Source: Acidimicrobiia bacterium (GTDB lineage: Bacteria; Actinomycetota; Acidimicrobiia; Spongiisociales; ZC4RG35). Taken from it: a stretch of 64,000 nucleotides of DNA. Numbering within the stretch: the stretch's first letter is position 1; the number at the start of each line of letters is the position of its first letter. Shown here piece after piece: positions 1 to 64,000 of this stretch. Location: positions 32,001-96,000 of the forward strand of contig CBDBCY010000004.1 of assembly GCA_965203555.1 (NCBI GenBank), written 5' to 3'. Below the pieces are notes generated by a model that searched no databases, was not told the origin of the DNA, and was given only the letters and a program-made list of their open reading frames with translations. A program made the translations under genes and the position numbers.

Positions 1-231
1 TTCCAGGGTGAAGGACCCGTCGAGGTAGGCAGCCAGCACCGCCCAGGTGAGATCGGTGTCGTCGGTTCCCTGTCCGGGGCGCCATCGGAAAGCTCCGCCA
101 CCGGTTATCTCACGGTGAACGCCGTATCTGCGTTCGATCTGAGTGGCAGACATGAATTCCAGGGTCGCCCCGAGCGCGTCACCCGCCGCCACACCCAGCA
201 AGCCGCCACCGATCCGATCGGCAAGATTCAT
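1..231 (-). CDS. ADP-ribosylglycohydrolase (DraG/ARH family), N-terminal part, runs off the window
   Basis: Manual translation MNLADRIGGGLLGVAAGDALGATLEF...PGQGTDDTDLT shows the GDALG and TDDT motifs; AAAGGAG RBS upstream. Confidence 0.9.
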   Translation of the reverse strand, partial: MNLADRIGGGLLGVAAGDALGATLEFMSATQIERRYGVHREITGGGAFRWRPGQGTDDTDLTWAVLAAYLDGSFTLE

Positions 232-373
232 CGAAGTACTCCTTTGCCGGCTGGTTCTTTCAGCCTATCGCCCCTGAAGAAGGGCGGGTGGGCGTTTGGT
301 CTCTTGAAACGTCCTCCACCTAATGGTGGATTTCTCACGTTCCCGCCGTTAATCTGATCTGGCAGACCCTGTC

Positions 374-1634
374 ATGTCAAACCCTGTAACGGAGGCGCTT
401 TTGGGACCTCTCGACGTCAAGTACGCCCGCGCCCAGTTTCCCGCCTTTGCGGACTCCCGGCTCTCGGGCTGGGGGGCACTTCGAAAACGCGGGCGGTTCC
501 TATGTGTGTCGCCAAGTGATCGATCGGTTGACCGCCTTCTACCGTCACACCAAGGTTCAGCCCGAATACGGCTTTCCACTCTCGGTCCGCGCCGCCGAAG
601 CCATGGAAAACTCCTACCGGCGCCTGGCGGCGTGGATGGGCGTGGGAGAGGACGAGATCCACTTCGGACCGTCCACGTCGCAGAACACCTACGTGCTGGC
701 CAGGGCATTCCGCTCCATGTGGCGGGACGGGGACGAGATCGTGGCGTCCACCCAGGACCATGAGGCCAACGCCGGGGTGTGGAGGCGTCTGGCGCCGACG
801 GGGATCACGGTCCGGGAGTGGCGAGTTCATCCCGGGAAGGGGACCCTGGACGTTTCGGATCTCGACGGGTTGCTGACCGAACGAACCCGACTGGTTGCTT
901 TTCCCCACGCTTCCAACATCGTGGCCGCTGTCAACCCTGTAGCGGAGGTTGTGGCCAAGGCTTCGGCGGTGGGCGCCAAGGTGGTGGTGGACGGGGTGTC
1001 CTACGCTCCGCACGGTCTCCCTGACATAGGGGCGCTGGGGGTGGATGTTTATCTTTTTTCCGGCTACAAGACGTGGGGTCCGCACCAGGGGGTGATGTTC
1101 GTCCGCCGGGATCTGGCCGAGCGGCTGGGGAACGAGGGCCACTATTTCGTGGCCGATGATCTCCGGCACAAGCTGGTTCCGGCCGGACCCGACCACGCAC
1201 AGGTGGCGGCGTGCGGTGGAATCGTCGACTACCTGGACGATCTGTATACCCATCACGGAGGGGAGAAGGCGTCTCCGGTGGAGCGAGGCCGCGCTGTTCA
1301 CGATATGTTCCGAGCCCATGAGACGAGGCTTCTGGGGCGACTGCTGGACTACCTGGCCGACCGTGACGACCTGCGGGTGGCGGGGCCGACCGACGCTACC
1401 CGGCGGGCGCCCACCGTCTCCATCCTCCCGCTGAAGCGGCCGGTCACTGCGGTGGCGGAGTCTCTGATCGGCAGCGGCATGATGGTGGGGAACGGGGACT
1501 TCTACGCTCCCCGCCTGCTGGAGGAGATGGGAATCGCCCCCGACCCGGGAGTGCTGAGGATGTCGTTCATCCACTACACCACCGAAGGCGAGATAGGACG
1601 CCTTATCGCCGCCCTGGATCGCGCCCTGGGGTGA
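374..1634 (+). CDS. Class V aminotransferase / cysteine desulfurase-like protein, one frameshift at the G6 run 471-476
   Basis: N-terminus (LDVKYARAQFPAF) is in the 374 frame; FENAGGS, DHEAN, DGVSYAPH and FSGYKTWGPH are in the 447 frame; removing one G joins them. Confidence 0.85.
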
Positions 1635-1636
1635 GA

Positions 1637-3040
1637 CTAAGGGTCTTCCCAGAGTTCTCCGGTGGCGCCGAAGAAGGCGAACCATGCGAACCAGAAATCG
1701 TTGCGGTGCGGGGCGAATTCCAGTTGGGCGCCGTTCAACGGACCGTCGACGGCCTGTCCCAGCAGGTTCCAGGTGCTGTTGGTCTGATCGTCGGTGAAGA
1801 GGTCCTCTCCGGAAGCGGTGAAGGTAAGAGTTGTATCGCTGGTCAATGCTATGAAGGCGACCCCGGTCCCGATGGCCCGGCTGTCGGGCATCACCGACCT
1901 GTCCAGGGCATCCGCGGTGTGGGCCGCTCCCCACATCACCACGATCGGCACTTCATCCACCGTGTCGTTGATAACTCGGACCGCTTCCAACCCCTCGAAG
2001 GGATAAGCCTTGGCCTCGTTGTTGATGTTCACGCCCACCACTCGCGACAGGGCCGGAAGCCGGTCGTCCAATTCGCCGCTGTACAGGAAAGGCCGAGTGG
2101 AGGAGGAGTATCCCACATAGGGATTGGTTCCATAGGAGATCCCGAAAGCCTGGTCCGGGCCGAGTACGCAGCCGTGGGGATGAGAGTCTGCGAACTCTGA
2201 GAACGCCACGATCGCTGACGGAACATACGCCAAGGGCGACTCGCCGGCGTAGGCGCCCACCACCGGTTCCCCAGTGATCTGCTGCCACAGCGAGGTGGTT
2301 TCCAGGTCCCACATCACCAGGTCGGAGTTGCGCAGCAGCCCCGAGACGCCGAAGCGCAGATAGGTCCCGTTCACCACCGGGTCGAAGGCAACCGCGGTAT
2401 TGCACAGTGGGCAGTAAGTGACGGCCACCGGACGGTCGCCGAAGCGGTCGTTGACGATCTCGTGCCGGGTAAGCACCCGCAGGGGATAGAACCGGGCATG
2501 GCCGCCGATCCTGACCAGCATCCCCGGGTCTCGGTCCGAAAGCCATTCCTGCGCCTCGCCGACCTCGACAAAGACGGGCCGGTCGATGGGCGGGATCAGG
2601 TCGCGGGGATCGCGGGCGGGGATTCCCAGGCCCAGTTCCTGGAGGTCGATGGTGGTTCGGGACCAGTCGGTGGGCCAGGGCGCTGCGGCGTTTTCCAGAT
2701 GAGAAGGGGGAGGATGGGGATTGTTCTGTGACACGGGACGGACAATTGTTGGTATGTCGGGCGGTGGAGGACACCCTTCGGCGAGATCTGTCTGCGGCGC
2801 CGGTGCGGAGACGGTGGTGGAAGGCGCCGGTGCGGGGAGGGTGGTGGAAGTTGCGGGACCCGGGAAGTCGGTAGGGTCATCGGTGGGGGTGGCTTCGAAG
2901 GTGGTGGTGGAAGGAGCTTCGGTCGCCGAACTGGGGACGGTTGAACCGGACGGGGAATCATCCCCACCACAGGCGGTGGCAAGCATCACGAGCGCCAAGC
3001 TTATGGCGCCGCCCCTCAGCCACGGGGGACTGCTGGACAT
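1637..3040 (-). CDS. DUF3179-domain lipoprotein with Pro/Thr-rich linker
   Basis: Lipobox LATAC; HEIVND, TYCPLCN, GVSGLLRNSDLVMWD and FWFAW motifs. Confidence 0.85.
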   Translation of the reverse strand: MSSSPPWLRGGAISLALVMLATACGGDDSPSGSTVPSSATEAPSTTTFEATPTDDPTDFPGPATSTTLPAPAPSTTVSAPAPQTDLAEGCPPPPDIPTIVRPVSQNNPHPPPSHLENAAAPWPTDWSRTTIDLQELGLGIPARDPRDLIPPIDRPVFVEVGEAQEWLSDRDPGMLVRIGGHARFYPLRVLTRHEIVNDRFGDRPVAVTYCPLCNTAVAFDPVVNGTYLRFGVSGLLRNSDLVMWDLETTSLWQQITGEPVVGAYAGESPLAYVPSAIVAFSEFADSHPHGCVLGPDQAFGISYGTNPYVGYSSSTRPFLYSGELDDRLPALSRVVGVNINNEAKAYPFEGLEAVRVINDTVDEVPIVVMWGAAHTADALDRSVMPDSRAIGTGVAFIALTSDTTLTFTASGEDLFTDDQTNSTWNLLGQAVDGPLNGAQLEFAPHRNDFWFAWFAFFGATGELWEDP

Positions 3041-3067
3041 GAAACCGAGTCTAACCAGGGCTCTACT

Positions 3068-3451
3068 ATGATTGAGTCTATGGGGGGCGACTACGACCGC
3101 TCAACGGCGACGGGTTCTGCACTAAAGAGCAGGGTTGATATTGAGGCTTGCCGCAGAGAGTTCCGAAGACTGTTTGACATATGGGACGAAGAAACCGAAT
3201 TTTTTTCTTCCCCTCATCAGATGTACGGTCACTGGGCTTACCGGCAAATCATTGAACTCGGAGAGCCGGCTATTCCCTACATGCTAGGCGAAATGCAAAG
3301 AGGGCTTCAGCCGCTCGGTTTCGCCTTGCGAGCTGTTTCGGGGGAGACCCCTATTCGGGATTCAGGGGCAACCACGGCAGAGAAGGCCGCTGCGTGGATA
3401 GCATGGGGAAAAGAGAAAGGGCATGACCCTACCCTTCGCGTGACCCGATAA
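3068..3451 (+). CDS. Conserved hypothetical helical protein (H.AY.QII.LGEPAIP type), partner of the next gene
   Basis: Open ORF with a recognisable HWAYRQIIELGEPAIPYML...W..WG pattern; overlaps the downstream gene. Confidence 0.6.
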   Translation: MIESMGGDYDRSTATGSALKSRVDIEACRREFRRLFDIWDEETEFFSSPHQMYGHWAYRQIIELGEPAIPYMLGEMQRGLQPLGFALRAVSGETPIRDSGATTAEKAAAWIAWGKEKGHDPTLRVTR

Positions 3452-3898
3452 TCGAGTCTCTCTTCCCCGATCTCGCCACAGAGGATTCGTGGTATGAAGT
3501 AGCGAGTCCTCGTGACGCAGAGTACAACTGTCACGCCTTCGCGATGGGAGACACAACAAGACGGTGGGCGCCGATTGGGGCATCGGGGGAGGAAGGGGAA
3601 GACTTCTTTTGGCCCCTGCCGATCCTCGAGAACCAGGCTGATAACTTCTTCGCCCTGTTTGAATCGGTCGGCTATGAACAGTGCGAGCATGGTGAACCGG
3701 AAGAAGGTTTCGACAAGTTGGCCTTGTTCTTTGACGATTGGGGCCGCGTGACGCATACCGCGTTCCAGCGGGACGGAGAGAGCCACTGGGCAAGCAAACT
3801 AGGCCGATCATTTTGACATCAGACACGACCGGGTTGATGCGGTGGGTGGCCATCTGTACGGCTGGCCGGAGGCTTACTTCAGTCGCCCCGTCTTTTAG
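3423..3898 (+). pseudogene. DUF7689-like protein (YNC...H...W.SKLG), frameshifted near 3427 and at T4 3811-3814
   Basis: Reconstructed IIESLFPDL...EYNCHAFAMGD...VTHTAFQ...HWASKLGRSF/DIRHD...LYG; the family name is recalled, not searched. Confidence 0.6.
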
Positions 3899-4147
3899 AA
3901 CCGACATGCCTGTTGGCGATCACTGAAAGTTCCGACCTCCTGGGGCGAATACCCGTGGTTGGGTGGGGCTCTCTCCGAGCTGAGGGATTGTCACATTCCC
4001 AACCGTGGAGAGGAGCCCTACCCCTTATGTTGGTTGTGAGAATAGGGGGGAGAACGTGGAAGCCCACGCTTTGAAGAAGCGGGGCCGAGGCCGCCCGGCG
4101 ACTTATAGTTACCTCCCAATGGGAAAGGCTTCCCCGAGGATCGCAGC

Positions 4148-5506
4148 ATGAACAGCCGCCCGTCGCTTTCGGCCGACGCGCCAACCGAACAGGCCGCTTG
4201 TACGGTGTCGGAACTGGTCAAGTGGATACAGGAGGCCTTGGCGAGGGCTCTTCCGGCGAGAGTGTGGGTGACGGGAGAGGTTGCCAACCTGACCAGATCC
4301 AACGCCGGGCACATTTACCTGGATCTGGTCGAACGAGGACCGGAGGGTACCGGGGATGACCAGGTCCTGCTCCACGCGGTGATATGGGAGAGTCGCAAGC
4401 TCGCCATCAACCAGGCCCTGCGGGAGGCGAATTGGGGCCGGGTATCGGATGGAGACGAGATAAAGGTCAGGGTGGGGGTGGAGTTCTACCCGCCGCAGGG
4501 AAAGGTCACTCTGCAGGTCTATGAGGTCGATCCCCATTACACCCTGGGCAGATGGAAGCAGGAGCGAGAAAAGGTGGTGGCGGTGTTGCGGGAGGAGGGA
4601 GTCCTGGAAAGGAATAAACAACTCCACCTACCCGTCGCTCCTTACCGGGTAGGCCTTATCACCAGCGCAAAGAGCAACGCCCATGCGGACTTCATGACCA
4701 CCCTGTCGGACAGCGGATTGGGATGGCAGGTGGATTTTCATCACTCCGGCGTGCAGGGCGACGCCGCCCGCGCAGCTTTGACCGGGGCGGTCAGGCGGCT
4801 TTCCGAAATCGGTCCGGATGTCATCTGTATCGTCCGGGGAGGCGGCGCCACCACCGATCTGGCGGTGTTCGACCATGTGGAGGTGGCGCGGTCAATCGCA
4901 CATTGCCCGGTGCCGGTGATCACCGGCATAGGCCACGAGTTGGATCGCACGGTCACGGACCTGGTCGCTCATCGCTCCGAGCGAACCCCCACCGCCTGCG
5001 CCGGGTGGCTGGTGGGGCGGGTGAGAGGATTCGCCGACCGGGTGTACGGCTCGGGGAGGGAGATAGCGGAAGCTGCCGATGGGTTGGTGAGACGGCATCG
5101 TCGACGCCTGGACGGCTCGCCTGCCGAGGTGGCCGGCGCCGTGGACAGGGCCCTTTCCCGGCGCCGTCAACAGTTGGACAAATCGGTCCCGTTGTTGCCC
5201 GCCTGCGTGCGGCCCCATCTGCGTGCCGCCGAGGCGGTGATTGCTGCTCGCCGCGTTGCCCTGGTCAGGGATTCGGGACAGAGTCTCAGCCGGGAGCGAT
5301 CCCGGCTCGGCAATGCACAGCAGGTGGTGGAGGCTTATGATCCGCGGCTCAATCTGGTCCGAGGTTGGTCGATCACCCGTCATCGGGGTGGGGGAGTTAT
5401 CAGTTCCATATCACAGATCGGTTCGTCGGAGACGATCGAGACGTGGCTTTCTGACGGTACGGTGGTGAGCACGGTGTCCGAGACCCTACCTGACCGTGCA
5501 CCGTGA
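4148..5506 (+). CDS. xseA: Exodeoxyribonuclease VII large subunit
   Basis: VWVTGEVAN, GHIYLDL, VRGGG and TGIGHE.D...TPT motifs; xseB adjacent. Confidence 0.95.
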   Translation: MNSRPSLSADAPTEQAACTVSELVKWIQEALARALPARVWVTGEVANLTRSNAGHIYLDLVERGPEGTGDDQVLLHAVIWESRKLAINQALREANWGRVSDGDEIKVRVGVEFYPPQGKVTLQVYEVDPHYTLGRWKQEREKVVAVLREEGVLERNKQLHLPVAPYRVGLITSAKSNAHADFMTTLSDSGLGWQVDFHHSGVQGDAARAALTGAVRRLSEIGPDVICIVRGGGATTDLAVFDHVEVARSIAHCPVPVITGIGHELDRTVTDLVAHRSERTPTACAGWLVGRVRGFADRVYGSGREIAEAADGLVRRHRRRLDGSPAEVAGAVDRALSRRRQQLDKSVPLLPACVRPHLRAAEAVIAARRVALVRDSGQSLSRERSRLGNAQQVVEAYDPRLNLVRGWSITRHRGGGVISSISQIGSSETIETWLSDGTVVSTVSETLPDRAP

Positions 5507-5766
5507 ACGTCCCAGGAGGTAACGAGACTATGAGCCGATCCGCCGCCGCTTCGGACTTGCCGGACAGCTATGCCGCCGGTCTGGCGGAACTGGAAGAGAT
5601 CCTCGATTATCTACGGGGAAGGGACGTGGACCTGGAGGCGTTGGCGGAGAAGGTGGAACGGGCAGGGCAACTCATCCGGTTCTGCCGGCAGAGGTTGGAC
5701 GACATCTCCCTGCGGGTCAACGACGTGCTGGACTCGGTGAAAGCGGCGCTGGACGAGGACCGATAA
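5503..5766 (+). CDS. xseB: Exodeoxyribonuclease VII small subunit
   Basis: SY..GLAELEEI...LIRFCRQRL; overlaps xseA (alternative start 5530). Confidence 0.9.
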   Translation: MNVPGGNETMSRSAAASDLPDSYAAGLAELEEILDYLRGRDVDLEALAEKVERAGQLIRFCRQRLDDISLRVNDVLDSVKAALDEDR

Positions 5767-5823
5767 CCGGCCCCTGGCGGCCTTGTCTGTCCGGAGCAGG
5801 ACGTGTGCGGGGTTTGGCGTCCT

Positions 5824-6678
5824 CTATCCCTGCGAGAAGTCGGGAGGCGCCATGGTGCCCGGCAGGGCGTTTCGGTAGTCGGCAAACAGGGTCTGCACCG
5901 ATCGGCCGATTCCCCCTTTTGCGTCGAAGAGCTGGGAATGGGCCACCCCTCGTCCCAGGTCGGCGAACCAGGACACAGAACGCAGCCCCACCCACTCTCC
6001 GGCCGGCATACGCAGCAACTGGACGGTGAGATCGGCGTTCATGAACACCCAGGAGGTGGGCAGCACCGAACTCACGCCGTTTCCGTGGTCCGCGGATATG
6101 ACAGCTCTTTGGAGAGGGGTCAACGCTTCTCCGGCAACCAGGGGAGTGAGGATCCGCAACCACACCGCCCCCGGGCCCGGCTGGTCGAACGTTCCCTCCG
6201 CCTGGCGCATCTCCACTCCGTGGCGGTGGAAATACGGGCGACCGCTCACCCCGACTCCCACCCGTTCCCTGTCGACCGGCTCAGCCTCAGCTACCGGTAG
6301 AGGTAGAAGCGACGGATCAGGACGTGCTGTCCGGGGAATGGGGCGGTCGGCGACGCGCAGGCGCATGGCGGTGGCTTGGGCGAGTTCGGTGTCCCCCGCC
6401 GACAGGAAGGCGCGTACCAACTGTATGCGCTTTCCCTCCCTGAGGACGGAGGTGGTTACCCGCAGGGGAACCGTGGGCACCACCCGGAAGATGTCCACTG
6501 TCAGCCTGGCCACTTCCATGGGAGTCAGTGTTGGGACCGACTCCAGGGCCCTGGCCATGAGGCCGGCAACCAGCCCGCCATGCTGTCCGTCCTCGTACCA
6601 ACCGGATTGGGAAAGCGGGGTGGATTCCACCACTTGCGGATCGCCTGTGGGCAGATAGGGGGCCGGAGGAATCTCCAT
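5824..6678 (-). CDS. Thioesterase family (double hotdog) protein
   Basis: [15 protein letters not shown] and FMNADLTV motifs. Confidence 0.85.
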
Positions 6679-6720
6679 CAGATCGGAGAGAATATCACCT
6701 TCCGAGTAGGGTTAAAACCG

Positions 6721-7209
6721 ATGGCGAAAAACAAGGTGTGGAGAGCGGCGGTGATCACCATGAGCGACGGCGTGATCGCCGGAACCCGTCAGGACCGTTC
6801 CGGGGATGTCCTTTCGGATTTGTTGACCGGGGCCGGCTACCGACTGGTGTTCCGCACCGCCGTGGAGGACACCGAGTCCATCATCGTCGAGACCCTGCTG
6901 GAAGCGTGCGCCCGGGCGGATCTGGTGGTCACCACCGGCGGCACCGGCCTGGGTCCTCGGGACGTTACGCCCGAGGCCACCCGCCGGGTGATCGACCGGG
7001 AGGCTCCCGGGCTGGCCCACACGATGATGGCCGCCGGTTTGGCCATAACTCCCATGGCGGGGCTGTCGCGGGCAGTGGTGGGGGCTCGGGGAACGACCCT
7101 GATCATCAATCTCCCCGGCAGTCCGAAGGGGGTGGTGGAGAACCTGGAGTCGGTGCTGGGACTCCTGCCCCACGCTCTCGATCTGCTGGCCGGAGACACC
7201 GCTCACTGA
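6721..7209 (+). CDS. mog: MogA/MoaB molybdopterin adenylyltransferase family
   Basis: [25 protein letters not shown]. Confidence 0.92.
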
Positions 7210-7246
7210 GAAGCGAGGGGTCTCCCACCCCGGCAATACCAAGAGT

Positions 7247-7268
7247 TGTCACACCCGCCTTCCATACT
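7247..7268 (+). promoter_or_regulatory. TGTCAC-N10-CATACT promoter, 7 nt before the rmuC ATG (PafBC/RecA-NDp-like)
   Basis: TGTCAC ACCCGCCTTC CATACT GGTGGGC ATG. Confidence 0.7.
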
Positions 7269-7275
7269 GGTGGGC

Positions 7276-8448
7276 ATGGAACTTTTCATCATCATCTCCC
7301 TGGCAGTGGTGGCTGTCCTGTTGGTTTGGGACATTGCCCAGCGCCGCCGGGTTCGCCGGGACAGCCAGGTGCAACAGCACTCCGAAGAGACTCTGCACGC
7401 AGTGCTGGAGGCACTGGGGCGGGATCGGCAGGAACGACTCCTCGAGGCACGGGCGCTCACCGAGAAGACCGCCACCGCCGCCGCCGCCGAGGCGGCCCGC
7501 ATGGCCAAAGCCGAGTTGGAGACCCAGTCCCGCTCCAGCGCCGACCTGATCTCCCAGCAGCAGCGGACCTTCAGCCGCACCGCCGAGCAGATCGGGAAAC
7601 AGATCGCCGGGATCCAAAGCGACCTCACCAACCGCCAGGGCAGTTGGTCCAAGCAGTTCGGGCAGGTCAGCGAAACCCTGGCCAAGCTGGGTGGCACCAC
7701 CGAAACGCTGACCAACATGCTGAACTCCTCCGGTCAGAAGGGGAGTTGGGGCGAACGGGTCGCCGAGGACATACTGCGGGCGGTCGGCATGAAAGAGGGC
7801 GTCTCCTACCAGGTACGCAAGAGGCTGCCGGGAGGCCAGATTCCCGACTTTGCGTTCCATCTTCCGCGGGGACAGTTGCTGTGCATGGATTCCAAGCTGC
7901 CCTTCGACTCCTATCGCCACTACCAGGAGGCCGCCGAATCCGAGAAGGGGAGGCACCGGCGGGAGTTTTTGAAGACGGTGCGGGGACACGTCCGGTCCCT
8001 GTCGGTCAAGTCGTACGGGGACGCCGGTCTGGTCCTGATGTTCATTCCACTCGAGTCCATCTACTCATTCATCTGGGAGAGCGACCACCAGGTGCTGGAC
8101 TACGCCTTCGAGAGGGGGGTGATGTTGTGCGGCCCCTCCAACCTGTTCGCGATTCTCACCCTGGTGAGGGAAGCCAACGTGGCGTTTGCGCTGGAGAAGA
8201 CCGGAGACCAGGTGCTGGAAGTCCTCAACCAGATGAAGAAGGAGTGGCTGCAGACCCGCAAGTCGATCAACGTCCTCCAAGGCCACATCAACAAGGCCAA
8301 CAACAAGGCGGGTGAGATCACCGGCAAGCACTACCAGGCCATGGACGAGGTCTTCGACCGGATCGACGAGGTGCGCTCCGACCGGGGAATGGAACCCACG
8401 GACACGGCCTTGCCTGGCGAGTCGCCGCCTCTGCTCAGGGTCTCCTAA
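7276..8448 (+). CDS. rmuC: DNA recombination protein RmuC
   Basis: N-terminal TM plus coiled coil; KGSWGE, PD...LP...DSK.P, VLMFIP.ES motifs. Confidence 0.9.
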   Translation: MELFIIISLAVVAVLLVWDIAQRRRVRRDSQVQQHSEETLHAVLEALGRDRQERLLEARALTEKTATAAAAEAARMAKAELETQSRSSADLISQQQRTFSRTAEQIGKQIAGIQSDLTNRQGSWSKQFGQVSETLAKLGGTTETLTNMLNSSGQKGSWGERVAEDILRAVGMKEGVSYQVRKRLPGGQIPDFAFHLPRGQLLCMDSKLPFDSYRHYQEAAESEKGRHRREFLKTVRGHVRSLSVKSYGDAGLVLMFIPLESIYSFIWESDHQVLDYAFERGVMLCGPSNLFAILTLVREANVAFALEKTGDQVLEVLNQMKKEWLQTRKSINVLQGHINKANNKAGEITGKHYQAMDEVFDRIDEVRSDRGMEPTDTALPGESPPLLRVS

Positions 8449-8814
8449 CCGGGCGACAACCCTGCCATCCGCCGCTGCCGGACCAACTACCGAACAGCCC
8501 CCGAAGGGCACCCTACCCGACTACGGGCATCTGCTCCCCCCAGGTGGAATTCCTACGATCTCCAACGCTATACCGGAGTCGGTCCCCAACGGCGGGTCGT
8601 CACACTGGGGAGAGGCGCCTATCGAAAGGCGTCTCGTGAATGACTGGAGATAACGATGGACTCCGATCTGGTTGGCTCGAACGGCAGAACCCCAGAAGAG
8701 GAGAGGCAGTACCGGGCGGAGAACCGCCTTACGTTGCGTACCACGCCCCCAACTCCAGAGGAGCGCTGCCGACGGACTCTCAAAACCGGGCGACCACCCC
8801 GCTGTGGCCAGAGG

Positions 8815-9275
8815 TTACTCATCAATCAAGAGATGAACCGTGGCGGGCTCTGGTTTCACTTGCGGTAACCACTGGTCAAGCCGATCGTGGATACCCGTGA
8901 ACCCGGCGTGCATTTCCTCTCGTAGATTATCCAATTCGGCGCGGAGTCGCTGTTCCCAGTGAGTATCTTGCTCGGCGATTATGCGGTTGATTTCACCAAA
9001 CTCCCTCTTGACTTCCCTTTTGACTTCGTCAAACCTCTTATCAACTTCGCCAAACTCCCTCTTGACTTCGCGTCAAACCTCTTATCAACTTCGCCAAACT
9101 CCCTCTTGACTTCCCTCTTGACTTCCAAACTCTTATCGACTTCACCAAACTTCTTATCGACTTCGCCAAACTTCTTATCGACTTCGCCAAACTTTCTCTC
9201 CAGGACAGCTTCCAATTGTTGAGCGAACGTGGCGAAACAATGCTGCAAATATTCTTCGGTGACCGGCCTGCTCAT
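8815..9275 (-). CDS. Coiled-coil protein with FGEVDK(K/R)/EVKRE tandem repeats, frameshifted within the repeat tract
   Basis: After a frame change near 9070 the reading continues ...EVKREFGEINRIIAEQDTHWEQRLRAELDNLREEMHAGF...LIDE* to 8815. Confidence 0.65.
8995..9195. repeat. Mixed 21-nt and 12-nt imperfect tandem repeat
   Basis: Repeated AAACTTCTTATCGACTTCGCC and CTCCCTCTTGACTT-type units. Confidence 0.85.
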
Positions 9276-9752
9276 TGGGAACGGACCTTAATGCTGGTGT
9301 TGATCATGCCTGCCATGATAGCAGACCAAGCAGATTGATTGCCAACCTGTTCTTATCTGGTATCTCGTTGAATACCCTGATCTATGATCTTTGGTGGGTG
9401 GCTGGCCGCCAAGGGGGGTGAAGTGGGAACCCTGTGTCAGATGGTTGACGGGGTTGGGAATCCGGCCCGCAGGGGTTGAGACTCCCTATCGGCAAGCAGG
9501 GCAACTTCCGGTGGCCGGGCGCCCGGGTAGCGAAACGGCACGACCGGGGCGTCCACGGGGAGGGATCGCGGCGTTCTTGGTCCTCCTTTGCCGTCGGGTC
9601 CGATCGTCGGTGCACCCTGTTCGGCCGTTTCCCGTCCGGGGCTCTGCCGGTCCATGGGAGCGGTTGTTTCGCTCATGGCTGGTTCGATGGCGCCGTTGGG
9701 CTGGCAGTCGCATTCCTTCGCCTGCTCCCGATGGCGTATCCTGATAGGCGAC

Positions 9753-10871
9753 GTGTCGGATTTGCAGACCATTGTGCAGGCCACTCTCGATTGGGGGAGG
9801 ATGGGCAAGAGATTCGCGCTGGCCACGGTGGTCGGGGTGAGGGGATCCACCTATCGGCAACTGGGGGCTCGCCAGTTGGTGGCGGAGGACGGTTATTCGG
9901 TGGGCACAGTCTCCGGGGGATGTTTGGATCAGGACCTGCACCGGGTGGTGGGGGAGGTCCTTTCCACCGGCGCCCCTCGCTTGGTCGAGTTCGACCTGAC
10001 CGCCGACGATGAGGCGATCTGGGGATGGGGGATAGGTTGCAACGGAGCTACCGAGTTGTTGGTCATCCCCTCCGGGGACGCGGTCCGGTGGGCGGAGGCG
10101 GTCACCGCCTGTCGGGCGCGTCACCGTACGCTGGCGGTGGTTCACGAGTTGTTCGGACCGGGGTATTCGAGACTCTATTTGCAATCGGACGGCGGGCATT
10201 CCGGTCTCCTGTCGGACAGATCCCTGGAGAGGGACGTCGTCGAAGCTGCCCACGCATCGATCATCGAGGGTGAGTCGCGTCCGGTCTCCGTGGGGGAGCG
10301 ACGTTTGCTGATCGAGGTGGTGGGCGCTCCTCGCAGACTGCTGATCTGTGGAGCGGGCCATGACGCCGATCCAGTGGTCCACTATGCGGCCGAGTTGGGA
10401 TTCGAGGTGGTGGTGAGCGACGAGCGCCCCGCTTTGCTGACCGAGGAGCGGTTTCCCGCAGCCCGTTTGGTTTCCTGCCTGCCCTCTGAACTGGGGACGA
10501 GAATCGAACTGGACCAACGTACGTACGTAGTGATCATGAGCCACAACTACCTGCGGGATCTCGATTACCTCAGGTCCCTGCTCGGTAGCGAAGTTCCCTA
10601 CATAGGCGCTCTGGGTCCCGGCGCCCGCTTGGAGCGACTGATCGCCGATTTGGAAGAATCAGGATGTTCGCCTTCCAGGAACGACTTTGCCAAAATGCAC
10701 GGGCCGGCGGGTTTGGACATCGGCGCCGAGGGGCCAAAGGAGATCGCCTGGGCGATCATGGCCGAGATCATGGCGGTGCGACGCGGCAAGGCGGCCGGGT
10801 ACCTGCGGGATCGCAAGGGTCCTGATTTTCTGCGTAAACTTCCAGCTATAAGGTCGCGACCGGTTTCTTAG
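9753..10871 (+). CDS. xdhC: XdhC/CoxI family molybdenum-cofactor insertion chaperone
   Basis: LATVV...GSTYR..GA, GTVSGGCL, GIGCNG, GAGHDA, MSHNY..D, GPAGLDIGA..P.EIA. Confidence 0.92.
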   Translation: MSDLQTIVQATLDWGRMGKRFALATVVGVRGSTYRQLGARQLVAEDGYSVGTVSGGCLDQDLHRVVGEVLSTGAPRLVEFDLTADDEAIWGWGIGCNGATELLVIPSGDAVRWAEAVTACRARHRTLAVVHELFGPGYSRLYLQSDGGHSGLLSDRSLERDVVEAAHASIIEGESRPVSVGERRLLIEVVGAPRRLLICGAGHDADPVVHYAAELGFEVVVSDERPALLTEERFPAARLVSCLPSELGTRIELDQRTYVVIMSHNYLRDLDYLRSLLGSEVPYIGALGPGARLERLIADLEESGCSPSRNDFAKMHGPAGLDIGAEGPKEIAWAIMAEIMAVRRGKAAGYLRDRKGPDFLRKLPAIRSRPVS

Positions 10872-10889
10872 CCACAGGAGCTCTTAATA

Positions 10890-11444
10890 ATGAAAATCAC
10901 ACACGATTTCGAGGTCTCCAAGCCCCTTCCGGTGGTTTGGGACTTTTTGCAGGATGTGCCCACCGTGGCTCAATGCCTGCCAGGCGCCGAACTCACCGAG
11001 GACAAGGGCGGTGGCGTTTACGCCGGGCGGGTCTCCGCCAAACTCGGGCCTCTCAGCGCCAGCTTTGAGGGAGAGGCCACGGTGGTGGCGGACCCCGCCA
11101 CTCACTCGGCGTCCATCAAAGGCAAGGGTGTTGACAAGAGAGGTGGAAGCCGTGGCCGGATGTCCGTGGTGTATCGGCTCAAAGAAACCGAGGGCGGCAC
11201 CGGAGTTGACATCGAAGCTGATGTCAACCTGGCCGGCGCCGCCGCCCAGTTCGGGCGCAGCGGTCTGATCCGAGAGATTTCCAACCGGCTGATCGGCGAG
11301 TTTGCCGAATGCCTGGAAGGAAAGCTGAGCGCCATGACGGTTGAGGAAGCCGCCGCGGTACAGGCGGGAGAAGTGAAAGGACTTCGGTTGTTCTCCCAGA
11401 CTCTCGGCGCCCGAATCAAGGGGGTTTTCTCCCGGTCCGAGTAG
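10890..11444 (+). CDS. coxG: CoxG / SRPBCC family protein
   Basis: VWDFL.D...VAQCLPGAEL, KLGP, AQFGR motifs. Confidence 0.88.
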   Translation: MKITHDFEVSKPLPVVWDFLQDVPTVAQCLPGAELTEDKGGGVYAGRVSAKLGPLSASFEGEATVVADPATHSASIKGKGVDKRGGSRGRMSVVYRLKETEGGTGVDIEADVNLAGAAAQFGRSGLIREISNRLIGEFAECLEGKLSAMTVEEAAAVQAGEVKGLRLFSQTLGARIKGVFSRSE

Positions 11445-11726
11445 GCGGTGGCGAACGTCGGCCCGTGCCCTCCCAGGTTTGCGACACCCGTGGTCAGCTT
11501 CTCCCGGGGTTGGTCACAACGGACTGGATAGGAGTTGCCCTCCGAAGACTGGTTCCATCTTCTCGCGTCTCCCACCTTGTGCTCAACCCCTCAACTCAGA
11601 GACCTTGAACATCCCGGTAGAAGGCGCTTGCGACACCGTGCGAGCGCGGTGGGCCTCCTGGAGCCGGAGTGTCGAAACTACTGGAACGTCCTCACCACCG
11701 TCTCCCCATCATCTTCCCATAAGCCA

Positions 11727-11801
11727 CAAAAGCAGATGCTGGTAATCATACGAAACAGGCAGGGTCTTATGATCAGGAGATGGAATGAGTTCTTCACTTG
11801 A
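11727..11801 (+). pseudogene. 3' remnant of a DUF4160-like gene
   Basis: C-terminal IIRNRQGLMIRRWNEFFT* overlaps a DUF2442 gene; the expected N-terminal part is not recognisable. Confidence 0.5.
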
Positions 11802-12141
11802 CACCGAGCGCTATCCGGTGGCGGTCGACGTGGTCGTGGTGCAGGACTTTCTCAGGGTTTTCTTGTCGGACGGTCGGGGGATCGCCATGCCGCTGTCGTG
11901 GTATCCGAGGCTGTGTCACGGCACACCCGCCGAATTGGACAACTGGGAGTTGCTGGGGGGAGGCATCGGTTTGTCCTGGCCCGACCTGGACGAGGACATC
12001 AGAGTGGCAGATGTTATCGACGGAATACCGGCGGGAGAGTCGGCGCGGTCGCTGGGTCGCTGGTTGCAGGCGCGCAACCAGAACCGCAGCGTGAAGTTCG
12101 AGGACATAGAAACCCACGAAACAACTGCGGAGTTCCGCTGA
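11785..12141 (+). CDS. DUF2442 domain protein
   Basis: LSDGR.I..PLSWYPRL...G.GLSWPDLDEDI, GES.RSL..WL. Confidence 0.9.
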   Translation: MSSSLDTERYPVAVDVVVVQDFLRVFLSDGRGIAMPLSWYPRLCHGTPAELDNWELLGGGIGLSWPDLDEDIRVADVIDGIPAGESARSLGRWLQARNQNRSVKFEDIETHETTAEFR

Positions 12142-12424
12142 GGGTCTCTGTAGACCCGGGCAGAAATTTGAGCACCTGAGCGGGCTGAAGGCGTTTACCA
12201 CCCGTGGTGTTCAGCGAGGGGCCTCATCACCGTTGAGCGGTAGGTGCGTTCGATCATGGTGTATCCGGTGACGGTGCGTCCCGTCGGAGGTCTGCCAAAC
12301 ATTTTCGAGGCTGCGCGTTTTGTGGACCACAACGACCAGGAAGTGCTAACCTCCATGGCCGTATCAACTCTCTTGGGTAGCATTGATGACTTCCCTGATT
12401 GCGGTACCGCGGAGGGAAAGTGAT

Positions 12425-13588
12425 ATGGCACACAAAACCGTACCGATCACCGCGCAGGTCCTCGCTTGGAGTCGGGAGGAGGCTGGTCTCACGCAGGTCG
12501 AGCTTGCCAAGCGGGCCAGATTGGCGGTGGAATCGATTCAAGCATGGGAAGCGGCGGAGTCGCGTCCTACCAAAGGCCAGTTCAACAGGCTGTTGAGGGT
12601 GCTGAATCGTCCATCGGCCCTTTTCTTTCTCCCTGAGCCTTCCGTTGAGGCGGGGATGCCCACTTCTCTCCGTAGCGCGCCGGCGCTTGGAGATCACAGG
12701 CTTGGCCTGATGGAAACTCGCCAAATACGCTGGGCGCGCAGGCTTCAGGAACTGATTTCATGGGTCCTCAAGGATGAAGGCTCCCCCGAGGCCCGTTTAC
12801 GTCAGTACCGAACGAGCCAAGATCCACAGGACGTGGCGGCGGTTGAGCGTTCCCTGTCCGGCGTCTCCCCGGATGAGCAACTGGGGTGGAAGAGCGCCTC
12901 GGAGGCGTTTCGCTCATGGCGGAGCCACCTGGAGGAACAGGGGGTGGTGGTTATGCAGCTCACAATGGGCAAGAACAACATCCGCGGATTCGGTGCGTGG
13001 GATGACTACGCACTCCTGGTTGCGGTGAATACTGCGTACCACCCGACAGCTCGGATCTTCACCCTCTTCCACGAGGTAGCCCATCTTCTGACCCGCATTG
13101 ACGCTGCCTGCCAGGGCTTCGTGTTCCCCGATCCACAGGATGGGTCGGTTGAGAGGTGGTGCGAGCAATTCTCGGCAACGTTTCTCCTTCCTGCCGACAG
13201 CCTGAGGATGGTGGCGCGGAAGTATGGCGTCACCGTCTCTTCTCCTACCGCCCAACCCGACACAGCGCGACTTATCGCAAACAGATTCTCTGTCAGCACG
13301 AGAGCCACCGCGATTCGTCTCCAGGAAGTAGATCTCGCGGTGCCCTCGCTCTATTCAGCCGTAGCCGCGCAATTCGCCGGAAGAGATTGGAATGATCCCT
13401 CGGGGGGAGGGGGAGGTGGCCAGACTGCTCCGGTGAAGCGAGTCGGCCAGTTCGGGACACGGTTGCCCAGCGCCCTTTTCGCCGCCTCCGGTCGGGGACG
13501 CCTCACGACCCGCGACCTTGCGGACCACCTCCGACTCAAGACCGGTCAACTGGATGATCTGAAGGGCTTGTTGAATGAACCTCGATGA
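12425..13588 (+). CDS. XRE-HTH plus ImmA/IrrE metallopeptidase
   Basis: N-terminal HTH (GLTQVELAK...WE...PT), RIFTLFHEVAH (HExxH), ERWCEQF. Confidence 0.92.
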   Translation: MAHKTVPITAQVLAWSREEAGLTQVELAKRARLAVESIQAWEAAESRPTKGQFNRLLRVLNRPSALFFLPEPSVEAGMPTSLRSAPALGDHRLGLMETRQIRWARRLQELISWVLKDEGSPEARLRQYRTSQDPQDVAAVERSLSGVSPDEQLGWKSASEAFRSWRSHLEEQGVVVMQLTMGKNNIRGFGAWDDYALLVAVNTAYHPTARIFTLFHEVAHLLTRIDAACQGFVFPDPQDGSVERWCEQFSATFLLPADSLRMVARKYGVTVSSPTAQPDTARLIANRFSVSTRATAIRLQEVDLAVPSLYSAVAAQFAGRDWNDPSGGGGGGQTAPVKRVGQFGTRLPSALFAASGRGRLTTRDLADHLRLKTGQLDDLKGLLNEPR

Positions 13589-14091
13589 TGTCGGGGTTTG
13601 GATCATTGACTCCTCCGCTTTGATAAAGGCAAAGACGATCGTGTCGGTGAGGAGACAGTGGGATGCCTTCAAGCATCTTGAACAGATGGTCATCGAAGGG
13701 CGGATCGCCCTACCGCGGCAGGTAATCAACGAGATGAGCGAAATTGCGTATCCCCGATGTGCCCGGTGCCTGGGCGCCAGGTGTTCGTGAGAGTCTGCAG
13801 CACCCCTTGGATGCGGGATATGCCTATCTTGCAAGGGTTATGTCGGTTGCCGGAGAGGTGGTGGATGTCAACAAGCCGGGAGAAGATGCAGACCCCTGGG
13901 TCTTAGCGTTAGCGCTACACCTTAAGGATGAGGGTTACGTTGTCTGCGTCGTGACGGAGGATGTCGTCGACAGAACCAGTATCTCGATAGCAACCGCCTG
14001 CGGCAGGCTCCGCATTCCCTGGAGGCCTATGCGCACCTTCCTTCAACACTGCGGGATACGCATGCTCAAAGAAAAAGACCAGCAATCTTGA
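13575..14091 (+). CDS. DUF4411-type PIN domain protein, frameshift at C4 13752-13755
   Basis: WIIDSSALI, V..E, ADPWVLALA and VVTED PIN motifs are split across two frames and joined by removing one C. Confidence 0.8.
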
Positions 14092-14193
14092 TTGTAACGA
14101 CAGGTGCCTGGTGGCCGTCGAGGTTGGGCGCTGGGGAGGCTGGAACGGCGGAAATGCCCGAAGGGGTGAAGAGGGCTTGGATCTTTCAGGCGC

Positions 14194-16914
14194 TCAGCGC
14201 GTCCAGGACGGTTGCAGGTCGGGGTCGATCAGGTAGCGTTTCATGGCGTCCGACACTGCTGATGGTGTGACCAGGCCCTGGGTGGAGAGGGCGGACAGCA
14301 CGTTCACCACCAGGTATCCGGTGTCGATCTCGAAGAACCTGCGGAGCGTTCGGCGGGTGTCGGAGCGTCCGAATCCGTCGGTGCCCAGCGTGACGTACCT
14401 GGCGGGGACCCATCTGCTGATCTGATCCGGCACGGAGCGCATGAAGTCGGTGACTGCTACGATCACCGGTCCGGCGCCTTCCAGTCGGCGGGTGAGGTAG
14501 GGCTTGCGCGGGCGCTGGTGGGGGTGCAGCAGATTCCAGCGTTCCACCTCCATCGCCTCGGCCCGAAGAGTCTGGTAGGAAGGGGCCGACCACAGTTCCA
14601 CCCCCACCCCGAAGTGCTCCGCCAAGTCCTGCTGAGCCTGTTGGGCGGCGCCCACCGCAGAGCCGGAGAACAGGATCGATCCCTCTTTCTCCACCCCTTC
14701 CGGTGACGGCGCCCAGCGGTACAGGCCCGCCAGGATCCCCCCGTCCACCCCGGCGGGTTTTACGGGATGGTGGTAATTCTCGTTGTAAACGGTGATGTAA
14801 TAGGAGATGTCCTCGTTCTCCTGGTACATGCGCCGGATGCCGTCCTCGATCACCACCCCCAATTCGTAGGCGAAGGCGGGGTCGTAGCTCTTGATGGACG
14901 GGACGGTGGAGGAAAGCACATGACTGTGGCCGTCCTGGTGCTGCAGCCCCTCGCCGTTCAGGGTGGTGCGTCCGGCGGTGGCCCCCAACAGGAAACCGCG
15001 GGCCCGGGCGTCGCTGGCCGCCCAAATCATATCGCCCACCCGCTGGAAGCCGAACATCGAGTAGAAGATGAAGAAGGGAACCACGGGAACCCCCCGGTTG
15101 GCGTAACAGGTGGCTGCGGCGGTCCAGGAGGCGAGGGATCCTGCCTCGGTGATCCCTTCTTCCAGGAGCTGTCCGTCCTGCCGCTCCAAGTAGGCCAGAA
15201 TCATGGCGGCGTCCACCGGCTCGTATAGTTGGCCCCGCGAAGCGTATATGCCCAGTTCGCGAAACAGGGGATCCATTCCGAACGTGCGGGCTTCGTCGGG
15301 GACGATGGGCACCACCCGCGGTCCGAACTCGGGCGCCCGGCACAGGTTGCGCAGCAGTCGCACGAAGGCGGTGGTGGTGGAGACCTCCACCTTGCCGCTG
15401 CCCTGGTTGAGGACGTCGAAGGCCTCGGGAGAGGGAAGGGTCAATGGCTTTCTGATCCTCACCGTGCGTTGGGGAAGCCAGCCGCCCAAACGCTTGCGAG
15501 ACTCCATCAGGTACTGATACTCGGGGGAGGAGACGGGCGGGCGATAGTAGGGGGGATCGGTATCTGCCTCGAAAGAGTCGTCCGGTATCTCCTCGGCAAG
15601 TTCCAACCGGTCGCGAAGTTGTTTGAGTTGCTGGTTGGTGAGCTGTTTGATCTGGTGGGTGGCGTTGCGTCCTTCCACGTCGGGACCCAATGTCCACCCC
15701 TTGATGGTCTTGGTGAGGATCACGGTGGGCGCGCCGGAGGCGCGGGTGGCGGCCTCGTAGGCGGCGTAGACCTTCACCGGGTCATGGCCTCCCCGTCGCA
15801 GTTCCCAGATGTCGCGGTCACTGAGTTGCTGGGCCATCGCCAGGGTGCGAGGGTCCTTTCCGAAGAAGTGTTCGCGAACGTAGGCGCCGCTTTCCGCCTT
15901 GTAACGCTGGTATTCCCCGTCGAGGGTGCGATGCATCACATCCACCAAGGCACCATCGTGGTCCTGCGCCAAAAGGGGGTCCCAGCCCGATCCCCACACC
16001 ACTTTGATCACATTCCATCCCGCTCCCCGGAAGACGGCCTCCAATTCCTGGATTATCTTGCCGTTGCCCCGCACCGGTCCGTCCAGGCGTTGCAGGTTGC
16101 AGTTGACCACCCACACCAGGTTGTCCAGTCCTTCCCGGGCGGCCAGAGAAAGCGATCCGAGCGCCTCGGGCTCGTCGCATTCACCGTCACCGACGAAGCA
16201 CCACACGCGGGTGTCGTTGGTGGTATCGAGGCCCCGGTTCTCCAGGTACTTGTTGAAACGGGCTTGATAGATCGAGGACAGGGGGCCCAAACCCATCGAA
16301 ACGGTGGGATACTCCCAAAAGTCGGGCATGAGCCGGGGGTGGGGATAGGATGAGAGCCCCCCGCCGCCGATTTCCATGCGGAAGTTGTCGAGATGATGCT
16401 CGTCCAGGCGACGCTCGAGGAACGACCGCGCGTAGATACCAGGCGCGGCGTGTCCCTGGATGTAGACCGCATCGCCGGGACGGCCGTCCTCCTTGCCCCG
16501 GAAAAAGTGGTGGAAGCCTATCTCGTAGAGCAGTGCTGAAGAGGCGAATGTGGAGAGGTGTCCCCCGATGCCTTTCTCCATGTCGTTGGCTTTGATCACC
16601 ATCACCGCCGCGTTCCACCTTATGAACCGGCGGATCCTCTTTTCCATCCACAGGTCACCCGGGTAGGCGGGTTCTTCCTCGGGGGGGATCGAATTGACGT
16701 ACGGGGTGCTGATCGACCCCGGGGCGGCCATTCCCTTCTGCCGGGCCCGGTCCATGAGTTTGGTGAGCAGAAACTCCCCGCGGGCCGTGCCCCTCTCTTC
16801 CACCACCGCATCGAGGGATTCGATCCACTCGGTGGTCTCCTCCGGGTCGGCGTCGTGATGCTGATGGACGAATCCGTCCACGTAGGAGAGGCTGTATTCT
16901 TTCCAGTAGGTCAT
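14194..16914 (-). CDS. aceE: Pyruvate dehydrogenase E1 component (homodimeric type)
   Basis: GGHLST, SSYPHP, PTVSMGLG, GDGECDE, NCNLQRLDGPV, FYSMFGFQR. Confidence 0.97.
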   Translation of the reverse strand: MTYWKEYSLSYVDGFVHQHHDADPEETTEWIESLDAVVEERGTARGEFLLTKLMDRARQKGMAAPGSISTPYVNSIPPEEEPAYPGDLWMEKRIRRFIRWNAAVMVIKANDMEKGIGGHLSTFASSALLYEIGFHHFFRGKEDGRPGDAVYIQGHAAPGIYARSFLERRLDEHHLDNFRMEIGGGGLSSYPHPRLMPDFWEYPTVSMGLGPLSSIYQARFNKYLENRGLDTTNDTRVWCFVGDGECDEPEALGSLSLAAREGLDNLVWVVNCNLQRLDGPVRGNGKIIQELEAVFRGAGWNVIKVVWGSGWDPLLAQDHDGALVDVMHRTLDGEYQRYKAESGAYVREHFFGKDPRTLAMAQQLSDRDIWELRRGGHDPVKVYAAYEAATRASGAPTVILTKTIKGWTLGPDVEGRNATHQIKQLTNQQLKQLRDRLELAEEIPDDSFEADTDPPYYRPPVSSPEYQYLMESRKRLGGWLPQRTVRIRKPLTLPSPEAFDVLNQGSGKVEVSTTTAFVRLLRNLCRAPEFGPRVVPIVPDEARTFGMDPLFRELGIYASRGQLYEPVDAAMILAYLERQDGQLLEEGITEAGSLASWTAAATCYANRGVPVVPFFIFYSMFGFQRVGDMIWAASDARARGFLLGATAGRTTLNGEGLQHQDGHSHVLSSTVPSIKSYDPAFAYELGVVIEDGIRRMYQENEDISYYITVYNENYHHPVKPAGVDGGILAGLYRWAPSPEGVEKEGSILFSGSAVGAAQQAQQDLAEHFGVGVELWSAPSYQTLRAEAMEVERWNLLHPHQRPRKPYLTRRLEGAGPVIVAVTDFMRSVPDQISRWVPARYVTLGTDGFGRSDTRRTLRRFFEIDTGYLVVNVLSALSTQGLVTPSAVSDAMKRYLIDPDLQPSWTR

Positions 16915-17002
16915 CGTTCTAATGGAAGGATACCTCTGAGAGGGAAGGGTCTTCCAGGCAGATCAGTCACCGGTGCTCAGGTGAGGTGAAAGGACTTTCG
17001 AC

Positions 17003-18394
17003 ATTCGGATACTGCTGATCTCAACCTACGAATTGGGCCACCAGCCACTTCACGTCGCCTGGCCGGCCGCCGCCCTGACTGCGGCCGGCCATTCGGTCAA
17101 AGCATTGGATCTGGCAGTGGAGGACTGGGACGATGAGAGGGTGCAGTGGGCTGAGGCGGTGGGCGTGTCGGTGCCCATGCACACCGGCATGAGGCTGGGC
17201 GTGCAGACTGCCCGCCGCATCAAGTCCGACAGCCCCCACAAGCCCATCGTCTTCTACGGCCTGTATGCCGCGGCGGCCCGGGATCGGGTGGTGGGCGAGG
17301 TTGCCGACCGGGCTATTGCGGGCGAATACACCGCGGAACTGGTCGAGTGGTTCAACGGGCTGGGTTCCGTTACGTGGCGGGGATCGGGGCCGATCACAAT
17401 CTCCACCCGCAGGTCGCCTTCGCTGGTTCCTGCCCGCGGGATTCTTCCTCCGCTGGACAAATACGTCTGTCTGGAGCATGGGGGACAAACGCGTTTGGCC
17501 GGGTACGTGGAAGGCAGCAGGGGATGCCGCCACCGGTGCCGGCACTGTCCGCTTCCGGCGATCTATGACGGACGTTATCGCATCGTGGACCGCGAGAGCA
17601 TACTGGCCGACATCCAGTGGTTGACCGACAATGGCGCCGAGCACATCACCTTTGGCGATCCGGACTTTCTCAACGGTCCCGCCCACGCCCGTCGTTTGGT
17701 GGAAGCCGCCCATCGCCAGTTTCCCGACCTAACTTTCGACTTGACGGTTAAGGTTGAACACATCCTGTCCCACCGGTCGATCTGGCGGGAAATGGCCGAG
17801 CGCAACGTGGTATTCGTGGTGTCAGCCTTCGAAACCGTAAATGATCGAGTCCTGAGGCTATTGGACAAAGGACACACCGTGGCCGACTTGGCGCCGGCCC
17901 TTCGGATCTTGAGAGAAGTGGGAATAGCAGTGCGACCGTCATGGCTCCCCTTCACGCCATGGACCGAACTCTCCGACCTCGACCACATCTTTTCATTCAT
18001 CTCGGATCATGACCTGATGGGCGCCACTGATCCGGTGCAGATGGGGATTCGTCTGCTGGTGCCGGAAGGATCGCTGGTGTTGTCGATACCGGGCGCCGCG
18101 CGCATATTCGGAGACTACGACCCCGAGGTGCTGGGATATCCATGGGAGTCTGCCGATCCGGCGGTGGACGAACTGCAGGGCAAGGTCCTGGCTCTGGCCG
18201 AATCGGGGACCCGGGGAGAGATGAGCACCCGCCGGACCCTCCACGCCCAGTGGGAGCAGGCGCGGCTGGCCGTGGGGGGTCGGTCGCCGTCAGTGTCGGA
18301 CGTGGACTGGGAGGATGAGGCGCCCGGTCTCACCGAATCGTGGTTCTGCTGCGCGGAGCCCACCGAAGTCCAGATGGCGGGGGTGACCGGCTAG
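17003..18394 (+). CDS. CUAEP/CCAEP-tail radical SAM protein (start codon uncertain)
   Basis: ILLISTYELGHQP N-terminus, GCRHRCRHC CxxxCxxC, HITFGDPDF, C-terminal ESWFCCAEPT. Confidence 0.88.
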   Translation: MRILLISTYELGHQPLHVAWPAAALTAAGHSVKALDLAVEDWDDERVQWAEAVGVSVPMHTGMRLGVQTARRIKSDSPHKPIVFYGLYAAAARDRVVGEVADRAIAGEYTAELVEWFNGLGSVTWRGSGPITISTRRSPSLVPARGILPPLDKYVCLEHGGQTRLAGYVEGSRGCRHRCRHCPLPAIYDGRYRIVDRESILADIQWLTDNGAEHITFGDPDFLNGPAHARRLVEAAHRQFPDLTFDLTVKVEHILSHRSIWREMAERNVVFVVSAFETVNDRVLRLLDKGHTVADLAPALRILREVGIAVRPSWLPFTPWTELSDLDHIFSFISDHDLMGATDPVQMGIRLLVPEGSLVLSIPGAARIFGDYDPEVLGYPWESADPAVDELQGKVLALAESGTRGEMSTRRTLHAQWEQARLAVGGRSPSVSDVDWEDEAPGLTESWFCCAEPTEVQMAGVTG

Positions 18395-18399
18395 GGAGT

Positions 18400-19827
18400 T
18401 CAGCGGTGGGACCGGCACCGCTGCTCGAACGGACAGGCGCCGCACCACTCGCCCACCTCAAAAGTGGGAGACGTCGCGTCCAGCAGGTCCCATTGGGAGG
18501 CGGCATGGGCCAGTTCGACCAGTTGCCGCGCCAGTTCCTCCATCTGTTCTCTTTTCCAGACTTTGCGATCACAGGTCGGTGTCTTTCCCGAGGTGGAGAG
18601 CTGATGGATGTGGGTAGTCACGGCGGGCGTCCTCTTGAACCGGAGCAGGGCGCCCAGCGCGTACAGTTCGGCCTCATAGGGGTAGACCCGGGGGGAGGCG
18701 CCGGTCTTGTGATCGATCACCACCGGGGTGTCGTCTCCTTCCCTTCCCACCCCGTCGGCAATGCCGTACAGCACCACCGAGACGGGTTTGCGCCCGGCGC
18801 CGAATCGGACGGTAAAGCCCAGGGGGAACTCGGTTTTCGTGATGTTGAGATCGGACGCACACGAAAGGCTCAGATGTTGGCGGTAGAGAGCCTCCGTCTC
18901 CAGGTCCTCGGAAAAAAACGATGCCGGGTCAGGCGACAGCAATGCCTGCGCCATCAACTCATGAAACCTGTTGCCCAGTTCCAGGCCGGGGGAGGTCTCA
19001 AGCGAGAAGTGATCGGGATCTACAGGGATGGAGAACATCGTCTTCCAGGCGGCCCTCCGTTGACAAAGTTCTATTTCAGGCAACCTCGATTTGGAGATCA
19101 TCATGCGAAACCCCGAAGTCTTACGCTTCGCATATGGGATGACATCCATGGCGTCGGGGTCCAGGGCGGGGAAGGTATCGCACAGGTCCGACACCCCGCA
19201 GGTCGAGCAGTGTGACCCTGCCACGATCCGGGGCTCACTGTCAATCATCTTCCGGTAGTCGTTTTCCAATGCCGCCAAGATCTCGCGCGCTCGCGTCCGG
19301 GGCATCTCCAGGCGGATCATCTCTCCGTCGGCGGTTCTTATCTCATAGGCCTCCATGGAGGTGGGAAAGCGCGAATCGGAGACAGTCACGGCTATCTCTT
19401 CGGGGGCGGTGGCGAACTCGGCGCCCTCTTTGATCTGCCCGGTCTTCAGCTTGTACATCGTCAGCGCTCCATCAGAGTCCCGGTGGGTGAATTGGAAGAA
19501 AACACTCAGCTCTTCGGGTCCGATCGGGTAGTTGAGTTGAGGCCAATCGAAGTCAAAATCTCCCTGCCCGGGCGCCGGCAGGAGTGGCAGTGCTCTGTTG
19601 ATCTGAGCAGCGACGATTTCCGCCTGCACCGGATCGAACCGTTCCTCCACCGGGGGCGGGGGAGGCCGTCCGCCCAGCTCGGCAGCCAGGGCTTCCCAAG
19701 TGGCGCTCCATCTTCGCAACGGAGGGACATTGCGGTTGGTTCCAGGCGGCGACATTCCCAGGTCCGCAAAGGCGCCCGGGCAAATTCGCTTACCGGGTGC
19801 GCTGACCAGGTCCTTTGGTGCGCTCAT
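18400..19827 (-). CDS. Tandem Cas4/RecB-like PD-(D/E)XK nuclease with two Cys clusters
   Basis: CP...KLKTG...CxxCx5C followed by LCQRR...GNRFH...GIAD...IDHKTG...CxxCPx4C. Confidence 0.75.
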
Positions 19828-19898
19828 CGTTTCCGGTCCCCGACCGCCGAGGCGCCGCAATACAGGTCCATCCCCAGACCCTTATCATCTCTTCGCAG

Positions 19899-20354
19899 AT
19901 GCGGGTAGTGGTGCAACGGGTTTCCCAGGCTCGAGTGACGGTCGACGGGAAAACGGTCGGGGAGATCTCCGATGGGCTTTTGGCGTTGGTGGGCGCCACC
20001 CACGAGGACTCGGTGAACGACGCCCGGGCGGTGGCCGCCAAGATGGCGGGGCTTCGAATTTTTCCGGACCGGGCAAAAAAGATGAATCTGTCGTTGCTCG
20101 ACACCGGGGGCGAGGTCCTGGTGGTCAGCCAGTTCACTCTGTACGGGGACGTTCGCCGTGGCCGTCGACCCTCCTTCGTGAAAGCGGCGCGTCCCGAACC
20201 GGCCCAGCGCCTGGTGGACGAGGTTGTGGCCGCTCTGCGGGACCGGGGCATCGGAGTCGCCACCGGCCGCTTCGGAGCGATGATGGAAGTGTCCCTGGTC
20301 AACGATGGGCCGGTCACCATCATCCTGGAAACCGGCGGAGGCCGGATTCTCTGA
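19899..20354 (+). CDS. dtd: D-aminoacyl-tRNA deacylase
   Basis: [26 protein letters not shown]. Confidence 0.97.
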
Positions 20355-20371
20355 AGTCCGCAGGCTGCGGT

Positions 20372-23300
20372 TCAAGTCTTCTTCCCGATCGAGGAGATGA
20401 ACGCCTTTCCCTCGGGGCACAGTTTGAAGAAGTCGCACTTTACGCACTCCGCCGACGGGGTGGGGTCCCAACGTTTTTCGGAGATGGAACGGGCCATGTC
20501 CTCCAGACGGGTGCGGGCAGAGGCCAGCCAGGCCTCGTCCACCCGCTCGGCGCTGGGTTCTTCCCGAAGCCGGCCCCCTCCCAGGTAGGCGATGGTCACC
20601 GAGAGCTTGGAAGGCGCCGGTCCGAGCTCGGGAGTCTCGCGCACCGCCAAGGCGTAGACCTGCATCTGCGCCAGCCGGGCCGAGTGGGGATCATCGACAG
20701 GGGGTTGGCCTGATTTGAAGTCCACGATCTCCCAGGCGTCCCCGTCGTTTTGGTAGACGGCGTCGATCCGGCCCCGCACCAAAAAGCTCTCGGTCAGCCG
20801 GATGTTGAATCCCTTCTCCAGCCACCGGGCCTTCATGTCCGAGAACCGGGACTCGCGGAAGACCTGGAACGGTCCGGGGCCGGAACCGGAGTCGACCGGT
20901 CGGTCATCGCCGATCAGATCGGGCCTCTCGGCATCGGGTTCCAGCAGGGATCCCTTGCCCCGATGGTGCAGTTCGATCTGACGGTGAATCCGGGTTCCCC
21001 GGCGGGTGACGTAGGAGTAGCGGCGGGGGAGAGGTTCCACCCTGCTCCAGAAGTACTTCTTGGGACACTGCGCGTAGTTGACCAGGTCGGTGGCCGAAGT
21101 GGTGATCACCGCTTGGTCACGGGGCGGTTCGGGATCGGGCAGCCGGAACAGCATTCCCTGGAATTCTTCCACGGCGGCGTGGTATTCCTCCTCGACTCCC
21201 CCGGCGCGTGCCAGTTCGACCGTGGAGTCGCGGTCCTCCAACGCCGATCGGATTCCTTCCGACCATCCTTTTTCGAACACGGGGTCGGGAGCGTGTGCCG
21301 CCTGGGTCGCCCTCGCAAAACTGAGAGGGGCCGGGCCGTCCGGGTACTCCCGTCGCAACGCCAGGTCGGCATCGGCCGGCGGCTTCTTTTGGACCGACAG
21401 CCAGGCCTCCTTGAAAAAGAGGCTCAGTTCGGGGAGTTTGGGTCGTTTCAACGGTTCCGGGTAGCCGTACCAGTGGGCGCCGGACAGGAACAGTTCCTCC
21501 TTGGCGCGGGTGGCCGCTACGTAGGCGGCCCGCCACTCCTGCGCTTGATGGGCCTTCTTCACCTTCTTCTGCTGGTCGTTCAGAAGTTCCGTTAGCTGCG
21601 GGCCGCTCATCCGGGCGGTGATCGGAAGGTCTGAGGGGGGATCGATCCGCCAACTCCAGGGAACGGACTCGGCTTTGAAGTAGGGATTGTCATAGCCCCC
21701 CACCGCCTGGGAGGGAAAGTTCTGGTGGTAGATGGCCGGAATGAACACCACCGGCCACTCCAGGCCCTTGGCCTTGTGGACGGTTATCAGGGTCACCGCG
21801 TTCTCATCGGAGAGTCGGGCGGTGTCCATTTCCTCGGCGGGTTCCTCCTGCAGGGCGTCCAGGTAGTCGAGAAACCCCTCCACGGTGGAAGGTCCCTCCA
21901 GAGGAGTCCAGTGTTCCGCCATATCCAGGAACCGGTAGAGGTTGAGGCGGACGGTCAGCCGGGTGGCGCCGGGAATGGACTCCACGTCCGGCCAGGCGCG
22001 GGTCCGGTCCAAGATGATGCGGCACGCCTCGCCGGGGGAGATGCCCTGGCACGCGGCCAGGATGTAACGGTACTCCTGGTGGAACTGACGGAAGGGCGTC
22101 TCCAGCCGGTCGGGAAGGGCTTCCCAGAACCTTCTCCGATCCAATCCGTCCAGGAGGGAGACGGCCGGGCCATCGGGCCTGCGGTAGGCGAACCTGCTCA
22201 AATGCCGGATGTCTCCCAGCCCGAGCCGGTACCGACTCCCTCCCAACAGACGAGCGGCCGCGGCCCGGTCGTCGAATCGGCCGACGATCCTCAGCCACGA
22301 GTGGATCTCCACCACTTCCGGAATGGTGAGGAGGCCGCCCAGGTTGGCCACCTCCACCGGTATGTCGTGTTTGATCAACTGCCGGTACACCCCGGCGACG
22401 TCCTTGGTCTTGCGGAACAGCACCGCCATATCCTTCCATCTCCGGTCGTTCCGCTCCCGCTCCTTCAACTGCTCAGCGATCCATACCGCCTCGTCGACAG
22501 CGGTAGGGTGCCATCTGGCCCGAACCTTGGAGGTGACCGCTGCGGGCAGTGCCTGAAGTTCCGGGGTCCCCGAACCGATGTTCTTCTTGATCCGGTTGGC
22601 GAACCGGATGATCCTGTGCCCGGAGCGGCGGTTGAGGGTGAGGGTCAGAGTCTCCGCCGGCTCTCCGTCCTCGGTGGGGAAGTGATCGGGGAAGTCCTCG
22701 AAATTGCCGAGGGAGGCTCCCCGCCATTCATAGAGGGTCTGGTCGGAATCTCCAATCACCGTCAGGGGAAAGCCCCCTCCGAACAGTTTCTGGAGGATCT
22801 TTCGCTGGGCGGCGTTGGTGTCCTGGTACTCGTCGGCGACCACCGCCTTGTACCGCTCCCGGATGCGCTCAGCGATCGTTGGTTGCTCGTCGAGTATCCG
22901 GTGGGCGTGGGAGATCAGGTCACCGTAATCCACCACTCCCAGGCGGCGTTTGTGTTCCTGGTATCGGAGAGCCGCCTCCACCATGCCGGGCCGTTTGCAG
23001 AGGGTGGTCCGCAGACGTTGGTAGTTATCGAAGTCACGTTTGAGCCGGAAGTCCTGCCGTGTCAACTCGGGTACCTCGACGCGCAGCATTTTCTCGTCAA
23101 TGCGGTCCGGGTCCACCAGGTGGTCGGCCAGGGATGAGCAGAACCGGATCAGGGCCCCGGGCAGATGGAACAAGTCGGTGTTGTCCAGTCCGGGCAGCCG
23201 GGTTTCCCGGATCACCTGTTTGATCAGCTGGCGGGTCTGGGCCGGGCCGATTATGGAGAGGCGCCGTTCGATCCCCAACCCCGCTCCGAACTGGGTGACC

Positions 23301-23596
23301 AACTGGGAGCAGAACCCGTGGTAGGTGTGGACCTCCACCTGCCGCAGGGGGTCGCGGTGCGTGGAGAGGACCTGCTGGATCCGTTCCTTCAGTTCCTGGG
23401 TCGCTTTGTTGGTGAAGGTCAGGCCCAGCACCTGTTCGGGGGCGATTCTCTTCTCCTTCACCAACCGGGCGATCCGATAGGAGACCGTGGTGGTCTTGCC
23501 GGTGCCGGCGCCGGCCGATACCCGGAGAGGACTGAGATCATGGTCCACCACCTTCTGCTGTTCGTCCGACAGCGTGATCGGGGGAGGCTCGGTCAC
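20372..23596 (-). CDS. adnB: AdnB-like UvrD helicase with C-terminal RecB nuclease
   Basis: AGAGTGKT, DEYQD, GDSDQ, HKAKGLEW, YVAATRA, GRIDAVY...DFKSG, CxxCx5C. Confidence 0.88.
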   Translation of the reverse strand: MTEPPPITLSDEQQKVVDHDLSPLRVSAGAGTGKTTTVSYRIARLVKEKRIAPEQVLGLTFTNKATQELKERIQQVLSTHRDPLRQVEVHTYHGFCSQLVTQFGAGLGIERRLSIIGPAQTRQLIKQVIRETRLPGLDNTDLFHLPGALIRFCSSLADHLVDPDRIDEKMLRVEVPELTRQDFRLKRDFDNYQRLRTTLCKRPGMVEAALRYQEHKRRLGVVDYGDLISHAHRILDEQPTIAERIRERYKAVVADEYQDTNAAQRKILQKLFGGGFPLTVIGDSDQTLYEWRGASLGNFEDFPDHFPTEDGEPAETLTLTLNRRSGHRIIRFANRIKKNIGSGTPELQALPAAVTSKVRARWHPTAVDEAVWIAEQLKERERNDRRWKDMAVLFRKTKDVAGVYRQLIKHDIPVEVANLGGLLTIPEVVEIHSWLRIVGRFDDRAAAARLLGGSRYRLGLGDIRHLSRFAYRRPDGPAVSLLDGLDRRRFWEALPDRLETPFRQFHQEYRYILAACQGISPGEACRIILDRTRAWPDVESIPGATRLTVRLNLYRFLDMAEHWTPLEGPSTVEGFLDYLDALQEEPAEEMDTARLSDENAVTLITVHKAKGLEWPVVFIPAIYHQNFPSQAVGGYDNPYFKAESVPWSWRIDPPSDLPITARMSGPQLTELLNDQQKKVKKAHQAQEWRAAYVAATRAKEELFLSGAHWYGYPEPLKRPKLPELSLFFKEAWLSVQKKPPADADLALRREYPDGPAPLSFARATQAAHAPDPVFEKGWSEGIRSALEDRDSTVELARAGGVEEEYHAAVEEFQGMLFRLPDPEPPRDQAVITTSATDLVNYAQCPKKYFWSRVEPLPRRYSYVTRRGTRIHRQIELHHRGKGSLLEPDAERPDLIGDDRPVDSGSGPGPFQVFRESRFSDMKARWLEKGFNIRLTESFLVRGRIDAVYQNDGDAWEIVDFKSGQPPVDDPHSARLAQMQVYALAVRETPELGPAPSKLSVTIAYLGGGRLREEPSAERVDEAWLASARTRLEDMARSISEKRWDPTPSAECVKCDFFKLCPEGKAFISSIGKKT

Positions 23597-26500
23597 GAGG
23601 TGAACGCTCCCTTTCCTTCCGGCCAAGCCGGACACAGCGATCGCACGGAGCACCGTCCACATTCAGTGGAGGGCTTAGGTGGCCAGTGTTGAGGATCGGG
23701 CTTCTCCTCCACGATGGCTTGGGCGATGTCGTCCAACTCTTCCAACACCTCCCCCAGATTGGCCGGGTCGAAGGAGCGTGTCCAGGACCCCTTCTCACAG
23801 AGGGGATGCCAGAACTCGGCGGCGGAGGCTGTGACATCGGGTTGCATCCGGGAGACAGCCCACAGGTAAAAGCCCAACTGCAGGGCGATTTTGGCATCCT
23901 TGACCGGCATCGGATTCTTGGAGGTCTTGTAGTCGACGATGCGAAGCGACCCGTCCCCCATCCGATCGATCCGATCGATCCGGCCCTTCCAGGCGATTCC
24001 ATCCCGGGTGGTGTCCACCGGCTCTTCGAAACCGACCACCTCGCCGCCCCGGGTCTTCCAGCGTTGCTCCAGCAGTTGGAGGAATTTCGCGCCCCGGTCC
24101 CGCCAGGCCTCGTTGAGCACCGGCGTCCCGAAATCGGTGTCGGCGATCTGACGTTTGAGTTCCTCCAGGGCGCGGGGCAGGTCCAGCCCGTGCTCTCCCA
24201 GCTTCCGGGAAGCCTCTCCGCACTTGTGAAGGACATGATGGATCAACTGCCCGAACCGGGCATAGGGGTTCTCGTCGGAGGGTTGGATCCGAAGACGTCT
24301 TTGCAGTGCATACTGGCGGGGACACTTTTGATATGCCTCGGCTTGGGAAGCCGACATGATGTGGCCCGGATCGATCAATCCCACATCCGGCCCCGGCCGA
24401 CGCATTCCGGCGAAGCGACCGGCCTCCCACAGGTCGCCCCGGACCGGGTCGGCCAGGACGGCGGCGGCCGCCAGGCGCCGGGGAAGCGTCTCCTGGATGT
24501 CCTTTTGGACCCGCCGCAGGTAGCTCTCCGTTTCCAGCCGTCCCACCGGTGATGAGGCGGGTCGGGGTTCGGGGGGACCCAGATCAACCCCGGCGTGTTC
24601 GGCCAACAGGACCGCGAATCTGCTGACGCGGTGGTGCAATTCGTTCAGGTCGGGGGCGGTGGCGGTCCACACCACTCTCCGGCCGGCCCGGGTCATGGCG
24701 ATGTAGGCCAGGTTCCGTTCCTCCTCCAGGCGGGATTCGAGAAGGCGGGAATAGTCGAAGGAGGGCTGGGAGAGGAGCCGTCCTTCCAGCAGGGAGCGGA
24801 CGGGCCTGTTGTCGGGGAATGTTCCCTCTTTGGCCCCGAATATGAACACCACGTCGAACTGGCGGCCCTTGGCCTGATGGATGGTGCCGATCATCACCCC
24901 ACCGTCGGTGGGGGCGCGGGCCGGCAGCAGGGGAGAAGCCTCCAGGTCGCCCTCCAAGGTCAGTGTCCGGTAGTCGAGCAGAGAGGTGCGGGGTGAACGC
25001 TCGGCCAGCCTGCCCAGGGTTTGGGCGAAGGAGAACAGCGCCGAGCGGTAGTCGGCGGATCGGTCCGATCCGACCAGGCGATGCATTTGGGGGGTGTCGC
25101 TCCACAATTTCCAGAAGCCGTTGGTGGCCGGGGGGTTCTGCGCCCAGGAGGGTCTGCTCAGCAGGCGGGAGAGAGCGCCTCCGCCGGGTACCTCCTCACC
25201 CAGGACGTCTGCCCATCGCCGGCCCCGCCGATGGCGTCCGGCCCGCAGCTCCCGGGCGCGTCCCTCGGTCAGGGAAAAGAGGGGGCCCAGCAGCACGCTT
25301 TCCATGATCCGGTCCAGATCGGCGGTGGTCGCCGGCGACGGCGCCGGATCGCAGTCGCCCGTGGCTGCCATGGCCAGATCCAGCACCAGGCGCACCCCGG
25401 GATGGTCGATCAACCGGGCGCCGGGTCGGGCGTGGGGGATGTTCTGGCGATCCAGCGCCCGGGAGAGGGCGATCAGGGGACCGCCGGTGCGGCTCAGCAC
25501 CGCGATTCGGGAATAGGGAAGTTGCTCGGTGAGATGGAGGCGTTTCACCTCCGCCGCGATCCAGTCGTTCTCGGCCATCTCCTGGTCGAAGACATAGAAC
25601 TCCGCCCTCCCGGCATGGGCGGCAGGGCGGGGCAGGGTGAGTGGATCATCGGGAAACAGCGCCTCGGCGGAGGAGAGGATTTCAAAAGGTACCCGATGGC
25701 TGGTCGTCAGCGCCAAAACCTCCGGTCTCGCCCCGATCTTCCCGAAGGTGTCGGGAAAGGCGGTGACCGAGGCGCGTTCGGCCCCCCGGAAGGAGAAGGA
25801 CGTCTGCTGCGGGTCGGCGACCGCGGTGAGGTGGCAGCCGCCGCCGACCATCTTCTTCAGAATCTCCACCTGCACCAGGGTTGCCTCCTGGTATTCGTCG
25901 ACCAGCAGGTAGGGAAACCTCTGCACCGTCCGGCTGAGGATGCTCGGCTTTTCCAGTGCCTCGTTGGCCCGGAGCAGAAGGCCGGTGTAATCGATCTTCT
26001 CTTCGCTCTCGAGCTTGCATAAGTAGCGGCGGTAAAAGCCCGGTAGGGCCTTCCAGGCAGGCCTGTCTTCGGCCCGGTCCGCCAACTCCTTCGGGCTGAT
26101 GCGCTGCTCCCCGCATCGCAACATGAAGTCGGCCAGTTCCTCGGCCAGGGTCAGGGTGCCCAGCATGCGCCGGTAGATGAGGGGCCACTCCAAGGGCTGC
26201 TCGTCGGCCAGCACTTGGCGGACCAGCTGGATCTGCTCCGGCGTGGTGAGCAGCATGGGGGGCTGCGGGGTCCCGAACAGTTCCTGGGAGTGCTCCTCCA
26301 CCAGCGTGCGGGCGAAAGCGTAGAAGGTGCCGACCGACAGTTGACCGAAGGAGCGGCGGGTGGCGGCGGTGATGCGTTTTCGCAGATCGGCGGAGGTCTC
26401 CCGCGAGAAGGAGAGAGCCAGCACCCCGTCCGAGGAGGTGAGTTCCGAGTTGATCAGATGAGCGGCCCGGCGGGCCAGGAGCTCGGTCTTGCCGGTGCCC

Positions 26501-26607
26501 GGCCCACCGATTATCAACTGGGTCCCTCGGACGCGTTCGACCACCTCTTCCCACCGGTCCGCAGAGATCGGCTGCGCCCGCAGGGTCCGGACGGATGGAG
26601 TCCTCAA
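23593..26607 (-). CDS. adnA: AdnA-like UvrD helicase with C-terminal RecB nuclease
   Basis: GGPGTGKT, DEYQE, HQAKG, YIAMTRA, GRIDRID...DYKT, CGRC...CP; 4-nt overlap with adnB. Confidence 0.88.
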   Translation of the reverse strand: MRTPSVRTLRAQPISADRWEEVVERVRGTQLIIGGPGTGKTELLARRAAHLINSELTSSDGVLALSFSRETSADLRKRITAATRRSFGQLSVGTFYAFARTLVEEHSQELFGTPQPPMLLTTPEQIQLVRQVLADEQPLEWPLIYRRMLGTLTLAEELADFMLRCGEQRISPKELADRAEDRPAWKALPGFYRRYLCKLESEEKIDYTGLLLRANEALEKPSILSRTVQRFPYLLVDEYQEATLVQVEILKKMVGGGCHLTAVADPQQTSFSFRGAERASVTAFPDTFGKIGARPEVLALTTSHRVPFEILSSAEALFPDDPLTLPRPAAHAGRAEFYVFDQEMAENDWIAAEVKRLHLTEQLPYSRIAVLSRTGGPLIALSRALDRQNIPHARPGARLIDHPGVRLVLDLAMAATGDCDPAPSPATTADLDRIMESVLLGPLFSLTEGRARELRAGRHRRGRRWADVLGEEVPGGGALSRLLSRPSWAQNPPATNGFWKLWSDTPQMHRLVGSDRSADYRSALFSFAQTLGRLAERSPRTSLLDYRTLTLEGDLEASPLLPARAPTDGGVMIGTIHQAKGRQFDVVFIFGAKEGTFPDNRPVRSLLEGRLLSQPSFDYSRLLESRLEEERNLAYIAMTRAGRRVVWTATAPDLNELHHRVSRFAVLLAEHAGVDLGPPEPRPASSPVGRLETESYLRRVQKDIQETLPRRLAAAAVLADPVRGDLWEAGRFAGMRRPGPDVGLIDPGHIMSASQAEAYQKCPRQYALQRRLRIQPSDENPYARFGQLIHHVLHKCGEASRKLGEHGLDLPRALEELKRQIADTDFGTPVLNEAWRDRGAKFLQLLEQRWKTRGGEVVGFEEPVDTTRDGIAWKGRIDRIDRMGDGSLRIVDYKTSKNPMPVKDAKIALQLGFYLWAVSRMQPDVTASAAEFWHPLCEKGSWTRSFDPANLGEVLEELDDIAQAIVEEKPDPQHWPPKPSTECGRCSVRSLCPAWPEGKGAFTS

Positions 26608-26637
26608 CCCGGGCGCTCCCCTGCCGCCAAGCGGGGA

Positions 26638-26802
26638 TCAGGCGGCGACATGCAGATCGACGGGCTGGCAGACCGAACAGGTGTGGGACGGCGGGTTCTC
26701 GATCGACTCGACGGTGACCCCGGCTTGGGTCATCCAGTCCATCATCTTCCGGCAGTCGACCGGATCGGTCTCGATATCGCGGAGGGTCATTTGGTGTTCC
26801 AT
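26638..26802 (-). CDS. 54-aa Cys/His-rich microprotein, probably leaderless
   Basis: MEHQMTLRDIETDPVDCRKMMDWMTQAGVTVESIENPPSHTCSVCQPVDLHVAA*; ATG lies 7 nt after a TAGATT -10. Confidence 0.65.
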   Translation of the reverse strand: MEHQMTLRDIETDPVDCRKMMDWMTQAGVTVESIENPPSHTCSVCQPVDLHVAA

Positions 26803-26809
26803 GGGAACC

Positions 26810-26831
26810 AATCTAAGAGGGGGGTGTGACA
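26810..26831 (-). promoter_or_regulatory. TGTCAC-N10-TAGATT promoter upstream of microprotein-adnAB
   Basis: Minus strand TGTCAC ACCCCCCTCT TAGATT GGTTCCC ATG. Confidence 0.75.
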
Positions 26832-26834
26832 CTC

Positions 26835-27755
26835 TTACCGGCCGGTGGTCGGGGAAGGCTCGCCGGGGGACTGGTCGGTCCAGGCGGGACACATGGACTG
26901 GTAGGAGCACCAGTCGCACAGTCTCGACTTCCTGGTGGGGAAGACATCGGTGGCGGTGGCCCGCTCGATAGCCGACCACAGCGCCAGGATCTGTTGCTTG
27001 ACTCCCCGCAATTGCCGGTCGAACACCGGGAGGCTGTAGGCCACCGAGTTCCCCAGGTACACCAGCCGGATCAAAGCCGGGGTCCGGCCGGCGTCCTGCT
27101 GGACCATCAGGGCGTAGATCTTGAGGGCGAAAAAGCTGGAGTCGGCGAAGTTGAGCGGAGGCGCCCTGCCGGTCTTGTAATCGGTGATCACCAGGTCCCC
27201 GTTGCCTCCCGGATCGAGCCGGTCGATTATCCCCCGAATCTCCAGCAGTCCCTGCCGTCCGTTCCTCGAGTCGTCCTCGACCAGCAGGGTGATGAACTTC
27301 TCTCTTTCCAGTGGTTCTATCCGGCGGGGATCCTCCACCCGGAAGTACCGCTCCGCCACTTTCCGGCTTCCCCGCAAGTACTTGTCCCGGCCTTCGGGGT
27401 CTCCGGCGAACAGGTCCTGGTACTCCTCGCTGTCCAGGGTCTCCTCCCACGCGGTCTCCAGCAGTTCGAGGAGTTGGTCGGGATGCCGATCGGAGGCGGG
27501 AAAGTCGAACAGCCTCTCCAGGGCCAGATGGATGGCGGTCCCCCTGGCCTGGGCCGGGGTGGGGACCGAGGGGATCTTCTCGAGATGGCGGAACTTGTAC
27601 ATCCGAGGACAGGTCTTGAAATCCGAGGCCCGGCTGGGGGAGAGGTTGGCGACCGGCTCGGGGGCCTCTTCGGGATCTGCGGGCAGGAGGGCGGAAGCGG
27701 CGCCCCGGACGGGGGAGGGTTCGGTGGGGGAGGTGGCGATTGTGGAATTCATCAA
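26835..27755 (-). CDS. RecB-family / PD-(D/E)XK exonuclease
   Basis: LSPSRASDFKTCP, GTAIH, RGIIDRLD...TDYKTG, LCDWC...CP. Confidence 0.9.
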   Translation of the reverse strand: MMNSTIATSPTEPSPVRGAASALLPADPEEAPEPVANLSPSRASDFKTCPRMYKFRHLEKIPSVPTPAQARGTAIHLALERLFDFPASDRHPDQLLELLETAWEETLDSEEYQDLFAGDPEGRDKYLRGSRKVAERYFRVEDPRRIEPLEREKFITLLVEDDSRNGRQGLLEIRGIIDRLDPGGNGDLVITDYKTGRAPPLNFADSSFFALKIYALMVQQDAGRTPALIRLVYLGNSVAYSLPVFDRQLRGVKQQILALWSAIERATATDVFPTRKSRLCDWCSYQSMCPAWTDQSPGEPSPTTGR

Positions 27756-27761
27756 TCGTCG

Positions 27762-27783
27762 ATCATAAGAAGGGGCCGGGACA
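27762..27783 (-). promoter_or_regulatory. TGTCCC-N10-TATGAT promoter upstream of the RecB-like nuclease
   Basis: Minus strand TGTCCC GGCCCCTTCT TATGAT CGACGA TTG ATG. Confidence 0.6.
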
Positions 27784-27963
27784 TTTTCCGGTCTCTTCGA
27801 TCATATTCGGACCGTCCCGCGAAAAAGAGCGGCAACCTGGCAAAGAGACCGGACCCCACCCCGCCGGGCGCGAGGCGCCGGCGTGCCGTCCCCCTTTACG
27901 CGGTGGGGTAGAACCGCCAAGTTTGCTACCCTGATCTGCGATACCCCATTCAGGGCGACAAAC

Positions 27964-30588
27964 ATGGACAGCAGCCAGGTCCGCCGGACTTTTCTAGATT
28001 TTTTTGCCGAACGCGGTCACACCGTGCGCCCGTCGGCCTCTCTGATCCCGGTCGACCCCACCCTGTTGGTGACCAACGCCGGAATGGTTCCCTTCAAGCC
28101 CTACTTTCTGGGCGAGGAGACGCCTCCCTACCGACGGGCGACCAGTGTCCAAAAGTGCGTTCGCACCATCGACATCGACATAATCGGCACCACCGCCCGC
28201 CACACCTCGTTCTTCGAGATGATGGGAAACTTCAGTTTCGGCGACTATTTCAAGCGTGACGCCATCCGCTGGTCCTACCAACTGGTCACCGAGGGCTACG
28301 GACTCGAACCGGACCGTCTGTGGTTCACCGTCTACGAAACCGACGACGAGGCTGCCGAACTGTGGGTTTCCGAGGTGGGGGTGCCCCCCGACCGGGTGCA
28401 GCGCGGGGGCAGGGACAACTTCTGGCAGATGGGAGTGCCGGGGCCTTGCGGTCCGTGTTCCGAGATCTTCTATGACCGCGGTCCCGAATTCGGAGAGCAA
28501 GGAGGGCCGATCGGTGGGGGAGAAAGCCGCTACGTGGAATTGTGGAACCTGGTGTTCATGCAGAACATCCAGAACCGGCCCTTCGAGGTGGTGGGGGATC
28601 TTCCCCAAAAAGGGGTGGACACCGGCATGGGCCTGGAACGGACGGCCATGATCCTCCAGGGGGTGTCCAGCGCTTTCGAAACCGATGTGATGCGCCCGGT
28701 GCTCGAGGCCGGTTCTTCCATTTGCGAGGTCCCCTACGGACAGAGCCCCGTCTCCGATGTCTCCCTTCGGATACTTGCCGATCACGGTCGGGCCATGACC
28801 GTGTTGATCTCCGACGGTGTGGTCCCGTCCAACGAGGGGCGGGGTTATGTTCTGCGTCGCCTGATCCGCCGGGCGGTGAGACATGGATGGCTGCTCGGCT
28901 ATGAGGGACTGCTCATGCCCAGGCTGGCTTCCGCCACGGTTGCCGCGCTTGGCGATACTTATCCCGAGGTGATCGATCAGTACGACCTGGTCCTGAAGGT
29001 GGTCTCCCAGGAGGAGTACCGGTTCCTGCGCACCCTCGAGTCGGGCCATTCCATTCTTGCCGGGGAGATGGCCAGTCTCGATGAAGGGGAGAGCCTCTCC
29101 GGAGAGGTGGCGTTCCGACTCCACGACACGTACGGGTTCCCCTTTGAACTGATCATGGAGATCTCCGAGGAAAAGCGGGTCGGGGTGGACAAGGGTGGCT
29201 TCGACCGCTTGATGGAGCAGCAGCGGGAACGGGCCAGAAAAGCGTGGAAGGGGGGCCAGGAGTCGGCGGCGGCCGATCTTTACCGGGGACTGCTCGACGA
29301 CATTGGAACGTGTGATTTCATCGGCTACGAGCACGAGGAGGGAAGGGCCCGGGTACTGGCCATCCTCCGGGAAGGCGAGCAGGTGTCCACGGCCCGGCGC
29401 GGAGAAGAGGTGGAGGTATTCCTGGACGCCACCCCGTTCTACGCCGAGGCGGGGGGCCAGGTGGGAGACAGCGGGATCATGGTCAGCGACACGGGAGAGC
29501 TGGAAATATCCGACACTCGCCATCCCGTCGCGGGTCTCTCCGGGCATCTCGCCCGCGTGACGAGAGGTTGGGTGGGGACCGGACAGACCGTGCGGGCGGA
29601 GATCGACCCTCATCGAAGGGAAGGTATCCGCAAGAGCCACACCGCTACCCACATCCTCCATTGGGCGCTTCGAGAGGGTCTCGGAGATCACGTCCGACAG
29701 GCCGGGTCGCTGGTCACCGACGGACGGCTGAGATTCGACTTTTCTCACTATTCGGGTCTGGAGCATCAGGAGTTGTTCGAGATAGACCAACTGGCCAATC
29801 AAAAGGTGATCGGCAACAGCGACATCAACACCACAGTCATGCACATCGACGACGCCCGCTCCTCGGGCGCGTTGGCTTTTTTCGGTGACAAGTACGGAGA
29901 GCAGGTGAGGGTGGTCCAGGTAGGCGACTTTTCCCGCGAGTTGTGCGGTGGTACTCATGTGCCGTCCGCCGGTCAGACCGGACCGGTGGTGGTGCTGGGC
30001 GAGTCCTCGATCGGCGCCAATCTGCGAAGGGTGGAGGCTGTCACCGGCCAGACCGCCTATGACCACCTGCTCCAGGTACGGGACACCTTGGATCGCACGG
30101 GAAGGAAACTGACCGTCCCGTGGACCGCAGTCCCCGAGCGGATCGAGTCACTGTTGGCCCGGGTGAGTGAACTGGAGGACGAGTTGGAGGAGATGCGGTC
30201 CGCCCGAAGAGGGGACCTGGCCGAAGAGCTGGCCGGGAGCGCCAGAGCCTGTAACGACTTCAAACTGGTGGTCTCCGCGCAGGAGGGACTTGACGTCAAA
30301 CAGTTGCGGCAACTGGTCCTGGGAGTCAGGGATCGGATCGCCCCCGGGGTGGTGATCGTCGGATCGGTCGCCAACGGCAAGGGCGCCGTGGTGGGGGCGG
30401 TCAGTCGGGCGCTGATCCGACACGGTATGTCGGCCGCAGATGTGGTGGGTTCGGCCGCCCGGGTGATGGGCGGCGGAAGTTCCCGTGATCCGGAGCTGGC
30501 ACAGGGGGGAGGTCCCAGGGGACATCTGTTGGATGAGGCGCTCGAGAAAGCCGGTACGATAGCCACCCGGGCCCTGTCGGAGGTCTGA
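27964..30588 (+). CDS. alaS: Alanine--tRNA ligase
   Basis: DPTLL.TNAGM, FFEMMGNFSFGDYFK, DTGMGLER, HTATH, ELCGGTH. Confidence 0.98.
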   Translation: MDSSQVRRTFLDFFAERGHTVRPSASLIPVDPTLLVTNAGMVPFKPYFLGEETPPYRRATSVQKCVRTIDIDIIGTTARHTSFFEMMGNFSFGDYFKRDAIRWSYQLVTEGYGLEPDRLWFTVYETDDEAAELWVSEVGVPPDRVQRGGRDNFWQMGVPGPCGPCSEIFYDRGPEFGEQGGPIGGGESRYVELWNLVFMQNIQNRPFEVVGDLPQKGVDTGMGLERTAMILQGVSSAFETDVMRPVLEAGSSICEVPYGQSPVSDVSLRILADHGRAMTVLISDGVVPSNEGRGYVLRRLIRRAVRHGWLLGYEGLLMPRLASATVAALGDTYPEVIDQYDLVLKVVSQEEYRFLRTLESGHSILAGEMASLDEGESLSGEVAFRLHDTYGFPFELIMEISEEKRVGVDKGGFDRLMEQQRERARKAWKGGQESAAADLYRGLLDDIGTCDFIGYEHEEGRARVLAILREGEQVSTARRGEEVEVFLDATPFYAEAGGQVGDSGIMVSDTGELEISDTRHPVAGLSGHLARVTRGWVGTGQTVRAEIDPHRREGIRKSHTATHILHWALREGLGDHVRQAGSLVTDGRLRFDFSHYSGLEHQELFEIDQLANQKVIGNSDINTTVMHIDDARSSGALAFFGDKYGEQVRVVQVGDFSRELCGGTHVPSAGQTGPVVVLGESSIGANLRRVEAVTGQTAYDHLLQVRDTLDRTGRKLTVPWTAVPERIESLLARVSELEDELEEMRSARRGDLAEELAGSARACNDFKLVVSAQEGLDVKQLRQLVLGVRDRIAPGVVIVGSVANGKGAVVGAVSRALIRHGMSAADVVGSAARVMGGGSSRDPELAQGGGPRGHLLDEALEKAGTIATRALSEV

Positions 30589-30589
30589 C

Positions 30590-31027
30590 CTGGGACGGGT
30601 TCTGGCCGTGGACCCGGGTGAGAGGAGGGTTGGGGTGGCGCTGTCCGATCCGGCTGGGATCATCGCCCAGCCATGGGCGGTAATAGACCGGGCGGTCTCG
30701 GATGTGGTGGTCGAGGTTAAAAGGATGGTGCAGGACAACCGGGTCGATACCATCGTGGTGGGCCTGCCCGTCAGCCTCTCCGGCCGCGAGGGAGCCTCGG
30801 CCACAGCGGCCCGGGACCTTGCAACCGAGTTGGCGGAGGCCACCGGTGTGGCGGTGGAACTGCATGACGAACGCTATAGCACGGTGGCGGCGGAACAGGT
30901 CATGAGAGAAGGGAAGGCTTCGGCCAAGAAGCGCCGCAACCGCAGGGACAAAGTGGCGGCGGCCATCATTTTGTCCGAGTATCTGATGGGAAGGCCACGG
31001 GCCGACACACCGGGTGGCGGGCCATGA
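30590..31027 (+). CDS. ruvX: YqgF/RuvX family nuclease (start CTG 30590 or GTG 30608)
   Basis: LAVDPG.RRVGVALSD, VVGLP, DERYST, D.VAAA.IL. Confidence 0.93.
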   Translation: MGRVLAVDPGERRVGVALSDPAGIIAQPWAVIDRAVSDVVVEVKRMVQDNRVDTIVVGLPVSLSGREGASATAARDLATELAEATGVAVELHDERYSTVAAEQVMREGKASAKKRRNRRDKVAAAIILSEYLMGRPRADTPGGGP

Positions 31028-32133
31028 CCGCCCCGCCGGATCCCGACCGGTATCCTCGGCCCTCCAGCCCCTGGTCGTTGTTGCGTCTTCTGGTAGTGGC
31101 GGGAATTGTGGTGGTGTCGGCGGTGCTGGTCATCAACCTGGGTTCTCGGATGGGACAGGAAGTGGCCCAGCGGTTGGAAGGACTGGACACCGCCACCACC
31201 CCCACCCTGGTTCCCGGCCTGTTGGTGGAAGTGGACATCCCGTTCGGTTCCTCCGCCACCCGGGTGGCCGAGATCCTCATGGAAGCCGGGGTGATAGCCG
31301 ACTCGGGACTGCTGTTGGCCGCGGTGCAGGACGCCGGGGTGGCGGGATCCATCCAAGCCGGCGTCTATCAGTTGACGACCGGCGTCTCCATCGAGGAGTT
31401 GCTGGTGGAGTTGCTGGCCGGTCCGGTGGCCACCACCTACCGGATAACCGTCTTCGCCGGGCAGCGGATCGACGAGATACTCGATATGTTGGCGGAGGCC
31501 TCCCGCATCGAACGGTCACAGTTCGAGGATGCCTTGCTGGATGGGGTGGTGACTTCTTCGTTCCTCGATCAGAGCGGGCCCGCCAGTCTCCGGTCGTGGG
31601 AAGGGCTGCTGTTCCCCGATACCTACGAATTCGACAACGACGCCCAGGCGCCGGAGATCCTGCAGCGGTTGTCGGACACCATGGAGCAGCGGATGTCACT
31701 GGTGGATTGGACTCGAATAGCCCCCCTGGGTTTCACGCCGTACCAGGGGATGGTGATGGCCTCCATCATCGAGTCCGAGGTGCGGTTGGCGGAAGAGCGG
31801 CCCCTGGTGGCGAGCGTGATAATCAATCGCCTCGACGACGGATTGGCGTTGCAGATGGACAGCACCGTCCTGTATGCGCTGGGTACCCGCGACGTGGCCG
31901 AATTCGACCGGGAGATCGATTCTCCCTATAACACCTACCGGCAGAGCAGGCTCCCTCCGACACCCATTTCCGCGCCCAGTTTCGCGTCACTGCAGGCCGC
32001 CGCCGAACCGGCGGTCACCGACTTCCGATATTTCGTGCTCAGTTCCACCGACGGCCGCCACACTTTCTCCGTCACCATCGAGGAGCATCAGGCGGCGATC
32101 GAGCAGTCCCGTGCCGAAGGTGTGCTTCCTTGA
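31024..32133 (+). CDS. mltG: Endolytic transglycosylase MltG
   Basis: N-terminal TM, EGLLFPDTY, ASIIESE, LQMDSTV, SPYNTY. Confidence 0.93.
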   Translation: MTAPPDPDRYPRPSSPWSLLRLLVVAGIVVVSAVLVINLGSRMGQEVAQRLEGLDTATTPTLVPGLLVEVDIPFGSSATRVAEILMEAGVIADSGLLLAAVQDAGVAGSIQAGVYQLTTGVSIEELLVELLAGPVATTYRITVFAGQRIDEILDMLAEASRIERSQFEDALLDGVVTSSFLDQSGPASLRSWEGLLFPDTYEFDNDAQAPEILQRLSDTMEQRMSLVDWTRIAPLGFTPYQGMVMASIIESEVRLAEERPLVASVIINRLDDGLALQMDSTVLYALGTRDVAEFDREIDSPYNTYRQSRLPPTPISAPSFASLQAAAEPAVTDFRYFVLSSTDGRHTFSVTIEEHQAAIEQSRAEGVLP

Positions 32134-32966
32134 CCGGGAGCGAGGCGAGCATCCCCGCGGCGGGCGGTTTTCGGCTGGCGGTGCTGGGAGACCCGGTGGA
32201 GCACTCCCTGTCGCCGGTGATGCACAACGCGGTGCTGGCCGCATTGGGTCTGGAGGGAGAGTACAGTCGGAGACGGGTGGATGAACAGGGGATGACAGAG
32301 GCGGCCTCTCAGATGCGGACCGGACAGTTGCACGGCGCCAATATCACCATGCCGCACAAGGGAGTGGCCGCCCGTCTTGCCGACCGGCTGAGTACCGACG
32401 CCGAGCGGGCCGGTTCGGTCAACACCTGGACCCTGGAGGGCGACGGAAGGTTGACCGGGCACAGCACCGACGTGGAGGGGATCCGGCGGGTGTGGGCCCG
32501 GGCCGGGTTGCCCGAGGACTGCCCGGTGCTGGTGGTCGGGGCGGGGGGAGCGGCCGCGGCGGCGATGGTCGCCCTGCAGGACCGGGAGTTGTGGTGCTCG
32601 GCGCGTCGTCCCGAGGCGGTCTCGGCTTTGGCGGAACGGGTTGATGTACCGTTCCGATCTTTGCGGTGGGGAGCAGGCCTGGCCGGAGCGGTGGTGGTGA
32701 ACGCCACCCCGTTGGGAATGAGGGGTGGGGAATTGTCCGCCGCCTTGTTGGAGGAATCAGTGGGCCTGTTCGACATGGCCTACCGGGCCGATCGGGTGGA
32801 GACGGGAGGGTTTCGAAGTATGAGGGAGCGAGGATTGCCCGCTTCGGACGGTCTGGCAATGCTGGCCGCCCAGGCGGAAGCCTCATTCGAGATGTGGACC
32901 GGGCGTCGCCCGCCCACGGGAGTGATGGAGCAAACGGCCAGAGTGGGAGTGGTCGGCGGCCGATGA
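32130..32966 (+). CDS. aroE: Shikimate dehydrogenase
   Basis: HSLSP.MH, NITMPHK, VNT, GAGGAA, NATP.G. Confidence 0.93.
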   Translation: MTGSEASIPAAGGFRLAVLGDPVEHSLSPVMHNAVLAALGLEGEYSRRRVDEQGMTEAASQMRTGQLHGANITMPHKGVAARLADRLSTDAERAGSVNTWTLEGDGRLTGHSTDVEGIRRVWARAGLPEDCPVLVVGAGGAAAAAMVALQDRELWCSARRPEAVSALAERVDVPFRSLRWGAGLAGAVVVNATPLGMRGGELSAALLEESVGLFDMAYRADRVETGGFRSMRERGLPASDGLAMLAAQAEASFEMWTGRRPPTGVMEQTARVGVVGGR

Positions 32967-33607
32967 TCGGACTGGGAGGGGCTTTTGTGGCGGGGGTGGC
33001 GCTGGGACCGTTCGTGGACGGTTGGGTCACTCGTCAATTGGCCAAAGACGGGTTGGGCAGACCGGACTTGTGGCGCCCGGCCACGCGGTGGATGCTCACC
33101 GCCGTATTGGGGGTGGGATGGGCGGCGACCTGGGTGAAAGTTGGCTGGACGGGGGTGTTGCCGGCACATCTGGTATGGGTGACGATTACCTCGGCCCTGG
33201 TGATGACCGATCTGGAGCACAAACTGATCCCCAATCGGATCCTCTACCCCGGAACGGGAATAACCGCCGCCCTGTTGCTGGCGGGCGCTCTCCTGGACGG
33301 CGTGCCCGATCGGTTGGGGAGCGCGGCCCTCGGAGCGGTCCTGTGCCTGGTGGGGATGGGAGTGCTGTCCGCCGCGGCGAGGGGCGCGATGGGTATGGGG
33401 GATGTCAAGCTGTCGGCGCTGCTCGGCCTGATCTGCGGCTACCGGGGGGTGACCACCACCCTGCAGGCGGTTCTGTTCGGTTTCATAATCGGAGGGGCGG
33501 CGGCCCTGGTCATGATGGTCACCCGCCGCGCCCACCGCCATACGCAACTTCCCTTCGCGCCCGCTCTCGTGGCCGGCGCCTGGTGGTCGTTGCTCGGGCC
33601 ACTTTGA
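32963..33607 (+). CDS. Prepilin peptidase (A24 family)
   Basis: TDLEHKLIPN, MGMGDVKL and LPFAP motifs; hydrophobic. Confidence 0.9.
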   Translation: MIGLGGAFVAGVALGPFVDGWVTRQLAKDGLGRPDLWRPATRWMLTAVLGVGWAATWVKVGWTGVLPAHLVWVTITSALVMTDLEHKLIPNRILYPGTGITAALLLAGALLDGVPDRLGSAALGAVLCLVGMGVLSAAARGAMGMGDVKLSALLGLICGYRGVTTTLQAVLFGFIIGGAAALVMMVTRRAHRHTQLPFAPALVAGAWWSLLGPL

Positions 33608-33673
33608 ACTCGTGAACCGAGGCGGGGGCGGACGGGACGAGCGGCGGGGAGGCGGTATCGGCGGGTCCTCGCC

Positions 33674-36625
33674 TCACAGGATGGGTCCGGCGTCGGGGTC
33701 GAGCGAATCGGAGGGCTGGTCCCGGGGCGGGGCGGAATCGGTGAAGAAGGCGGTCAACTCGTAGGGGCCGGCCAGGTCGTGGCGCACGGAGAAGACCGCG
33801 TTGTGGCCGTTGCGCAGAAGGCATATGTCCACCCTGCCGAGTTGCGCGTCTCCTCCCGGTTGATGGTGATCCACCGGCGGCAGCCAAACCCGCGGTCTCC
33901 AGTCGCGGTCGGTCTTGTCGACCAGCGCCTTCTGGCGAAAATACACCGGGTTGACCTCGGCGTCGAGATCGGGGAGGATCGAGAGCAGGAAGTCCCGGCA
34001 GGCCGGGCCGCCGGTCCTGGCCGGGATCAGGGTGTCGATCTCGCTCAACACCCAATCGGAGCCTTCCGGGTCCTGGATGCGGTCGAGGCGTTCCCGCAGC
34101 GCGGGGTCGTGCTCGCCGGAGCGGAGGGTGGAGAGAAACCTCCAGCGGAGGCTGATGCGGGCGCGTTCGGAGTCGGCCAGGTGGGTGACCACCCGCGGAT
34201 CCTCGTCCGGTCGTCTGCGGTCTGAATACTGGGCGGTCAGACCTCCGGCGTAGTCCTGTTGGAAGGTTCCTATGGCGGCTTTGTGCTGGGAAGATACCCA
34301 TCCTGGAACGGCCATGCGCTGCACCCACTTCTCCCGGGCCGTCTCCAGCCATCCGATGGGCATCCGGTAGATTCCCAGGGCCGCCTTCTGCGCAGAGAAG
34401 GAACGGGACTGTCCCTCCTCGTCCTCGGGGTTGTCCTGGGCGCCGAAGGGGTGCCAGATGATGTCCGCCCAGGCGGCCGCCGAGCCTGTGAACTGCTCAC
34501 GGGCCTCTCTGGCTTCCTCCTCTTTTTCCACCGCCCCGGTGATGTCCTCTTCCAGGCCGGCCAGGGTTCTCAGTTGCGACCTCAACAGGTGTTCGGCATT
34601 TCCGTACCACCAGCCCGCCACCACCAGCACGGCCAGGGCCAGCATCAGCGCCACGCCGGCCGCCACGCTCAGTCTGAGGGTTCGCTCGGAGGCGTCGACG
34701 TCGCCGTACCAGCCGTGTTGGCGCGCCAGCAGTCCGATGACGCCTATGGATGCATACACCATCGTGATCAGGATGAAGTGCCGCAGCACCCTGGCGACCA
34801 TCGGAGTGGAGCGGAGCGTCCAGATCAGCCCCACCTGCAGGGCGAACAGTCCCAGGGCGGCGCCGAATCCCAGCGCATCATAGGGGTTGATATCCGAACT
34901 GACCGCGTAGGCGAGGGCAGCGGTTGCCGCTACCCCGACGGTCACCGCGGCCAATCTCCTCAACGATCTCTTCAGGTCGCGGCGCCCCTGGGTTTGTCGT
35001 TCTCGGTTTTGGTATTCGCTGTGAGCGGAGACGGTGGAGGCGACTATCGCGACCACCATCAGCCCGGTGAGGCATATCCAGACAAAGGTGCGCTGGGCGC
35101 CGGTCATGGCCACGATTCCGAGGGCTTCCGCCGGTCCGGTGCCCAGGATGAGGCCGACCAGGGCCGCAAGCAGCAGTCCGATGAAGACAACCGAGATCCA
35201 GGCCAGGTCGGGCAGGCGGCGGCGACCCAGTTGGGCGAACTCGTCGTCGAACTCGCCGACCGCGGCGCGCAGGGACTGCCCGTTGGCGTCGATGATCTTC
35301 GAGAGCGCCGTTCCGATCCGTCCGAACAGGGTGGTGGTGTCCTGGCGAATCCGGTCCGGAAGGGACGGGGAGTTTTCGCTTTCGTCGTTGCGTGATCGGT
35401 CCGGGCAGGGAAAGAGTACTCCCAGGTCGGTGATGAGAGCGTGCCGGGTGTGGGAGCGGGGAGGCGAGATCACTTCCGGCACCGGGCCGCCGTCCACCAT
35501 TCCCAGGACCGCGTCTCCCATGTCCCGCCAGATCTGTTGGGGAATCCGGGCGCCTCCGGCAACCTGGAATCGATTGCGGGCGGCGGCCGCGGACTGTTCG
35601 GCGGGGGAGGGTTCGGATTCGGGTTCGCCGGCGACGGCTCGGCACACCGCCGCGGTCGTAGATGAGTCTCCCATCTCCCGGCGGACGATCTTTTCCACCG
35701 GATCGCGGGAGGAACCGAACAACCACTCGGGCAGTCTGCCCATGAAACTGGTGATTCCTCTGCCCAAACGCAGGAAAATGAACCGCCACCCTCGGATGGT
35801 CGCCGAATCCGGGGAGCGGAATTCGAATGCATCCCGCAACCGGCGCTCGAATTGCTCGGCCACATCAATCATTGCCGGTTCGGGATAGGGCGCCTCGACC
35901 AGGCCTTCGGGAGCGGGCAGATAGCCCCGGTGATTGAAGGAGGTGGCGAACTGGGGCGAATCGACCTGCGCCACCCGGACGAAGGAACGGGCCAGATGGA
36001 GTTTGGACTCTCCGAATCCGAGCACGCCGCTTTCGAGATCGTCCACCGGAGATTCGGTCATCCCCGTCCACAGACCCACCAGGGTGGCGGTCTCGGTGGC
36101 GACGTGCTCGACGAAGGTGGGCGAGTCGGGTTGGGCGACCGGAGAAGCGAGGGAGTCGCTGGTGGACCGGTCTTCGGGGATCACCACCAGGTTGGCGTCG
36201 GCGCGGGGAGAAAAGAACCTCGCCAGCGCCGGTTCGTCTCTTCGGATCGGATCGGCGCGAAGGGGAAGCCACATTCTCACCTGCACCACCCGCAGCCCCG
36301 GCGGGGCCAGTTCGTTCAGTTGGGAGCAGACATCCTGAGCCAGCACTCCGAGTTCGTCGGCATTCTCCAGATCGGGCCCGGCCATGGCCACCACCCGGAT
36401 TGTCCGGTATTCACGCCGGCCCAGTGTTTCCAGCAGGTCCACCTCTCTGCGGCCCGACGGGTCGGACAGCCGGCCCTTCCCGCGGCCCGACGGGTCGGAC
36501 AGCAGAGCCGAATCGGTGGCGATGAAGGGCGCCACCAGGCCCAACGATGCCCGCTGGCTGAGCAGGTCGAGCGCTTCGTCGAGCGAGTCGGCGCCGGTGA
36601 TCAGCACTGAGAAGTGAGGTTTCAC
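33674..36625 (-). CDS. Large polytopic membrane protein (~983 aa), last gene of the tubulin-vWA operon
   Basis: GTG start overlaps the upstream TGA; soluble N-domain, several hydrophobic helices, coiled coil, soluble C-domain. Confidence 0.8.
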   Translation of the reverse strand: MKPHFSVLITGADSLDEALDLLSQRASLGLVAPFIATDSALLSDPSGRGKGRLSDPSGRREVDLLETLGRREYRTIRVVAMAGPDLENADELGVLAQDVCSQLNELAPPGLRVVQVRMWLPLRADPIRRDEPALARFFSPRADANLVVIPEDRSTSDSLASPVAQPDSPTFVEHVATETATLVGLWTGMTESPVDDLESGVLGFGESKLHLARSFVRVAQVDSPQFATSFNHRGYLPAPEGLVEAPYPEPAMIDVAEQFERRLRDAFEFRSPDSATIRGWRFIFLRLGRGITSFMGRLPEWLFGSSRDPVEKIVRREMGDSSTTAAVCRAVAGEPESEPSPAEQSAAAARNRFQVAGGARIPQQIWRDMGDAVLGMVDGGPVPEVISPPRSHTRHALITDLGVLFPCPDRSRNDESENSPSLPDRIRQDTTTLFGRIGTALSKIIDANGQSLRAAVGEFDDEFAQLGRRRLPDLAWISVVFIGLLLAALVGLILGTGPAEALGIVAMTGAQRTFVWICLTGLMVVAIVASTVSAHSEYQNRERQTQGRRDLKRSLRRLAAVTVGVAATAALAYAVSSDINPYDALGFGAALGLFALQVGLIWTLRSTPMVARVLRHFILITMVYASIGVIGLLARQHGWYGDVDASERTLRLSVAAGVALMLALAVLVVAGWWYGNAEHLLRSQLRTLAGLEEDITGAVEKEEEAREAREQFTGSAAAWADIIWHPFGAQDNPEDEEGQSRSFSAQKAALGIYRMPIGWLETAREKWVQRMAVPGWVSSQHKAAIGTFQQDYAGGLTAQYSDRRRPDEDPRVVTHLADSERARISLRWRFLSTLRSGEHDPALRERLDRIQDPEGSDWVLSEIDTLIPARTGGPACRDFLLSILPDLDAEVNPVYFRQKALVDKTDRDWRPRVWLPPVDHHQPGGDAQLGRVDICLLRNGHNAVFSVRHDLAGPYELTAFFTDSAPPRDQPSDSLDPDAGPIL

Positions 36626-39600
36626 AGCAAAGTGGGGGGTAGGGTTTTCTGGTCGCTCAGGCAGTCCTTGAGCTGGGTCAGAGACTTGATTATCTGGTCG
36701 TGGAGGCCGAGCCAGGAGTGCTGTGAGGTCTGAGTCTCCAAATCGGTCTCGTACAGACCGTGATAGGCCCGCGCCGTCTCGTCCAGCAATCGGGTGGCCT
36801 CGTCCACTCCGGCTACTCTGGCGCTGCGGCCGGCGACGGTCTTCCCGGTGCGCAGCCACTCGGAGAGCATCTGGCTGGGGCGCCGGTACTGGGACAGGCT
36901 GTGCCCGGCCGTGCCCGGCTCTCTTCCCCATTCCACCAACTGCTGGTAGGGCCCCAGGTAGCTGCCGAAGTCTCTCCAGGTGGCGGCTATGGGCAGAGCT
37001 ATCGCCAGACCTTCGATGAGTTCGGCCAGCACGTCCGGGGACCGCCCTCCGCCCACTCCCAGCAGGTCGGGCAATTTCAGGACGCCCCGGTGGGAGTGGA
37101 GCAGTATCGGTCGGCTCTCGGTGTCGATCGTTCCCAGCAGCCGCCCGGTGAACCAACCCCGCAGCATCGCCAGCAGAGTGGGGGCGGGAAGGGGCGCCGC
37201 CACCTGCAGCGGGCGGGTACGACGCCACTTCCAAAAGTTCTGGATCATGCCGTTGTCTCTCGCCCATCTGTATTTGTCGGCGATGGGACTCATCAGCGAA
37301 TCGAACACGATCGGATGCAGGGCGCTGTTCAAAGAGCAATAGACGGGGATCTTGTTGAGCTTCTCGTCCTGGGAGAGGCAGCGGACGGCGGTGTCCCGGT
37401 CCCGGTCGAACCTGGCGGTGAGAAACTCCGTCACCTGGTCTTCCAGGGCCAGACCTCGTATCGGTATTTTCCCCGGCACCGGACGGATGGCCATCTCCGT
37501 GGCCGGGTGGACCCTGGCCAGGATGCTCTCATCCACCGACGCCAGCGGTTCGGCCGCCTCGAACGCCGCCTCCAGCTGGTGGCGAAAGCGGTCCCCCCGC
37601 CTGGCGAGTTCGGTTTGAGATACGGTTTTGCTCTCCGACAGGTAGGACCGCAGGCCCTGGGACAGAAAGCCGTCCCAGGCCGAGCCGTCGGTGTGGAGCC
37701 ACTCTCGGGCCCGGGCGAGGATGTCGTCGCGTCCCACGGCTATTCGAAAGGCGGCCGAGTTCCGGGGGCCTTCTCCCAGCACCAGGGTCTCCCGGGTGCG
37801 CCAGCGCTGGGTTTCCTGCAGCCAGCCGGCCGGAGTGGGCGCCTGCGGTTCACCGAGGATTATCGCCCGGCGAACGCTGCTCTGCTGATCCAGGCTTCCG
37901 CCCGCGCCGCTGCCCAGGGTGGCGGCGGTGAGTTCGTCGAAGAGCCGGGGATACTGTTCGAGATCGATCAGGGTCTTGACGCTTTGTCCGGGAATCAGCG
38001 AGTCGGGGACGTTCTGATCAGACTCGGGCTCATGCCGGGGCCAACCGGCCACCGGGGTGCGTTCGTTTTCGATGTCGTCCGCCAGTTTGTCGGCGGCGTC
38101 CTGCAGTTCTCTGCGCAGAGGGGCTAGAAAGTCGCGGTGGAAGTCCTCCACCAGCTGGGAGGCCAGCAGGCGGACGATGCCCTGGTATCTACGGACCACC
38201 CCGGTGTTCAGCGCCGTCGATATGGCCTTGCTGACATCGGGGTGATCGAAGCGGAGGACGCCTCCGCCGGACAGGATCGATCCCACGTCCGAGCGCAGAT
38301 GTTGGGAGAGCTGGTCCTCCCCGTGGCTTTCCTCCTCCAGCTCTTTGGCCACGTCCTCCATCTCCCGCTGGGCGAGATCGAGCAGCCGGGCCGTGACCCG
38401 CGCTCCCCGCTCCGCCACGAAGGTTCCCACCCGGGCGACAATGCGGGGCTGGGCTTTCCTGGCCCATTCCGCCACCGAGTTGCGCAGTTCCGTGTCCCAC
38501 TTCTGCAGGATCCCTCTCCTACGGGCCTTGACCTCCTCGACGATGGAGTAGATCCACTCCTGGGGCTTTTCCTTGTCGCTGCGCTGCCCCAACGCCTCCT
38601 GGATGCTCCGGAACACCGCGCTCAATTCTGCCCTCAGCCGACTTTCGGGAAGGCCGATCGCATCGATGATCTGGTTGTTGTCGGGTCCGCGTTCGTTGAT
38701 TTCACACTGTTCGAGAAACCGGGTGAAGGACTCTTCGGCGAGTTTCTCGATGCGGTCTTCTTCGGAGAGATTGCGGTGCTCGTGCCGCTCGTCCGACAGC
38801 CGGCGATGGCCCGACAGTATCCATTCCACCGCGTCGCGGGTGAGGCGCCGTTCGGCGTACATCTCGAGGCGTTTGGCGCCCAGTTCCACTTCGGCGAATC
38901 CCAGGGCCTGGAAGGCGCCGACGTAGCTGGGGGGTTCCGCCAACAGACTCACCGGATCCGACGGATCGGCCTGTTTGAACTGGCCGGCCGAAGCCTGCCA
39001 GTTGGCCATCATGTAGGTGGCGAAATGGTCCTGGATGGTCGGGTCCGACATCACGGCCGCCAGGCAGCGTCCCATGAACCGGTAGATCTCGATCTGGTCG
39101 CCGAAATTCACCCCGCGGGCGTTGGACTGTCCCACCAGGTAGGGAAAGGCCGGGCCGGACCGCTGCTGGATGGGTCCGCCCCCGGGCGGGTTGAATCCGT
39201 TCCCTCCGAAATATCCGTGAAGAATCTCCGAATAGGCGGCCGCCGAGTTGGGCTGCACACCCTGGGCGGCGGAAAACGACAGTTCGTTGAAGACGTCGGC
39301 CGAATAGAGGATGCCCACCGAGTTGTCCAGCCATCGTTCCCCGTCGCTTCGGAGAACATCGCAGACGTCGATGAGAATCCCCGCCCCGGTTCCTCCCGCC
39401 AGGGAAGAGACCACGATCACGATCGGCGGAGGGGATTCGGCGCCGCCCATCCCTTCATCGATCTTCTCGGTCAATTCGCGCAACTGTGCGGCCGCTCCGG
39501 CGGTCATGATCGCCGCCCGCTTGCGGTTCAGGTGCTGCTTGACCTCGTTGATCTGGTGGAGACCGAGCATCCGACCGATCGATCGGAACTGGCCGGCCCC

Positions 39601-39930
39601 CATGTCGATGGGGATGTTCATGATCACCGGATCGACCTGCCACCCGCGCAGGTCGATCCCTCTGTCTTTGAGGACTTCCACGATGGTCTCGAACTCCACG
39701 CCGGGCGGGTTCAGGGAGAGATACTCGTCGGCGTCCAGGAGTTCGGGGTTACCGGCTATAACCGGCGAGTCCTGGTTGGGCGGGGTGTCGATGTGGAGAA
39801 ACTGCCACCCCTGGGGCATTTTCCCCTCCCACCCCACCTGCCGGAACCACTCTCCGAGCGCCTGTTTCACATAGCGGAGAGTCTTCCCTCCCGATCCTCC
39901 CAGTCCCACCAGCAGAAATTTGCGCAACAC
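36622..39930 (-). CDS. Tubulin/FtsZ-like GTPase domain protein (Tubulin_2 / FtsZl type, ~1102 aa)
   Basis: VGLGGSGGKT, HIDT, GAGQFR..GR and SSLAGGTGAG tubulin-signature variant; long helical C-terminus; AGGAAAGGA RBS. Confidence 0.88.
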   Translation of the reverse strand: MLRKFLLVGLGGSGGKTLRYVKQALGEWFRQVGWEGKMPQGWQFLHIDTPPNQDSPVIAGNPELLDADEYLSLNPPGVEFETIVEVLKDRGIDLRGWQVDPVIMNIPIDMGAGQFRSIGRMLGLHQINEVKQHLNRKRAAIMTAGAAAQLRELTEKIDEGMGGAESPPPIVIVVSSLAGGTGAGILIDVCDVLRSDGERWLDNSVGILYSADVFNELSFSAAQGVQPNSAAAYSEILHGYFGGNGFNPPGGGPIQQRSGPAFPYLVGQSNARGVNFGDQIEIYRFMGRCLAAVMSDPTIQDHFATYMMANWQASAGQFKQADPSDPVSLLAEPPSYVGAFQALGFAEVELGAKRLEMYAERRLTRDAVEWILSGHRRLSDERHEHRNLSEEDRIEKLAEESFTRFLEQCEINERGPDNNQIIDAIGLPESRLRAELSAVFRSIQEALGQRSDKEKPQEWIYSIVEEVKARRRGILQKWDTELRNSVAEWARKAQPRIVARVGTFVAERGARVTARLLDLAQREMEDVAKELEEESHGEDQLSQHLRSDVGSILSGGGVLRFDHPDVSKAISTALNTGVVRRYQGIVRLLASQLVEDFHRDFLAPLRRELQDAADKLADDIENERTPVAGWPRHEPESDQNVPDSLIPGQSVKTLIDLEQYPRLFDELTAATLGSGAGGSLDQQSSVRRAIILGEPQAPTPAGWLQETQRWRTRETLVLGEGPRNSAAFRIAVGRDDILARAREWLHTDGSAWDGFLSQGLRSYLSESKTVSQTELARRGDRFRHQLEAAFEAAEPLASVDESILARVHPATEMAIRPVPGKIPIRGLALEDQVTEFLTARFDRDRDTAVRCLSQDEKLNKIPVYCSLNSALHPIVFDSLMSPIADKYRWARDNGMIQNFWKWRRTRPLQVAAPLPAPTLLAMLRGWFTGRLLGTIDTESRPILLHSHRGVLKLPDLLGVGGGRSPDVLAELIEGLAIALPIAATWRDFGSYLGPYQQLVEWGREPGTAGHSLSQYRRPSQMLSEWLRTGKTVAGRSARVAGVDEATRLLDETARAYHGLYETDLETQTSQHSWLGLHDQIIKSLTQLKDCLSDQKTLPPTLL

Positions 39931-39953
39931 GATACCTGTCCTTTCCTGTTCCT

Positions 39954-42812
39954 TTACCGAAAGCCGCGGTCCTTCACCCGGGCCAGGGCCGTTCTGACGA
40001 CCTCGGTGAGTTGCTGCCCGGAAGGAGCGTCGCCGCCGACGCCGGCCATCACCGCCCCGCGTGACCCACCCTCCTCGATCAGCACGATCGATTCGTGGAG
40101 CCGGTCCTTGTGGCCGATCCGATGGTGTCGGGCCGGCAGCTCCGTCATTGTGTCGCCGTCCATCACCGCCACGGAACGGGCGCCCGCCAGCGACAGTTCG
40201 GCGTAGGGCGGACGCCAGATCCGCCAGAACGGCGTCTTGCGGACAGCCTGCAGCGGCCCGGCCCCGATCCTGCCGGCCGACCACATGGGCAGGCGATGAT
40301 CCTCCTCTCCGATCTTGGTCTGTCCGTCCCCCGCCACCGTGAACTCCGCGTAGCGGGTGTTCGGCAGGCGGGGCAACCGTCCGGCCCGGCGATTGATCGC
40401 ATAGAGCGCCAGCCACAGCAGGGTGAACATCAAGAGCAGCAGCAAAGCGGAGAGAATTGTCTCCAGGGTACGGTTCCGTTCCCGGTCGATCGGCCCCGGC
40501 ACCGAGATGGCCAGTGGTTGGCGTTCGTCTTCGACGGAGACGCTGACGTAGCGGACAGTCATCCCCTGGTCGGTGTTCACCTGGCGCTCCAGTTCCACCT
40601 CCAGTTCGGTGGGCTTGGAGTCGCCGGTGTCCGAGCACCATATGGGATCGTGGTCCGCGAAGGCCACCGTGGCGGGGACTCGCTCCCCCTCTCCGCCGTC
40701 CACCTCCGTCGAGGTGTCCAGTTCGAGGCATCCGGGCGTGTCGTCCACTTTGACCGGGACCGTCAGATCCCGGCCCACCAGTGGCGCCAGCCGGGCATGG
40801 TCCAGTTCCATCACCGGACCGGGCGGCTGGGGATCGGCCTGGACCTGGAACGAGTCCGTGACCCACCCCACTTGCTCTCCCTCCCGCAACTCGAATCGGT
40901 AGACATGTATGCCGGGTTCGGATGAGGCGGGTACCCGCAGTGTCCCGTCCTCGGTCCAGACCGCGTCCAGTTCCTCATCGTCGCGGTACACCACGATGTC
41001 GTCCTGCTGTTCGGGGGTGAGCGGGCGGTTGTCGGCCTCCACCGCGAATTCCACGGGTCGGCCGGCCAGCACCGGCGAGGTCAGCAGTTCCGCCTCGAAG
41101 GGAAGTCGGTCCACTTCCACCACCACCGTGGACCTCACCCACCCCGACGGGGCGCCGCTTTGCAGCTCGAATTGGTAGGTGTGGGCGCCGGGTGCGGGCG
41201 CCACCGGGTCCTGGATCGTCCCGTCCTCGGTCCAGACCGCGTCCAGTTCCTCTCCGTCGCGGTACACGACGATGTCGTCCTGCTGTTCGGGGGTGAGCGG
41301 GCGGTTGTCGGCCTCCACCGCGAATTCCACGGGATCCCCGGCCACCGCCCGGGAGGTGGTGGTTTGCGCGTCCAGGGTCACCCCCTCCACCTGCACCGCC
41401 ACCGAGGCCGTGCCCGGTTCCCCCGAAGCGGTGCTGCCCAGTTCGAACTGGTAGGTGTGGGCGCCCGGTTCGGGTGCGGCCGGGTCCTGGAGGTTTCCCT
41501 CCGGGGTCCACCGTACACCGTCCACCGGTCGGCCGTCGCGGTGCACGGTGACGCGATTCCGCTCCTCGGGGGAGAGGGGGCGGGGATCCTCCTGGACAGA
41601 ACCGGTGGTAAGGGAGAACTCCAGGGGCTGTCCGGCCATGGCCGGGGAGGTGACCGCGGCGGCGGTGAGGTCGGGAGGCCCGAAGTCCACCGACCCGCAC
41701 ACCTGCTCCATGCGGCCTCCCCTGACCACCGGAGATGTGAATCGATGCTCCGAGTCGAATTCGAGCACCAGCCGGACGACGGACGGGTTCGAAACGTCAA
41801 GGACCGCCGGCTCGTGACCGGTCCGCAACTCCGCCCGCCCGGGACCAGCCAAAAGGGTCACCGACTCCACCAGTTCCGGGGGGATCCCGGAGGGAAGATC
41901 TCCATTCCATACCACTCCCTCGCCCGACCGGACGGTGAGGGAAGCGGGGTCGAGAGCCGTTCCCGAGAGGGAGGTGCAGGCGGCGTTGAAGAGCAGATCG
42001 TCCGAAAGGCTGTCCATGTCCGCCACCGGCCGGTGATCGAACTCCAGTGTCCCGCACCCCTTTTCATTGAGCAATTCGAACAGTCTCAGCGTATCCCCGT
42101 ACGGCTGGTCTCCCTCCAGGTAGAAAAGCCTGATCTCAAACGCCGGCACCTGCGCGCTGTCGAATTGCTCGGCCAATCCGAAGTACCGGGGGTTGATCTG
42201 GGAGCGGGACGCTTCGGTTCCGCAGATGGCGGGAATCAGCAAGCCCTCCACGTCGGAGAGATTCCCCCGGTCCGACAGGTCCCGTTGGAGGGTGTCGTAC
42301 GACCGGGGCAGCAGGAGGTCGCCCCTCGCCCGATGGTCCAGATCGTGCTGCCCGTCGCTGAACCACACCGTTCTTCGGCAATCGCTGCTCCACGGCATGT
42401 CCAGTATCCCGCGAAAAGCCTCGATGTAATCGGTGTGCCACCGGTACTCGTCCCGGTCCCATTCGTAGTCGACATGTCGGTCGGCGAATTCCTCGACCAG
42501 CAGGTGCAGACGGTCGGCATCGGTGTCCAGATCCAGGAATCCGTCGCTGTAGGGTCTGAAAGTGGCGGCGAAACCGGCCAGGGCCACCGAGATGTCCACC
42601 TGCTGATTGGCCCTGAGGTTGGCCAGGTACTCCTTGGTGGCGTCTATGCGTCGGTTGCGGGGGTCGTTGGTGTCTATCGACCCGGACTCGTCGAGGAGGA
42701 TCAGCACCTCCAGGGAATTGCATGTCTGCGGTGTCTGCGCTTGCGCCCCGGAAGGCGGCAAAACAGCCAAAAGGGTTACGATCACCGCGGCGAGGGCTGC
42801 GTACCGCTTCAA
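39954..42812 (-). CDS. Exported vWA-domain protein with internal repeats and a C-terminal TM anchor (~952 aa)
   Basis: Signal peptide ending AQA, MIDAS LLDESGS...TDY...FSDG, ~92-aa repeats, TM ILSALLLLLMFTLLWLALYAI followed by a cytoplasmic tail. Confidence 0.85.
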   Translation of the reverse strand: MKRYAALAAVIVTLLAVLPPSGAQAQTPQTCNSLEVLILLDESGSIDTNDPRNRRIDATKEYLANLRANQQVDISVALAGFAATFRPYSDGFLDLDTDADRLHLLVEEFADRHVDYEWDRDEYRWHTDYIEAFRGILDMPWSSDCRRTVWFSDGQHDLDHRARGDLLLPRSYDTLQRDLSDRGNLSDVEGLLIPAICGTEASRSQINPRYFGLAEQFDSAQVPAFEIRLFYLEGDQPYGDTLRLFELLNEKGCGTLEFDHRPVADMDSLSDDLLFNAACTSLSGTALDPASLTVRSGEGVVWNGDLPSGIPPELVESVTLLAGPGRAELRTGHEPAVLDVSNPSVVRLVLEFDSEHRFTSPVVRGGRMEQVCGSVDFGPPDLTAAAVTSPAMAGQPLEFSLTTGSVQEDPRPLSPEERNRVTVHRDGRPVDGVRWTPEGNLQDPAAPEPGAHTYQFELGSTASGEPGTASVAVQVEGVTLDAQTTTSRAVAGDPVEFAVEADNRPLTPEQQDDIVVYRDGEELDAVWTEDGTIQDPVAPAPGAHTYQFELQSGAPSGWVRSTVVVEVDRLPFEAELLTSPVLAGRPVEFAVEADNRPLTPEQQDDIVVYRDDEELDAVWTEDGTLRVPASSEPGIHVYRFELREGEQVGWVTDSFQVQADPQPPGPVMELDHARLAPLVGRDLTVPVKVDDTPGCLELDTSTEVDGGEGERVPATVAFADHDPIWCSDTGDSKPTELEVELERQVNTDQGMTVRYVSVSVEDERQPLAISVPGPIDRERNRTLETILSALLLLLMFTLLWLALYAINRRAGRLPRLPNTRYAEFTVAGDGQTKIGEEDHRLPMWSAGRIGAGPLQAVRKTPFWRIWRPPYAELSLAGARSVAVMDGDTMTELPARHHRIGHKDRLHESIVLIEEGGSRGAVMAGVGGDAPSGQQLTEVVRTALARVKDRGFR
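40942..41333. repeat. Near-identical 116-nt direct repeat (40942-41057 and 41218-41333; period 276 nt) inside the vWA gene
   Basis: Both copies encode PVEFAVEADNRPLTPEQQDDIVVYRD(G/D)EELDAVWTEDGT; a third, diverged copy lies near 41440-41640. Confidence 0.92.
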
Positions 42813-43225
42813 AGTGTCAGATCCCGAGCGATTCTGATGGCGATCATGTAGCCGGACCACAAGGCCGACACGAAGGAGATCACCAGAGCCGAAATTACCA
42901 CTGCGGTCGAATTCCACCACCGACCCACCCACGCCGGGCCCTGGCCGAGTTGTTTCAGTCGAAAGAGAGCGAACCCGGGGAAGGACAGCCCCACCACTGC
43001 CAGGATTCCCCCGAGAGCCAGGAGGAAGTTGGGATCGTCGAAGCGCAGGTGGCGGATTTCCTCGCCCATCCGGGCCATGACCACGGACGCCGCCGACCCG
43101 GTAAGCAAAAGAGCAAGCCACCATCCCCCTCCCTCTTCCCATGGGGCGCCCCGTCTCCGGCTGAGCGTCCTTTCCCGGTGGCGCTGGTCAGGTGGTTCGT
43201 ATTCAAATCTAAAATCGGAAGACAT
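42809..43225 (-). CDS. Small 3-TM membrane protein, first gene of the tubulin-vWA operon
   Basis: Three hydrophobic segments; stop overlaps the TTG start of the vWA gene. Confidence 0.75.
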   Translation of the reverse strand: MSSDFRFEYEPPDQRHRERTLSRRRGAPWEEGGGWWLALLLTGSAASVVMARMGEEIRHLRFDDPNFLLALGGILAVVGLSFPGFALFRLKQLGQGPAWVGRWWNSTAVVISALVISFVSALWSGYMIAIRIARDLTL

Positions 43226-43233
43226 TGGTGAAC

Positions 43234-43255
43234 AATATACAGAAAGGGTGTGACA
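43234..43255 (-). promoter_or_regulatory. TGTCAC-N10-TATATT promoter of the tubulin-vWA operon, largely overlapped by a 29-bp inverted repeat (43238-43266)
   Basis: Minus strand TGTCAC ACCCTTTCTG TATATT GTTCACCA ATG. Confidence 0.75.
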
Positions 43256-43440
43256 CGCTTTCTGTAAGTCCAAGGTCTTTCAGGCTCGGGTTCGTCATGC
43301 GGACGGTTAATCCGAACAGGTCGGAATTGAGTTCCGGTTCTGACCAGTGGTTTCGCCCGTTGTTTCTAATCCGCCGCCCACCCCGGTACGAATAGTCGCG
43401 GACTCAATCGACAGGCGCCCCCATTGGCGCCACAAACCGG

Positions 43441-44391
43441 CTACATTACGATGCTCACCACCCGGCCGCCCATGGGTTGCACGGGACGACTGTTCGGTCC
43501 GCCGCTCAGAGCCTGAAGCCCTTCGACCTGTTCCGCAGAGATGGTCTTCGGTCTGCGCATCACGAACCAGTCGACCGGTTCCTCGCAGGGGGGTGTCGTC
43601 TTCGATCCGTCGTATCTGAAATAGAAAGGGCCGTCCGGCCGGAAACTCCGGGCGTTCAGGGTGAATCCCTCGCCGATCTCGTCACCGGACACCGGGGCGA
43701 CCTCGAGAATCGCCTGCACCGCCGGGCTGGGCTCTCCCAACTGGAACAGTTGTCCCACCACCGCCAAGTCGCCGCGGTCGTCGGCGTGGACCAAGTGCAG
43801 TTCCGCCGCGTACCTCAGCCCGTCCACCAGATGTTCAGACGGTGTGTGAATGTGGGCCGACTCGAGTCGGTAAGTGCGCTCGCCGACGCTCAGAGTGTTT
43901 CCCGGTGGGTACTCGACGTGGACGAACTTCCCGTCGTTGCGGACGGTCCTGGCTTCGAAGGCGTATAGGAAGGACATCGGCGTGTAGTCCTCTCGGACGT
44001 ATCCGGTGATGTCGATCGGCGATTGCTGTTTGCCCTTCGAGCAGTTTTCGTACCGCTTGGACAGCGAACCCCAATGCTGCGGCCCGCCCGGCCCCTCATA
44101 CCCCCAGTCCACCCGTCTCATCCTGGCCACTCTGATCTCCCACATGACGTACACCAGGCATGTCAGGCCGATGAAAAGCCCCCTCCAATAGAGTCTACCT
44201 GTCCTTGGTCCTGATCCTGACCAGTTCGGAAGCCACCATGGGACTACGGACGAGGCTGCCACCATGAGAAATGTCAACAGGCGTATACCCTTCTTGATCT
44301 GATCTCCCCCCAAGTAGGAAACGGTCATGTGCGATAGTCGGATGGTCCAGTGCGGACCGATCTGATGCCCAATAAGATTAATTGTCATCAC
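43441..44391 (-). CDS. Alpha-class carbonic anhydrase, with possible N-terminal hydrophobic extension
   Basis: WGYEG..GPQHW, QQSPIDI, HIHTPSEH, ELHLVH, GSKTTPPC. Confidence 0.9.
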   Translation of the reverse strand: MMTINLIGHQIGPHWTIRLSHMTVSYLGGDQIKKGIRLLTFLMVAASSVVPWWLPNWSGSGPRTGRLYWRGLFIGLTCLVYVMWEIRVARMRRVDWGYEGPGGPQHWGSLSKRYENCSKGKQQSPIDITGYVREDYTPMSFLYAFEARTVRNDGKFVHVEYPPGNTLSVGERTYRLESAHIHTPSEHLVDGLRYAAELHLVHADDRGDLAVVGQLFQLGEPSPAVQAILEVAPVSGDEIGEGFTLNARSFRPDGPFYFRYDGSKTTPPCEEPVDWFVMRRPKTISAEQVEGLQALSGGPNSRPVQPMGGRVVSIVM

Positions 44392-44595
44392 ACTCTCGAC
44401 ATAAACGTCGACAGGAGCAATGAACCGCCCCTCATAGAAGGCTGTCGTTCGGATTATCGGCTGGTTGGTGGGGTTTGATGCGCCCGTCCGGGGGCTACAG
44501 AACCCCTGCCCCGACTGCGGACGGACGGGATACCATAACAGACCACCTGCTTAGTCCACCCGATCCGCCATATCCCGATTCAGCGGGCGGCGCCG

Positions 44596-46578
44596 ATGAC
44601 AAGCCCGGGCAGGATCGGAGAGAAAGGAGTTCCCGTGTTCGCCTCCAAGCCCATCAGAAGACCCCTGGCGGTTCTCGTTGTCCTGACTTTGCTGTCGGGG
44701 CTCTGGATCGCCGCTCCGGTCGCCTCCCAGGAAGGCGACTCGGAGAGCGGGGAGTTCACCCTGGTCATCCTCCACAACAACGACGGGGAGTCCAAGCTAC
44801 TCGAAGACCCGGACTCCGGATACCCGGGCGCGGCCCGTTTCGCGGCGGCGATGAAGCAGCTTCAGTCGCAGGCCGACGGGGCGGTGATCACCCTTACCTC
44901 CGGGGACAACTTCCTGGCCTCCCAGGAACTGGGAGTATCCCTCGCCCGCGGCGATGCTCCGCTCTATGACTCGGTGGCCCTGAGCGGCCTCTACGACGCC
45001 ATGGCTCTGGGCAACCACGACTTCGACCTCGGGCCGGAGGTGACCGCCCGGTTCATTGAGGGCTTCACGCCGCCGGTGCCGTTTCTCTCGGCCAACCTGG
45101 ATTTCTCGGGTGAGCCCGTCCTCTCGGGACTGGAGGAGAAGGGCCTGCTCGCTGCCAGCGTGGTGATCGAGACAGGCGGCGAGCGGATCGGAGTGATCGG
45201 CGCGGTAACCCCTTGGCTGGCCAACATCTCCAGCCCCCGCAACGTCGAGGTCTCCGCAGTGCTGCCGGCGGTGGCCGCGGAGACGGCCAAGCTGACCGCC
45301 GACGGAGTGGACAAGATCATCCTGGTCAGCCATCTCCAGGACGTGGCCGAGGAGGTGGCGCTGGTAGCCGAACTGAGCGGCGTCGATGTGGTGATCGCGG
45401 GCGGCGGGGACGACCTGCTCGCCAACGAAGGCGACACCTGCATGCCCGACGAGGAACCGGCCGGCCCCTACCCGTTGCGGGTCGCCGATGCCTCGGGTTC
45501 CGAGGTCCCGGTGATCACCGCCCCCGGCGGCTATCGGTGCATCGGGGAGTTGACGGTGGTCTTCGACTCCGACGGCGCCATAACCAGCGCCCAGGGCCGT
45601 TCGGTGGGAGTGGGGCTGGACGTCGCCGCGGACCCGACGGTGCAGACGGCGGTGATCGAGCCCCTCACCGCGGCGGTGTCAGCCATAGACGCCCACGTCA
45701 TCGGGACGAGCGAGGTCGACCTCGACGGTCGCCGGTCGATAGTGCGTACCACCGACACCAACGTGGGGAGCCTGCTGGCGGACGCCCTCCGCATCCGGGC
45801 CTCGCACCTGGCGGCCGGCTTCGGCGTCTCCCCGCCTGCGGTGGCGGTCACCAACGGGGGCGGGATTCGCAACGACTCGGTGATCCCTGCGGGGAATTTC
45901 ACCACCGGCATGACCTGGGACATCGCACCTTTCCACAACCATGTGGTGGTGGGTGATGTTCCCCGGGAGACCTTCCGTCTCCTGTTGGAGCAGGCGGTCA
46001 GCCGCGTGCCCGGGGCGGGCGGCCAGTTCGCCCAGGTGTCGGGCTTCACCTTCGAATACGACCCGTCAGGTGCGGCCCAGGAGGTGGACCGGTCCGCCGA
46101 CTGCGCCATCACCGGCTCGCCCGGCGAGCGGGTGAGGAACGTCACTCTCTCCGACGGGACGGTGATCGTCCGGGACGGTTCGGTGGTTTCCGGCGATCCG
46201 GTGACCCTGGCCACGGTGGACTTCCTGGCCAAGGGAGGCGACTGCTATCCCCTGGCCGAGGTGGAGATCACCAGGCTTCCGGTCACCTACCAGCAGGCTC
46301 TGGCCGACTACGTGGCCCAGGATCTGGGCGGGAAGATCACCGCCGCCGCCTATCCCACCGACGGTGGCGGGCGGATCACGGCCCTGGCGCCCACCCGCTC
46401 CTACAAGGTGCGATCCGGCGACACCCTGCGCTCGATCGCCCACTCCCTCCTGGGGTCGGAACTCCGCTGGCCGGAGATATTTGCGCTGAACGAGGGCAAG
46501 ACCCAGGCCGACGGGCGGTCCCTGACCAATCCCGACCTGATCCACATCGACTGGATTCTGGAGGTCCCCGGGAACTGA
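44596..46578 (+). CDS. Secreted 5'-nucleotidase / metallophosphoesterase with C-terminal LysM
   Basis: Signal peptide, HNND, SGDNF, GNHDFD, NGGGIR, QVSG; LysM YKVRSGDTLRSIA...NPDLI. Confidence 0.9.
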   Translation: MTSPGRIGEKGVPVFASKPIRRPLAVLVVLTLLSGLWIAAPVASQEGDSESGEFTLVILHNNDGESKLLEDPDSGYPGAARFAAAMKQLQSQADGAVITLTSGDNFLASQELGVSLARGDAPLYDSVALSGLYDAMALGNHDFDLGPEVTARFIEGFTPPVPFLSANLDFSGEPVLSGLEEKGLLAASVVIETGGERIGVIGAVTPWLANISSPRNVEVSAVLPAVAAETAKLTADGVDKIILVSHLQDVAEEVALVAELSGVDVVIAGGGDDLLANEGDTCMPDEEPAGPYPLRVADASGSEVPVITAPGGYRCIGELTVVFDSDGAITSAQGRSVGVGLDVAADPTVQTAVIEPLTAAVSAIDAHVIGTSEVDLDGRRSIVRTTDTNVGSLLADALRIRASHLAAGFGVSPPAVAVTNGGGIRNDSVIPAGNFTTGMTWDIAPFHNHVVVGDVPRETFRLLLEQAVSRVPGAGGQFAQVSGFTFEYDPSGAAQEVDRSADCAITGSPGERVRNVTLSDGTVIVRDGSVVSGDPVTLATVDFLAKGGDCYPLAEVEITRLPVTYQQALADYVAQDLGGKITAAAYPTDGGGRITALAPTRSYKVRSGDTLRSIAHSLLGSELRWPEIFALNEGKTQADGRSLTNPDLIHIDWILEVPGN

Positions 46579-46992
46579 TCCCACCCTCGACCGGTGTTCT
46601 CATCCGCCTTCCGCCCCACCCGGGCGGGAGGCGGATGGTCCGGCGCGGCGCCGGGGGTGTGCCGAGGGGTTGCTTGCAGGGGCATCCTGTCCGCACTCGG
46701 GCGGCAAGAGCAAGGCTCCCGTCAGGTCACAGCCGCGGTCGGGAAGAGCGCCGCCCCCGGGCCGGAAACAAGGCCGACAGATATCCCGGGAAAGACACCA
46801 AGCCGGATTTCGCTCGATTCAGACCCGTCCCGCCCTGGGGGCGCCCTGTAAGTACGAAGTGGTGGGTGTGCCCGGCATTGTTTTGACGTACGTGTCGACC
46901 TTGGCGCCGATCGGCGCAGGCGGTGGTTTTCGCCCCTAATCGGCCGGGCCCGGGCCTGTTCAAGGGGGCGGGGCGGGTGTCCGATGGTCGGT

Positions 46993-48090
46993 CTATTCCT
47001 CCCGGCCGGTGCTGTCCTCTATCTCCACTACCAGTTCATGGTGTCGAAGCGAGGTGGAGATCAAGGACTGCACTATGGCGACCACCGGCAGCGACAGGAC
47101 CGCTCCCACCGCTCCCATCAGGTATCCGCCGGCGATCACCGCCCCCACCGAGACCGCCGGGTGGACGGCCATGGTGCGGGAGGTGACCCGGGGAGAGATG
47201 ATCAGGTTTTCGACCTGCTGGTAGGCGACGATCAGAATCAGGACCCACAGGGCGGTGATCGGGTTCTCGACCAGGGCGATGAAGACCGGGAGCGCTCCCC
47301 CGACATAGGTGCCGATCACGGGCAGGAACTGGGATATCACTCCCATCCAGATTCCCAGCGCCACCGGATAGGGCACCGAGAGCAGAGCGAGCGTCACGGT
47401 GGTGATCACCGCCGACAGCCCGGCCAGAATCAGCCTCGAATAGATATACCCGCCGGTCTTTTCTATGGAGACCTCCCAGATCCGCAGCAGGAGGTGTTGA
47501 CGGCGGGCGGAGAAGAGCGAAAGCACCAGACGCAGCATCCTGGGCGTGTCCGCCACGATGTAGAAGGCAAACAGCAAAACGGTCATCACCTGGAAGGCCG
47601 CGGTCGCCAAAGTGCCGCCCACCGCCAGCGCCCCCTCGGTCAGTCGGCCCCCGTACTGCTCGATAAGCGCCCCGATATCCGTCAGTTGGGAACGGATGGC
47701 GCCGTCCAGATCGACGTTCAGGTACTGTCCCAGCCAATCCTCCACGGTGGCCAGATAGTCGGGCAATTTGACAGCGATCTCGGCAGCCTGGCTGATTAAA
47801 AGAGGCAACAGGGTAGCCAAAAACACCACTACCAGCACCAGGGCCACCGCAAAGACCGCAACGGTCGCCCATCGGCGACCCCATCCTTTCTTCTCCAGCC
47901 AGTCCACCGCCGGAACAAGCCCCACCGCCAGGAACAGGGCGACGAAGACCATCACCAAAAGGGCGGTTAACTCTCTCATCACCCACACCACCGCCGCAAT
48001 CCCCAACACCCCCAAAGCGACCCTGCCCAACCACCGATTGAGCCAAGGAGGAGGCCGGTCGAAACACGGAGAACCACCGGTCGGCGTCAC
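46993..48090 (-). CDS. AI-2E family transporter
   Basis: Polytopic; P.IG, YQQVEN..ISPRV, VHPAV and GAV..LP motifs. Confidence 0.92.
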   Translation of the reverse strand: MTPTGGSPCFDRPPPWLNRWLGRVALGVLGIAAVVWVMRELTALLVMVFVALFLAVGLVPAVDWLEKKGWGRRWATVAVFAVALVLVVVFLATLLPLLISQAAEIAVKLPDYLATVEDWLGQYLNVDLDGAIRSQLTDIGALIEQYGGRLTEGALAVGGTLATAAFQVMTVLLFAFYIVADTPRMLRLVLSLFSARRQHLLLRIWEVSIEKTGGYIYSRLILAGLSAVITTVTLALLSVPYPVALGIWMGVISQFLPVIGTYVGGALPVFIALVENPITALWVLILIVAYQQVENLIISPRVTSRTMAVHPAVSVGAVIAGGYLMGAVGAVLSLPVVAIVQSLISTSLRHHELVVEIEDSTGREE

Positions 48091-48513
48091 ATCTTCGAGT
48101 GTAGTCTGTCCGCCACCCGGTCAAACAGGTCAACGCCGACTCCACGCAGCCGCCGCCCACGCGTTCAGGCATGTGAACGCCAGACCCGACCCATCCCGTC
48201 ATTCGACAGACATAACCAAAGGGAGGCCGGGCGTCACCCGATCCTCCCATCCGGTCATCCGGCAACGAGACGGCTTTCGGCCGGGGCTCTCGGGTGGCCA
48301 GGCCCACTGTGTCGCCGCAACCCGGTCCGGGACCCCTTCACAAGTTGCCTACGTTTTCAAACCTCGGCAGGCGGACAGACACGAACCGGGGTATCGACGG
48401 ATCTCTCCCGCGTACACCTTCGGACAGTCGGGTCCCTAACCGCCGGTCCGGTTGCGCCTTTCAAAGTGCCCGGCATGTCAGCGGGCCCGGCTTGACGCCC
48501 CACCGCGGGCCGG

Positions 48514-48740
48514 TCACTGCTGTGCCTTAATCATACACCACCAACCGGCCTGATCGGGATGGTCGCGCCGGCACTGCTCGTACTTGTTCCGGTCGATTCC
48601 GCTGGCGACGATGTTGCCCTGCCCGAATATGCCACCAGGTGCGACGTCTGATGGTGCGTGCGTCGTCGTGGTGGTGACCTGCTGCTCGGCCACGGCAAAC
48701 GTCGTGGTTGTTGTGGTGGTGGTCGGGATCGGGTCGGGTT
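48514..48740 (-). pseudogene. C-terminal fragment of a Thr-rich protein ending KYEQCRRDHPDQAGWWCMIKAQQ*
   Basis: Alternative-frame translation PDPIPTTTTTTTTFAVAEQQVTTTTTHAPS...; no start codon, abuts the terminase fragment. Confidence 0.5.
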
Positions 48741-49039
48741 CGGACTCCGCCCTTGGCGCCCTTTATCAGCACCCCATCCTTCTCGAGGATCGCCTGCGCC
48801 TGGTAGTAGCGGGACATGCTGTTGCAGTAGCGCATCAGAATGTTGGTGTCCGCCCGGGTCAACAGCCCCTTGACCGACGACAACGCCGCTATCACGTCGT
48901 CCCACACCCTCGACGCGGTTTCGTTCAGTCCGGACGGTTTCCGGGAGGCACCCTTGGGGCGGGGTTCCCCGTCCCGGTCCCGCGGGTAGCCCCCGGTCGC
49001 TTCGATCAGAGCGGTCGGTTTGCGAGGACGCCCAGCCAC
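48740..49039 (-). pseudogene. Phage terminase small subunit (P27 family), C-terminally truncated
   Basis: GRPRKPTAL...EP.P...P..L...A..VW...L...GLLT.AD...L..YC......Y......L..DG. Confidence 0.8.
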
Positions 49040-49046
49040 TGGCGTA

Positions 49047-50072
49047 TCACTCCCCCGGACACCAGGTCCAGTGGCACCGCTTGGCCTTCTCGTATTCCTC
49101 GTCGGAGGGGTAATCATCCCGTTTGGGCTCTGTGTTGGCCCGGCAGGTGAGCCAGTCCCCGTTGACGCACGGGTCGGACGAAGCCGGAGGCGGAGGCGTC
49201 CAAGCTGTGGTCGTCGTCGTGGCGGGCGCCGCCGTAGTGGTCGTGGTCGTTGGGCAGGGAGTGCCCTCGGGATACCAGACACCCGCGCAGACGTGACCTC
49301 CTATCGAGGGCCGGGTCGTGTCCGGCGGGGGATGGTCCGCTCCCCGGCGGGACCGACCCGACCTGGTGGTCGTGGTGGTGACCTCCACCGGGGCGTGACC
49401 GGGACGCACGTCGTAGAACTTCGTCCCGTGATGTCTGGTCACCACCTTCACCCGATAGAACTTGTCCTCGATGTCATAGGACTGTCCGGTGCCCTCCGGT
49501 CGGTGACGACCACCCGGGTCGCTGTACCAGTTGATGTTCGTTCCCCGGTGGACATCAGCAAGAACGGTGTCGACGTGCTGCCAACGCCCGCGCTCGTCCC
49601 ACAGGAACACCTCGCGTTCGCCGTCATCGGGGAGGCGCAGGCACCACAGGGACGGTGCCCTGTCCGGGCGCGACCCTCCCCCGGTGGTGTTGTGGCACCA
49701 CCCTCGGGCCGGGTAGACGGTCGTCGGGGTCTGAGGCTCGTTCTCCAGATTGGCGGATTCGGGGATGAGCGGCCCGGACTTCTCCCACGCCTCAGTGGGA
49801 TCGAGCGGCCCACTGCTACCGTCCACGGGCGTGCACCATTCGCTGATGTGCCGCCCGTTCACTTCCTGTTCGTAAGTGTGTCCGGGTGGACAGGTGGGGC
49901 GCGCCTCGGCCCTCTCGGCGCCCACTGCCGCGGCAACCAGCAGCAACAGCAGCGCCAGGATCAGGTAGACGGTCACCCATTGAACCGCCGAAGACAGAAC
50001 GAGAACGGGCGTCCGGATCCCACCAAGTCTGCTTCCGCGTCTGCGTCGCCATAAGTTCGTACTTGTGCTCAT
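49047..50072 (-). CDS. Secreted Cys/Trp-rich protein with poly-Thr linkers
   Basis: GAAAGGAA RBS, signal peptide ending AEA, 10 Cys, TTTTT tracts. Confidence 0.7.
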   Translation of the reverse strand: MSTSTNLWRRRRGSRLGGIRTPVLVLSSAVQWVTVYLILALLLLLVAAAVGAERAEARPTCPPGHTYEQEVNGRHISEWCTPVDGSSGPLDPTEAWEKSGPLIPESANLENEPQTPTTVYPARGWCHNTTGGGSRPDRAPSLWCLRLPDDGEREVFLWDERGRWQHVDTVLADVHRGTNINWYSDPGGRHRPEGTGQSYDIEDKFYRVKVVTRHHGTKFYDVRPGHAPVEVTTTTTRSGRSRRGADHPPPDTTRPSIGGHVCAGVWYPEGTPCPTTTTTTAAPATTTTTAWTPPPPASSDPCVNGDWLTCRANTEPKRDDYPSDEEYEKAKRCHWTWCPGE

Positions 50073-50532
50073 GAGAACATTCCTTTCACACGGGATGACT
50101 TCCCCATCGGAAGCCACGCGGGTAGGGGAAATCCACCAGTGAGGCGTTGCTTCGGATCAGACACCGAAATTGTTCTGAACGGGCACATCCCACAGCGCCG
50201 GAGGCGCCACCGCTACAACCAGCCGCACAGCAACACCCAAATGCCCCCGCGGGGGGGGGGTGTTGAGAGCCCTCCTTCCCACATGGTGTCACATGTTACA
50301 TCCATCTCCTCGAACAAAGTGGGATATTGTCCGCCTTTTTAGGGGATTTATATACCGTTAATGGCGATCATCGGTTGGTGGCGGGAACAGCTCGGGAGTT
50401 GGAGGGCGACCACCACTGGAACTTGCCCTTCCTTAGCTACCAGGGAGACTATCGGGCAGGAAGTGACCAGGCGCGGGCCGGCCCAACCGGAAGGAGGCAG
50501 GCAGGTGGAACGCGACGGGTAGCATCTTGGGC

Positions 50533-51690
50533 ATGCTTCGGTTTCTGACTGCCGGTGAGTCGCATGGACCCGGGTTGGTGACCGTTGTCGAAGGGTTACC
50601 GGCCGGGTTGGCTTTCAGCGTCGATGATCTGGCGGGGGAGTTGGCGCGGCGGCGGATGGGGTTCGGGAGGGGGAATCGCATGAAACTCGAGCAGGACGAA
50701 CTGGAGATCATGGGAGGGGTGCGTCACGGTTACACGCTGGGGAGCCCGGTGGCGGTGATCATACGCAATACCGAGTGGCCCAGGTGGGAGAGGGAGATGA
50801 GCCCCTTTCCCGGACATGAGCCCCGGCGGCGGATGACGGCTCCCCGGCCCGGTCATGCCGACCTGGCGGGGATGATCAAATACAACACCCATGATGCCCG
50901 AAACATCCTGGAACGGGCCTCGGCCCGCGAGACCGCCGCCCGGACGGTGGTCGGTTATTTGTGCAAGGCGCTTCTGGCCGCGCTGGACGTGGAACTGTTC
51001 AGCCATGTGGTGGCCATCGGGGGCGCCACGGCGCCCGACCATCCGCTTCCGGTTCCCGCCGATCTGGAGACCATCGACCGGTCGCCGGTGCGAGTCTTCC
51101 ACTCGGAGGCGGAGGCGGCGATGATTGCATTGATCGAGGCGGCCAAGGCGGACCGCAACACCCTGGGCGGGGTGGTGGAGGTCCTGGCGTACGGCGTGCC
51201 GCCGGGAATAGGCAGTTACGTCCACTGGGACCGCAAGCTCGACGGCCTTTTGGCCGGGGCACTGATGTCGATTCATGCCATCAAGGGAGTGGAGGTGGGG
51301 GATGGGTTTCGTTCGGCGGCGCGGCGGGGAACGGTTGCCCACGATGAGATCTACTACGAGGAGCAGGAGGGGTACTATCGCCGGACCAACCGGGCCGGGG
51401 GCACCGAGGGAGGCATTACCCTGGGGGGAATTCTCAGGGTGCGGGCCGCAATGAAACCCATCTCCACTGTGATGCGGCCCCTCGACACCGTTGACGTGGA
51501 CACCCGCCGGCCCCACAAGGCCTTTCGGGAACGCTCCGACGTGTGCGCGGTCCCCGCCGCCGGAGTGGTTGCCGAGCAGATGGTGGCGTTCGTCCTCGCC
51601 CGGGAGGTGCAGCGGATGGTGGGAGGCGATACGGTCGACGATCTCCGAGCAGGTTGGGAATCCCACTGGAGAAAGGTGGAGCGGTTCTGA
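50533..51690 (+). CDS. aroC: Chorismate synthase
   Basis: TAGESHG, PRPGHADL, ERASARETA, AMKPIST, ERSDVC. Confidence 0.97.
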   Translation: MLRFLTAGESHGPGLVTVVEGLPAGLAFSVDDLAGELARRRMGFGRGNRMKLEQDELEIMGGVRHGYTLGSPVAVIIRNTEWPRWEREMSPFPGHEPRRRMTAPRPGHADLAGMIKYNTHDARNILERASARETAARTVVGYLCKALLAALDVELFSHVVAIGGATAPDHPLPVPADLETIDRSPVRVFHSEAEAAMIALIEAAKADRNTLGGVVEVLAYGVPPGIGSYVHWDRKLDGLLAGALMSIHAIKGVEVGDGFRSAARRGTVAHDEIYYEEQEGYYRRTNRAGGTEGGITLGGILRVRAAMKPISTVMRPLDTVDVDTRRPHKAFRERSDVCAVPAAGVVAEQMVAFVLAREVQRMVGGDTVDDLRAGWESHWRKVERF

Positions 51691-52202
51691 CCCCCAAATT
51701 GTGGCTGATAGGGATGATGAGTTCCGGGAAGACCAAGGTGGGCCGGATGCTGTCGCATCGCAGCGGTCTGCCCTTCGTGGATGTGGACGACGAGATCGTG
51801 GAGCGGGCCGGGATGAACATTCCTCGGATCTTCGCCGACCGGGGCGAGCCGGTCTTCCGGGTCATGGAGTCCGAAGAGGTGGAACGCATTGCCGGTGACG
51901 GGCGGCGACTGGTGGTCGCCACCGGCGGGGGAGTGATCCTGGATCAGCGGAGCCGCCGTCTGATGCGGGAGACCGGACTGGTGGTGTGGTTGAAGCCCTC
52001 CCTCTCGTCGCTCATTGCCAAGCGAAAGACCGCCAATCGTCCCCTCCTGCAGGGCTGCTCCGATCTGGCGGCGCGATACACCGAGATCTGGGAAGCCCGA
52101 AAGCACCTCTACCAGGAGGCTGCCCATCTGAGCGTGAACATGGACGGCAAGACCCGGGAACTGGTGGCCGAGGAAGTATGGAGGCTGTGGAAAGCATCCT
52201 GA
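51687..52202 (+). CDS. aroK: Shikimate kinase (start uncertain)
   Basis: GMMSSGKT P-loop, GEPVFR..E, VATGGG, RPLL. Confidence 0.93.
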   Translation: MTPKLWLIGMMSSGKTKVGRMLSHRSGLPFVDVDDEIVERAGMNIPRIFADRGEPVFRVMESEEVERIAGDGRRLVVATGGGVILDQRSRRLMRETGLVVWLKPSLSSLIAKRKTANRPLLQGCSDLAARYTEIWEARKHLYQEAAHLSVNMDGKTRELVAEEVWRLWKAS

Positions 52203-53245
52203 TCGGCGACCGGTGCGAGATACTGGTCTCGGACGGGTTGCCGTCGTCGCTCCTGCCCGCCCGTCGGGGTCTTCCCCCTTCCCGGGTTGTGGTGCTCACC
52301 CAGCCGGGACCGGTCGCCGAAGTGGCCGCCAGGGTTGTCGACCGCATCGAACGGGACTTTGAAGAGGAAAGCGGTCCCACGGCGGCGGTGCACACTGTGC
52401 GGATACCCGACCGTGACGAGGCAAAGACCCTGGGAGTAGCCGAACAGATCTACCGGGAACTCGATAGGCTCAGGGTGGACAGATACGACACGCTGGTGGG
52501 GGTGGGGGGAGGGGCCGCTACCGACCTGGCCGGATTTGTCGCCTCCACGTGGCTTCGAGGAGTGGAGGCGGTATACGTGCCGACCACAATGTTGGGCGCC
52601 GTGGACGCCTCGATCGGAGGAAAGACCGGCGTCAACCGGGAGGGCAAGAACCAGATAGGAACTTTCCGCCATCCCCGCCGGGTGATTGTCTCCGTCGATG
52701 TCCTGAGAGCACTGCCCCGCGGACTGCTCGTCGAGGGGATGGCCGAGACGCTGAAGGCCGGATTGATCGCCGATCCCCAGCTGGTGGGGATACTGGAGGA
52801 GCACGGGTTGGAATCTCCGCTTTCGGAAGTCGTGACCAGGGCGGTGCGGGTGAAGGCCGACGTGGTGGCGGACGACTTCTTCGAGAGGGGCCGCCGGGCG
52901 ATCCTCAACTACGGGCACACTATCGGCCACGCGGTGGAGACGGCCACCGGTGTACCCCACGGTCACGCGGTGGCGGTGGGGATGGTGGCGGCCGCCGCAA
53001 TCTCGGCCGAGAAGGTGGGATATGCCCACCGCAGACGACAGCGGGCGGTGATCGCCTCCCTGGGACTGCCGGTGCATTCCCCGCCGGTTGACCGTCCGGT
53101 GATTATGGAGTTGCTCGGCAGGGACAAGAAACGCCAGGGCGGTCCTCTTCCCAAGATGGTGCTGCTGGAAGACTTCGGCAAGCCGGTGATAGTTGACATC
53201 TCGCCTCAAGACCTGGAGACTGGATTGACGGCGATCGGGTTGTGA
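52178..53245 (+). CDS. aroB: 3-dehydroquinate synthase
   Basis: GGGAATDLAGF, PTT, DASIGGKTG, LNYGHTIGHAVE. Confidence 0.95.
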   Translation: MEAVESILIGDRCEILVSDGLPSSLLPARRGLPPSRVVVLTQPGPVAEVAARVVDRIERDFEEESGPTAAVHTVRIPDRDEAKTLGVAEQIYRELDRLRVDRYDTLVGVGGGAATDLAGFVASTWLRGVEAVYVPTTMLGAVDASIGGKTGVNREGKNQIGTFRHPRRVIVSVDVLRALPRGLLVEGMAETLKAGLIADPQLVGILEEHGLESPLSEVVTRAVRVKADVVADDFFERGRRAILNYGHTIGHAVETATGVPHGHAVAVGMVAAAAISAEKVGYAHRRRQRAVIASLGLPVHSPPVDRPVIMELLGRDKKRQGGPLPKMVLLEDFGKPVIVDISPQDLETGLTAIGL

Positions 53246-53289
53246 TCCTCTACACTTCGGTCTGAATTTCCCCGAGCCAATAGCGAACC

Positions 53290-53847
53290 ATGATCTCCAC
53301 CAATGATGTCCGTCCAGGCATGGCCCTGGAACTGCCCGACGGGATTTTCACCATCGTCACTTACCAGCACGTCAAGCCCGGAAAGGGTAAGGCTTTCGTG
53401 CGGATGAAGATCAAGAACGCCGAGACCGGGCAGGTCCTGGATCGGACCTTCCGGGCGGACGAGGATGTGCCCCGGGCGATCATTTCCCGCCGTGACCATC
53501 AGTACCTCTACCAGGACGATCTGGGTTTTCATTTCATGAACCTGGAGGACTACTCCCAGTTCGCTCTCAGTTCCGAAGAAGTCGGAGACGACGCCGGGTA
53601 TCTGGTGGAGGGGATGACCCTGACCATCGCCTTTCACATCGAACGTCCGATCGGCATGGAACTTCCTCCCTCGGTGGAGATGGAGGTGACCTATGCGGAG
53701 CCGGGGGTGAAGGGAGATCGGGTGTCGGGTGCCACCAAGGACGTTGTCGTCGAGACCGGCATCACCATCAAGACGCCGCTGTTCGTGGAGCAGGGTGACC
53801 GCATCAGGGTGGACACCCGCACCGGCGCCTATCTGACCCGAGTGTGA
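53290..53847 (+). CDS. efp: Elongation factor P
   Basis: HVKPGKGKAFVR, PGVKGD, DTRTG.Y. Confidence 0.97.
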   Translation: MISTNDVRPGMALELPDGIFTIVTYQHVKPGKGKAFVRMKIKNAETGQVLDRTFRADEDVPRAIISRRDHQYLYQDDLGFHFMNLEDYSQFALSSEEVGDDAGYLVEGMTLTIAFHIERPIGMELPPSVEMEVTYAEPGVKGDRVSGATKDVVVETGITIKTPLFVEQGDRIRVDTRTGAYLTRV

Positions 53848-55484
53848 AAGGCCAGCCAGGGTCGGAGGAGACTGTCCCGCCGTTCTTCGGTTCCCGCCAC
53901 GACCCGCGCCATCAGGCGCTCGAGGTTCTCTACGGAATGGACATGTCCGGCGGGTCTGCCGCCGAACTGGGCGAATTACTGGCGGACAAGCTTCCCAAGG
54001 CCCGGCGGATTGTGCGGGGGGTGGCCGCTGACACCGACCGGATCGATGCGATTATCGAGAGAGCTGCCCAGGACTGGAAAGCCACCCGCATGCCGCCCAT
54101 CGATCTGGCGATTTTGCGAATGGCGGTGTACGAGCTCCGCCGTCATTCCCGCACCACGGTGGCGGTCATCATCTCCGAGGCGGTCCGAATCGCAGGAGAG
54201 TTCTCCACCGCCCACAGCAGCCGGTTCGTGAACGGCGTTTTGGGGACCGTGGCCGGGTGGATAAGACCTGTCCATGACGCGCCCGCGGTCCAGGCAGCCG
54301 GACCATTCGGGGTCAGGCGCCGGCGACGTTCCACAGCCGGTCTTTTGGTGACCGCCGACGGGGAGGTCTTCCGGGGATGGTCGGTGGGGTCTTCGGGAAC
54401 CACGGTGGGGGAGGTGGTGTTCAACACCGCCATGAGCGGCTACCAGGAGGTTTTCACCGATCCGTCCTATGCGGGACAGATCGTGGTGATGACCGCCCCT
54501 CACATCGGCAACTACGGGGTGACCGACCTGGACTCCCAGGCCGGACGGCCCGCGGCGGCCGGGGTGGTGATGAGATCCTATTCCCACCGCTACTCCAGTT
54601 GGAGGGCGGAGGGCGACTTGTCCGACTTCCTGTCCGACCACGGCATGGTGGCGGTGAGCGGGATCGACACCCGCCGATTGACCCGTCACATCCGGGAGCG
54701 GGGAGCAATGCCCGCTGCTATGGGAGACGGAGTGTCGGCCGCCGAATTGGCCGACATGGCCGCTTCCGCTCCGAAAATGGTGGGCCAGGATCTTGCCTCG
54801 GGGGTCTCCACCGCAGGCTCCTACACGGTGGGCGCCCATGGGTCCTCCCGTGGAAAGGTGGTGGCCATCGACCTGGGAATCAAACGCGACATTCTCGACC
54901 AAATGGCTGGTCGAGGACTTGACGTGGAAGTAGTGCCGTCCGGCGTATCGGCGACGCAAATCCTGGAATACCGGCCCGACGGGGTCTTTCTTTCCAACGG
55001 CCCGGGGGATCCCGAGCCTCTCGAGACCGTGATCACCACCCTGCGGGGGATCTTGGGAAAGACCCCGGTGTTCGGGATATGTCTGGGCCAGCAGGTGATG
55101 GGCCTGGCCCTGGGGGCCGCGACCTACAAGATGCCCTTCGGTCACCACGGCGGGAATCACCCGGTGCGCCGATTGGAGGACGGCAGGGTGGAGATAACCT
55201 CGCAGAACCACGGGTTCTCGGTCGATCTGTGGTCACTGGCCGGGCGTCCGGCGCCTTCCCGGAAGGGGCTGGTCACCTCGGAACTGCTGCCACCCGAAGT
55301 CGAGTCGGAGTTCGGGATGGTGGTCCCGACCCATCAGAACCTCAACGACGGGACTCTGGAGGGTCTCGAGTGCCGGGAAGTGCCCGCCTTCTCGGTGCAG
55401 TACCACCCCGAGGCGGCACCCGGACCGCGGGATGCGGTGGGGCTTTTCGACGACTTTGTGCGCCTGATGGATCGAGGGGTGTAG
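53844..55484 (+). CDS. nusB-carA: In-frame fusion of NusB (N-terminal ~140 aa) and carbamoyl-phosphate synthase small subunit
   Basis: IDLAILRMAVYEL...SEAV...FVNGVL followed without a stop by GEVVFNT.MSGYQE, SNGPGDP, GICLG, QYHPEA. Confidence 0.88.
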   Translation: MKGQPGSEETVPPFFGSRHDPRHQALEVLYGMDMSGGSAAELGELLADKLPKARRIVRGVAADTDRIDAIIERAAQDWKATRMPPIDLAILRMAVYELRRHSRTTVAVIISEAVRIAGEFSTAHSSRFVNGVLGTVAGWIRPVHDAPAVQAAGPFGVRRRRRSTAGLLVTADGEVFRGWSVGSSGTTVGEVVFNTAMSGYQEVFTDPSYAGQIVVMTAPHIGNYGVTDLDSQAGRPAAAGVVMRSYSHRYSSWRAEGDLSDFLSDHGMVAVSGIDTRRLTRHIRERGAMPAAMGDGVSAAELADMAASAPKMVGQDLASGVSTAGSYTVGAHGSSRGKVVAIDLGIKRDILDQMAGRGLDVEVVPSGVSATQILEYRPDGVFLSNGPGDPEPLETVITTLRGILGKTPVFGICLGQQVMGLALGAATYKMPFGHHGGNHPVRRLEDGRVEITSQNHGFSVDLWSLAGRPAPSRKGLVTSELLPPEVESEFGMVVPTHQNLNDGTLEGLECREVPAFSVQYHPEAAPGPRDAVGLFDDFVRLMDRGV

Positions 55485-55490
55485 TCGCTG

Positions 55491-58400
55491 ATGCCCGCCC
55501 GCCGCGACATCCGTTCCATCCTGCTGGTGGGATCGGGGCCGATCGTCATCGGACAGGCCTGTGAGTTCGACTATTCGGGAACTCAGGCCGCCAAGGCCCT
55601 GCGCCGGGAGGGTTACCGGGTGTTGCTGGTCAACTCCAATCCGGCCACCATCATGACCGATCCCGAGTTCGCTGACCAGACCTACGTGGAACCCATCACC
55701 CCCGAGGTGGTCGAACGGATCATCGACAAGGAGCGTCCCGACACCTTGCTGCCGACGCTGGGTGGACAGACGGCCTTGAACATCACCGCCCAACTGGTGG
55801 GGAGGGGGACGCTGGAAAGGTACGGGGTGGAGTTGATCGGGGCGGGAATGGAAGCAATCGAGCGGGCGGAGGATCGGGGGAGATTCCGGGAGGTGATGGC
55901 TGAGGCCGGACTCGAGACACCCAAGGCGGGATACGCCAAGTCGATGCAGGATGCCCGCTCCATCGCCGCCCGACTGGGATACCCCCTCATGATACGACCG
56001 TCCTACATCCTGGGAGGAGGGGGGACCGGGATGGCCTACGACGCCCGGCAGTTCGAACAGGTGGCCCGCCGGGGACTGGCCGCCTCGCCGGTGAGGGAAA
56101 TCCTGGTGGAGGAGTCGGTGGAGGGCTGGAAGGAATTCGAACTGGAGGTGATGAGGGACCACGCCGACAATGCAGTGGTGATCTGTTCGATAGAGAACCT
56201 CGACGCCATGGGCGTGCACACCGGAGATTCGATAACCGTGGCGCCCATCCAGACCCTTTCTGACCGGGAATACCAACAAATGCGGGACGATGGGATCAAG
56301 GTGCTGCGGGCGATCGGGGTGGAGACGGGAGGTTCCAACGTTCAATTCGCGGTGGCGCCGGAATCGGGCCGGCGGCTGGTGATCGAGATGAATCCCCGGG
56401 TCTCCCGTTCCTCGGCCCTGGCCTCCAAGGCCACCGGCTTTCCCATCGCCAAGATCGCCGCGCTGCTGGCGGTGGGTTACACCCTGGACGAGATCACCAA
56501 CGACATCACCGGTCAGACGCCCGCTTCGTTTGAACCGGCGCTTGATTACGTTGTGGTGAAGGCCCCCCGTTTCGATTTCGCCAAGTTCGCGGCAACTCCC
56601 CGCCGGTTGGGGTCTTCAATGCAAAGTGTCGGAGAGGCGATGGCGATCGGACGAACCTTTCCTGAGGCGCTGCAAAAGGCGCTTCGGAGCCTGGAGACCG
56701 GGCGGTTGGGTCTTGGGGCGGATCCCGCCTCCGACCAGATGGAGAAACTGTCCGGCCCGCAACTGAGCGAACTGTTGGCCATTCCCAATCCCGACCGCGT
56801 GGTGGCAGTCGGTGAGGCGCTGCGAAGAGGATGGTCCCCCGAGAAGGTCTGCGGGCTGACCGCCTACGATCCCTGGTTCGCCCACCAGATCGGCGAGATC
56901 GTGCAACTTCGGGAGGAGTTGTGGATCAGGGGTCCGCAGGATGACCTGTGGGGGGACGCCAAGCGCTACGGGTTCTCGGACGCCCAACTTTCATATCTGT
57001 GGGGCAGGACCGAAGAGGAGATCAGACAGGCAAGACTGGCCAGGGGAATCCGGCGGACCTATAAGACGGTGGACACCTGCGCGGCGGAGTTCGAGGCCCA
57101 GACCCCCTACATGTACGGGACCTTTGAGGACGAAGACGAGGTTCCGCCCGCCCGTCGTCCTCGAGTGGTGGTGCTGGGCGCCGGTCCCAACCGGATCGGC
57201 CAAGGGATAGAATTCGACTACTGCTGCGTGCAGGCCGCCTTTGCCTTGGGGGAGGTGGGATACGAGACAGTGATGGTCAACTGCAACCCCGAGACGGTAT
57301 CCACCGACTATGACACCTCCCATCGTCTCTATTTCGAGCCCCTTACGGTGGAGGACGTGCTGGATGTCGTAGCCGCAGAACAGCCGGTGGGGGTGATAGT
57401 GCAGTTCGGCGGACAGACTCCGCTCAACCTGGCCGGAAGGCTCGCCGAGGCAGGGACACCGATCGCCGGGACCTCTCCGGCTTCGATCGACCTGGCCGAA
57501 GACCGGGAAAGCTTCTCGGAGTTGTGCAAGCGATTGGGCATTCTCCAACCCCGCCACGGCTTGGCCCGGTCGCGGTCGGAGGCTCGCCAAGTGGCCGGCG
57601 AGATGGGCTTTCCGGTGGTGGCGCGGCCCTCCTTTGTTTTGGGAGGTAGAAAAATGCAGGTGCTGGCGGATTCCGGGGAACTGGACGTTTACCTGGACGA
57701 GGTATATGGAAACATCGACGAAGCCGATCTGGCCGCCGCCCCGTTGCTGATCGACTCCTTTTTGGAATCGGCGATCGAAATCGATGTCGACGCCGTGTAC
57801 GACGGGGAGGAATTGTTGATGGGAGGCATCATGGAACATGTCGAGGAGGCCGGGGTCCATTCCGGAGACTCTGCTTGCATCACTCCACCTCGCACCCTGG
57901 GCGGGGCCGCTCGCCGCGCGATACATGCCATGACTGCATCCTTGGCTGAAGCTTTGCAAGTGCGGGGTTTGATCAACGTTCAATATGCAGTTAAGGGTGA
58001 GGATGTATATCTACTGGAGGCCAATCCTCGGGCATCCCGCACCGTCCCGTTCATCTCCAAGGTGCGGGGATTGCCCCTGGCCAAGTTGGCGGCCCGGGTG
58101 ATGATGGGCGCCACCCTGGCGGAATTGCGATCAGAAGGACTGTACCGGGAGGGGTCGAAGCCCCCAATGGTCGGAGTCAAGGAGGCTGTATTGCCGTGGG
58201 ATCGCTTCCCCAGTTCCCACCCGGTGCTGGGTCCGGAGATGCGGGCTACCGGGGAGGTCATGGGGGTGGGAACCGACTGGAGGATCGCCTATGGAAAGGC
58301 GTTGCTGGGCGCCGGGGACCGGCTGCGAAGTTCGGGAACGGTGTTGATGCTGCTGGCGGAGGCCGACATAGGCGATGGTGAATCGCTGGTGGCCGGATGG

Positions 58401-58721
58401 AGGAAGCACGGACTTGCCCAGGTGGCTGATCACCGCACGGCGGCAGCCTGGGGCAGTCCCGACGTCCGGTCCCTGCCACCCGGGGAACAGGGCCGCAGCG
58501 CCGCATTGCGGATGATCGAATCGGGGCAGGTGGCTATGGTGATCAACACCTACGGGAGCGATATTTCCCGGTTCGACGGGCGGCGCCTCTATCGGGCCGC
58601 CCGCCGCCAGGGGATTCCCTACATGACCACTTTGGCCGCCGCCGGGGCCTCCGCCGAGATACTGGACTCGGATCTCGAGGCGATCAATGTACCGCGAAGT
58701 CTTCAGGACTGGGGCGGATGA
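55491..58721 (+). CDS. carB: Carbamoyl-phosphate synthase large subunit
   Basis: [46 protein letters not shown]. Confidence 0.98.
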
Positions 58722-59401
58722 GCATCCTGGGCGAACAGGTGTTGATTCGCCTGGCCGACGGCGATGCCGAAGAGGCGGTCAGAACCGTCGCGGAGTTGGG
58801 AGATGAGGTGGGTGGATTCGTGATGGGCGCCGGTCTGTTCTTCGATCGCGGCCCGATTCTGGTGGGCGCCCTCTGCGCTCTCGGAAAGCCCCTGCTGGTG
58901 GATCTGGGTATATTGGATCGGCCGCAGGTCGTAGCCAGAGCGGTGGCGCGAATGGGTAAGTTGGGGGCTCGGTGGGTGAGCGTCTCCGGATTGGGAGGCC
59001 GGGAGGCGGTGGAGGCGGCGGTGGCCGAGGCGGAGGTTTATCCTCGAACCTCGGTGGTGGTGTCGGCGGCCCTGGCCGGCTGGGCCCGCGAGCACGAGTT
59101 GAAAGGGGTTGGCATCTTTGACAGTCCCGGAATCCAGGTTTCCAGGATGACCAAATTGGCTCTGAAGTCCGGAGCGGAAGGGATACTGTTTCCTGCCAGG
59201 GAACTGGGTGTGGTGGTTCAGGTTTCGAGATCGGAGGGTTTCTCCAGAGTGGGAAACTCCGAAGGCTTCTGGAGAATGGCGGATATGACCGGTCGTCTAT
59301 TCTCATCGGGACACGTGACAGAGGTAGACGGCATAGTCGCAGGAGGCGCTCACCGGGTGATACTTCCACAGGTGACGATGGAGGGCGACGAGGGAAAATG
59401 A
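58718..59401 (+). CDS. pyrF: OMP decarboxylase-like protein with degenerate active site
   Basis: Position between carB and mihF; DLGILD in place of DxKxxD. Confidence 0.7.
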
Positions 59402-59506
59402 CGTGTTCGACGCGCGGTGATTTTTACGATTCTGTTGGTTTTTGGTAAGGTTTCGGCCAATTTGGAGACTCCCAAAGCCGATGACTGACGCATACCTAGG
59501 AGCATC

Positions 59507-59815
59507 ATGAACCCACCACCCCTAACCCAAGAGCAGCGCAAGCAAGCCCTCGCCAAAGCCGCGGCCGTGCGGAAGGGAAGGGCTGAGATCAAGGCCGACT
59601 TGAGTGATCGGCGTTTGACCTTTGCAGAGCTGTTGGAGCGGACGAATGATCCATTGGTAGGTGGAATGAAGGTCTCCGCCGCGCTGGCAGCCCTGCCCGG
59701 TTACGGAAAAAAACGCACCAGCCAACTCATGGAGAGAGTTGGCGTTCTTGAGAATCGTCGCCTTCGTGGATTGGGCAAGCGCCAGCGAGAAGCTCTGATC
59801 AGGGAACTCTCCTGA
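59507..59815 (+). CDS. mihF: Actinobacterial integration host factor
   Basis: LT.EQR..AL.KAA..R..RAE.K, LPG.GK, RRLRGLG.RQ. Confidence 0.93.
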   Translation: MNPPPLTQEQRKQALAKAAAVRKGRAEIKADLSDRRLTFAELLERTNDPLVGGMKVSAALAALPGYGKKRTSQLMERVGVLENRRLRGLGKRQREALIRELS

Positions 59816-59834
59816 AAGCAGCCGTCCTCAGGTC

Positions 59835-60404
59835 TTGACCAAGTCTCCGAGCCTGGTTCTGGTGGTTTCCGGCCCCTCGGGCGTCGGCAAATCCACTGCG
59901 TTGGCCGAGTTGGCCAAGCAGCCCCGAGTGGAAGTGGTCACGTCTTTCACCACCCGCCCTCGCCGGACTGACGAGATCGAGGAAATCGACTACCACTTTG
60001 TGGACGAAAGCAGGTTCCTGGAAATGGCGTCCCGACAGGAGTTCTTGGAATGGGTGCAATACGATGGTCACTACTACGGAACACCGCAAAGATCTGTGGA
60101 AGAAGTCTTGGAAAGGGGAGGGGTGGCGGTGCTGGAGATCGAGCGGAGGGGAGCATTGGCTGTGAAGCAGAGGTTCCCCCAAGCGGTCCTGGTGCTTCTC
60201 AAGCCGCCGTTTCCGGGGGAACTGGAGAGAAGGCTTCGGTCTCGCGGGGCCAGCGCGGAGTTCCTCATCCGCCGTCTTGCCCTGGCGGAAGAGGACGCCC
60301 CATTGATGGACGATCTCTACGACGAATTCGTGACCAGCACCAGAACAAGTGAAACCGTGACAGAGTTAAGCCGTATAATCCGAAGTCGGTACTCGCCCCG
60401 CTGA
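59835..60404 (+). CDS. gmk: Guanylate kinase
   Basis: SGPSGVGKST, TTRPRR, DYHFV, YYGTP. Confidence 0.95.
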   Translation: MTKSPSLVLVVSGPSGVGKSTALAELAKQPRVEVVTSFTTRPRRTDEIEEIDYHFVDESRFLEMASRQEFLEWVQYDGHYYGTPQRSVEEVLERGGVAVLEIERRGALAVKQRFPQAVLVLLKPPFPGELERRLRSRGASAEFLIRRLALAEEDAPLMDDLYDEFVTSTRTSETVTELSRIIRSRYSPR

Positions 60405-60432
60405 CCGGAGAAATGGAGAGGCGGCCTTCAGC

Positions 60433-60687
60433 ATGAAAATCGAAGAAGTAGTCGACAAGATCGGGAATCGGTTCTCGACTGTGGTTGTGGCGGCCCGTCG
60501 CGCCCGCGACATCCAGGGTTACTACGCGCACCTGGGGCAGGGCATTGGAAAGTTCATCCCACCCCAAGTTCACACCTATGCCCGCAAACCCTTGACCATT
60601 GCCATGGAAGAAATCTTGGAGGACAAGGTGGTCCGCAGAACCGGACACCCACCTGAGGAGGAAACTCCCGAAGCCGCGGAGCTTTAG
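60433..60687 (+). CDS. rpoZ: RNA polymerase omega subunit
   Basis: RF..VVVAARRAR.I, KPLTIAMEEI. Confidence 0.93.
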   Translation: MKIEEVVDKIGNRFSTVVVAARRARDIQGYYAHLGQGIGKFIPPQVHTYARKPLTIAMEEILEDKVVRRTGHPPEEETPEAAEL

Positions 60688-61868
60688 TGATCGGACGACG
60701 CCGAGTCCTGCTGGCGGTAACCGGGGGAGTAGCAGCGTTCAAAGCGGCGACCCTGTCCCGGCTTCTCATCGAAAGCGGTGCGGAGGTGCGGGCCATGATG
60801 ACCGCGTCCTCCCAGAAGTTCCTGGGGTCGAACACTCTCTCAGCCATTACCGGGCATCCGGTGGTCGCCGATCTGTTCGATGACTCCGCATCGGTGAGTC
60901 CCCACACCGAAGCGGCCGAATGGGCCGACCTGGTGGTGGTGGCCCCGGCCACCGCCGCTTCCCTGGCTCGACTGGCGAACGGACTCTCATCCGACCTCGT
61001 CACGGCCACGATCATGGCGGCAACCTGCCCGCTGGTGGTGGCGCCGGCCATGCACACCGCCATGTGGGAACATCCGGCGGCTCGACGCAACATCGCCACC
61101 CTCCGGGCCGATGGCGTGGCGGTACTGGGGCCGGTCAGCGGACGGCTGGCGGGAGGTGACCGGGGTCTGGGAAGGATGATGGAACCGGAGGACTTGCTCG
61201 GGGAGATCGAATCCCTGTTCGCCGCTCCTCTGACAGGGGTGCGGGTGCTGGTTACTGCCGGAGGAACCAGGGAAGCCATTGACCCGGTGCGTTTTCTCAG
61301 CAATCACTCGTCAGGCAAGATGGGCCATGCGGTGGCGGTGGAAGCGGCCCGCAGGGGGGCGGAGACGACCCTGGTCACCTGCTCCCGGCTCCCGTCGCCT
61401 CCTTCGGTAAAGAGAGTGGATGTCGTGTCGGCTCACGACATGGCGGAGGCGGTGAGCTCGATCGAGGCGGATGTGGCGGTGATGACCGCCGCAGTGGCGG
61501 ACTTTCGTCCCAAGATCTCCCATGGGAGCAAACTGGCCCGCGGCGACGGTTTGAACGCCCTGGAATTGGCGCCCACCCGAGACGTTCTCGGGGAGGTCAT
61601 CCGGCGGAACTCCCGCCCCCGGGTGGTGGTGGGATTCGCGGCCGAGACGGGAGATGTAAAGAGGGCGGTGGGAAAGGCCCGGAAAAAGGGCGTCGACCTG
61701 ATGGTGGCCAATGACGTGACGATTCCGGGTTCCGGTTTCGAGTCGGACAACAACCAGGTTGTCCTGATTCGCCGCAACGGTGAAACCGAGCCCTGGCCAC
61801 TGCAGGCAAAGAGCCGGGTGGCCGCCCGGCTGTGGGATGAGGTGACCAAGCTGTTGGAAGAAAGCTGA
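60687..61868 (+). CDS. coaBC: Bifunctional PPC decarboxylase/synthetase
   Basis: APATA, APAMH, TAGGTREAIDPVRF, NHSSGKMG, GFAAET. Confidence 0.96.
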   Translation: MIGRRRVLLAVTGGVAAFKAATLSRLLIESGAEVRAMMTASSQKFLGSNTLSAITGHPVVADLFDDSASVSPHTEAAEWADLVVVAPATAASLARLANGLSSDLVTATIMAATCPLVVAPAMHTAMWEHPAARRNIATLRADGVAVLGPVSGRLAGGDRGLGRMMEPEDLLGEIESLFAAPLTGVRVLVTAGGTREAIDPVRFLSNHSSGKMGHAVAVEAARRGAETTLVTCSRLPSPPSVKRVDVVSAHDMAEAVSSIEADVAVMTAAVADFRPKISHGSKLARGDGLNALELAPTRDVLGEVIRRNSRPRVVVGFAAETGDVKRAVGKARKKGVDLMVANDVTIPGSGFESDNNQVVLIRRNGETEPWPLQAKSRVAARLWDEVTKLLEES

Positions 61869-61876
61869 CGGGGGCC

Positions 61877-63052
61877 TTGATCTTGGGTTCGAGAGTCTGG
61901 TCGTTCACCTCCGAGTCGGTGGCATGCGGGCATCCCGACAAGGTGGCCGACCTGATCGCCGACCGGCTGCTGGACGCGGTAATGGAAGCCCACGCCGGGT
62001 ATCCGCGGCCGCGGGTGGCTGCCGAGGTGCTGGTCACCGGAGACCGGGTGGTTCTGGCGGGAGAGACCTCCCATCCCCTGGAAGACGAGGTGGTTGAGGC
62101 CACTGCCCGACAGGCGATCGCCGATGCAGGCTACGGTCCTGCAGATCCCGAGTTTCCCTGCGACACGGTGCAGATAACCAACCTGATTCAAAGGCAGTCG
62201 AGCGAGATAGCGGAAATGGTGGTCGGGGAAGAGATCGGCGCCGGAGACCAGGGGATAATCTTTGGCTTCGCCTGCGATGAGACCCCCTCCCTGATGCCGC
62301 TTCCCATCCACTTGGCGCACCGCCTGGCCCGCAGGCTGGCGGAGGTGCGGGAGATGGGGATTGTCGACTATCTCCGCCCGGATGGCAAGACCCAGGTCAC
62401 GGTTGAGTACCGGGATAAAACGCCGGTGCGAGTCAGCCAGGTGGTTGTTTCGGCCCATCATCGCAACGGTGTCGACGAAGGTACGCTCCGGGCGGATATT
62501 GAACGAGAGGTGATCCGCAGCGTGGTTCCCTCCGGGCTGTTGGATGGAGGGGCTCGGTTTCTGATCAACCATTCGGGTTCATTTACTGCCGGTGGGCCGG
62601 GCGCCGACACCGGACTCACCGGACGCAAGCTGGTGGTTGATACCTACGGGGGATACGGTCCTCACGGTGGGGGCGCCCTTTCCGGCAAGGATCCCACCAA
62701 GGTGGACCGATCAGCTTCCTACGCCGCCCGGCATGCGGCCAAGAACCTGGTGGCGGCCGGCCTGGCTCGCCAGTGCTCTATCCAACTCAGCTATGTAATA
62801 GGGATGCATGAACCACTTTCGCTGCACGTGGACTGTTCCAACACCAACCAGGCGCCCCTGGAAGACTTGGAGAGAGCGCTGCAAGAGGTCCTCAGTTTCC
62901 GTCCGCAAAAGATGATTGAGAACCTGGCGCTGTGGGAGACCCGGTTCAGCGATACCACCCTGTACGGCCATTTCGGCCGGGAAGACGCCGGTTTCTCTTG
63001 GGAGAAGACTGATTTCACTGAGCAACTGAGGGCCGCGGCGCTGTCGTCGTGA
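61877..63052 (+). CDS. metK: S-adenosylmethionine synthase
   Basis: FTSESV..GHPDK, GAGDQG, GLTGRK, GGGALSGKDPTKVDRS. Confidence 0.97.
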   Translation: MILGSRVWSFTSESVACGHPDKVADLIADRLLDAVMEAHAGYPRPRVAAEVLVTGDRVVLAGETSHPLEDEVVEATARQAIADAGYGPADPEFPCDTVQITNLIQRQSSEIAEMVVGEEIGAGDQGIIFGFACDETPSLMPLPIHLAHRLARRLAEVREMGIVDYLRPDGKTQVTVEYRDKTPVRVSQVVVSAHHRNGVDEGTLRADIEREVIRSVVPSGLLDGGARFLINHSGSFTAGGPGADTGLTGRKLVVDTYGGYGPHGGGALSGKDPTKVDRSASYAARHAAKNLVAAGLARQCSIQLSYVIGMHEPLSLHVDCSNTNQAPLEDLERALQEVLSFRPQKMIENLALWETRFSDTTLYGHFGREDAGFSWEKTDFTEQLRAAALSS

Positions 63053-64000
63053 CGTCCGCTGTCCGGGTTGTTCCGGCAGTTCCCGCCTTCGAGGTGGATA
63101 AGGGTTTCTGGTACTCGGTACCCGCTCATCTCGGTGAACGGGTCGGCTTGGGGGCGAAGGTGCGGGTTCCGTTGGGCAGCGGCCATACTCACGGGTATGT
63201 GGTGGAATGCGGCGCCCGTCCGTCCCACAGTCTCAAGCCTCTTTCCTCGGTAAGCGGTGGTTTACCGGTGTTCGACACCTCTCTGCTGTCGGTGTGCCGC
63301 TGGGCGGCTGACTATTACGTGAGTCCGCTGTCGACAATCCTGTCCAAGACCGCCCCTCCCAACGCTCCCCGGGCGCCGCAGCGCCGTGAACCGGATCAGC
63401 TCCCGCCGCCGGGCGATTCCGATCATGCTGCATCGGGATTGGGGGAGGACGCTGCTTCCGGCCGACGTAGGCGGCCGGGGTGTCTCCTCGTGAACCCGGC
63501 CTCCTCCGAGTGGGTCCAACCCTTGCTGGGGCCGGTGCTTCGGGCGGGCCGATCAGCGATGGTGGTGGTTCCCACCGCTGCGGAGGAGAATCGAATGACC
63601 GACCTGCTGAAGGGCATCTACCCCGGTCGAATCATGGGCGCCAGCAACCGGCACAGTGATCGGCGGAGAACCGAAGTGTGGGGACTTTTGGCCACCCATG
63701 CCGGATTGGTGTTGGTGGCGACTCCCGCTTCGGCGCTTTGGCCTATAGCCAGGCCCGGGTTGCTGGTGGTGGTGGAGGATGGGCGCCGGGCCCACAAGAA
63801 CCGTCAGACCCCTACGGTTGGCGCCCGCCGTTTGCTTCGTGAACGAAGTATCCGGGAGGGGGGTCTGTTGGCTGCCGTGGGTCCCTTTCCCAGTGTGGAT
63901 TTCATGGCGTTGGGACCGGATCTCTACCGCAGTCGTCGCCGCCAGCGGCTCTGGCCGCATGTGGAGGTGGCGGATCGCAGGAGCCTGGGCGCTGACGGGC
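63049..64000 (+). CDS. priA: Primosomal protein N' (PriA), helicase motifs degenerate; runs off the window
   Basis: Manual translation ...FWYSVP...GAKVRVPLG...GYVV...WAADYY; follows metK; no Walker A, VEDG at the DEEH position. Confidence 0.8.
   Translation, partial: MTSAVRVVPAVPAFEVDKGFWYSVPAHLGERVGLGAKVRVPLGSGHTHGYVVECGARPSHSLKPLSSVSGGLPVFDTSLLSVCRWAADYYVSPLSTILSKTAPPNAPRAPQRREPDQLPPPGDSDHAASGLGEDAASGRRRRPGCLLVNPASSEWVQPLLGPVLRAGRSAMVVVPTAAEENRMTDLLKGIYPGRIMGASNRHSDRRRTEVWGLLATHAGLVLVATPASALWPIARPGLLVVVEDGRRAHKNRQTPTVGARRLLRERSIREGGLLAAVGPFPSVDFMALGPDLYRSRRRQRLWPHVEVADRRSLGADG

Follow-up and report, generated by a model that had tools for sequence, protein, structure and literature searches.

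What does a short element that recurs in front of four transcription units of an Acidimicrobiia bacterium do, and which regulator reads it? The initial annotation of the window (the whole stretch of 64,000 nt analysed here) had described four copies of a TGTC(A/C)C element followed by a −10-like hexamer and a start codon, and re-reading of the window sequence confirmed the letters, coordinates and strands of all four. Site 1 (7247-7268, plus strand) reads TGTCAC ACCCGCCTTC CATACT-7-ATG and lies 5′ of rmuC; the other three are on the minus strand, site 2 (26831-26810; TGTCAC ACCCCCCTCT TAGATT-7-ATG) 5′ of a small ORF followed by adnAB, site 3 (27783-27762; TGTCCC GGCCCCTTCT TATGAT-6-TTG) 5′ of a stand-alone nuclease gene and site 4 (43255-43234; TGTCAC ACCCTTTCTG TATATT-8-ATG) 5′ of a tubulin-like operon. 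In a longer form the element is TGTCAC(ACCC) at site 1, TGTCACACCC-N6-TAGATT at site 2 and TGTCACACCC-N6-TATATT at site 4. The spacing is identical as had been claimed, the 6-base element and the −10 lying exactly 10 bases apart at all four sites, and every start codon follows the −10 at a distance of 6-8 bases. All four carry a GTC triplet within the element at about −28 to −23. At site 1, whose transcript is probably leaderless, the −10 is CATACT, in which a C replaces the weakly conserved first T.

The four sites have no −35 element: with a 17-base spacer TTGACA is matched at 0, 3, 3 and 1 of 6 positions (sites 1-4). The bases 5′ of the box show only weak preferences in our matrices. At rmuC an AATACC block (7235-7240, plus strand), 6 bases 5′ of the element, is (nearly) invariant in a 10-sequence alignment, yet it is no −35, since the 22-base gap to the −10 is too great, and it was not seen at sites 2-4. 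No LexA (SOS) palindrome TCGAAC-N4-GTTCGA is found at the four sites.

This architecture is that of the mycobacterial PafBC promoters, whose motif is given as tGTCgg(N10)tA(N3)T with the 5′ part at −23 to −28 and no −35 (PMC8635444). The RecA-NDp (recA P1) promoters of mycobacteria share with our sites the GTC element, the 10 bases to TAnnnT and the missing −35, but have gg after the GTC where the Acidimicrobiia have ACACCC. Since positions 5-6 of the mycobacterial consensus are already weakly conserved (PMC8635444), it is the extended ACACCC consensus that makes the variant. The Acidimicrobiia box is much more informative than its mycobacterial counterpart, with 50 copies of the 10-mer TGTCACACCC in the 3.4 Mb genome. 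We regard it as highly probable that the four sites are PafBC-class DNA-damage promoters in a sharper, lineage-specific form, belonging to a genome-wide regulon. The earlier proposal of a lineage-specific variant of the PafBC motif gains support from what was observed directly, namely the sequence and its spacing, enrichment, conservation and a pafBC locus with conserved DNA-reading residues, as well as from a promoter architecture matching that described in PMC8635444. We infer PafBC binding, induction by DNA damage and the transcription start positions of these sites. This would be a known system in a lineage-variant form; it is the predicted regulon that appears unusual. Our literature searches found no paper combining PafBC with Acidimicrobiia and nothing relevant by title on TGTCAC and DNA damage in Actinobacteria; the legend of the recA alignment in PMC8635444 names 14 species, none of them Acidimicrobiia.

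Taken alone, the window count is borderline. The degenerate pattern of the initial annotation has 4 matches where 1.13 would be expected. As many occur in 2 of 100 shuffles, which would leave room for a chance resemblance in a GC-rich genome. TGTC-N12-TANNNT gives 5 matches against 1.36 expected (0 of 100 shuffles reach 5), and sites 2-4 are three of these five. The other two, 19172-19193 and 57294-57315, fall inside crudely called genes and look like chance; because the calls come from a crude, home-made codon-score finder, the labels ‘intragenic’ and ‘leader’ may be wrong. It is the full genome, together with other genomes, that provides the decisive support. Genome-wide, TGTCAC-Nx-TANNNT occurs 26 times at x=10, 8 times at x=11 and 20 times at x=12, the last being for the most part the N10 sites in a register shifted by two bases, and 0-5 times at other spacings. 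A first matrix gave 81 matches of at least 14 bits in the genome and 9 in the reversed sequence. With a second matrix, trained on 71 orthologous sites all from other genomes, the corresponding numbers were 62 and 4 at 16 bits or more, and 54 and 0 at 18 bits or more. Sites 1-4 score 22.6, 25.2, 15.6 and 25.5 bits with this matrix and rank 29, 11, 65 and 10 among all genome positions, although, as sites 1-3 are orthologous to training genes, full independence from the training set holds for site 4 only. Nor is the TGTCAC box a general trait of leaderless promoters, there being no such signal in the columns 5′ of 381 TANNNT-start pairs. The motif stands far above background, both by its N10-specific enrichment and against the reversed sequence.

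The box is kept 5′ of orthologues at the level of the family, the order and the class. Across 10 of 10 Acidimicrobiia rmuC loci, TGTCACACC, CATACT and the ATG do not vary, in the midst of diverged flanks. TGTCNN-N10-TAnnnT stands 6-8 bases 5′ of the start codon in 25 of 29 family orthologues of the nuclease gene, which vary after the TGTC (CC, AG, GG, AT, GT, TT); for adnA, 16 of 27 informative loci in the order have TGTCAC-N10-TAnnnT in the 370 bases upstream. The recA gene has the box upstream in 26 of 30 loci, the other 4 showing one- or two-base variants in the same place (TGTGAC, TGTAAC, TGAGAC, CGTCAC). For the tubulin-like operon it was found in 7 of 10 cases, that is in this genome and in 6 of 9 homologues elsewhere that are 39-45% identical. 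Loci without a strict match number 11 of 27 for adnA, 4 of 29 for the nuclease gene and, among the tubulin-operon homologues, 3 of 9; the background over the loci compared amounts to 0.064 relaxed matches per 300 bases and 0.034 strict matches per 400 bases. Pooling of 75 orthologous sites gave the class consensus TGTCACACCC-N6-TAnnnT, with A at position 5 in 83%, C at position 6 in 73%, A at position 7 in 79% and C at positions 8-10 in 65-69%; the 100% for TGTC is by construction, since the ortholog searches required these four bases. TGTCAC is the form seen most often, without being absolute. The spacing specificity across the genome, the reversed-sequence controls and the conservation between genomes together refute a chance resemblance, the probability of which we consider negligible.

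The regulator itself is encoded in the genome. A pafBC locus, named in the initial annotation as prospective support, is present and adjoins pafA: the pafA-pafB-pafC operon at C4:2616701-2620056 encodes a Pup_ligase protein, then WYL+WCX and then HTH_PafC+WYL+WCX proteins, and it contains the only two WYL-domain matches of the genome. Mycobacterial pafBC likewise lies in the pafA operon. Mycobacterial PafB reads the GTC triplet with R46 and R50 (PMC8635444), and both arginines are kept in the alignment with M. smegmatis PafB (7p5x_AY), where RRTFERDK stands opposite SRMFERDK. Of 24 Acidimicrobiia PafB N-termini, 20 have R-x-F-E-R; three sequences from one family (f18) have R-x-A-F-E-R, with an extra helix residue, and the PafB of one genome (G026) keeps both arginines with A for E. 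We claim no PafB residue that would explain AC instead of GG, the residue before R46 being variable (R, S, H, A, K, T). No Acidimicrobiia genome without pafBC was found in which loss of the box could be tested, and HTH_PafC is present in all four genomes that lack a strict box at recA. Among five 1-Mb genomes, four have a WYL protein; the recA leaders of such genomes are AT-rich (12 loci) and keep the LexA box and the GTC, mostly as TGTCWT, and in the one AT-rich leader counted the GTC lies 12 bases before TAATAT.

Some of these data could also be read as a box recognized by a factor other than PafBC, be it another activator, ClgR or an alternative sigma factor, whose own regulon would then account for the DNA-repair bias. 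Recognition of the P1 motif by ClgR has been reported (cited in PMC5656591), the ACACCC extension is without counterpart in the mycobacterial consensus as given in PMC8635444, and the recA box of family f18 keeps ACACCCC while often losing the GTC. Against this, the position of the GTC, the N10, the missing −35 and the core of the regulon (recA, adnAB, lhr, uvrB, dnaB) all fit PafBC, and pafBC is present with its reading residues conserved; a gap of 10 bases would also be far outside the 16-18 bases usual between the −35 and −10 of a sigma factor. We consider another factor unlikely. One feature that the mycobacterial PafBC model does not predict is a second promoter class found here, with TGTC[ACT]C in the same place plus a good −35 (TTGAC); Rfam showed no family in the copy of this element that was searched.

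The downstream genes bear out the names given in the initial annotation for rmuC, the small ORF with adnAB, the RecB-like nuclease and the tubulin operon (Pfam). The rmuC gene (7276-8448, plus strand, 390 aa) matches Pfam RmuC with an E value of 9e-54. The nuclease gene behind site 3 (26835-27755, minus strand) encodes a 306 aa PD-(D/E)XK protein of the RecB/Cas4-like type (PDDEXK_1, E 3.8e-36), with weak NCBIfam matches to Cas4/AddB below the cut-off. Behind site 2, AdnA-like (23593-26607, minus strand) and AdnB-like (20372-23662, minus strand) helicase-nucleases, both with approximate starts, each match UvrD-helicase, UvrD_C and PDDEXK_1; two adjoining subunits that both combine a UvrD-type motor with a C-terminal PD-(D/E)XK nuclease are what is expected of AdnAB. 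They are preceded by a leaderless ORF of 54 aa (26638-26802, minus strand) containing a CxxC pair and ending in VAA, conserved as an ORF of 38-54 aa in 10 of 11 loci examined, with LAA at the C-terminus in 8 relatives and IAA in 1; Pfam and NCBIfam searches gave no family match. Its tail resembles the end of the tmRNA tag, which is AKPQMALAA in this genome.

The operon behind site 4 is the least familiar. Its first gene (42809-43225, minus strand) encodes a 138 aa protein with hydrophobic stretches, read by eye from the translation; counting this genome, 11 of 201 in the order were found to have the gene. It is followed by a large, possibly vWA-like protein (39954-43142, minus strand), whose language-model look-alikes are vWA clusters at 0.91, to be taken as a lead only; as the ORF is listed with a start inside the upstream gene, the true one is probably later. 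The third gene (36622-40866, minus strand; listed start over-extended) encodes a Tubulin_2 (‘FtsZ-like’) protein matching Pfam PF13809 with an E value of 1.1e-41 at residues 318-680 of the 1414 aa ORF, and the last large gene (33674-37339, minus strand) belongs to no known family. Three of the four proteins have no match in PADLOC, NCBIfam or Pfam. The ‘FtsZ-like’ Tubulin_2 family (Makarova and Koonin 2010, as cited in PMC9871819) is characterized by PF13809, by long extensions at both termini and by a sparse distribution; the protein encoded here has the PF13809 domain and the extensions, and the first gene of its operon occurs in 11 of 201 genomes.

Genome-wide, the predicted regulon comprises recA, uvrB, lhr, dnaB, adnAB with its small ORF, rmuC and the RecB-like nuclease gene, all with a box upstream, as well as box-bearing genes, defence-type genes included, for TnpB, DNA methyltransferases, SspB and DUF5131, the Tubulin_2 operon and about 27 DUF222-HNH genes. 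The uvrB site was found by pattern only, without a matrix score, and the lhr site reaches only 9.0 bits (second matrix). All checks suggested in the earlier reading that were run favoured it, the box standing at DNA-repair genes such as recA and uvrB. There is no box within 350 bases upstream of uvrA (fragmented here), a second uvrA-like gene, ruvC, lexA or pafA/pafB, and radA was not found in the genome with TIGR00416. We also rejected the tmRNA gene (C4:3125345-3125703), which has TGTCAC-N10-TATAGT 22 bases upstream, but the box in only 7 of 28 loci of the order and 0 of 4 of the same family. The lhr gene is a member of the mycobacterial PafBC regulon as well. With recA, adnAB and dnaB the two regulons have further genes in common; AdnAB is upregulated by PafBC and dnaB is partly PafBC-dependent (PMC8151990). 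The recA gene has a TCGAAC-N4-GTTCG box ~100 bases upstream of its TGTCAC promoter, the same two-promoter layout (LexA box plus P1) as mycobacterial recA (PMC5656591); strict LexA boxes number four in the genome, and near-boxes are also found upstream of lexA and recA. Unlike in the mycobacterial system, most predicted target transcripts here appear to be leaderless, uvrA and ruvC have no box, and the predicted members extend to DUF222-HNH, TnpB, methyltransferases, SspB, DUF5131 and the Tubulin_2 operon.

The DUF222-HNH genes (~400 aa; DUF222 followed by HNH according to Pfam on two members) form a repeat spanning about −100 to +1300, of which about 27 copies (25-27) carry TGTCACACC-N7-CATACT 6-8 bases before the ATG, the full promoter-ATG pattern being present in 25. 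The repeat accounts for 27 of the 76 best matrix matches and begins ~50-200 bases upstream of the box, so one could imagine that the sites are copies of a mobile promoter spread with it, related through common descent of inserted DNA and forming no regulon. We think this very improbable, given that conservation 5′ of rmuC, recA, the nuclease gene and adnA is limited to the box and the −10, with flanks unrelated to the repeat, and that repeated insertions would not place the box at orthologous positions throughout the class. The repeat resembles REP13E12 of mycobacteria in being a multi-copy gene of ~400 aa with DUF222 and HNH and in its link to DNA damage in both lineages. M. tuberculosis has five HNH endonucleases that we take to be 13E12 members. 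These five putative enzymes have been reported among the RecA-dependent and not the PafBC-dependent genes (PMC8151990), in contrast to the PafBC-type box on about 25-27 copies here, so that the HNH part of the regulon is no simple copy of the mycobacterial one.

If the homology with mycobacteria holds, ssDNA arising from DNA damage would activate a PafB-PafC heterodimer, which would insert between the DNA and region 4 of the housekeeping sigma factor (‘sigma adaptation’), the GTC triplet being read by the recognition helix of PafB. A ‘−26 element’, TGTCAC extended to TGTCACACCC, would replace the −35 in front of a normal −10 hexamer ([T/C]AnnnT), and the housekeeping RNA polymerase would then fire at these promoters only after damage. 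The position of the start codon, 6-8 bases 3′ of the −10, would give leaderless transcripts at most targets. Other WYL activators of the DriD and BrxR/CapW type are homodimers that bind palindromic or repeat sites and are not known to use a −26 element fused to a −10. Like PafBC, DriD of Caulobacter, BrxR/CapW and an activator of the Moraxellaceae have been described as WYL regulators that place repair, and in some lineages also anti-phage genes, under the control of a signal from DNA damage or ssDNA.

To our knowledge, work on PafBC has been confined almost entirely to mycobacteria and their close relatives; the same promoter logic would run through a deep-branching, mostly uncultured class, with a consensus, TGTCACACCC-N6-TAnnnT, that seems sharp enough for regulon prediction from sequence alone. 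Several hypotheses follow: that DNA damage switches on the DUF222-HNH repeats via PafBC and not LexA, that AdnAB is accompanied by a small protein with an ssrA-like tail, and that the Tubulin_2/vWA operon responds to DNA damage or phage attack. Family f18 may offer natural variants for asking which bases PafB reads. A broader reading, which we put forward tentatively and hold to be possible rather than probable, is that the PafBC switch of the Acidimicrobiia serves no longer repair alone but a wider ‘damage or invasion’ programme, with recognition largely via the ACACCC extension, as may be suggested by f18, which keeps ACACCCC and loses GTC at recA and whose PafB helix has an extra residue. 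Were this true, such a promoter would drive ~27 DUF222-HNH genes, TnpB, and restriction-modification and Ssp-type defence genes, together with a conserved four-gene operon that joins a small hydrophobic protein, a vWA-like giant, a Tubulin_2 FtsZ-like GTPase and a giant of no known family, and the FtsZ-like family, so far function-less, would gain its first physiological cue.

The four copies of a TGTCAC-type element followed after ten nucleotides by a TAnnnT −10 sequence (hereafter the box) described in the initial annotation are indeed present, each 6–8 bases 5′ of a start codon, and the downstream genes are those it had named. Site 1 (7247-7268, + strand) precedes rmuC, and site 2 (26831-26810, −) a 54-aa ORF, after which come two UvrD-helicase/PD-(D/E)XK proteins resembling AdnA and AdnB. 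Site 3 (27783-27762, −) lies before a stand-alone PD-(D/E)XK nuclease and site 4 (43255-43234, −) before an operon that encodes, besides a Tubulin_2 protein, one protein of 138 aa and two giant ones with no assigned family. Within the window the degenerate pattern first used gives a borderline signal, with 4 matches against 1.13 expected and at least 4 in 2 of 100 shuffles. TGTC-N12-TANNNT matches five times (1.36 expected; none of 100 shuffles reaches five), three of these being sites 2–4 and two being intragenic by crude gene calls.

The signal becomes clear in the whole assembly (3.42 Mb, 62% G+C, four contigs; the window is 32001-96000 of contig C4). TGTCAC and TANNNT are separated by 10 bases in 26 cases compared to 0–5 at other gaps, except for gaps 11 (8 matches) and 12 (20 matches, mostly gap-10 sites shifted by two bases), and the 10-mer TGTCACACCC occurs 50 times. 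A first matrix yielded 81 matches of at least 14 bits versus 9 in the reversed sequence. To avoid circularity, a second matrix was trained on 71 sites 5′ of recA, adnA, rmuC and the nuclease gene, all from other genomes; it finds 62 versus 4 matches at 16 bits and 54 versus 0 at 18 bits. Sites 1–4 score 22.6, 25.2, 15.6 and 25.5 bits, and dnaB (27.3 bits) and the tubulin operon score highly without being represented in the training set. The motif is thus far above background frequency, and chance resemblance can practically be dismissed. The box is not a general trait of leaderless promoters in this genome.

The 76 matches of at least 14 bits divide into 27 that precede DUF222-HNH genes, 11 of a second promoter class, 5 that are apparently intragenic and 33 elsewhere. 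The DUF222-HNH repeat (both domains confirmed on two members) starts ~50–200 bases 5′ of the box, ends just past the stop codon and contains TGTCACA[CT]C-N7-CATACT-N6-8-ATGAA in 25 copies. One could imagine that the box is simply a promoter spread by this repeat, but it is conserved at orthologues whose flanks are unrelated to the repeat, which makes such an origin very improbable. The second class, TTGAC-N3-TGTC[ACT]C-N10-CATAnT, has 32 matches versus 5–9 at other offsets (for example C4 1307508, 1361481, 2092362, 2347205 and 2819902 on the + strand; 3009559, 2702861, 1595592 and 1396524 on the − strand), none in the window. Downstream of at least 10 copies come a conserved hairpin (GGTCCG...CGGACC), GGGATCA and a stretch rich in G (GGTGGnGGCGGGGG), and these copies precede unrelated genes with 170–370-base leaders. 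This element, of which the copy at locus L106 had no Rfam match, may represent a so far undescribed leader RNA or else a promoter that is mobile.

Conservation upstream of orthologues was counted without loci from three genomes flagged as unpublished; since related genomes are not independent, the frequencies are not formal probabilities. The box precedes rmuC in 10/10 loci (proteins 72–86% identical), where invariance, complete or almost so, is limited to TGTCACACC, CATACT, the ATG and an AATACC block. This AATACC (7235-7240, +), 6 bases 5′ of the rmuC box, is kept in all ten loci and absent from the other three sites; lying 22 bases from the −10, it is too distant to be a −35. At the nuclease gene, TGTCNN-N10-TAnnnT lies 6–8 bases 5′ of the start codon in 25 of 29 family loci, with CC, AC, AG, GG, AT, GT or TT at positions 5–6, which renders the TGTCCC of site 3 credible. 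For adnA, TGTCAC-N10-TAnnnT occurs within 370 bases in 16 of the 27 informative loci of the order (one further locus had just 9 bases of upstream sequence). Class-wide, recA has the box in 26/30 loci, in 17 as TGTCAC; the other four show TGTGAC, TGTAAC, TGAGAC or CGTCAC, then ACCCC and TAnnnT at the same spacing. Few genomes of the order, 11 of 201 with this one counted, have the first gene of the tubulin operon. Among its nine clear homologues in other genomes, all from another family of the order and 39–45% identical, six have the box upstream. The background rate, measured in these loci with the true sites counted, is 0.064 relaxed matches per 300 bases and 0.034 strict ones per 400 bases.

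The listed tubulin-operon ORFs (33674-43225, −) overlap by hundreds of bases (43142 vs 42809; 40866 vs 39954; 37339 vs 36622), so they have been called with starts too far upstream; the second protein may be vWA-like, a lead from language-model features (0.91) only. The small leaderless ORF 5′ of adnA (26638-26802, −) is conserved as 38–54 aa in relatives (loci L053, L058, L060, L062, L064, L065, L069, L072 and L074), with a CxxC pair and a C-terminal LAA (VAA here, IAA in one relative). This tail resembles that of the genome's own tmRNA tag (AKPQMALAA) and may be a built-in degradation signal on a putative damage-induced micro-protein. The tmRNA gene itself (C4:3125301-3125703) is preceded by TGTCAC-N10-TATAGT, a box present in just 7/28 loci of the order and 0/4 from the same family.

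The motif of PafBC, the actinobacterial DNA-damage activator, is given as tGTCgg(N10)tA(N3)T in PMC8635444, whereas 75 distinct sites pooled here yield TGTCACACCC-N6-TAnnnT. According to the same source, PafBC promoters lack a −35, the 5′ part of the motif at −23 to −28 is a ‘−26 element’, and its GTC triplet, read by R46 and R50, never varies in the recA promoters of the 14 species listed, which include no Acidimicrobiia. Our four sites have the GTC and the gap of 10, and match TTGACA at a 17-base spacer in 0, 3, 3 and 1 of 6 positions. The expected pafBC locus exists: after pafA (Pup ligase) come two WYL/WCX proteins, which account for every WYL match in the genome; the second also has an HTH_PafC domain. 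PafB aligned to its M. smegmatis counterpart (polymerase complex 7p5x) keeps R46 and R50. Together with the conservation at orthologues, this supports the proposal of a lineage variant of the PafBC motif; recognition by some other factor seems unlikely. At recA, one family (f18) retains ACACCCC-N-TAnnnT in the box but often lacks GTC (loci L131, L138, L139 and L228; variants TGTGAC, TGTAAC, TGAGAC and CGCGAC), TGTCAC being kept in two genomes and one being unclear. The PafB helix there reads R-x-A-F-E-R-D-K in 7/7 (L198, L200, L223-L227), and R-x-F-E-R-D-K in most other families. Co-variation with the lack of GTC is possible, though it counts as just one evolutionary event.

As to repair genes, where enrichment had been anticipated, the box is found at recA (34-base leader, with a LexA-type box ~100 bases further upstream) and uvrB (as TGTCCC). 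None was found up to 350 bases from uvrA, a second uvrA-like gene, ruvC, lexA or pafA/pafB, and no radA was detected with TIGR00416. The uvrA matches (C4:495852-498608, −) are split over four segments that differ in frame, and one in-frame TGA is present; either the gene is disrupted or the assembly contains frameshifts. Further predicted targets are dnaB, lhr (weak, 9.0 bits), TnpB, an N6/N4 and a D12 DNA methyltransferase, DUF5131, SspB/DUF4007, an HD-domain protein, DUF6361 and a P-loop kinase-like protein. Canonical actinobacterial LexA boxes (TCGAAC-N4-GTTCG) occur in three copies 5′ of lexA and one 5′ of recA (C4:813940-814095 and C4:820740-820790), so a LexA regulon coexists with the TGTCAC regulon. 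PMC8151990 describes AdnAB as upregulated by PafBC and dnaB as partly PafBC-controlled, and counts five HNH endonucleases as RecA-dependent. In contrast, DUF222-HNH genes carry the box here, so their tie to this promoter class is not simply taken over from the mycobacterial picture.

We consider it very probable that the four sites are PafBC-dependent promoters, and from their sequence, spacing, enrichment, conservation and the presence of the regulator we infer PafBC binding, induction and the start sites. Single-stranded DNA arising after DNA damage would switch them on, PafBC acting by sigma adaptation, and the transcripts would be mostly leaderless. In the library searched, no paper joined ‘PafBC’ and ‘Acidimicrobi’, and for TGTCAC nothing was relevant by title. 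While the PafBC system itself is already known, what is new here is its class, the Acidimicrobiia, the extended consensus and several predicted members of the regulon.

Follow-up and report, generated by a model that had tools for sequence, protein, structure and literature searches.

An actinobacterial FtsZl1–vWA membrane operon behind a candidate PafBC-type DNA damage promoter

Within the tubulin/FtsZ superfamily, the FtsZl1/Tubulin_2 proteins form one of the most divergent branches, and operons that pair them with von Willebrand factor A (vWA) proteins were described in 2010 by Makarova and Koonin (PMC2875224). In the literature that we searched, no experimentally tested function of FtsZl1/Tubulin_2 was found. 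One such operon lies in a 64,000-nucleotide stretch of an Acidimicrobiia genome, the whole of which is called the window here, and an earlier sequence-only reading had placed it under a PafBC-like promoter of the DNA damage type. This raises the question of whether a tubulin-like GTPase and its membrane partners belong to a DNA damage response, and what their joint task might be.

Organization of the operon

The operon occupies window positions 43225..33674 on the minus strand and comprises four tightly coupled genes. The first, g1 (43225..42809, minus strand), starts with ATG and encodes a small membrane protein of 138 aa. It is followed on the same strand by g2 (42812..39954, TTG start), encoding an exported vWA/MIDAS protein of 952 aa with a membrane anchor; g3 (39930..36622, GTG start), encoding the 1102-aa FtsZl1/Tubulin_2 GTPase (PF13809); and g4 (36625..33674, GTG start), encoding a six-helix membrane protein of 983 aa. 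Gene coordinates confirmed the earlier description of four co-oriented genes, with 4-nt overlaps at the g1/g2 (TTGA) and g3/g4 (GTGA) junctions and a 23-nt gap between g2 and g3. A terminator scan of the operon region yielded nothing above shuffled sequence (8 versus 5.9 in shuffles), and the flanking genes are housekeeping genes.

The g2–g3–g4 order, with overlapping or near-abutting genes, is kept across the class, and g1 homologues occupy the same operon position in genomes G007, G008 and G109; the actinobacterial form is a fixed g1–g2–g3–g4 cassette. The operon is of the accessory, chromosomal FtsZl1–vWA type that Makarova and Koonin described.

Predicted architecture of the four proteins

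The g3 protein matches PF13809 (Tubulin_2) at E 6.7e-42 and 144.4 bits (cut-off 27), with residues 6-368 covering profile positions 1-355 of 356, and is the only PF13809 copy in this genome. Its N-terminal tubulin/FtsZ-fold domain (approximately residues 1-360) contains the motifs GLGGSGGKT and SLAGGTGAG, corresponding to the T1 (GxGxxG) and T4 (GGTG-type) nucleotide loops, which supports the conclusion that g3 carries the FtsZ/tubulin nucleotide-binding fold. The C-terminal ~740 aa belong to no known family: no other Pfam family, including FtsZ_C and Tubulin_C, scored above cut-off in residues 369-1102, and an Atlas search with residues 480-1102 gave no usable match. Hydropathy revealed no typical transmembrane segment, and a g3-family profile run against PDB sequences returned only helical low-complexity matches, which are uninformative. 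Structural matches mostly end at around chain residues 250-275, and the structural alignment covers mainly the nucleotide-binding domain, up to approximately H7. Makarova and Koonin found neither T6-H7 nor the C-terminal domain in FtsZl1, and the available text of their 2010 paper leaves filament formation open (PMC2875224). Given both observations, filament formation by g3 is uncertain.

The g2 protein has a signal-like N-terminus, one transmembrane segment at 785-803 and a tail of ~150 aa that is predicted from hydropathy topology to be cytoplasmic. Its vWA domain (approximately residues 36-160) scores only 19.9 bits against VWA_2 (E 1.2e-3), short of the cut-off of 27. Among ten g2 homologues, eight reach E ≤ 0.01 with this model, the best 4e-10. 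In all ten aligned g2 sequences the MIDAS residues D41, S43, S45, T127 and D153 (DxSxS...T...D) are invariant, so that the MIDAS is intact. Together with the PF13809 match, this bears out the FtsZl1/Tubulin_2 plus vWA assignment made from sequence alone. The protein also contains tandem repeats of ~92 aa, encoded by a 276-nt repeat at 40942..41491 (2.0 copies, 80% matches), and the g2-family profile found two weak, likewise uninformative matches among PDB sequences (E ~7e-4 to 9e-4). From its topology, g2 may act as the 'outer sensor' proposed earlier.

The membrane proteins g1 and g4 are less readily classified. The proposal that g1 spans the membrane three times stands for two clear hydrophobic segments, whereas the third is weaker; its N-terminus is conserved and F-x-F-E-Y-E-P-like. 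In g4, hydropathy places six transmembrane segments between 477 and 670, flanked by a soluble N-domain (1-466), with an alpha/beta core (1-216) followed by a helical part, and a soluble C-domain (671-983). Pfam gave no match for g1, g4, the g2 tail or the g4 C-domain. With NCBIfam, only g1 produced a hit, a sub-threshold one to HtpX (19.6 bits, cut-off 275), and the other three proteins gave nothing. Relatives of g4 numbered three besides itself in a first homologue search and 938 in an exhaustive profile search. For its N-domain, Foldseek found nothing at E ≤ 1e-3, and an Atlas search returned only entries below 0.9, the nearest named cluster being 26% Tubulin_2 at 0.79. Between the g4 and g3 families hhalign detected no homology, giving a probability of 0.1% in both runs; no G-box motifs are present in the g4 N-domain. 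A complex prediction for g3 1-480, g4 1-470 and GTP scored 0.01 (mark 0.32) and carries no weight either way.

A candidate PafBC-type promoter upstream of g1

Upstream of g1, at 43234..43255 on the minus strand, a −26 element TGTCAC (43255..43250) is followed after N10 by a −10 element TATATT (43239..43234). Direct reading of the sequence confirmed that the g1 ATG (43225) lies 8 nt downstream of this −10. The published PafBC consensus is the 22-nt tGTCgg(N10)tA(N3)T, whose GTC triplet hardly varies among actinobacteria according to the available text of PMC8635444; the operon promoter differs from it only in the two bases after GTC and has the exact spacing. No sigma-70-like −35/−10 sites were found within 33300..43600. 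With the start codon 8 nt downstream of the −10 and no −35, the operon mRNA is predicted to be leaderless.

The motif recurs in the window. TGTC-N12-TAnnnT occurs five times against 1.36 expected, a count reached in 0 of 100 shuffles. One copy (TGTCACACCCCCCTCTTAGATT, 26810..26831, minus strand) lies 7 nt upstream of an ORF of 54 codons, which is followed by an adnA/adnB-like helicase–nuclease pair, a second (TGTCCCGGCCCCTTCTTATGAT, 27762..27783, minus strand) lies before the gene for a 321-aa PD-(D/E)XK nuclease, and a third (TGTCGGACCTGTGCGATACCTT, 19172..19193, minus strand) lies 22 nt before the ATG of another PD-(D/E)XK nuclease ORF. The fifth strict match in the window, at 57294 inside carB, looks like chance. 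A further copy precedes rmuC (7247..7268, plus strand; −26 TGTCACACCC), 7 nt before its ATG, and is missed by the strict pattern because the −10 there is CATACT. The sequence-only reading had reported the motif before rmuC, adnAB and a RecB-like nuclease; these copies were recovered, with CATACT at rmuC and with the nucleases recognized as PD-(D/E)XK proteins.

Across the genome, TGTCAC-N10-TAnnnT is present in 26 copies. By comparison, the 179 letter permutations of the hexamer average 3.25 copies (median 3) and never exceed 13. According to Pfam, the genes that follow encode Lhr, an SNF2 helicase, an RNase_T exonuclease, DUF222-HNH and DUF5131 proteins, a DNA methylase, an SMC_N/AAA protein and a DUF6361 protein, as well as a TnpB-like gene; recA and dnaB, recognized from their N-terminal sequences, also lie behind the motif. 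A distance of 5-9 nt between the −10 and the start codon is common to at least nine motif-bearing genes. The looser strict pattern, TGTC-N12-TAnnnT, has 94 matches in the whole genome, many of them inside genes. A search for the regulator, whose absence would have counted against a PafBC promoter, found an adjacent pafB/pafC-like pair with the domain compositions WYL+WCX and HTH_PafC+WYL+WCX.

The classical SOS box is of the TCGAAC-N4-GTTCGA type. The genome has 26 such boxes with at most one mismatch, one of them adjoining recA. None with up to two mismatches was found in the 1.5 kb upstream of g1, and none upstream of any homologous operon examined. Fit to the consensus, enrichment of the motif, the pafBC pair and the motif at homologous operons all support the reading of the operon promoter as a candidate of the PafBC (RecA-NDp) type. 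The predicted induction of the operon by DNA damage or ssDNA through PafBC is, at the level of sequence, well supported.

Recurrence of the motif at homologous operons

All three same-genus operons keep TGTCACACC plus TAnnTT, and their proteins share only 40-63% identity (g3 60-62%, g4 46-49%, g1 40-44%). Core proteins of the same genomes are far closer, at 94-98% for RecA and 84-90% for Lhr, and in this genome the operon sits at a different chromosomal site from that in the other two.

Searching for related loci with g3 alone yielded none, and the g3 alignment recovered 80. The motif was counted in 64 actinobacterial FtsZl1 loci with at least 4200 nt of upstream sequence. On the coding strand, at −4200..−2400 from g3, TGTC-N12-TAnnnT was present at 14 of 64 loci, compared with 0-2 of 58-64 loci in every one of the 11 windows or strands used as controls. 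Allowing N11-13 spacing gave 15 of 64 versus 0-3 in controls, and relaxing the −10 to NAnnnT removed any usable contrast (19 of 64 versus 4-26). The motif-positive loci belong to Acidimicrobiia metagenome-assembled genomes (MAGs), where seven of the eight loci at ≥45% identity carry it, to Occultella (two loci), to Microbacterium (three of seven), to two Actinomycetes MAGs and, with N13 spacing, to Subtercola. At 11 of these 15 loci, the next ORF after the motif encodes a g1-like small membrane protein. A first, narrower sample from outside the genus, two of whose loci (L039 and L040) offered scarcely any upstream sequence, contained the motif at none of 11 loci and suggested a genus-specific promoter link, an idea overturned by the larger sample.

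In the N11-13 count the motif is absent from 49 of 64 FtsZl1 loci, including most of those in Actinomycetes and the whole ~40%-identity clade, in which TGTC-N12-TAnnnT precedes recA (3/3) and lhr (2/3). The expectation that homologous operons share the motif thus held in the genus (3/3) and, above the controls, in the wider sample, but not in the ~40%-identity clade: the link between motif and operon is recurrent, not universal. As most FtsZl1 loci lack the motif, the core function of the operon cannot depend on DNA damage control.

Distribution

PF13809 is distributed patchily: 17 of the 401 genomes in the class contain it, as do 3 of 40 relatives, and the operon was not found in 13 of the 16 genomes of the genus that were searched. 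A search of 50,697 phage records found no homologue, and among 72,556 plasmid records just 5, all non-mobilizable, contain one. PADLOC-DB 2.0 (5027 models) returned no family at E ≤ 0.1 for the four proteins, and no nuclease, protease or pore-forming domain was recognized in them with Pfam. Among cultured bacteria, Microbacterium and Occultella strains carry the same promoter type.

Discussion

As in the FtsZl1–vWA systems of Makarova and Koonin, this operon combines a full-length Tubulin_2 protein with a long C-terminal extension, a neighbouring vWA protein with an intact MIDAS, lineage-specific membrane proteins and a patchy distribution. By contrast, the protein kinases, P-loop GTPases and OmpA proteins described there are not part of this cassette, and the available text of that paper does not mention the link to a PafBC-type promoter found here (PMC2875224); g1 and g4 may already figure in its supplementary tables of associated families. 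With the mycobacterial PafBC/RecA-NDp regulon, as far as the available texts describe it (PMC8635444, PMC6789036, PMC11804915), our genome shares the 22-nt bipartite promoter with GTC in the −26 element, the TGTC-N12-TAnnnT pattern, the lack of a −35, the pafBC pair and motif copies before recA, lhr, adnAB, dnaB and DUF222-HNH genes, whereas the mycobacterial −26 is TGTCGG and that of this genus TGTCAC. The available text of the PafBC literature searched does not mention a cytoskeletal or envelope machine, no paper was found that combines 'PafBC' with 'tubulin', and the main text of PMC8682763, taken alone and not with its supplementary gene lists, contains no occurrence of tubulin, FtsZ or von Willebrand. 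The FtsZl1–PafBC regulatory link thus appears to be new, with the proviso that supplementary regulon lists could already name an FtsZl1 gene.

Available accounts of DriD–didA and other WYL damage responses likewise feature an ssDNA-sensing WYL activator and a membrane-associated, non-repair effector. However, didA encodes a small division inhibitor, as opposed to a proposed four-protein complex with a predicted extracellular vWA head, and it has no sequence relationship to the operon. Integrin-type receptors have an extracellular MIDAS vWA head, a repeat stalk, a single transmembrane segment and a cytoplasmic tail. The layout of g2 is similar, with its tail encoded beside a cytoskeletal GTPase; we draw a functional analogy only and claim no homology beyond the vWA fold.

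We consider it reasonably probable that a PafBC-dependent 'sigma-adaptation' promoter drives this FtsZl1–vWA operon, that the four genes share one leaderless mRNA and that their products form one membrane complex. The first steps of this scheme draw on the sequence and the published PafBC mechanism; those that concern the complex and the envelope we infer. DNA damage or another source of ssDNA would activate PafBC, allowing RNAP–SigA to use the TGTCAC(−26)/TATATT(−10) hybrid promoter, and g1–g4 would be expressed alongside recA, lhr, adnAB, dnaB, rmuC and several nucleases. In the resulting complex, g2 would present a metal-dependent vWA/MIDAS head on a repeat stalk outside the cell and extend its ~150-aa tail into the cytoplasm, while g1 and the six-helix g4 would form the membrane core. 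The two large cytoplasmic domains of g4 and the g2 tail may tether g3, the soluble GTPase with the tubulin fold, to the membrane, contacts suggested by gene order and topology, and GTP-dependent assembly of g3 would then change the envelope during DNA repair.

One objection is that the motif is fortuitous, or a housekeeping −10 that happens to lie near a TGTC, with the operon constitutive or otherwise regulated. Chance matches to the strict pattern do occur, as the many intragenic ones among the 94 and the one in carB illustrate, and most homologous operons lack it. Nevertheless, three operons with first genes of only 40-44% identity have all retained TGTCACACC, the enrichment is specific to position and strand (14/64 versus 0-2 in controls) and no alternative −35/−10 promoter was found, making this explanation very improbable. 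The repair genes that share the motif, together with the FtsZ/tubulin fold of g3, invite the idea of a damage checkpoint, in which a membrane-held FtsZ-like GTPase would disturb the FtsZ ring and delay division until repair is done, in the manner of DidA/SulA-type inhibitors; WYL-type damage regulators do induce division inhibitors elsewhere, as with DriD and didA in the available account of PMC9186387. One small inhibitor suffices in the known cases, however, compared with four proteins, ~3,200 aa and a large extracellular part here, most homologous operons lack a damage promoter, and an operon not found in 13 of 16 genus genomes searched cannot be a general checkpoint. Makarova and Koonin also argued against a direct role in division, given that canonical FtsZ is present as well (available text of PMC2875224). 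We regard a checkpoint as quite unlikely.

Alternatively, foreign ssDNA could act through PafBC to induce an anti-phage or anti-mobile-element module, whose complex would block infection or kill the cell by membrane damage. This would fit the patchy occurrence (17/401 genomes of the class, 3/40 relatives), the two chromosomal sites within one genus and the divergence of all four proteins, which is far faster than that of core proteins such as Lhr; the same motif also precedes TnpB-like, DNA methylase, HNH and DUF6361/SNF2 genes, and the available texts of PMC10693628 and PMC12392091 connect WYL regulators with phage defence. Against it stand the missing PADLOC and phage matches, the restriction to five non-mobilizable plasmid records, neighbours that are housekeeping rather than defence genes, and the lack of a recognized nuclease, protease or pore-forming domain, so that we judge such a module unlikely, if less so than a checkpoint. 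For the PafBC-controlled membrane complex that we favour, a transient envelope or division-linked damage response is a tentative possibility as its end function; a conflict or defence-type role triggered by foreign ssDNA is only slightly less probable, damage-induced adhesion or aggregation is improbable, and some other function accounts for the remainder.

More speculatively, and with only a slim chance of being right, FtsZl1–vWA cassettes could be an envelope-spanning effector of Actinomycetota triggered by damage or ssDNA. Two elements, its own tail and a membrane-anchored pseudo-tubulin (the g4 N-domain), would connect an integrin-like vWA receptor to a GTP-driven tubulin-fold polymer, and PafBC would switch on the whole system, whose action would reshape or seal the envelope, stop cell division or abort infection. 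If true, it would give a bacterial DNA damage regulon its first cytoskeleton-type output, and it would provide the first function for a branch of the superfamily that has lacked an explanation since 2010. The PafBC link, which the sequence supports, points to a definite condition for induction (mitomycin C, UV or ssDNA) and, with cultured carriers at hand, the ~15-year-old question of FtsZl1 function is now directly testable. Our findings suggest that the actinobacterial damage response may reach past DNA repair to an envelope-spanning machine.

An FtsZl1–vWA operon behind a PafBC-type promoter

The locus is most likely an accessory FtsZl1–vWA operon, a type known from a computational study of 2010 (PMC2875224), and operons of this type have most likely come under a PafBC-type promoter here and in several other actinobacterial lineages. 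Four ORFs are co-oriented on the minus strand (window 33674..43225), as a sequence-only reading had described: g1 (43225..42809; ATG start, 138 aa), g2 (42812..39954; TTG start, 952 aa), g3 (39930..36622; GTG start, 1102 aa) and g4 (36625..33674; GTG start, 983 aa). The junctions also agree with that description of two 4-nt overlaps (TTGA at g1/g2, GTGA at g3/g4) and one 23-nt gap (g2/g3). The sequence 5′ of g1 reads TGTCAC-ACCCTTTCTG-TATATT-GTTCACCA-ATG, and translation of g1 probably begins at the ATG at 43225, since the g1 homologues of two same-genus genomes start at the aligned position (MSDDFRFEH..., MSEYRYEP...).

The tubulin-signature GTPase claimed by the earlier reading is g3, which aligned with the entire Pfam Tubulin_2 model (PF13809; E 6.7e-42). 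Foldseek with an AlphaFold2 model of residues 1–480 (pLDDT 85.0, 83-sequence alignment) agreed with this assignment (CetZ, E 1.2e-6), the structural matches covering mostly the nucleotide-binding domain, and the glycines of the T1-like GLGGSGGKT and T4-like SLAGGTGAG are invariant. The vWA assignment of g2 held for its family, as 8 of 10 homologues match VWA_2 and residues D41, S43, S45, T127 and D153 are invariant, although the score of g2 itself lies below the cut-off. A signal-like N terminus, the vWA domain, a tandem-repeat stalk, one transmembrane helix (785–803) and a tail of about 150 aa follow one another in g2. A tandem duplication at 40942..41491 on the minus strand (276-nt period, 2.0 copies, 80% matches) encodes stalk repeats, pointing to recent expansion of the putative extracellular part.

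The other two genes of the operon encode a small membrane protein (g1) and a protein with a 466-aa soluble N-domain, six transmembrane helices and a soluble C-domain of about 310 aa (g4). The even number of helices means that both soluble domains of g4 should share one side, probably the cytoplasm, as basic residues precede TM1. The g4 family has no Pfam model, yet it is sizeable: 938 of its representatives reached E ≤ 1e-3 in a profile search, 240 of them E ≤ 1e-30. None of g1–g4 fits a PADLOC or NCBIfam model. A role for the g4 N-domain as a 'pseudo-tubulin partner' is possible but unproven: the margin of this lead over unrelated Rossmann-type folds (7.8–7.4) is small, Foldseek returned no match at E ≤ 1e-3, both runs of a profile comparison with the g3 family were negative, and G-box motifs are absent from the domain.

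The promoter motif marks DNA-repair genes

The published PafBC motif is tGTCgg(N10)tA(N3)T without a −35 element (PMC8635444; see also PMC6789036), and its GTC triplet is described as nearly invariant among actinobacteria (PMC8635444). The strict pattern TGTC-N12-TAnnnT occurs five times in the window against 1.36 expected, with four of the five copies directly before gene starts. Within the window, adnAB, two PD-(D/E)XK nucleases and rmuC are motif-preceded, which bears out the copies noted earlier before rmuC, adnAB and a nuclease, the rmuC copy carrying one −10 mismatch. A strict match at 57294–57315 on the minus strand, within carB and on the opposite strand to it, is most likely due to chance.

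Across the whole genome (3.42 Mb) we counted 94 strict matches, 26 of them of the form TGTCAC-N10-TAnnnT; for 179 permutations of the TGTCAC letters the corresponding counts had median 3, mean 3.25 and maximum 13. Behind motif sites lie recA and dnaB, recognised by N-terminal sequence, and, by Pfam, genes for Lhr, an SNF2 helicase, an RNase_T exonuclease, a DUF222-HNH protein, DUF5131, a DNA methylase, an SMC_N/AAA protein, DUF6361, a TnpB-like protein and an AMP-binding enzyme. Many sites have 5–9 nt from the −10 element to the start codon, and leaderless mRNAs are therefore predicted. The regulator that the earlier reading presupposed is encoded, as an adjacent gene pair carries WYL+WCX and HTH_PafC+WYL+WCX domains. 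No sigma-70-type −35/−10 site was found anywhere in 33300..43600. The genome uses SOS boxes, one adjoining recA; none was found upstream of the operon.

The TGTCACACCC-type promoters of an N6_N4_Mtase DNA methylase (L044, contig C4 1258763–1259730), a DUF6361 protein (L046, C4 2990022–2991293) and an SNF2-type helicase (L043, C4 1111713–1114822) suggest that the predicted regulon mixes repair with restriction- or mobile-element-like genes. A perfect TGTCACACC...TAACCT motif lies 7 nt ahead of the TnpB-like gene (L041, contig C2 86582–87918; 435 aa, OrfB_IS605 and a Cas12f1-like TNB domain), so that a transposon-associated nuclease seems to belong to this damage regulon as well. A 54-codon ORF without a Pfam match (window 26638–26802, minus strand) separates the PafBC-type promoter from the adnA-like gene; its start codon is 7 nt downstream of the −10 element, so the ORF may encode a leader peptide or be a small gene on the same transcript.

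One 22-nt motif match occurs in copies with identical flanks on C3 (~2303) and C4 (~2114439); part of C4 is probably repeated on the short contig C3. In a related genome (G023), the RecA match at the recA locus (L059/L060) is split (profile positions 1–198 and 194–262) inside an uninterrupted 736-aa open frame, as an intein-containing recA would look.

Within the genus the promoter is retained as the operon diverges

g3 homologues turned up in three of 40 related genomes, two of them among 16 of the same genus and one in another genus; across the class, 17 genomes out of 401, this one included, contain PF13809. Both same-genus operons retain the element, one as TGTCACACCTCTTCTTTACCTT, 7 nt, ATG and the other as TGTCACACCC..TACATT with 13-nt spacing, 8 nt, ATG. 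Their identity to this operon is 60–62% for g3, 52–53% for g2, 46–49% for g4 and 40–44% for g1; between the same genomes RecA is 94–98% and Lhr 84–90% identical. The operon is flanked here by genes for an A24 peptidase and a carbonic anhydrase, whereas in the other two genomes its neighbours encode an E1 dehydrogenase and a PIG-L deacetylase. As far as these sequences can be compared, the promoter elements are the only part that survives.

In a first wider sample outside the genus the motif was present at 0 of 11 loci, which suggested a genus-specific link; three of these motif-less genomes have TGTC-N12-TAnnnT at recA (3/3) and lhr (2/3). A larger sample overturned that suggestion. It comprised 80 loci from Acidimicrobiia and Actinomycetes in a species-representative genome collection, of which we counted the 64 with at least 4200 nt upstream (coding strand, −4200 to −2400 from the g3 start). 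With N11–13 spacing the motif was found at 15 of 64 loci, compared with 0–3 in each of thirteen control windows or strands; strict N12 spacing gave 14 of 64, compared with 0–2 of 58–64 in each of 11 controls. The positives are Acidimicrobiia loci (7 of 8 at 45–60% identity), two Occultella, three of seven Microbacterium with the canonical TGTCGG, two Actinomycetes MAGs and one Subtercola with N13 spacing, and a g1-like small membrane protein is the next ORF in 11 of the 15. Cultured carriers of a motif-bearing operon are Microbacterium ulmi, M. deminutum, Occultella aeris and O. glacieicola. As related genomes are not independent samples, we take the 15 positives to represent some four or five lineages and not 15 separate events. 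The motif, which the earlier reading expected at homologous operons, is present in both same-genus operons and part of the wider sample and missing from the remaining 49 loci, which include the whole ~40%-identity clade. The proposed PafBC-type control of this operon is well supported by sequence, and both sequence-based checks set by the earlier reading, for the motif at homologous operons and for a pafBC/WYL regulator, came out in its favour.

A putative membrane complex and its role

PafBC is activated by single-stranded DNA (PMC11804915) and adapts RNAP–SigA to −26/−10 hybrid promoters (PMC8635444); DNA damage is therefore predicted to induce the operon together with recA, lhr and adnAB. 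We infer a membrane complex from the conserved order of the genes and the topology of their products; in it the g2 head would lie outside the cell, g1 and g4 within the membrane, and g3 would be held at the inner membrane face.

What such a complex does is hypothetical. A conflict or surface-interaction role would fit the fast divergence of the operon proteins, their patchy distribution and the relocation of the operon within the genus, but several results speak against defence in particular: no defence model matched, operon homologues were absent from 50,697 phage records and rare on plasmids (5 of 72,556 records), and the neighbours are housekeeping genes. DriD and didA offer an appealing analogy for a division checkpoint, but so large a machine, encoded by an operon so rare in the genus, is a poor fit for that role.

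The operon type itself is already known. A 2023 phylogeny uses Tubulin_2 proteins, where it treats them, solely as a divergent outgroup (PMC9871819), no functional test of FtsZl1 appeared among the literature titles searched, and the literature searched contained no functional study of PF13809/Tubulin_2 or of a tubulin-like/vWA/defence combination. It also contained no paper with both 'PafBC' and 'tubulin', an unremarked supplementary-table listing being possible; in PMC8682763 the main text has zero occurrences of tubulin, FtsZ, von Willebrand, cell division and membrane protein. The recurrent link between the operon and the PafBC regulon appears to be new; with it, the FtsZl1–vWA family becomes experimentally approachable.
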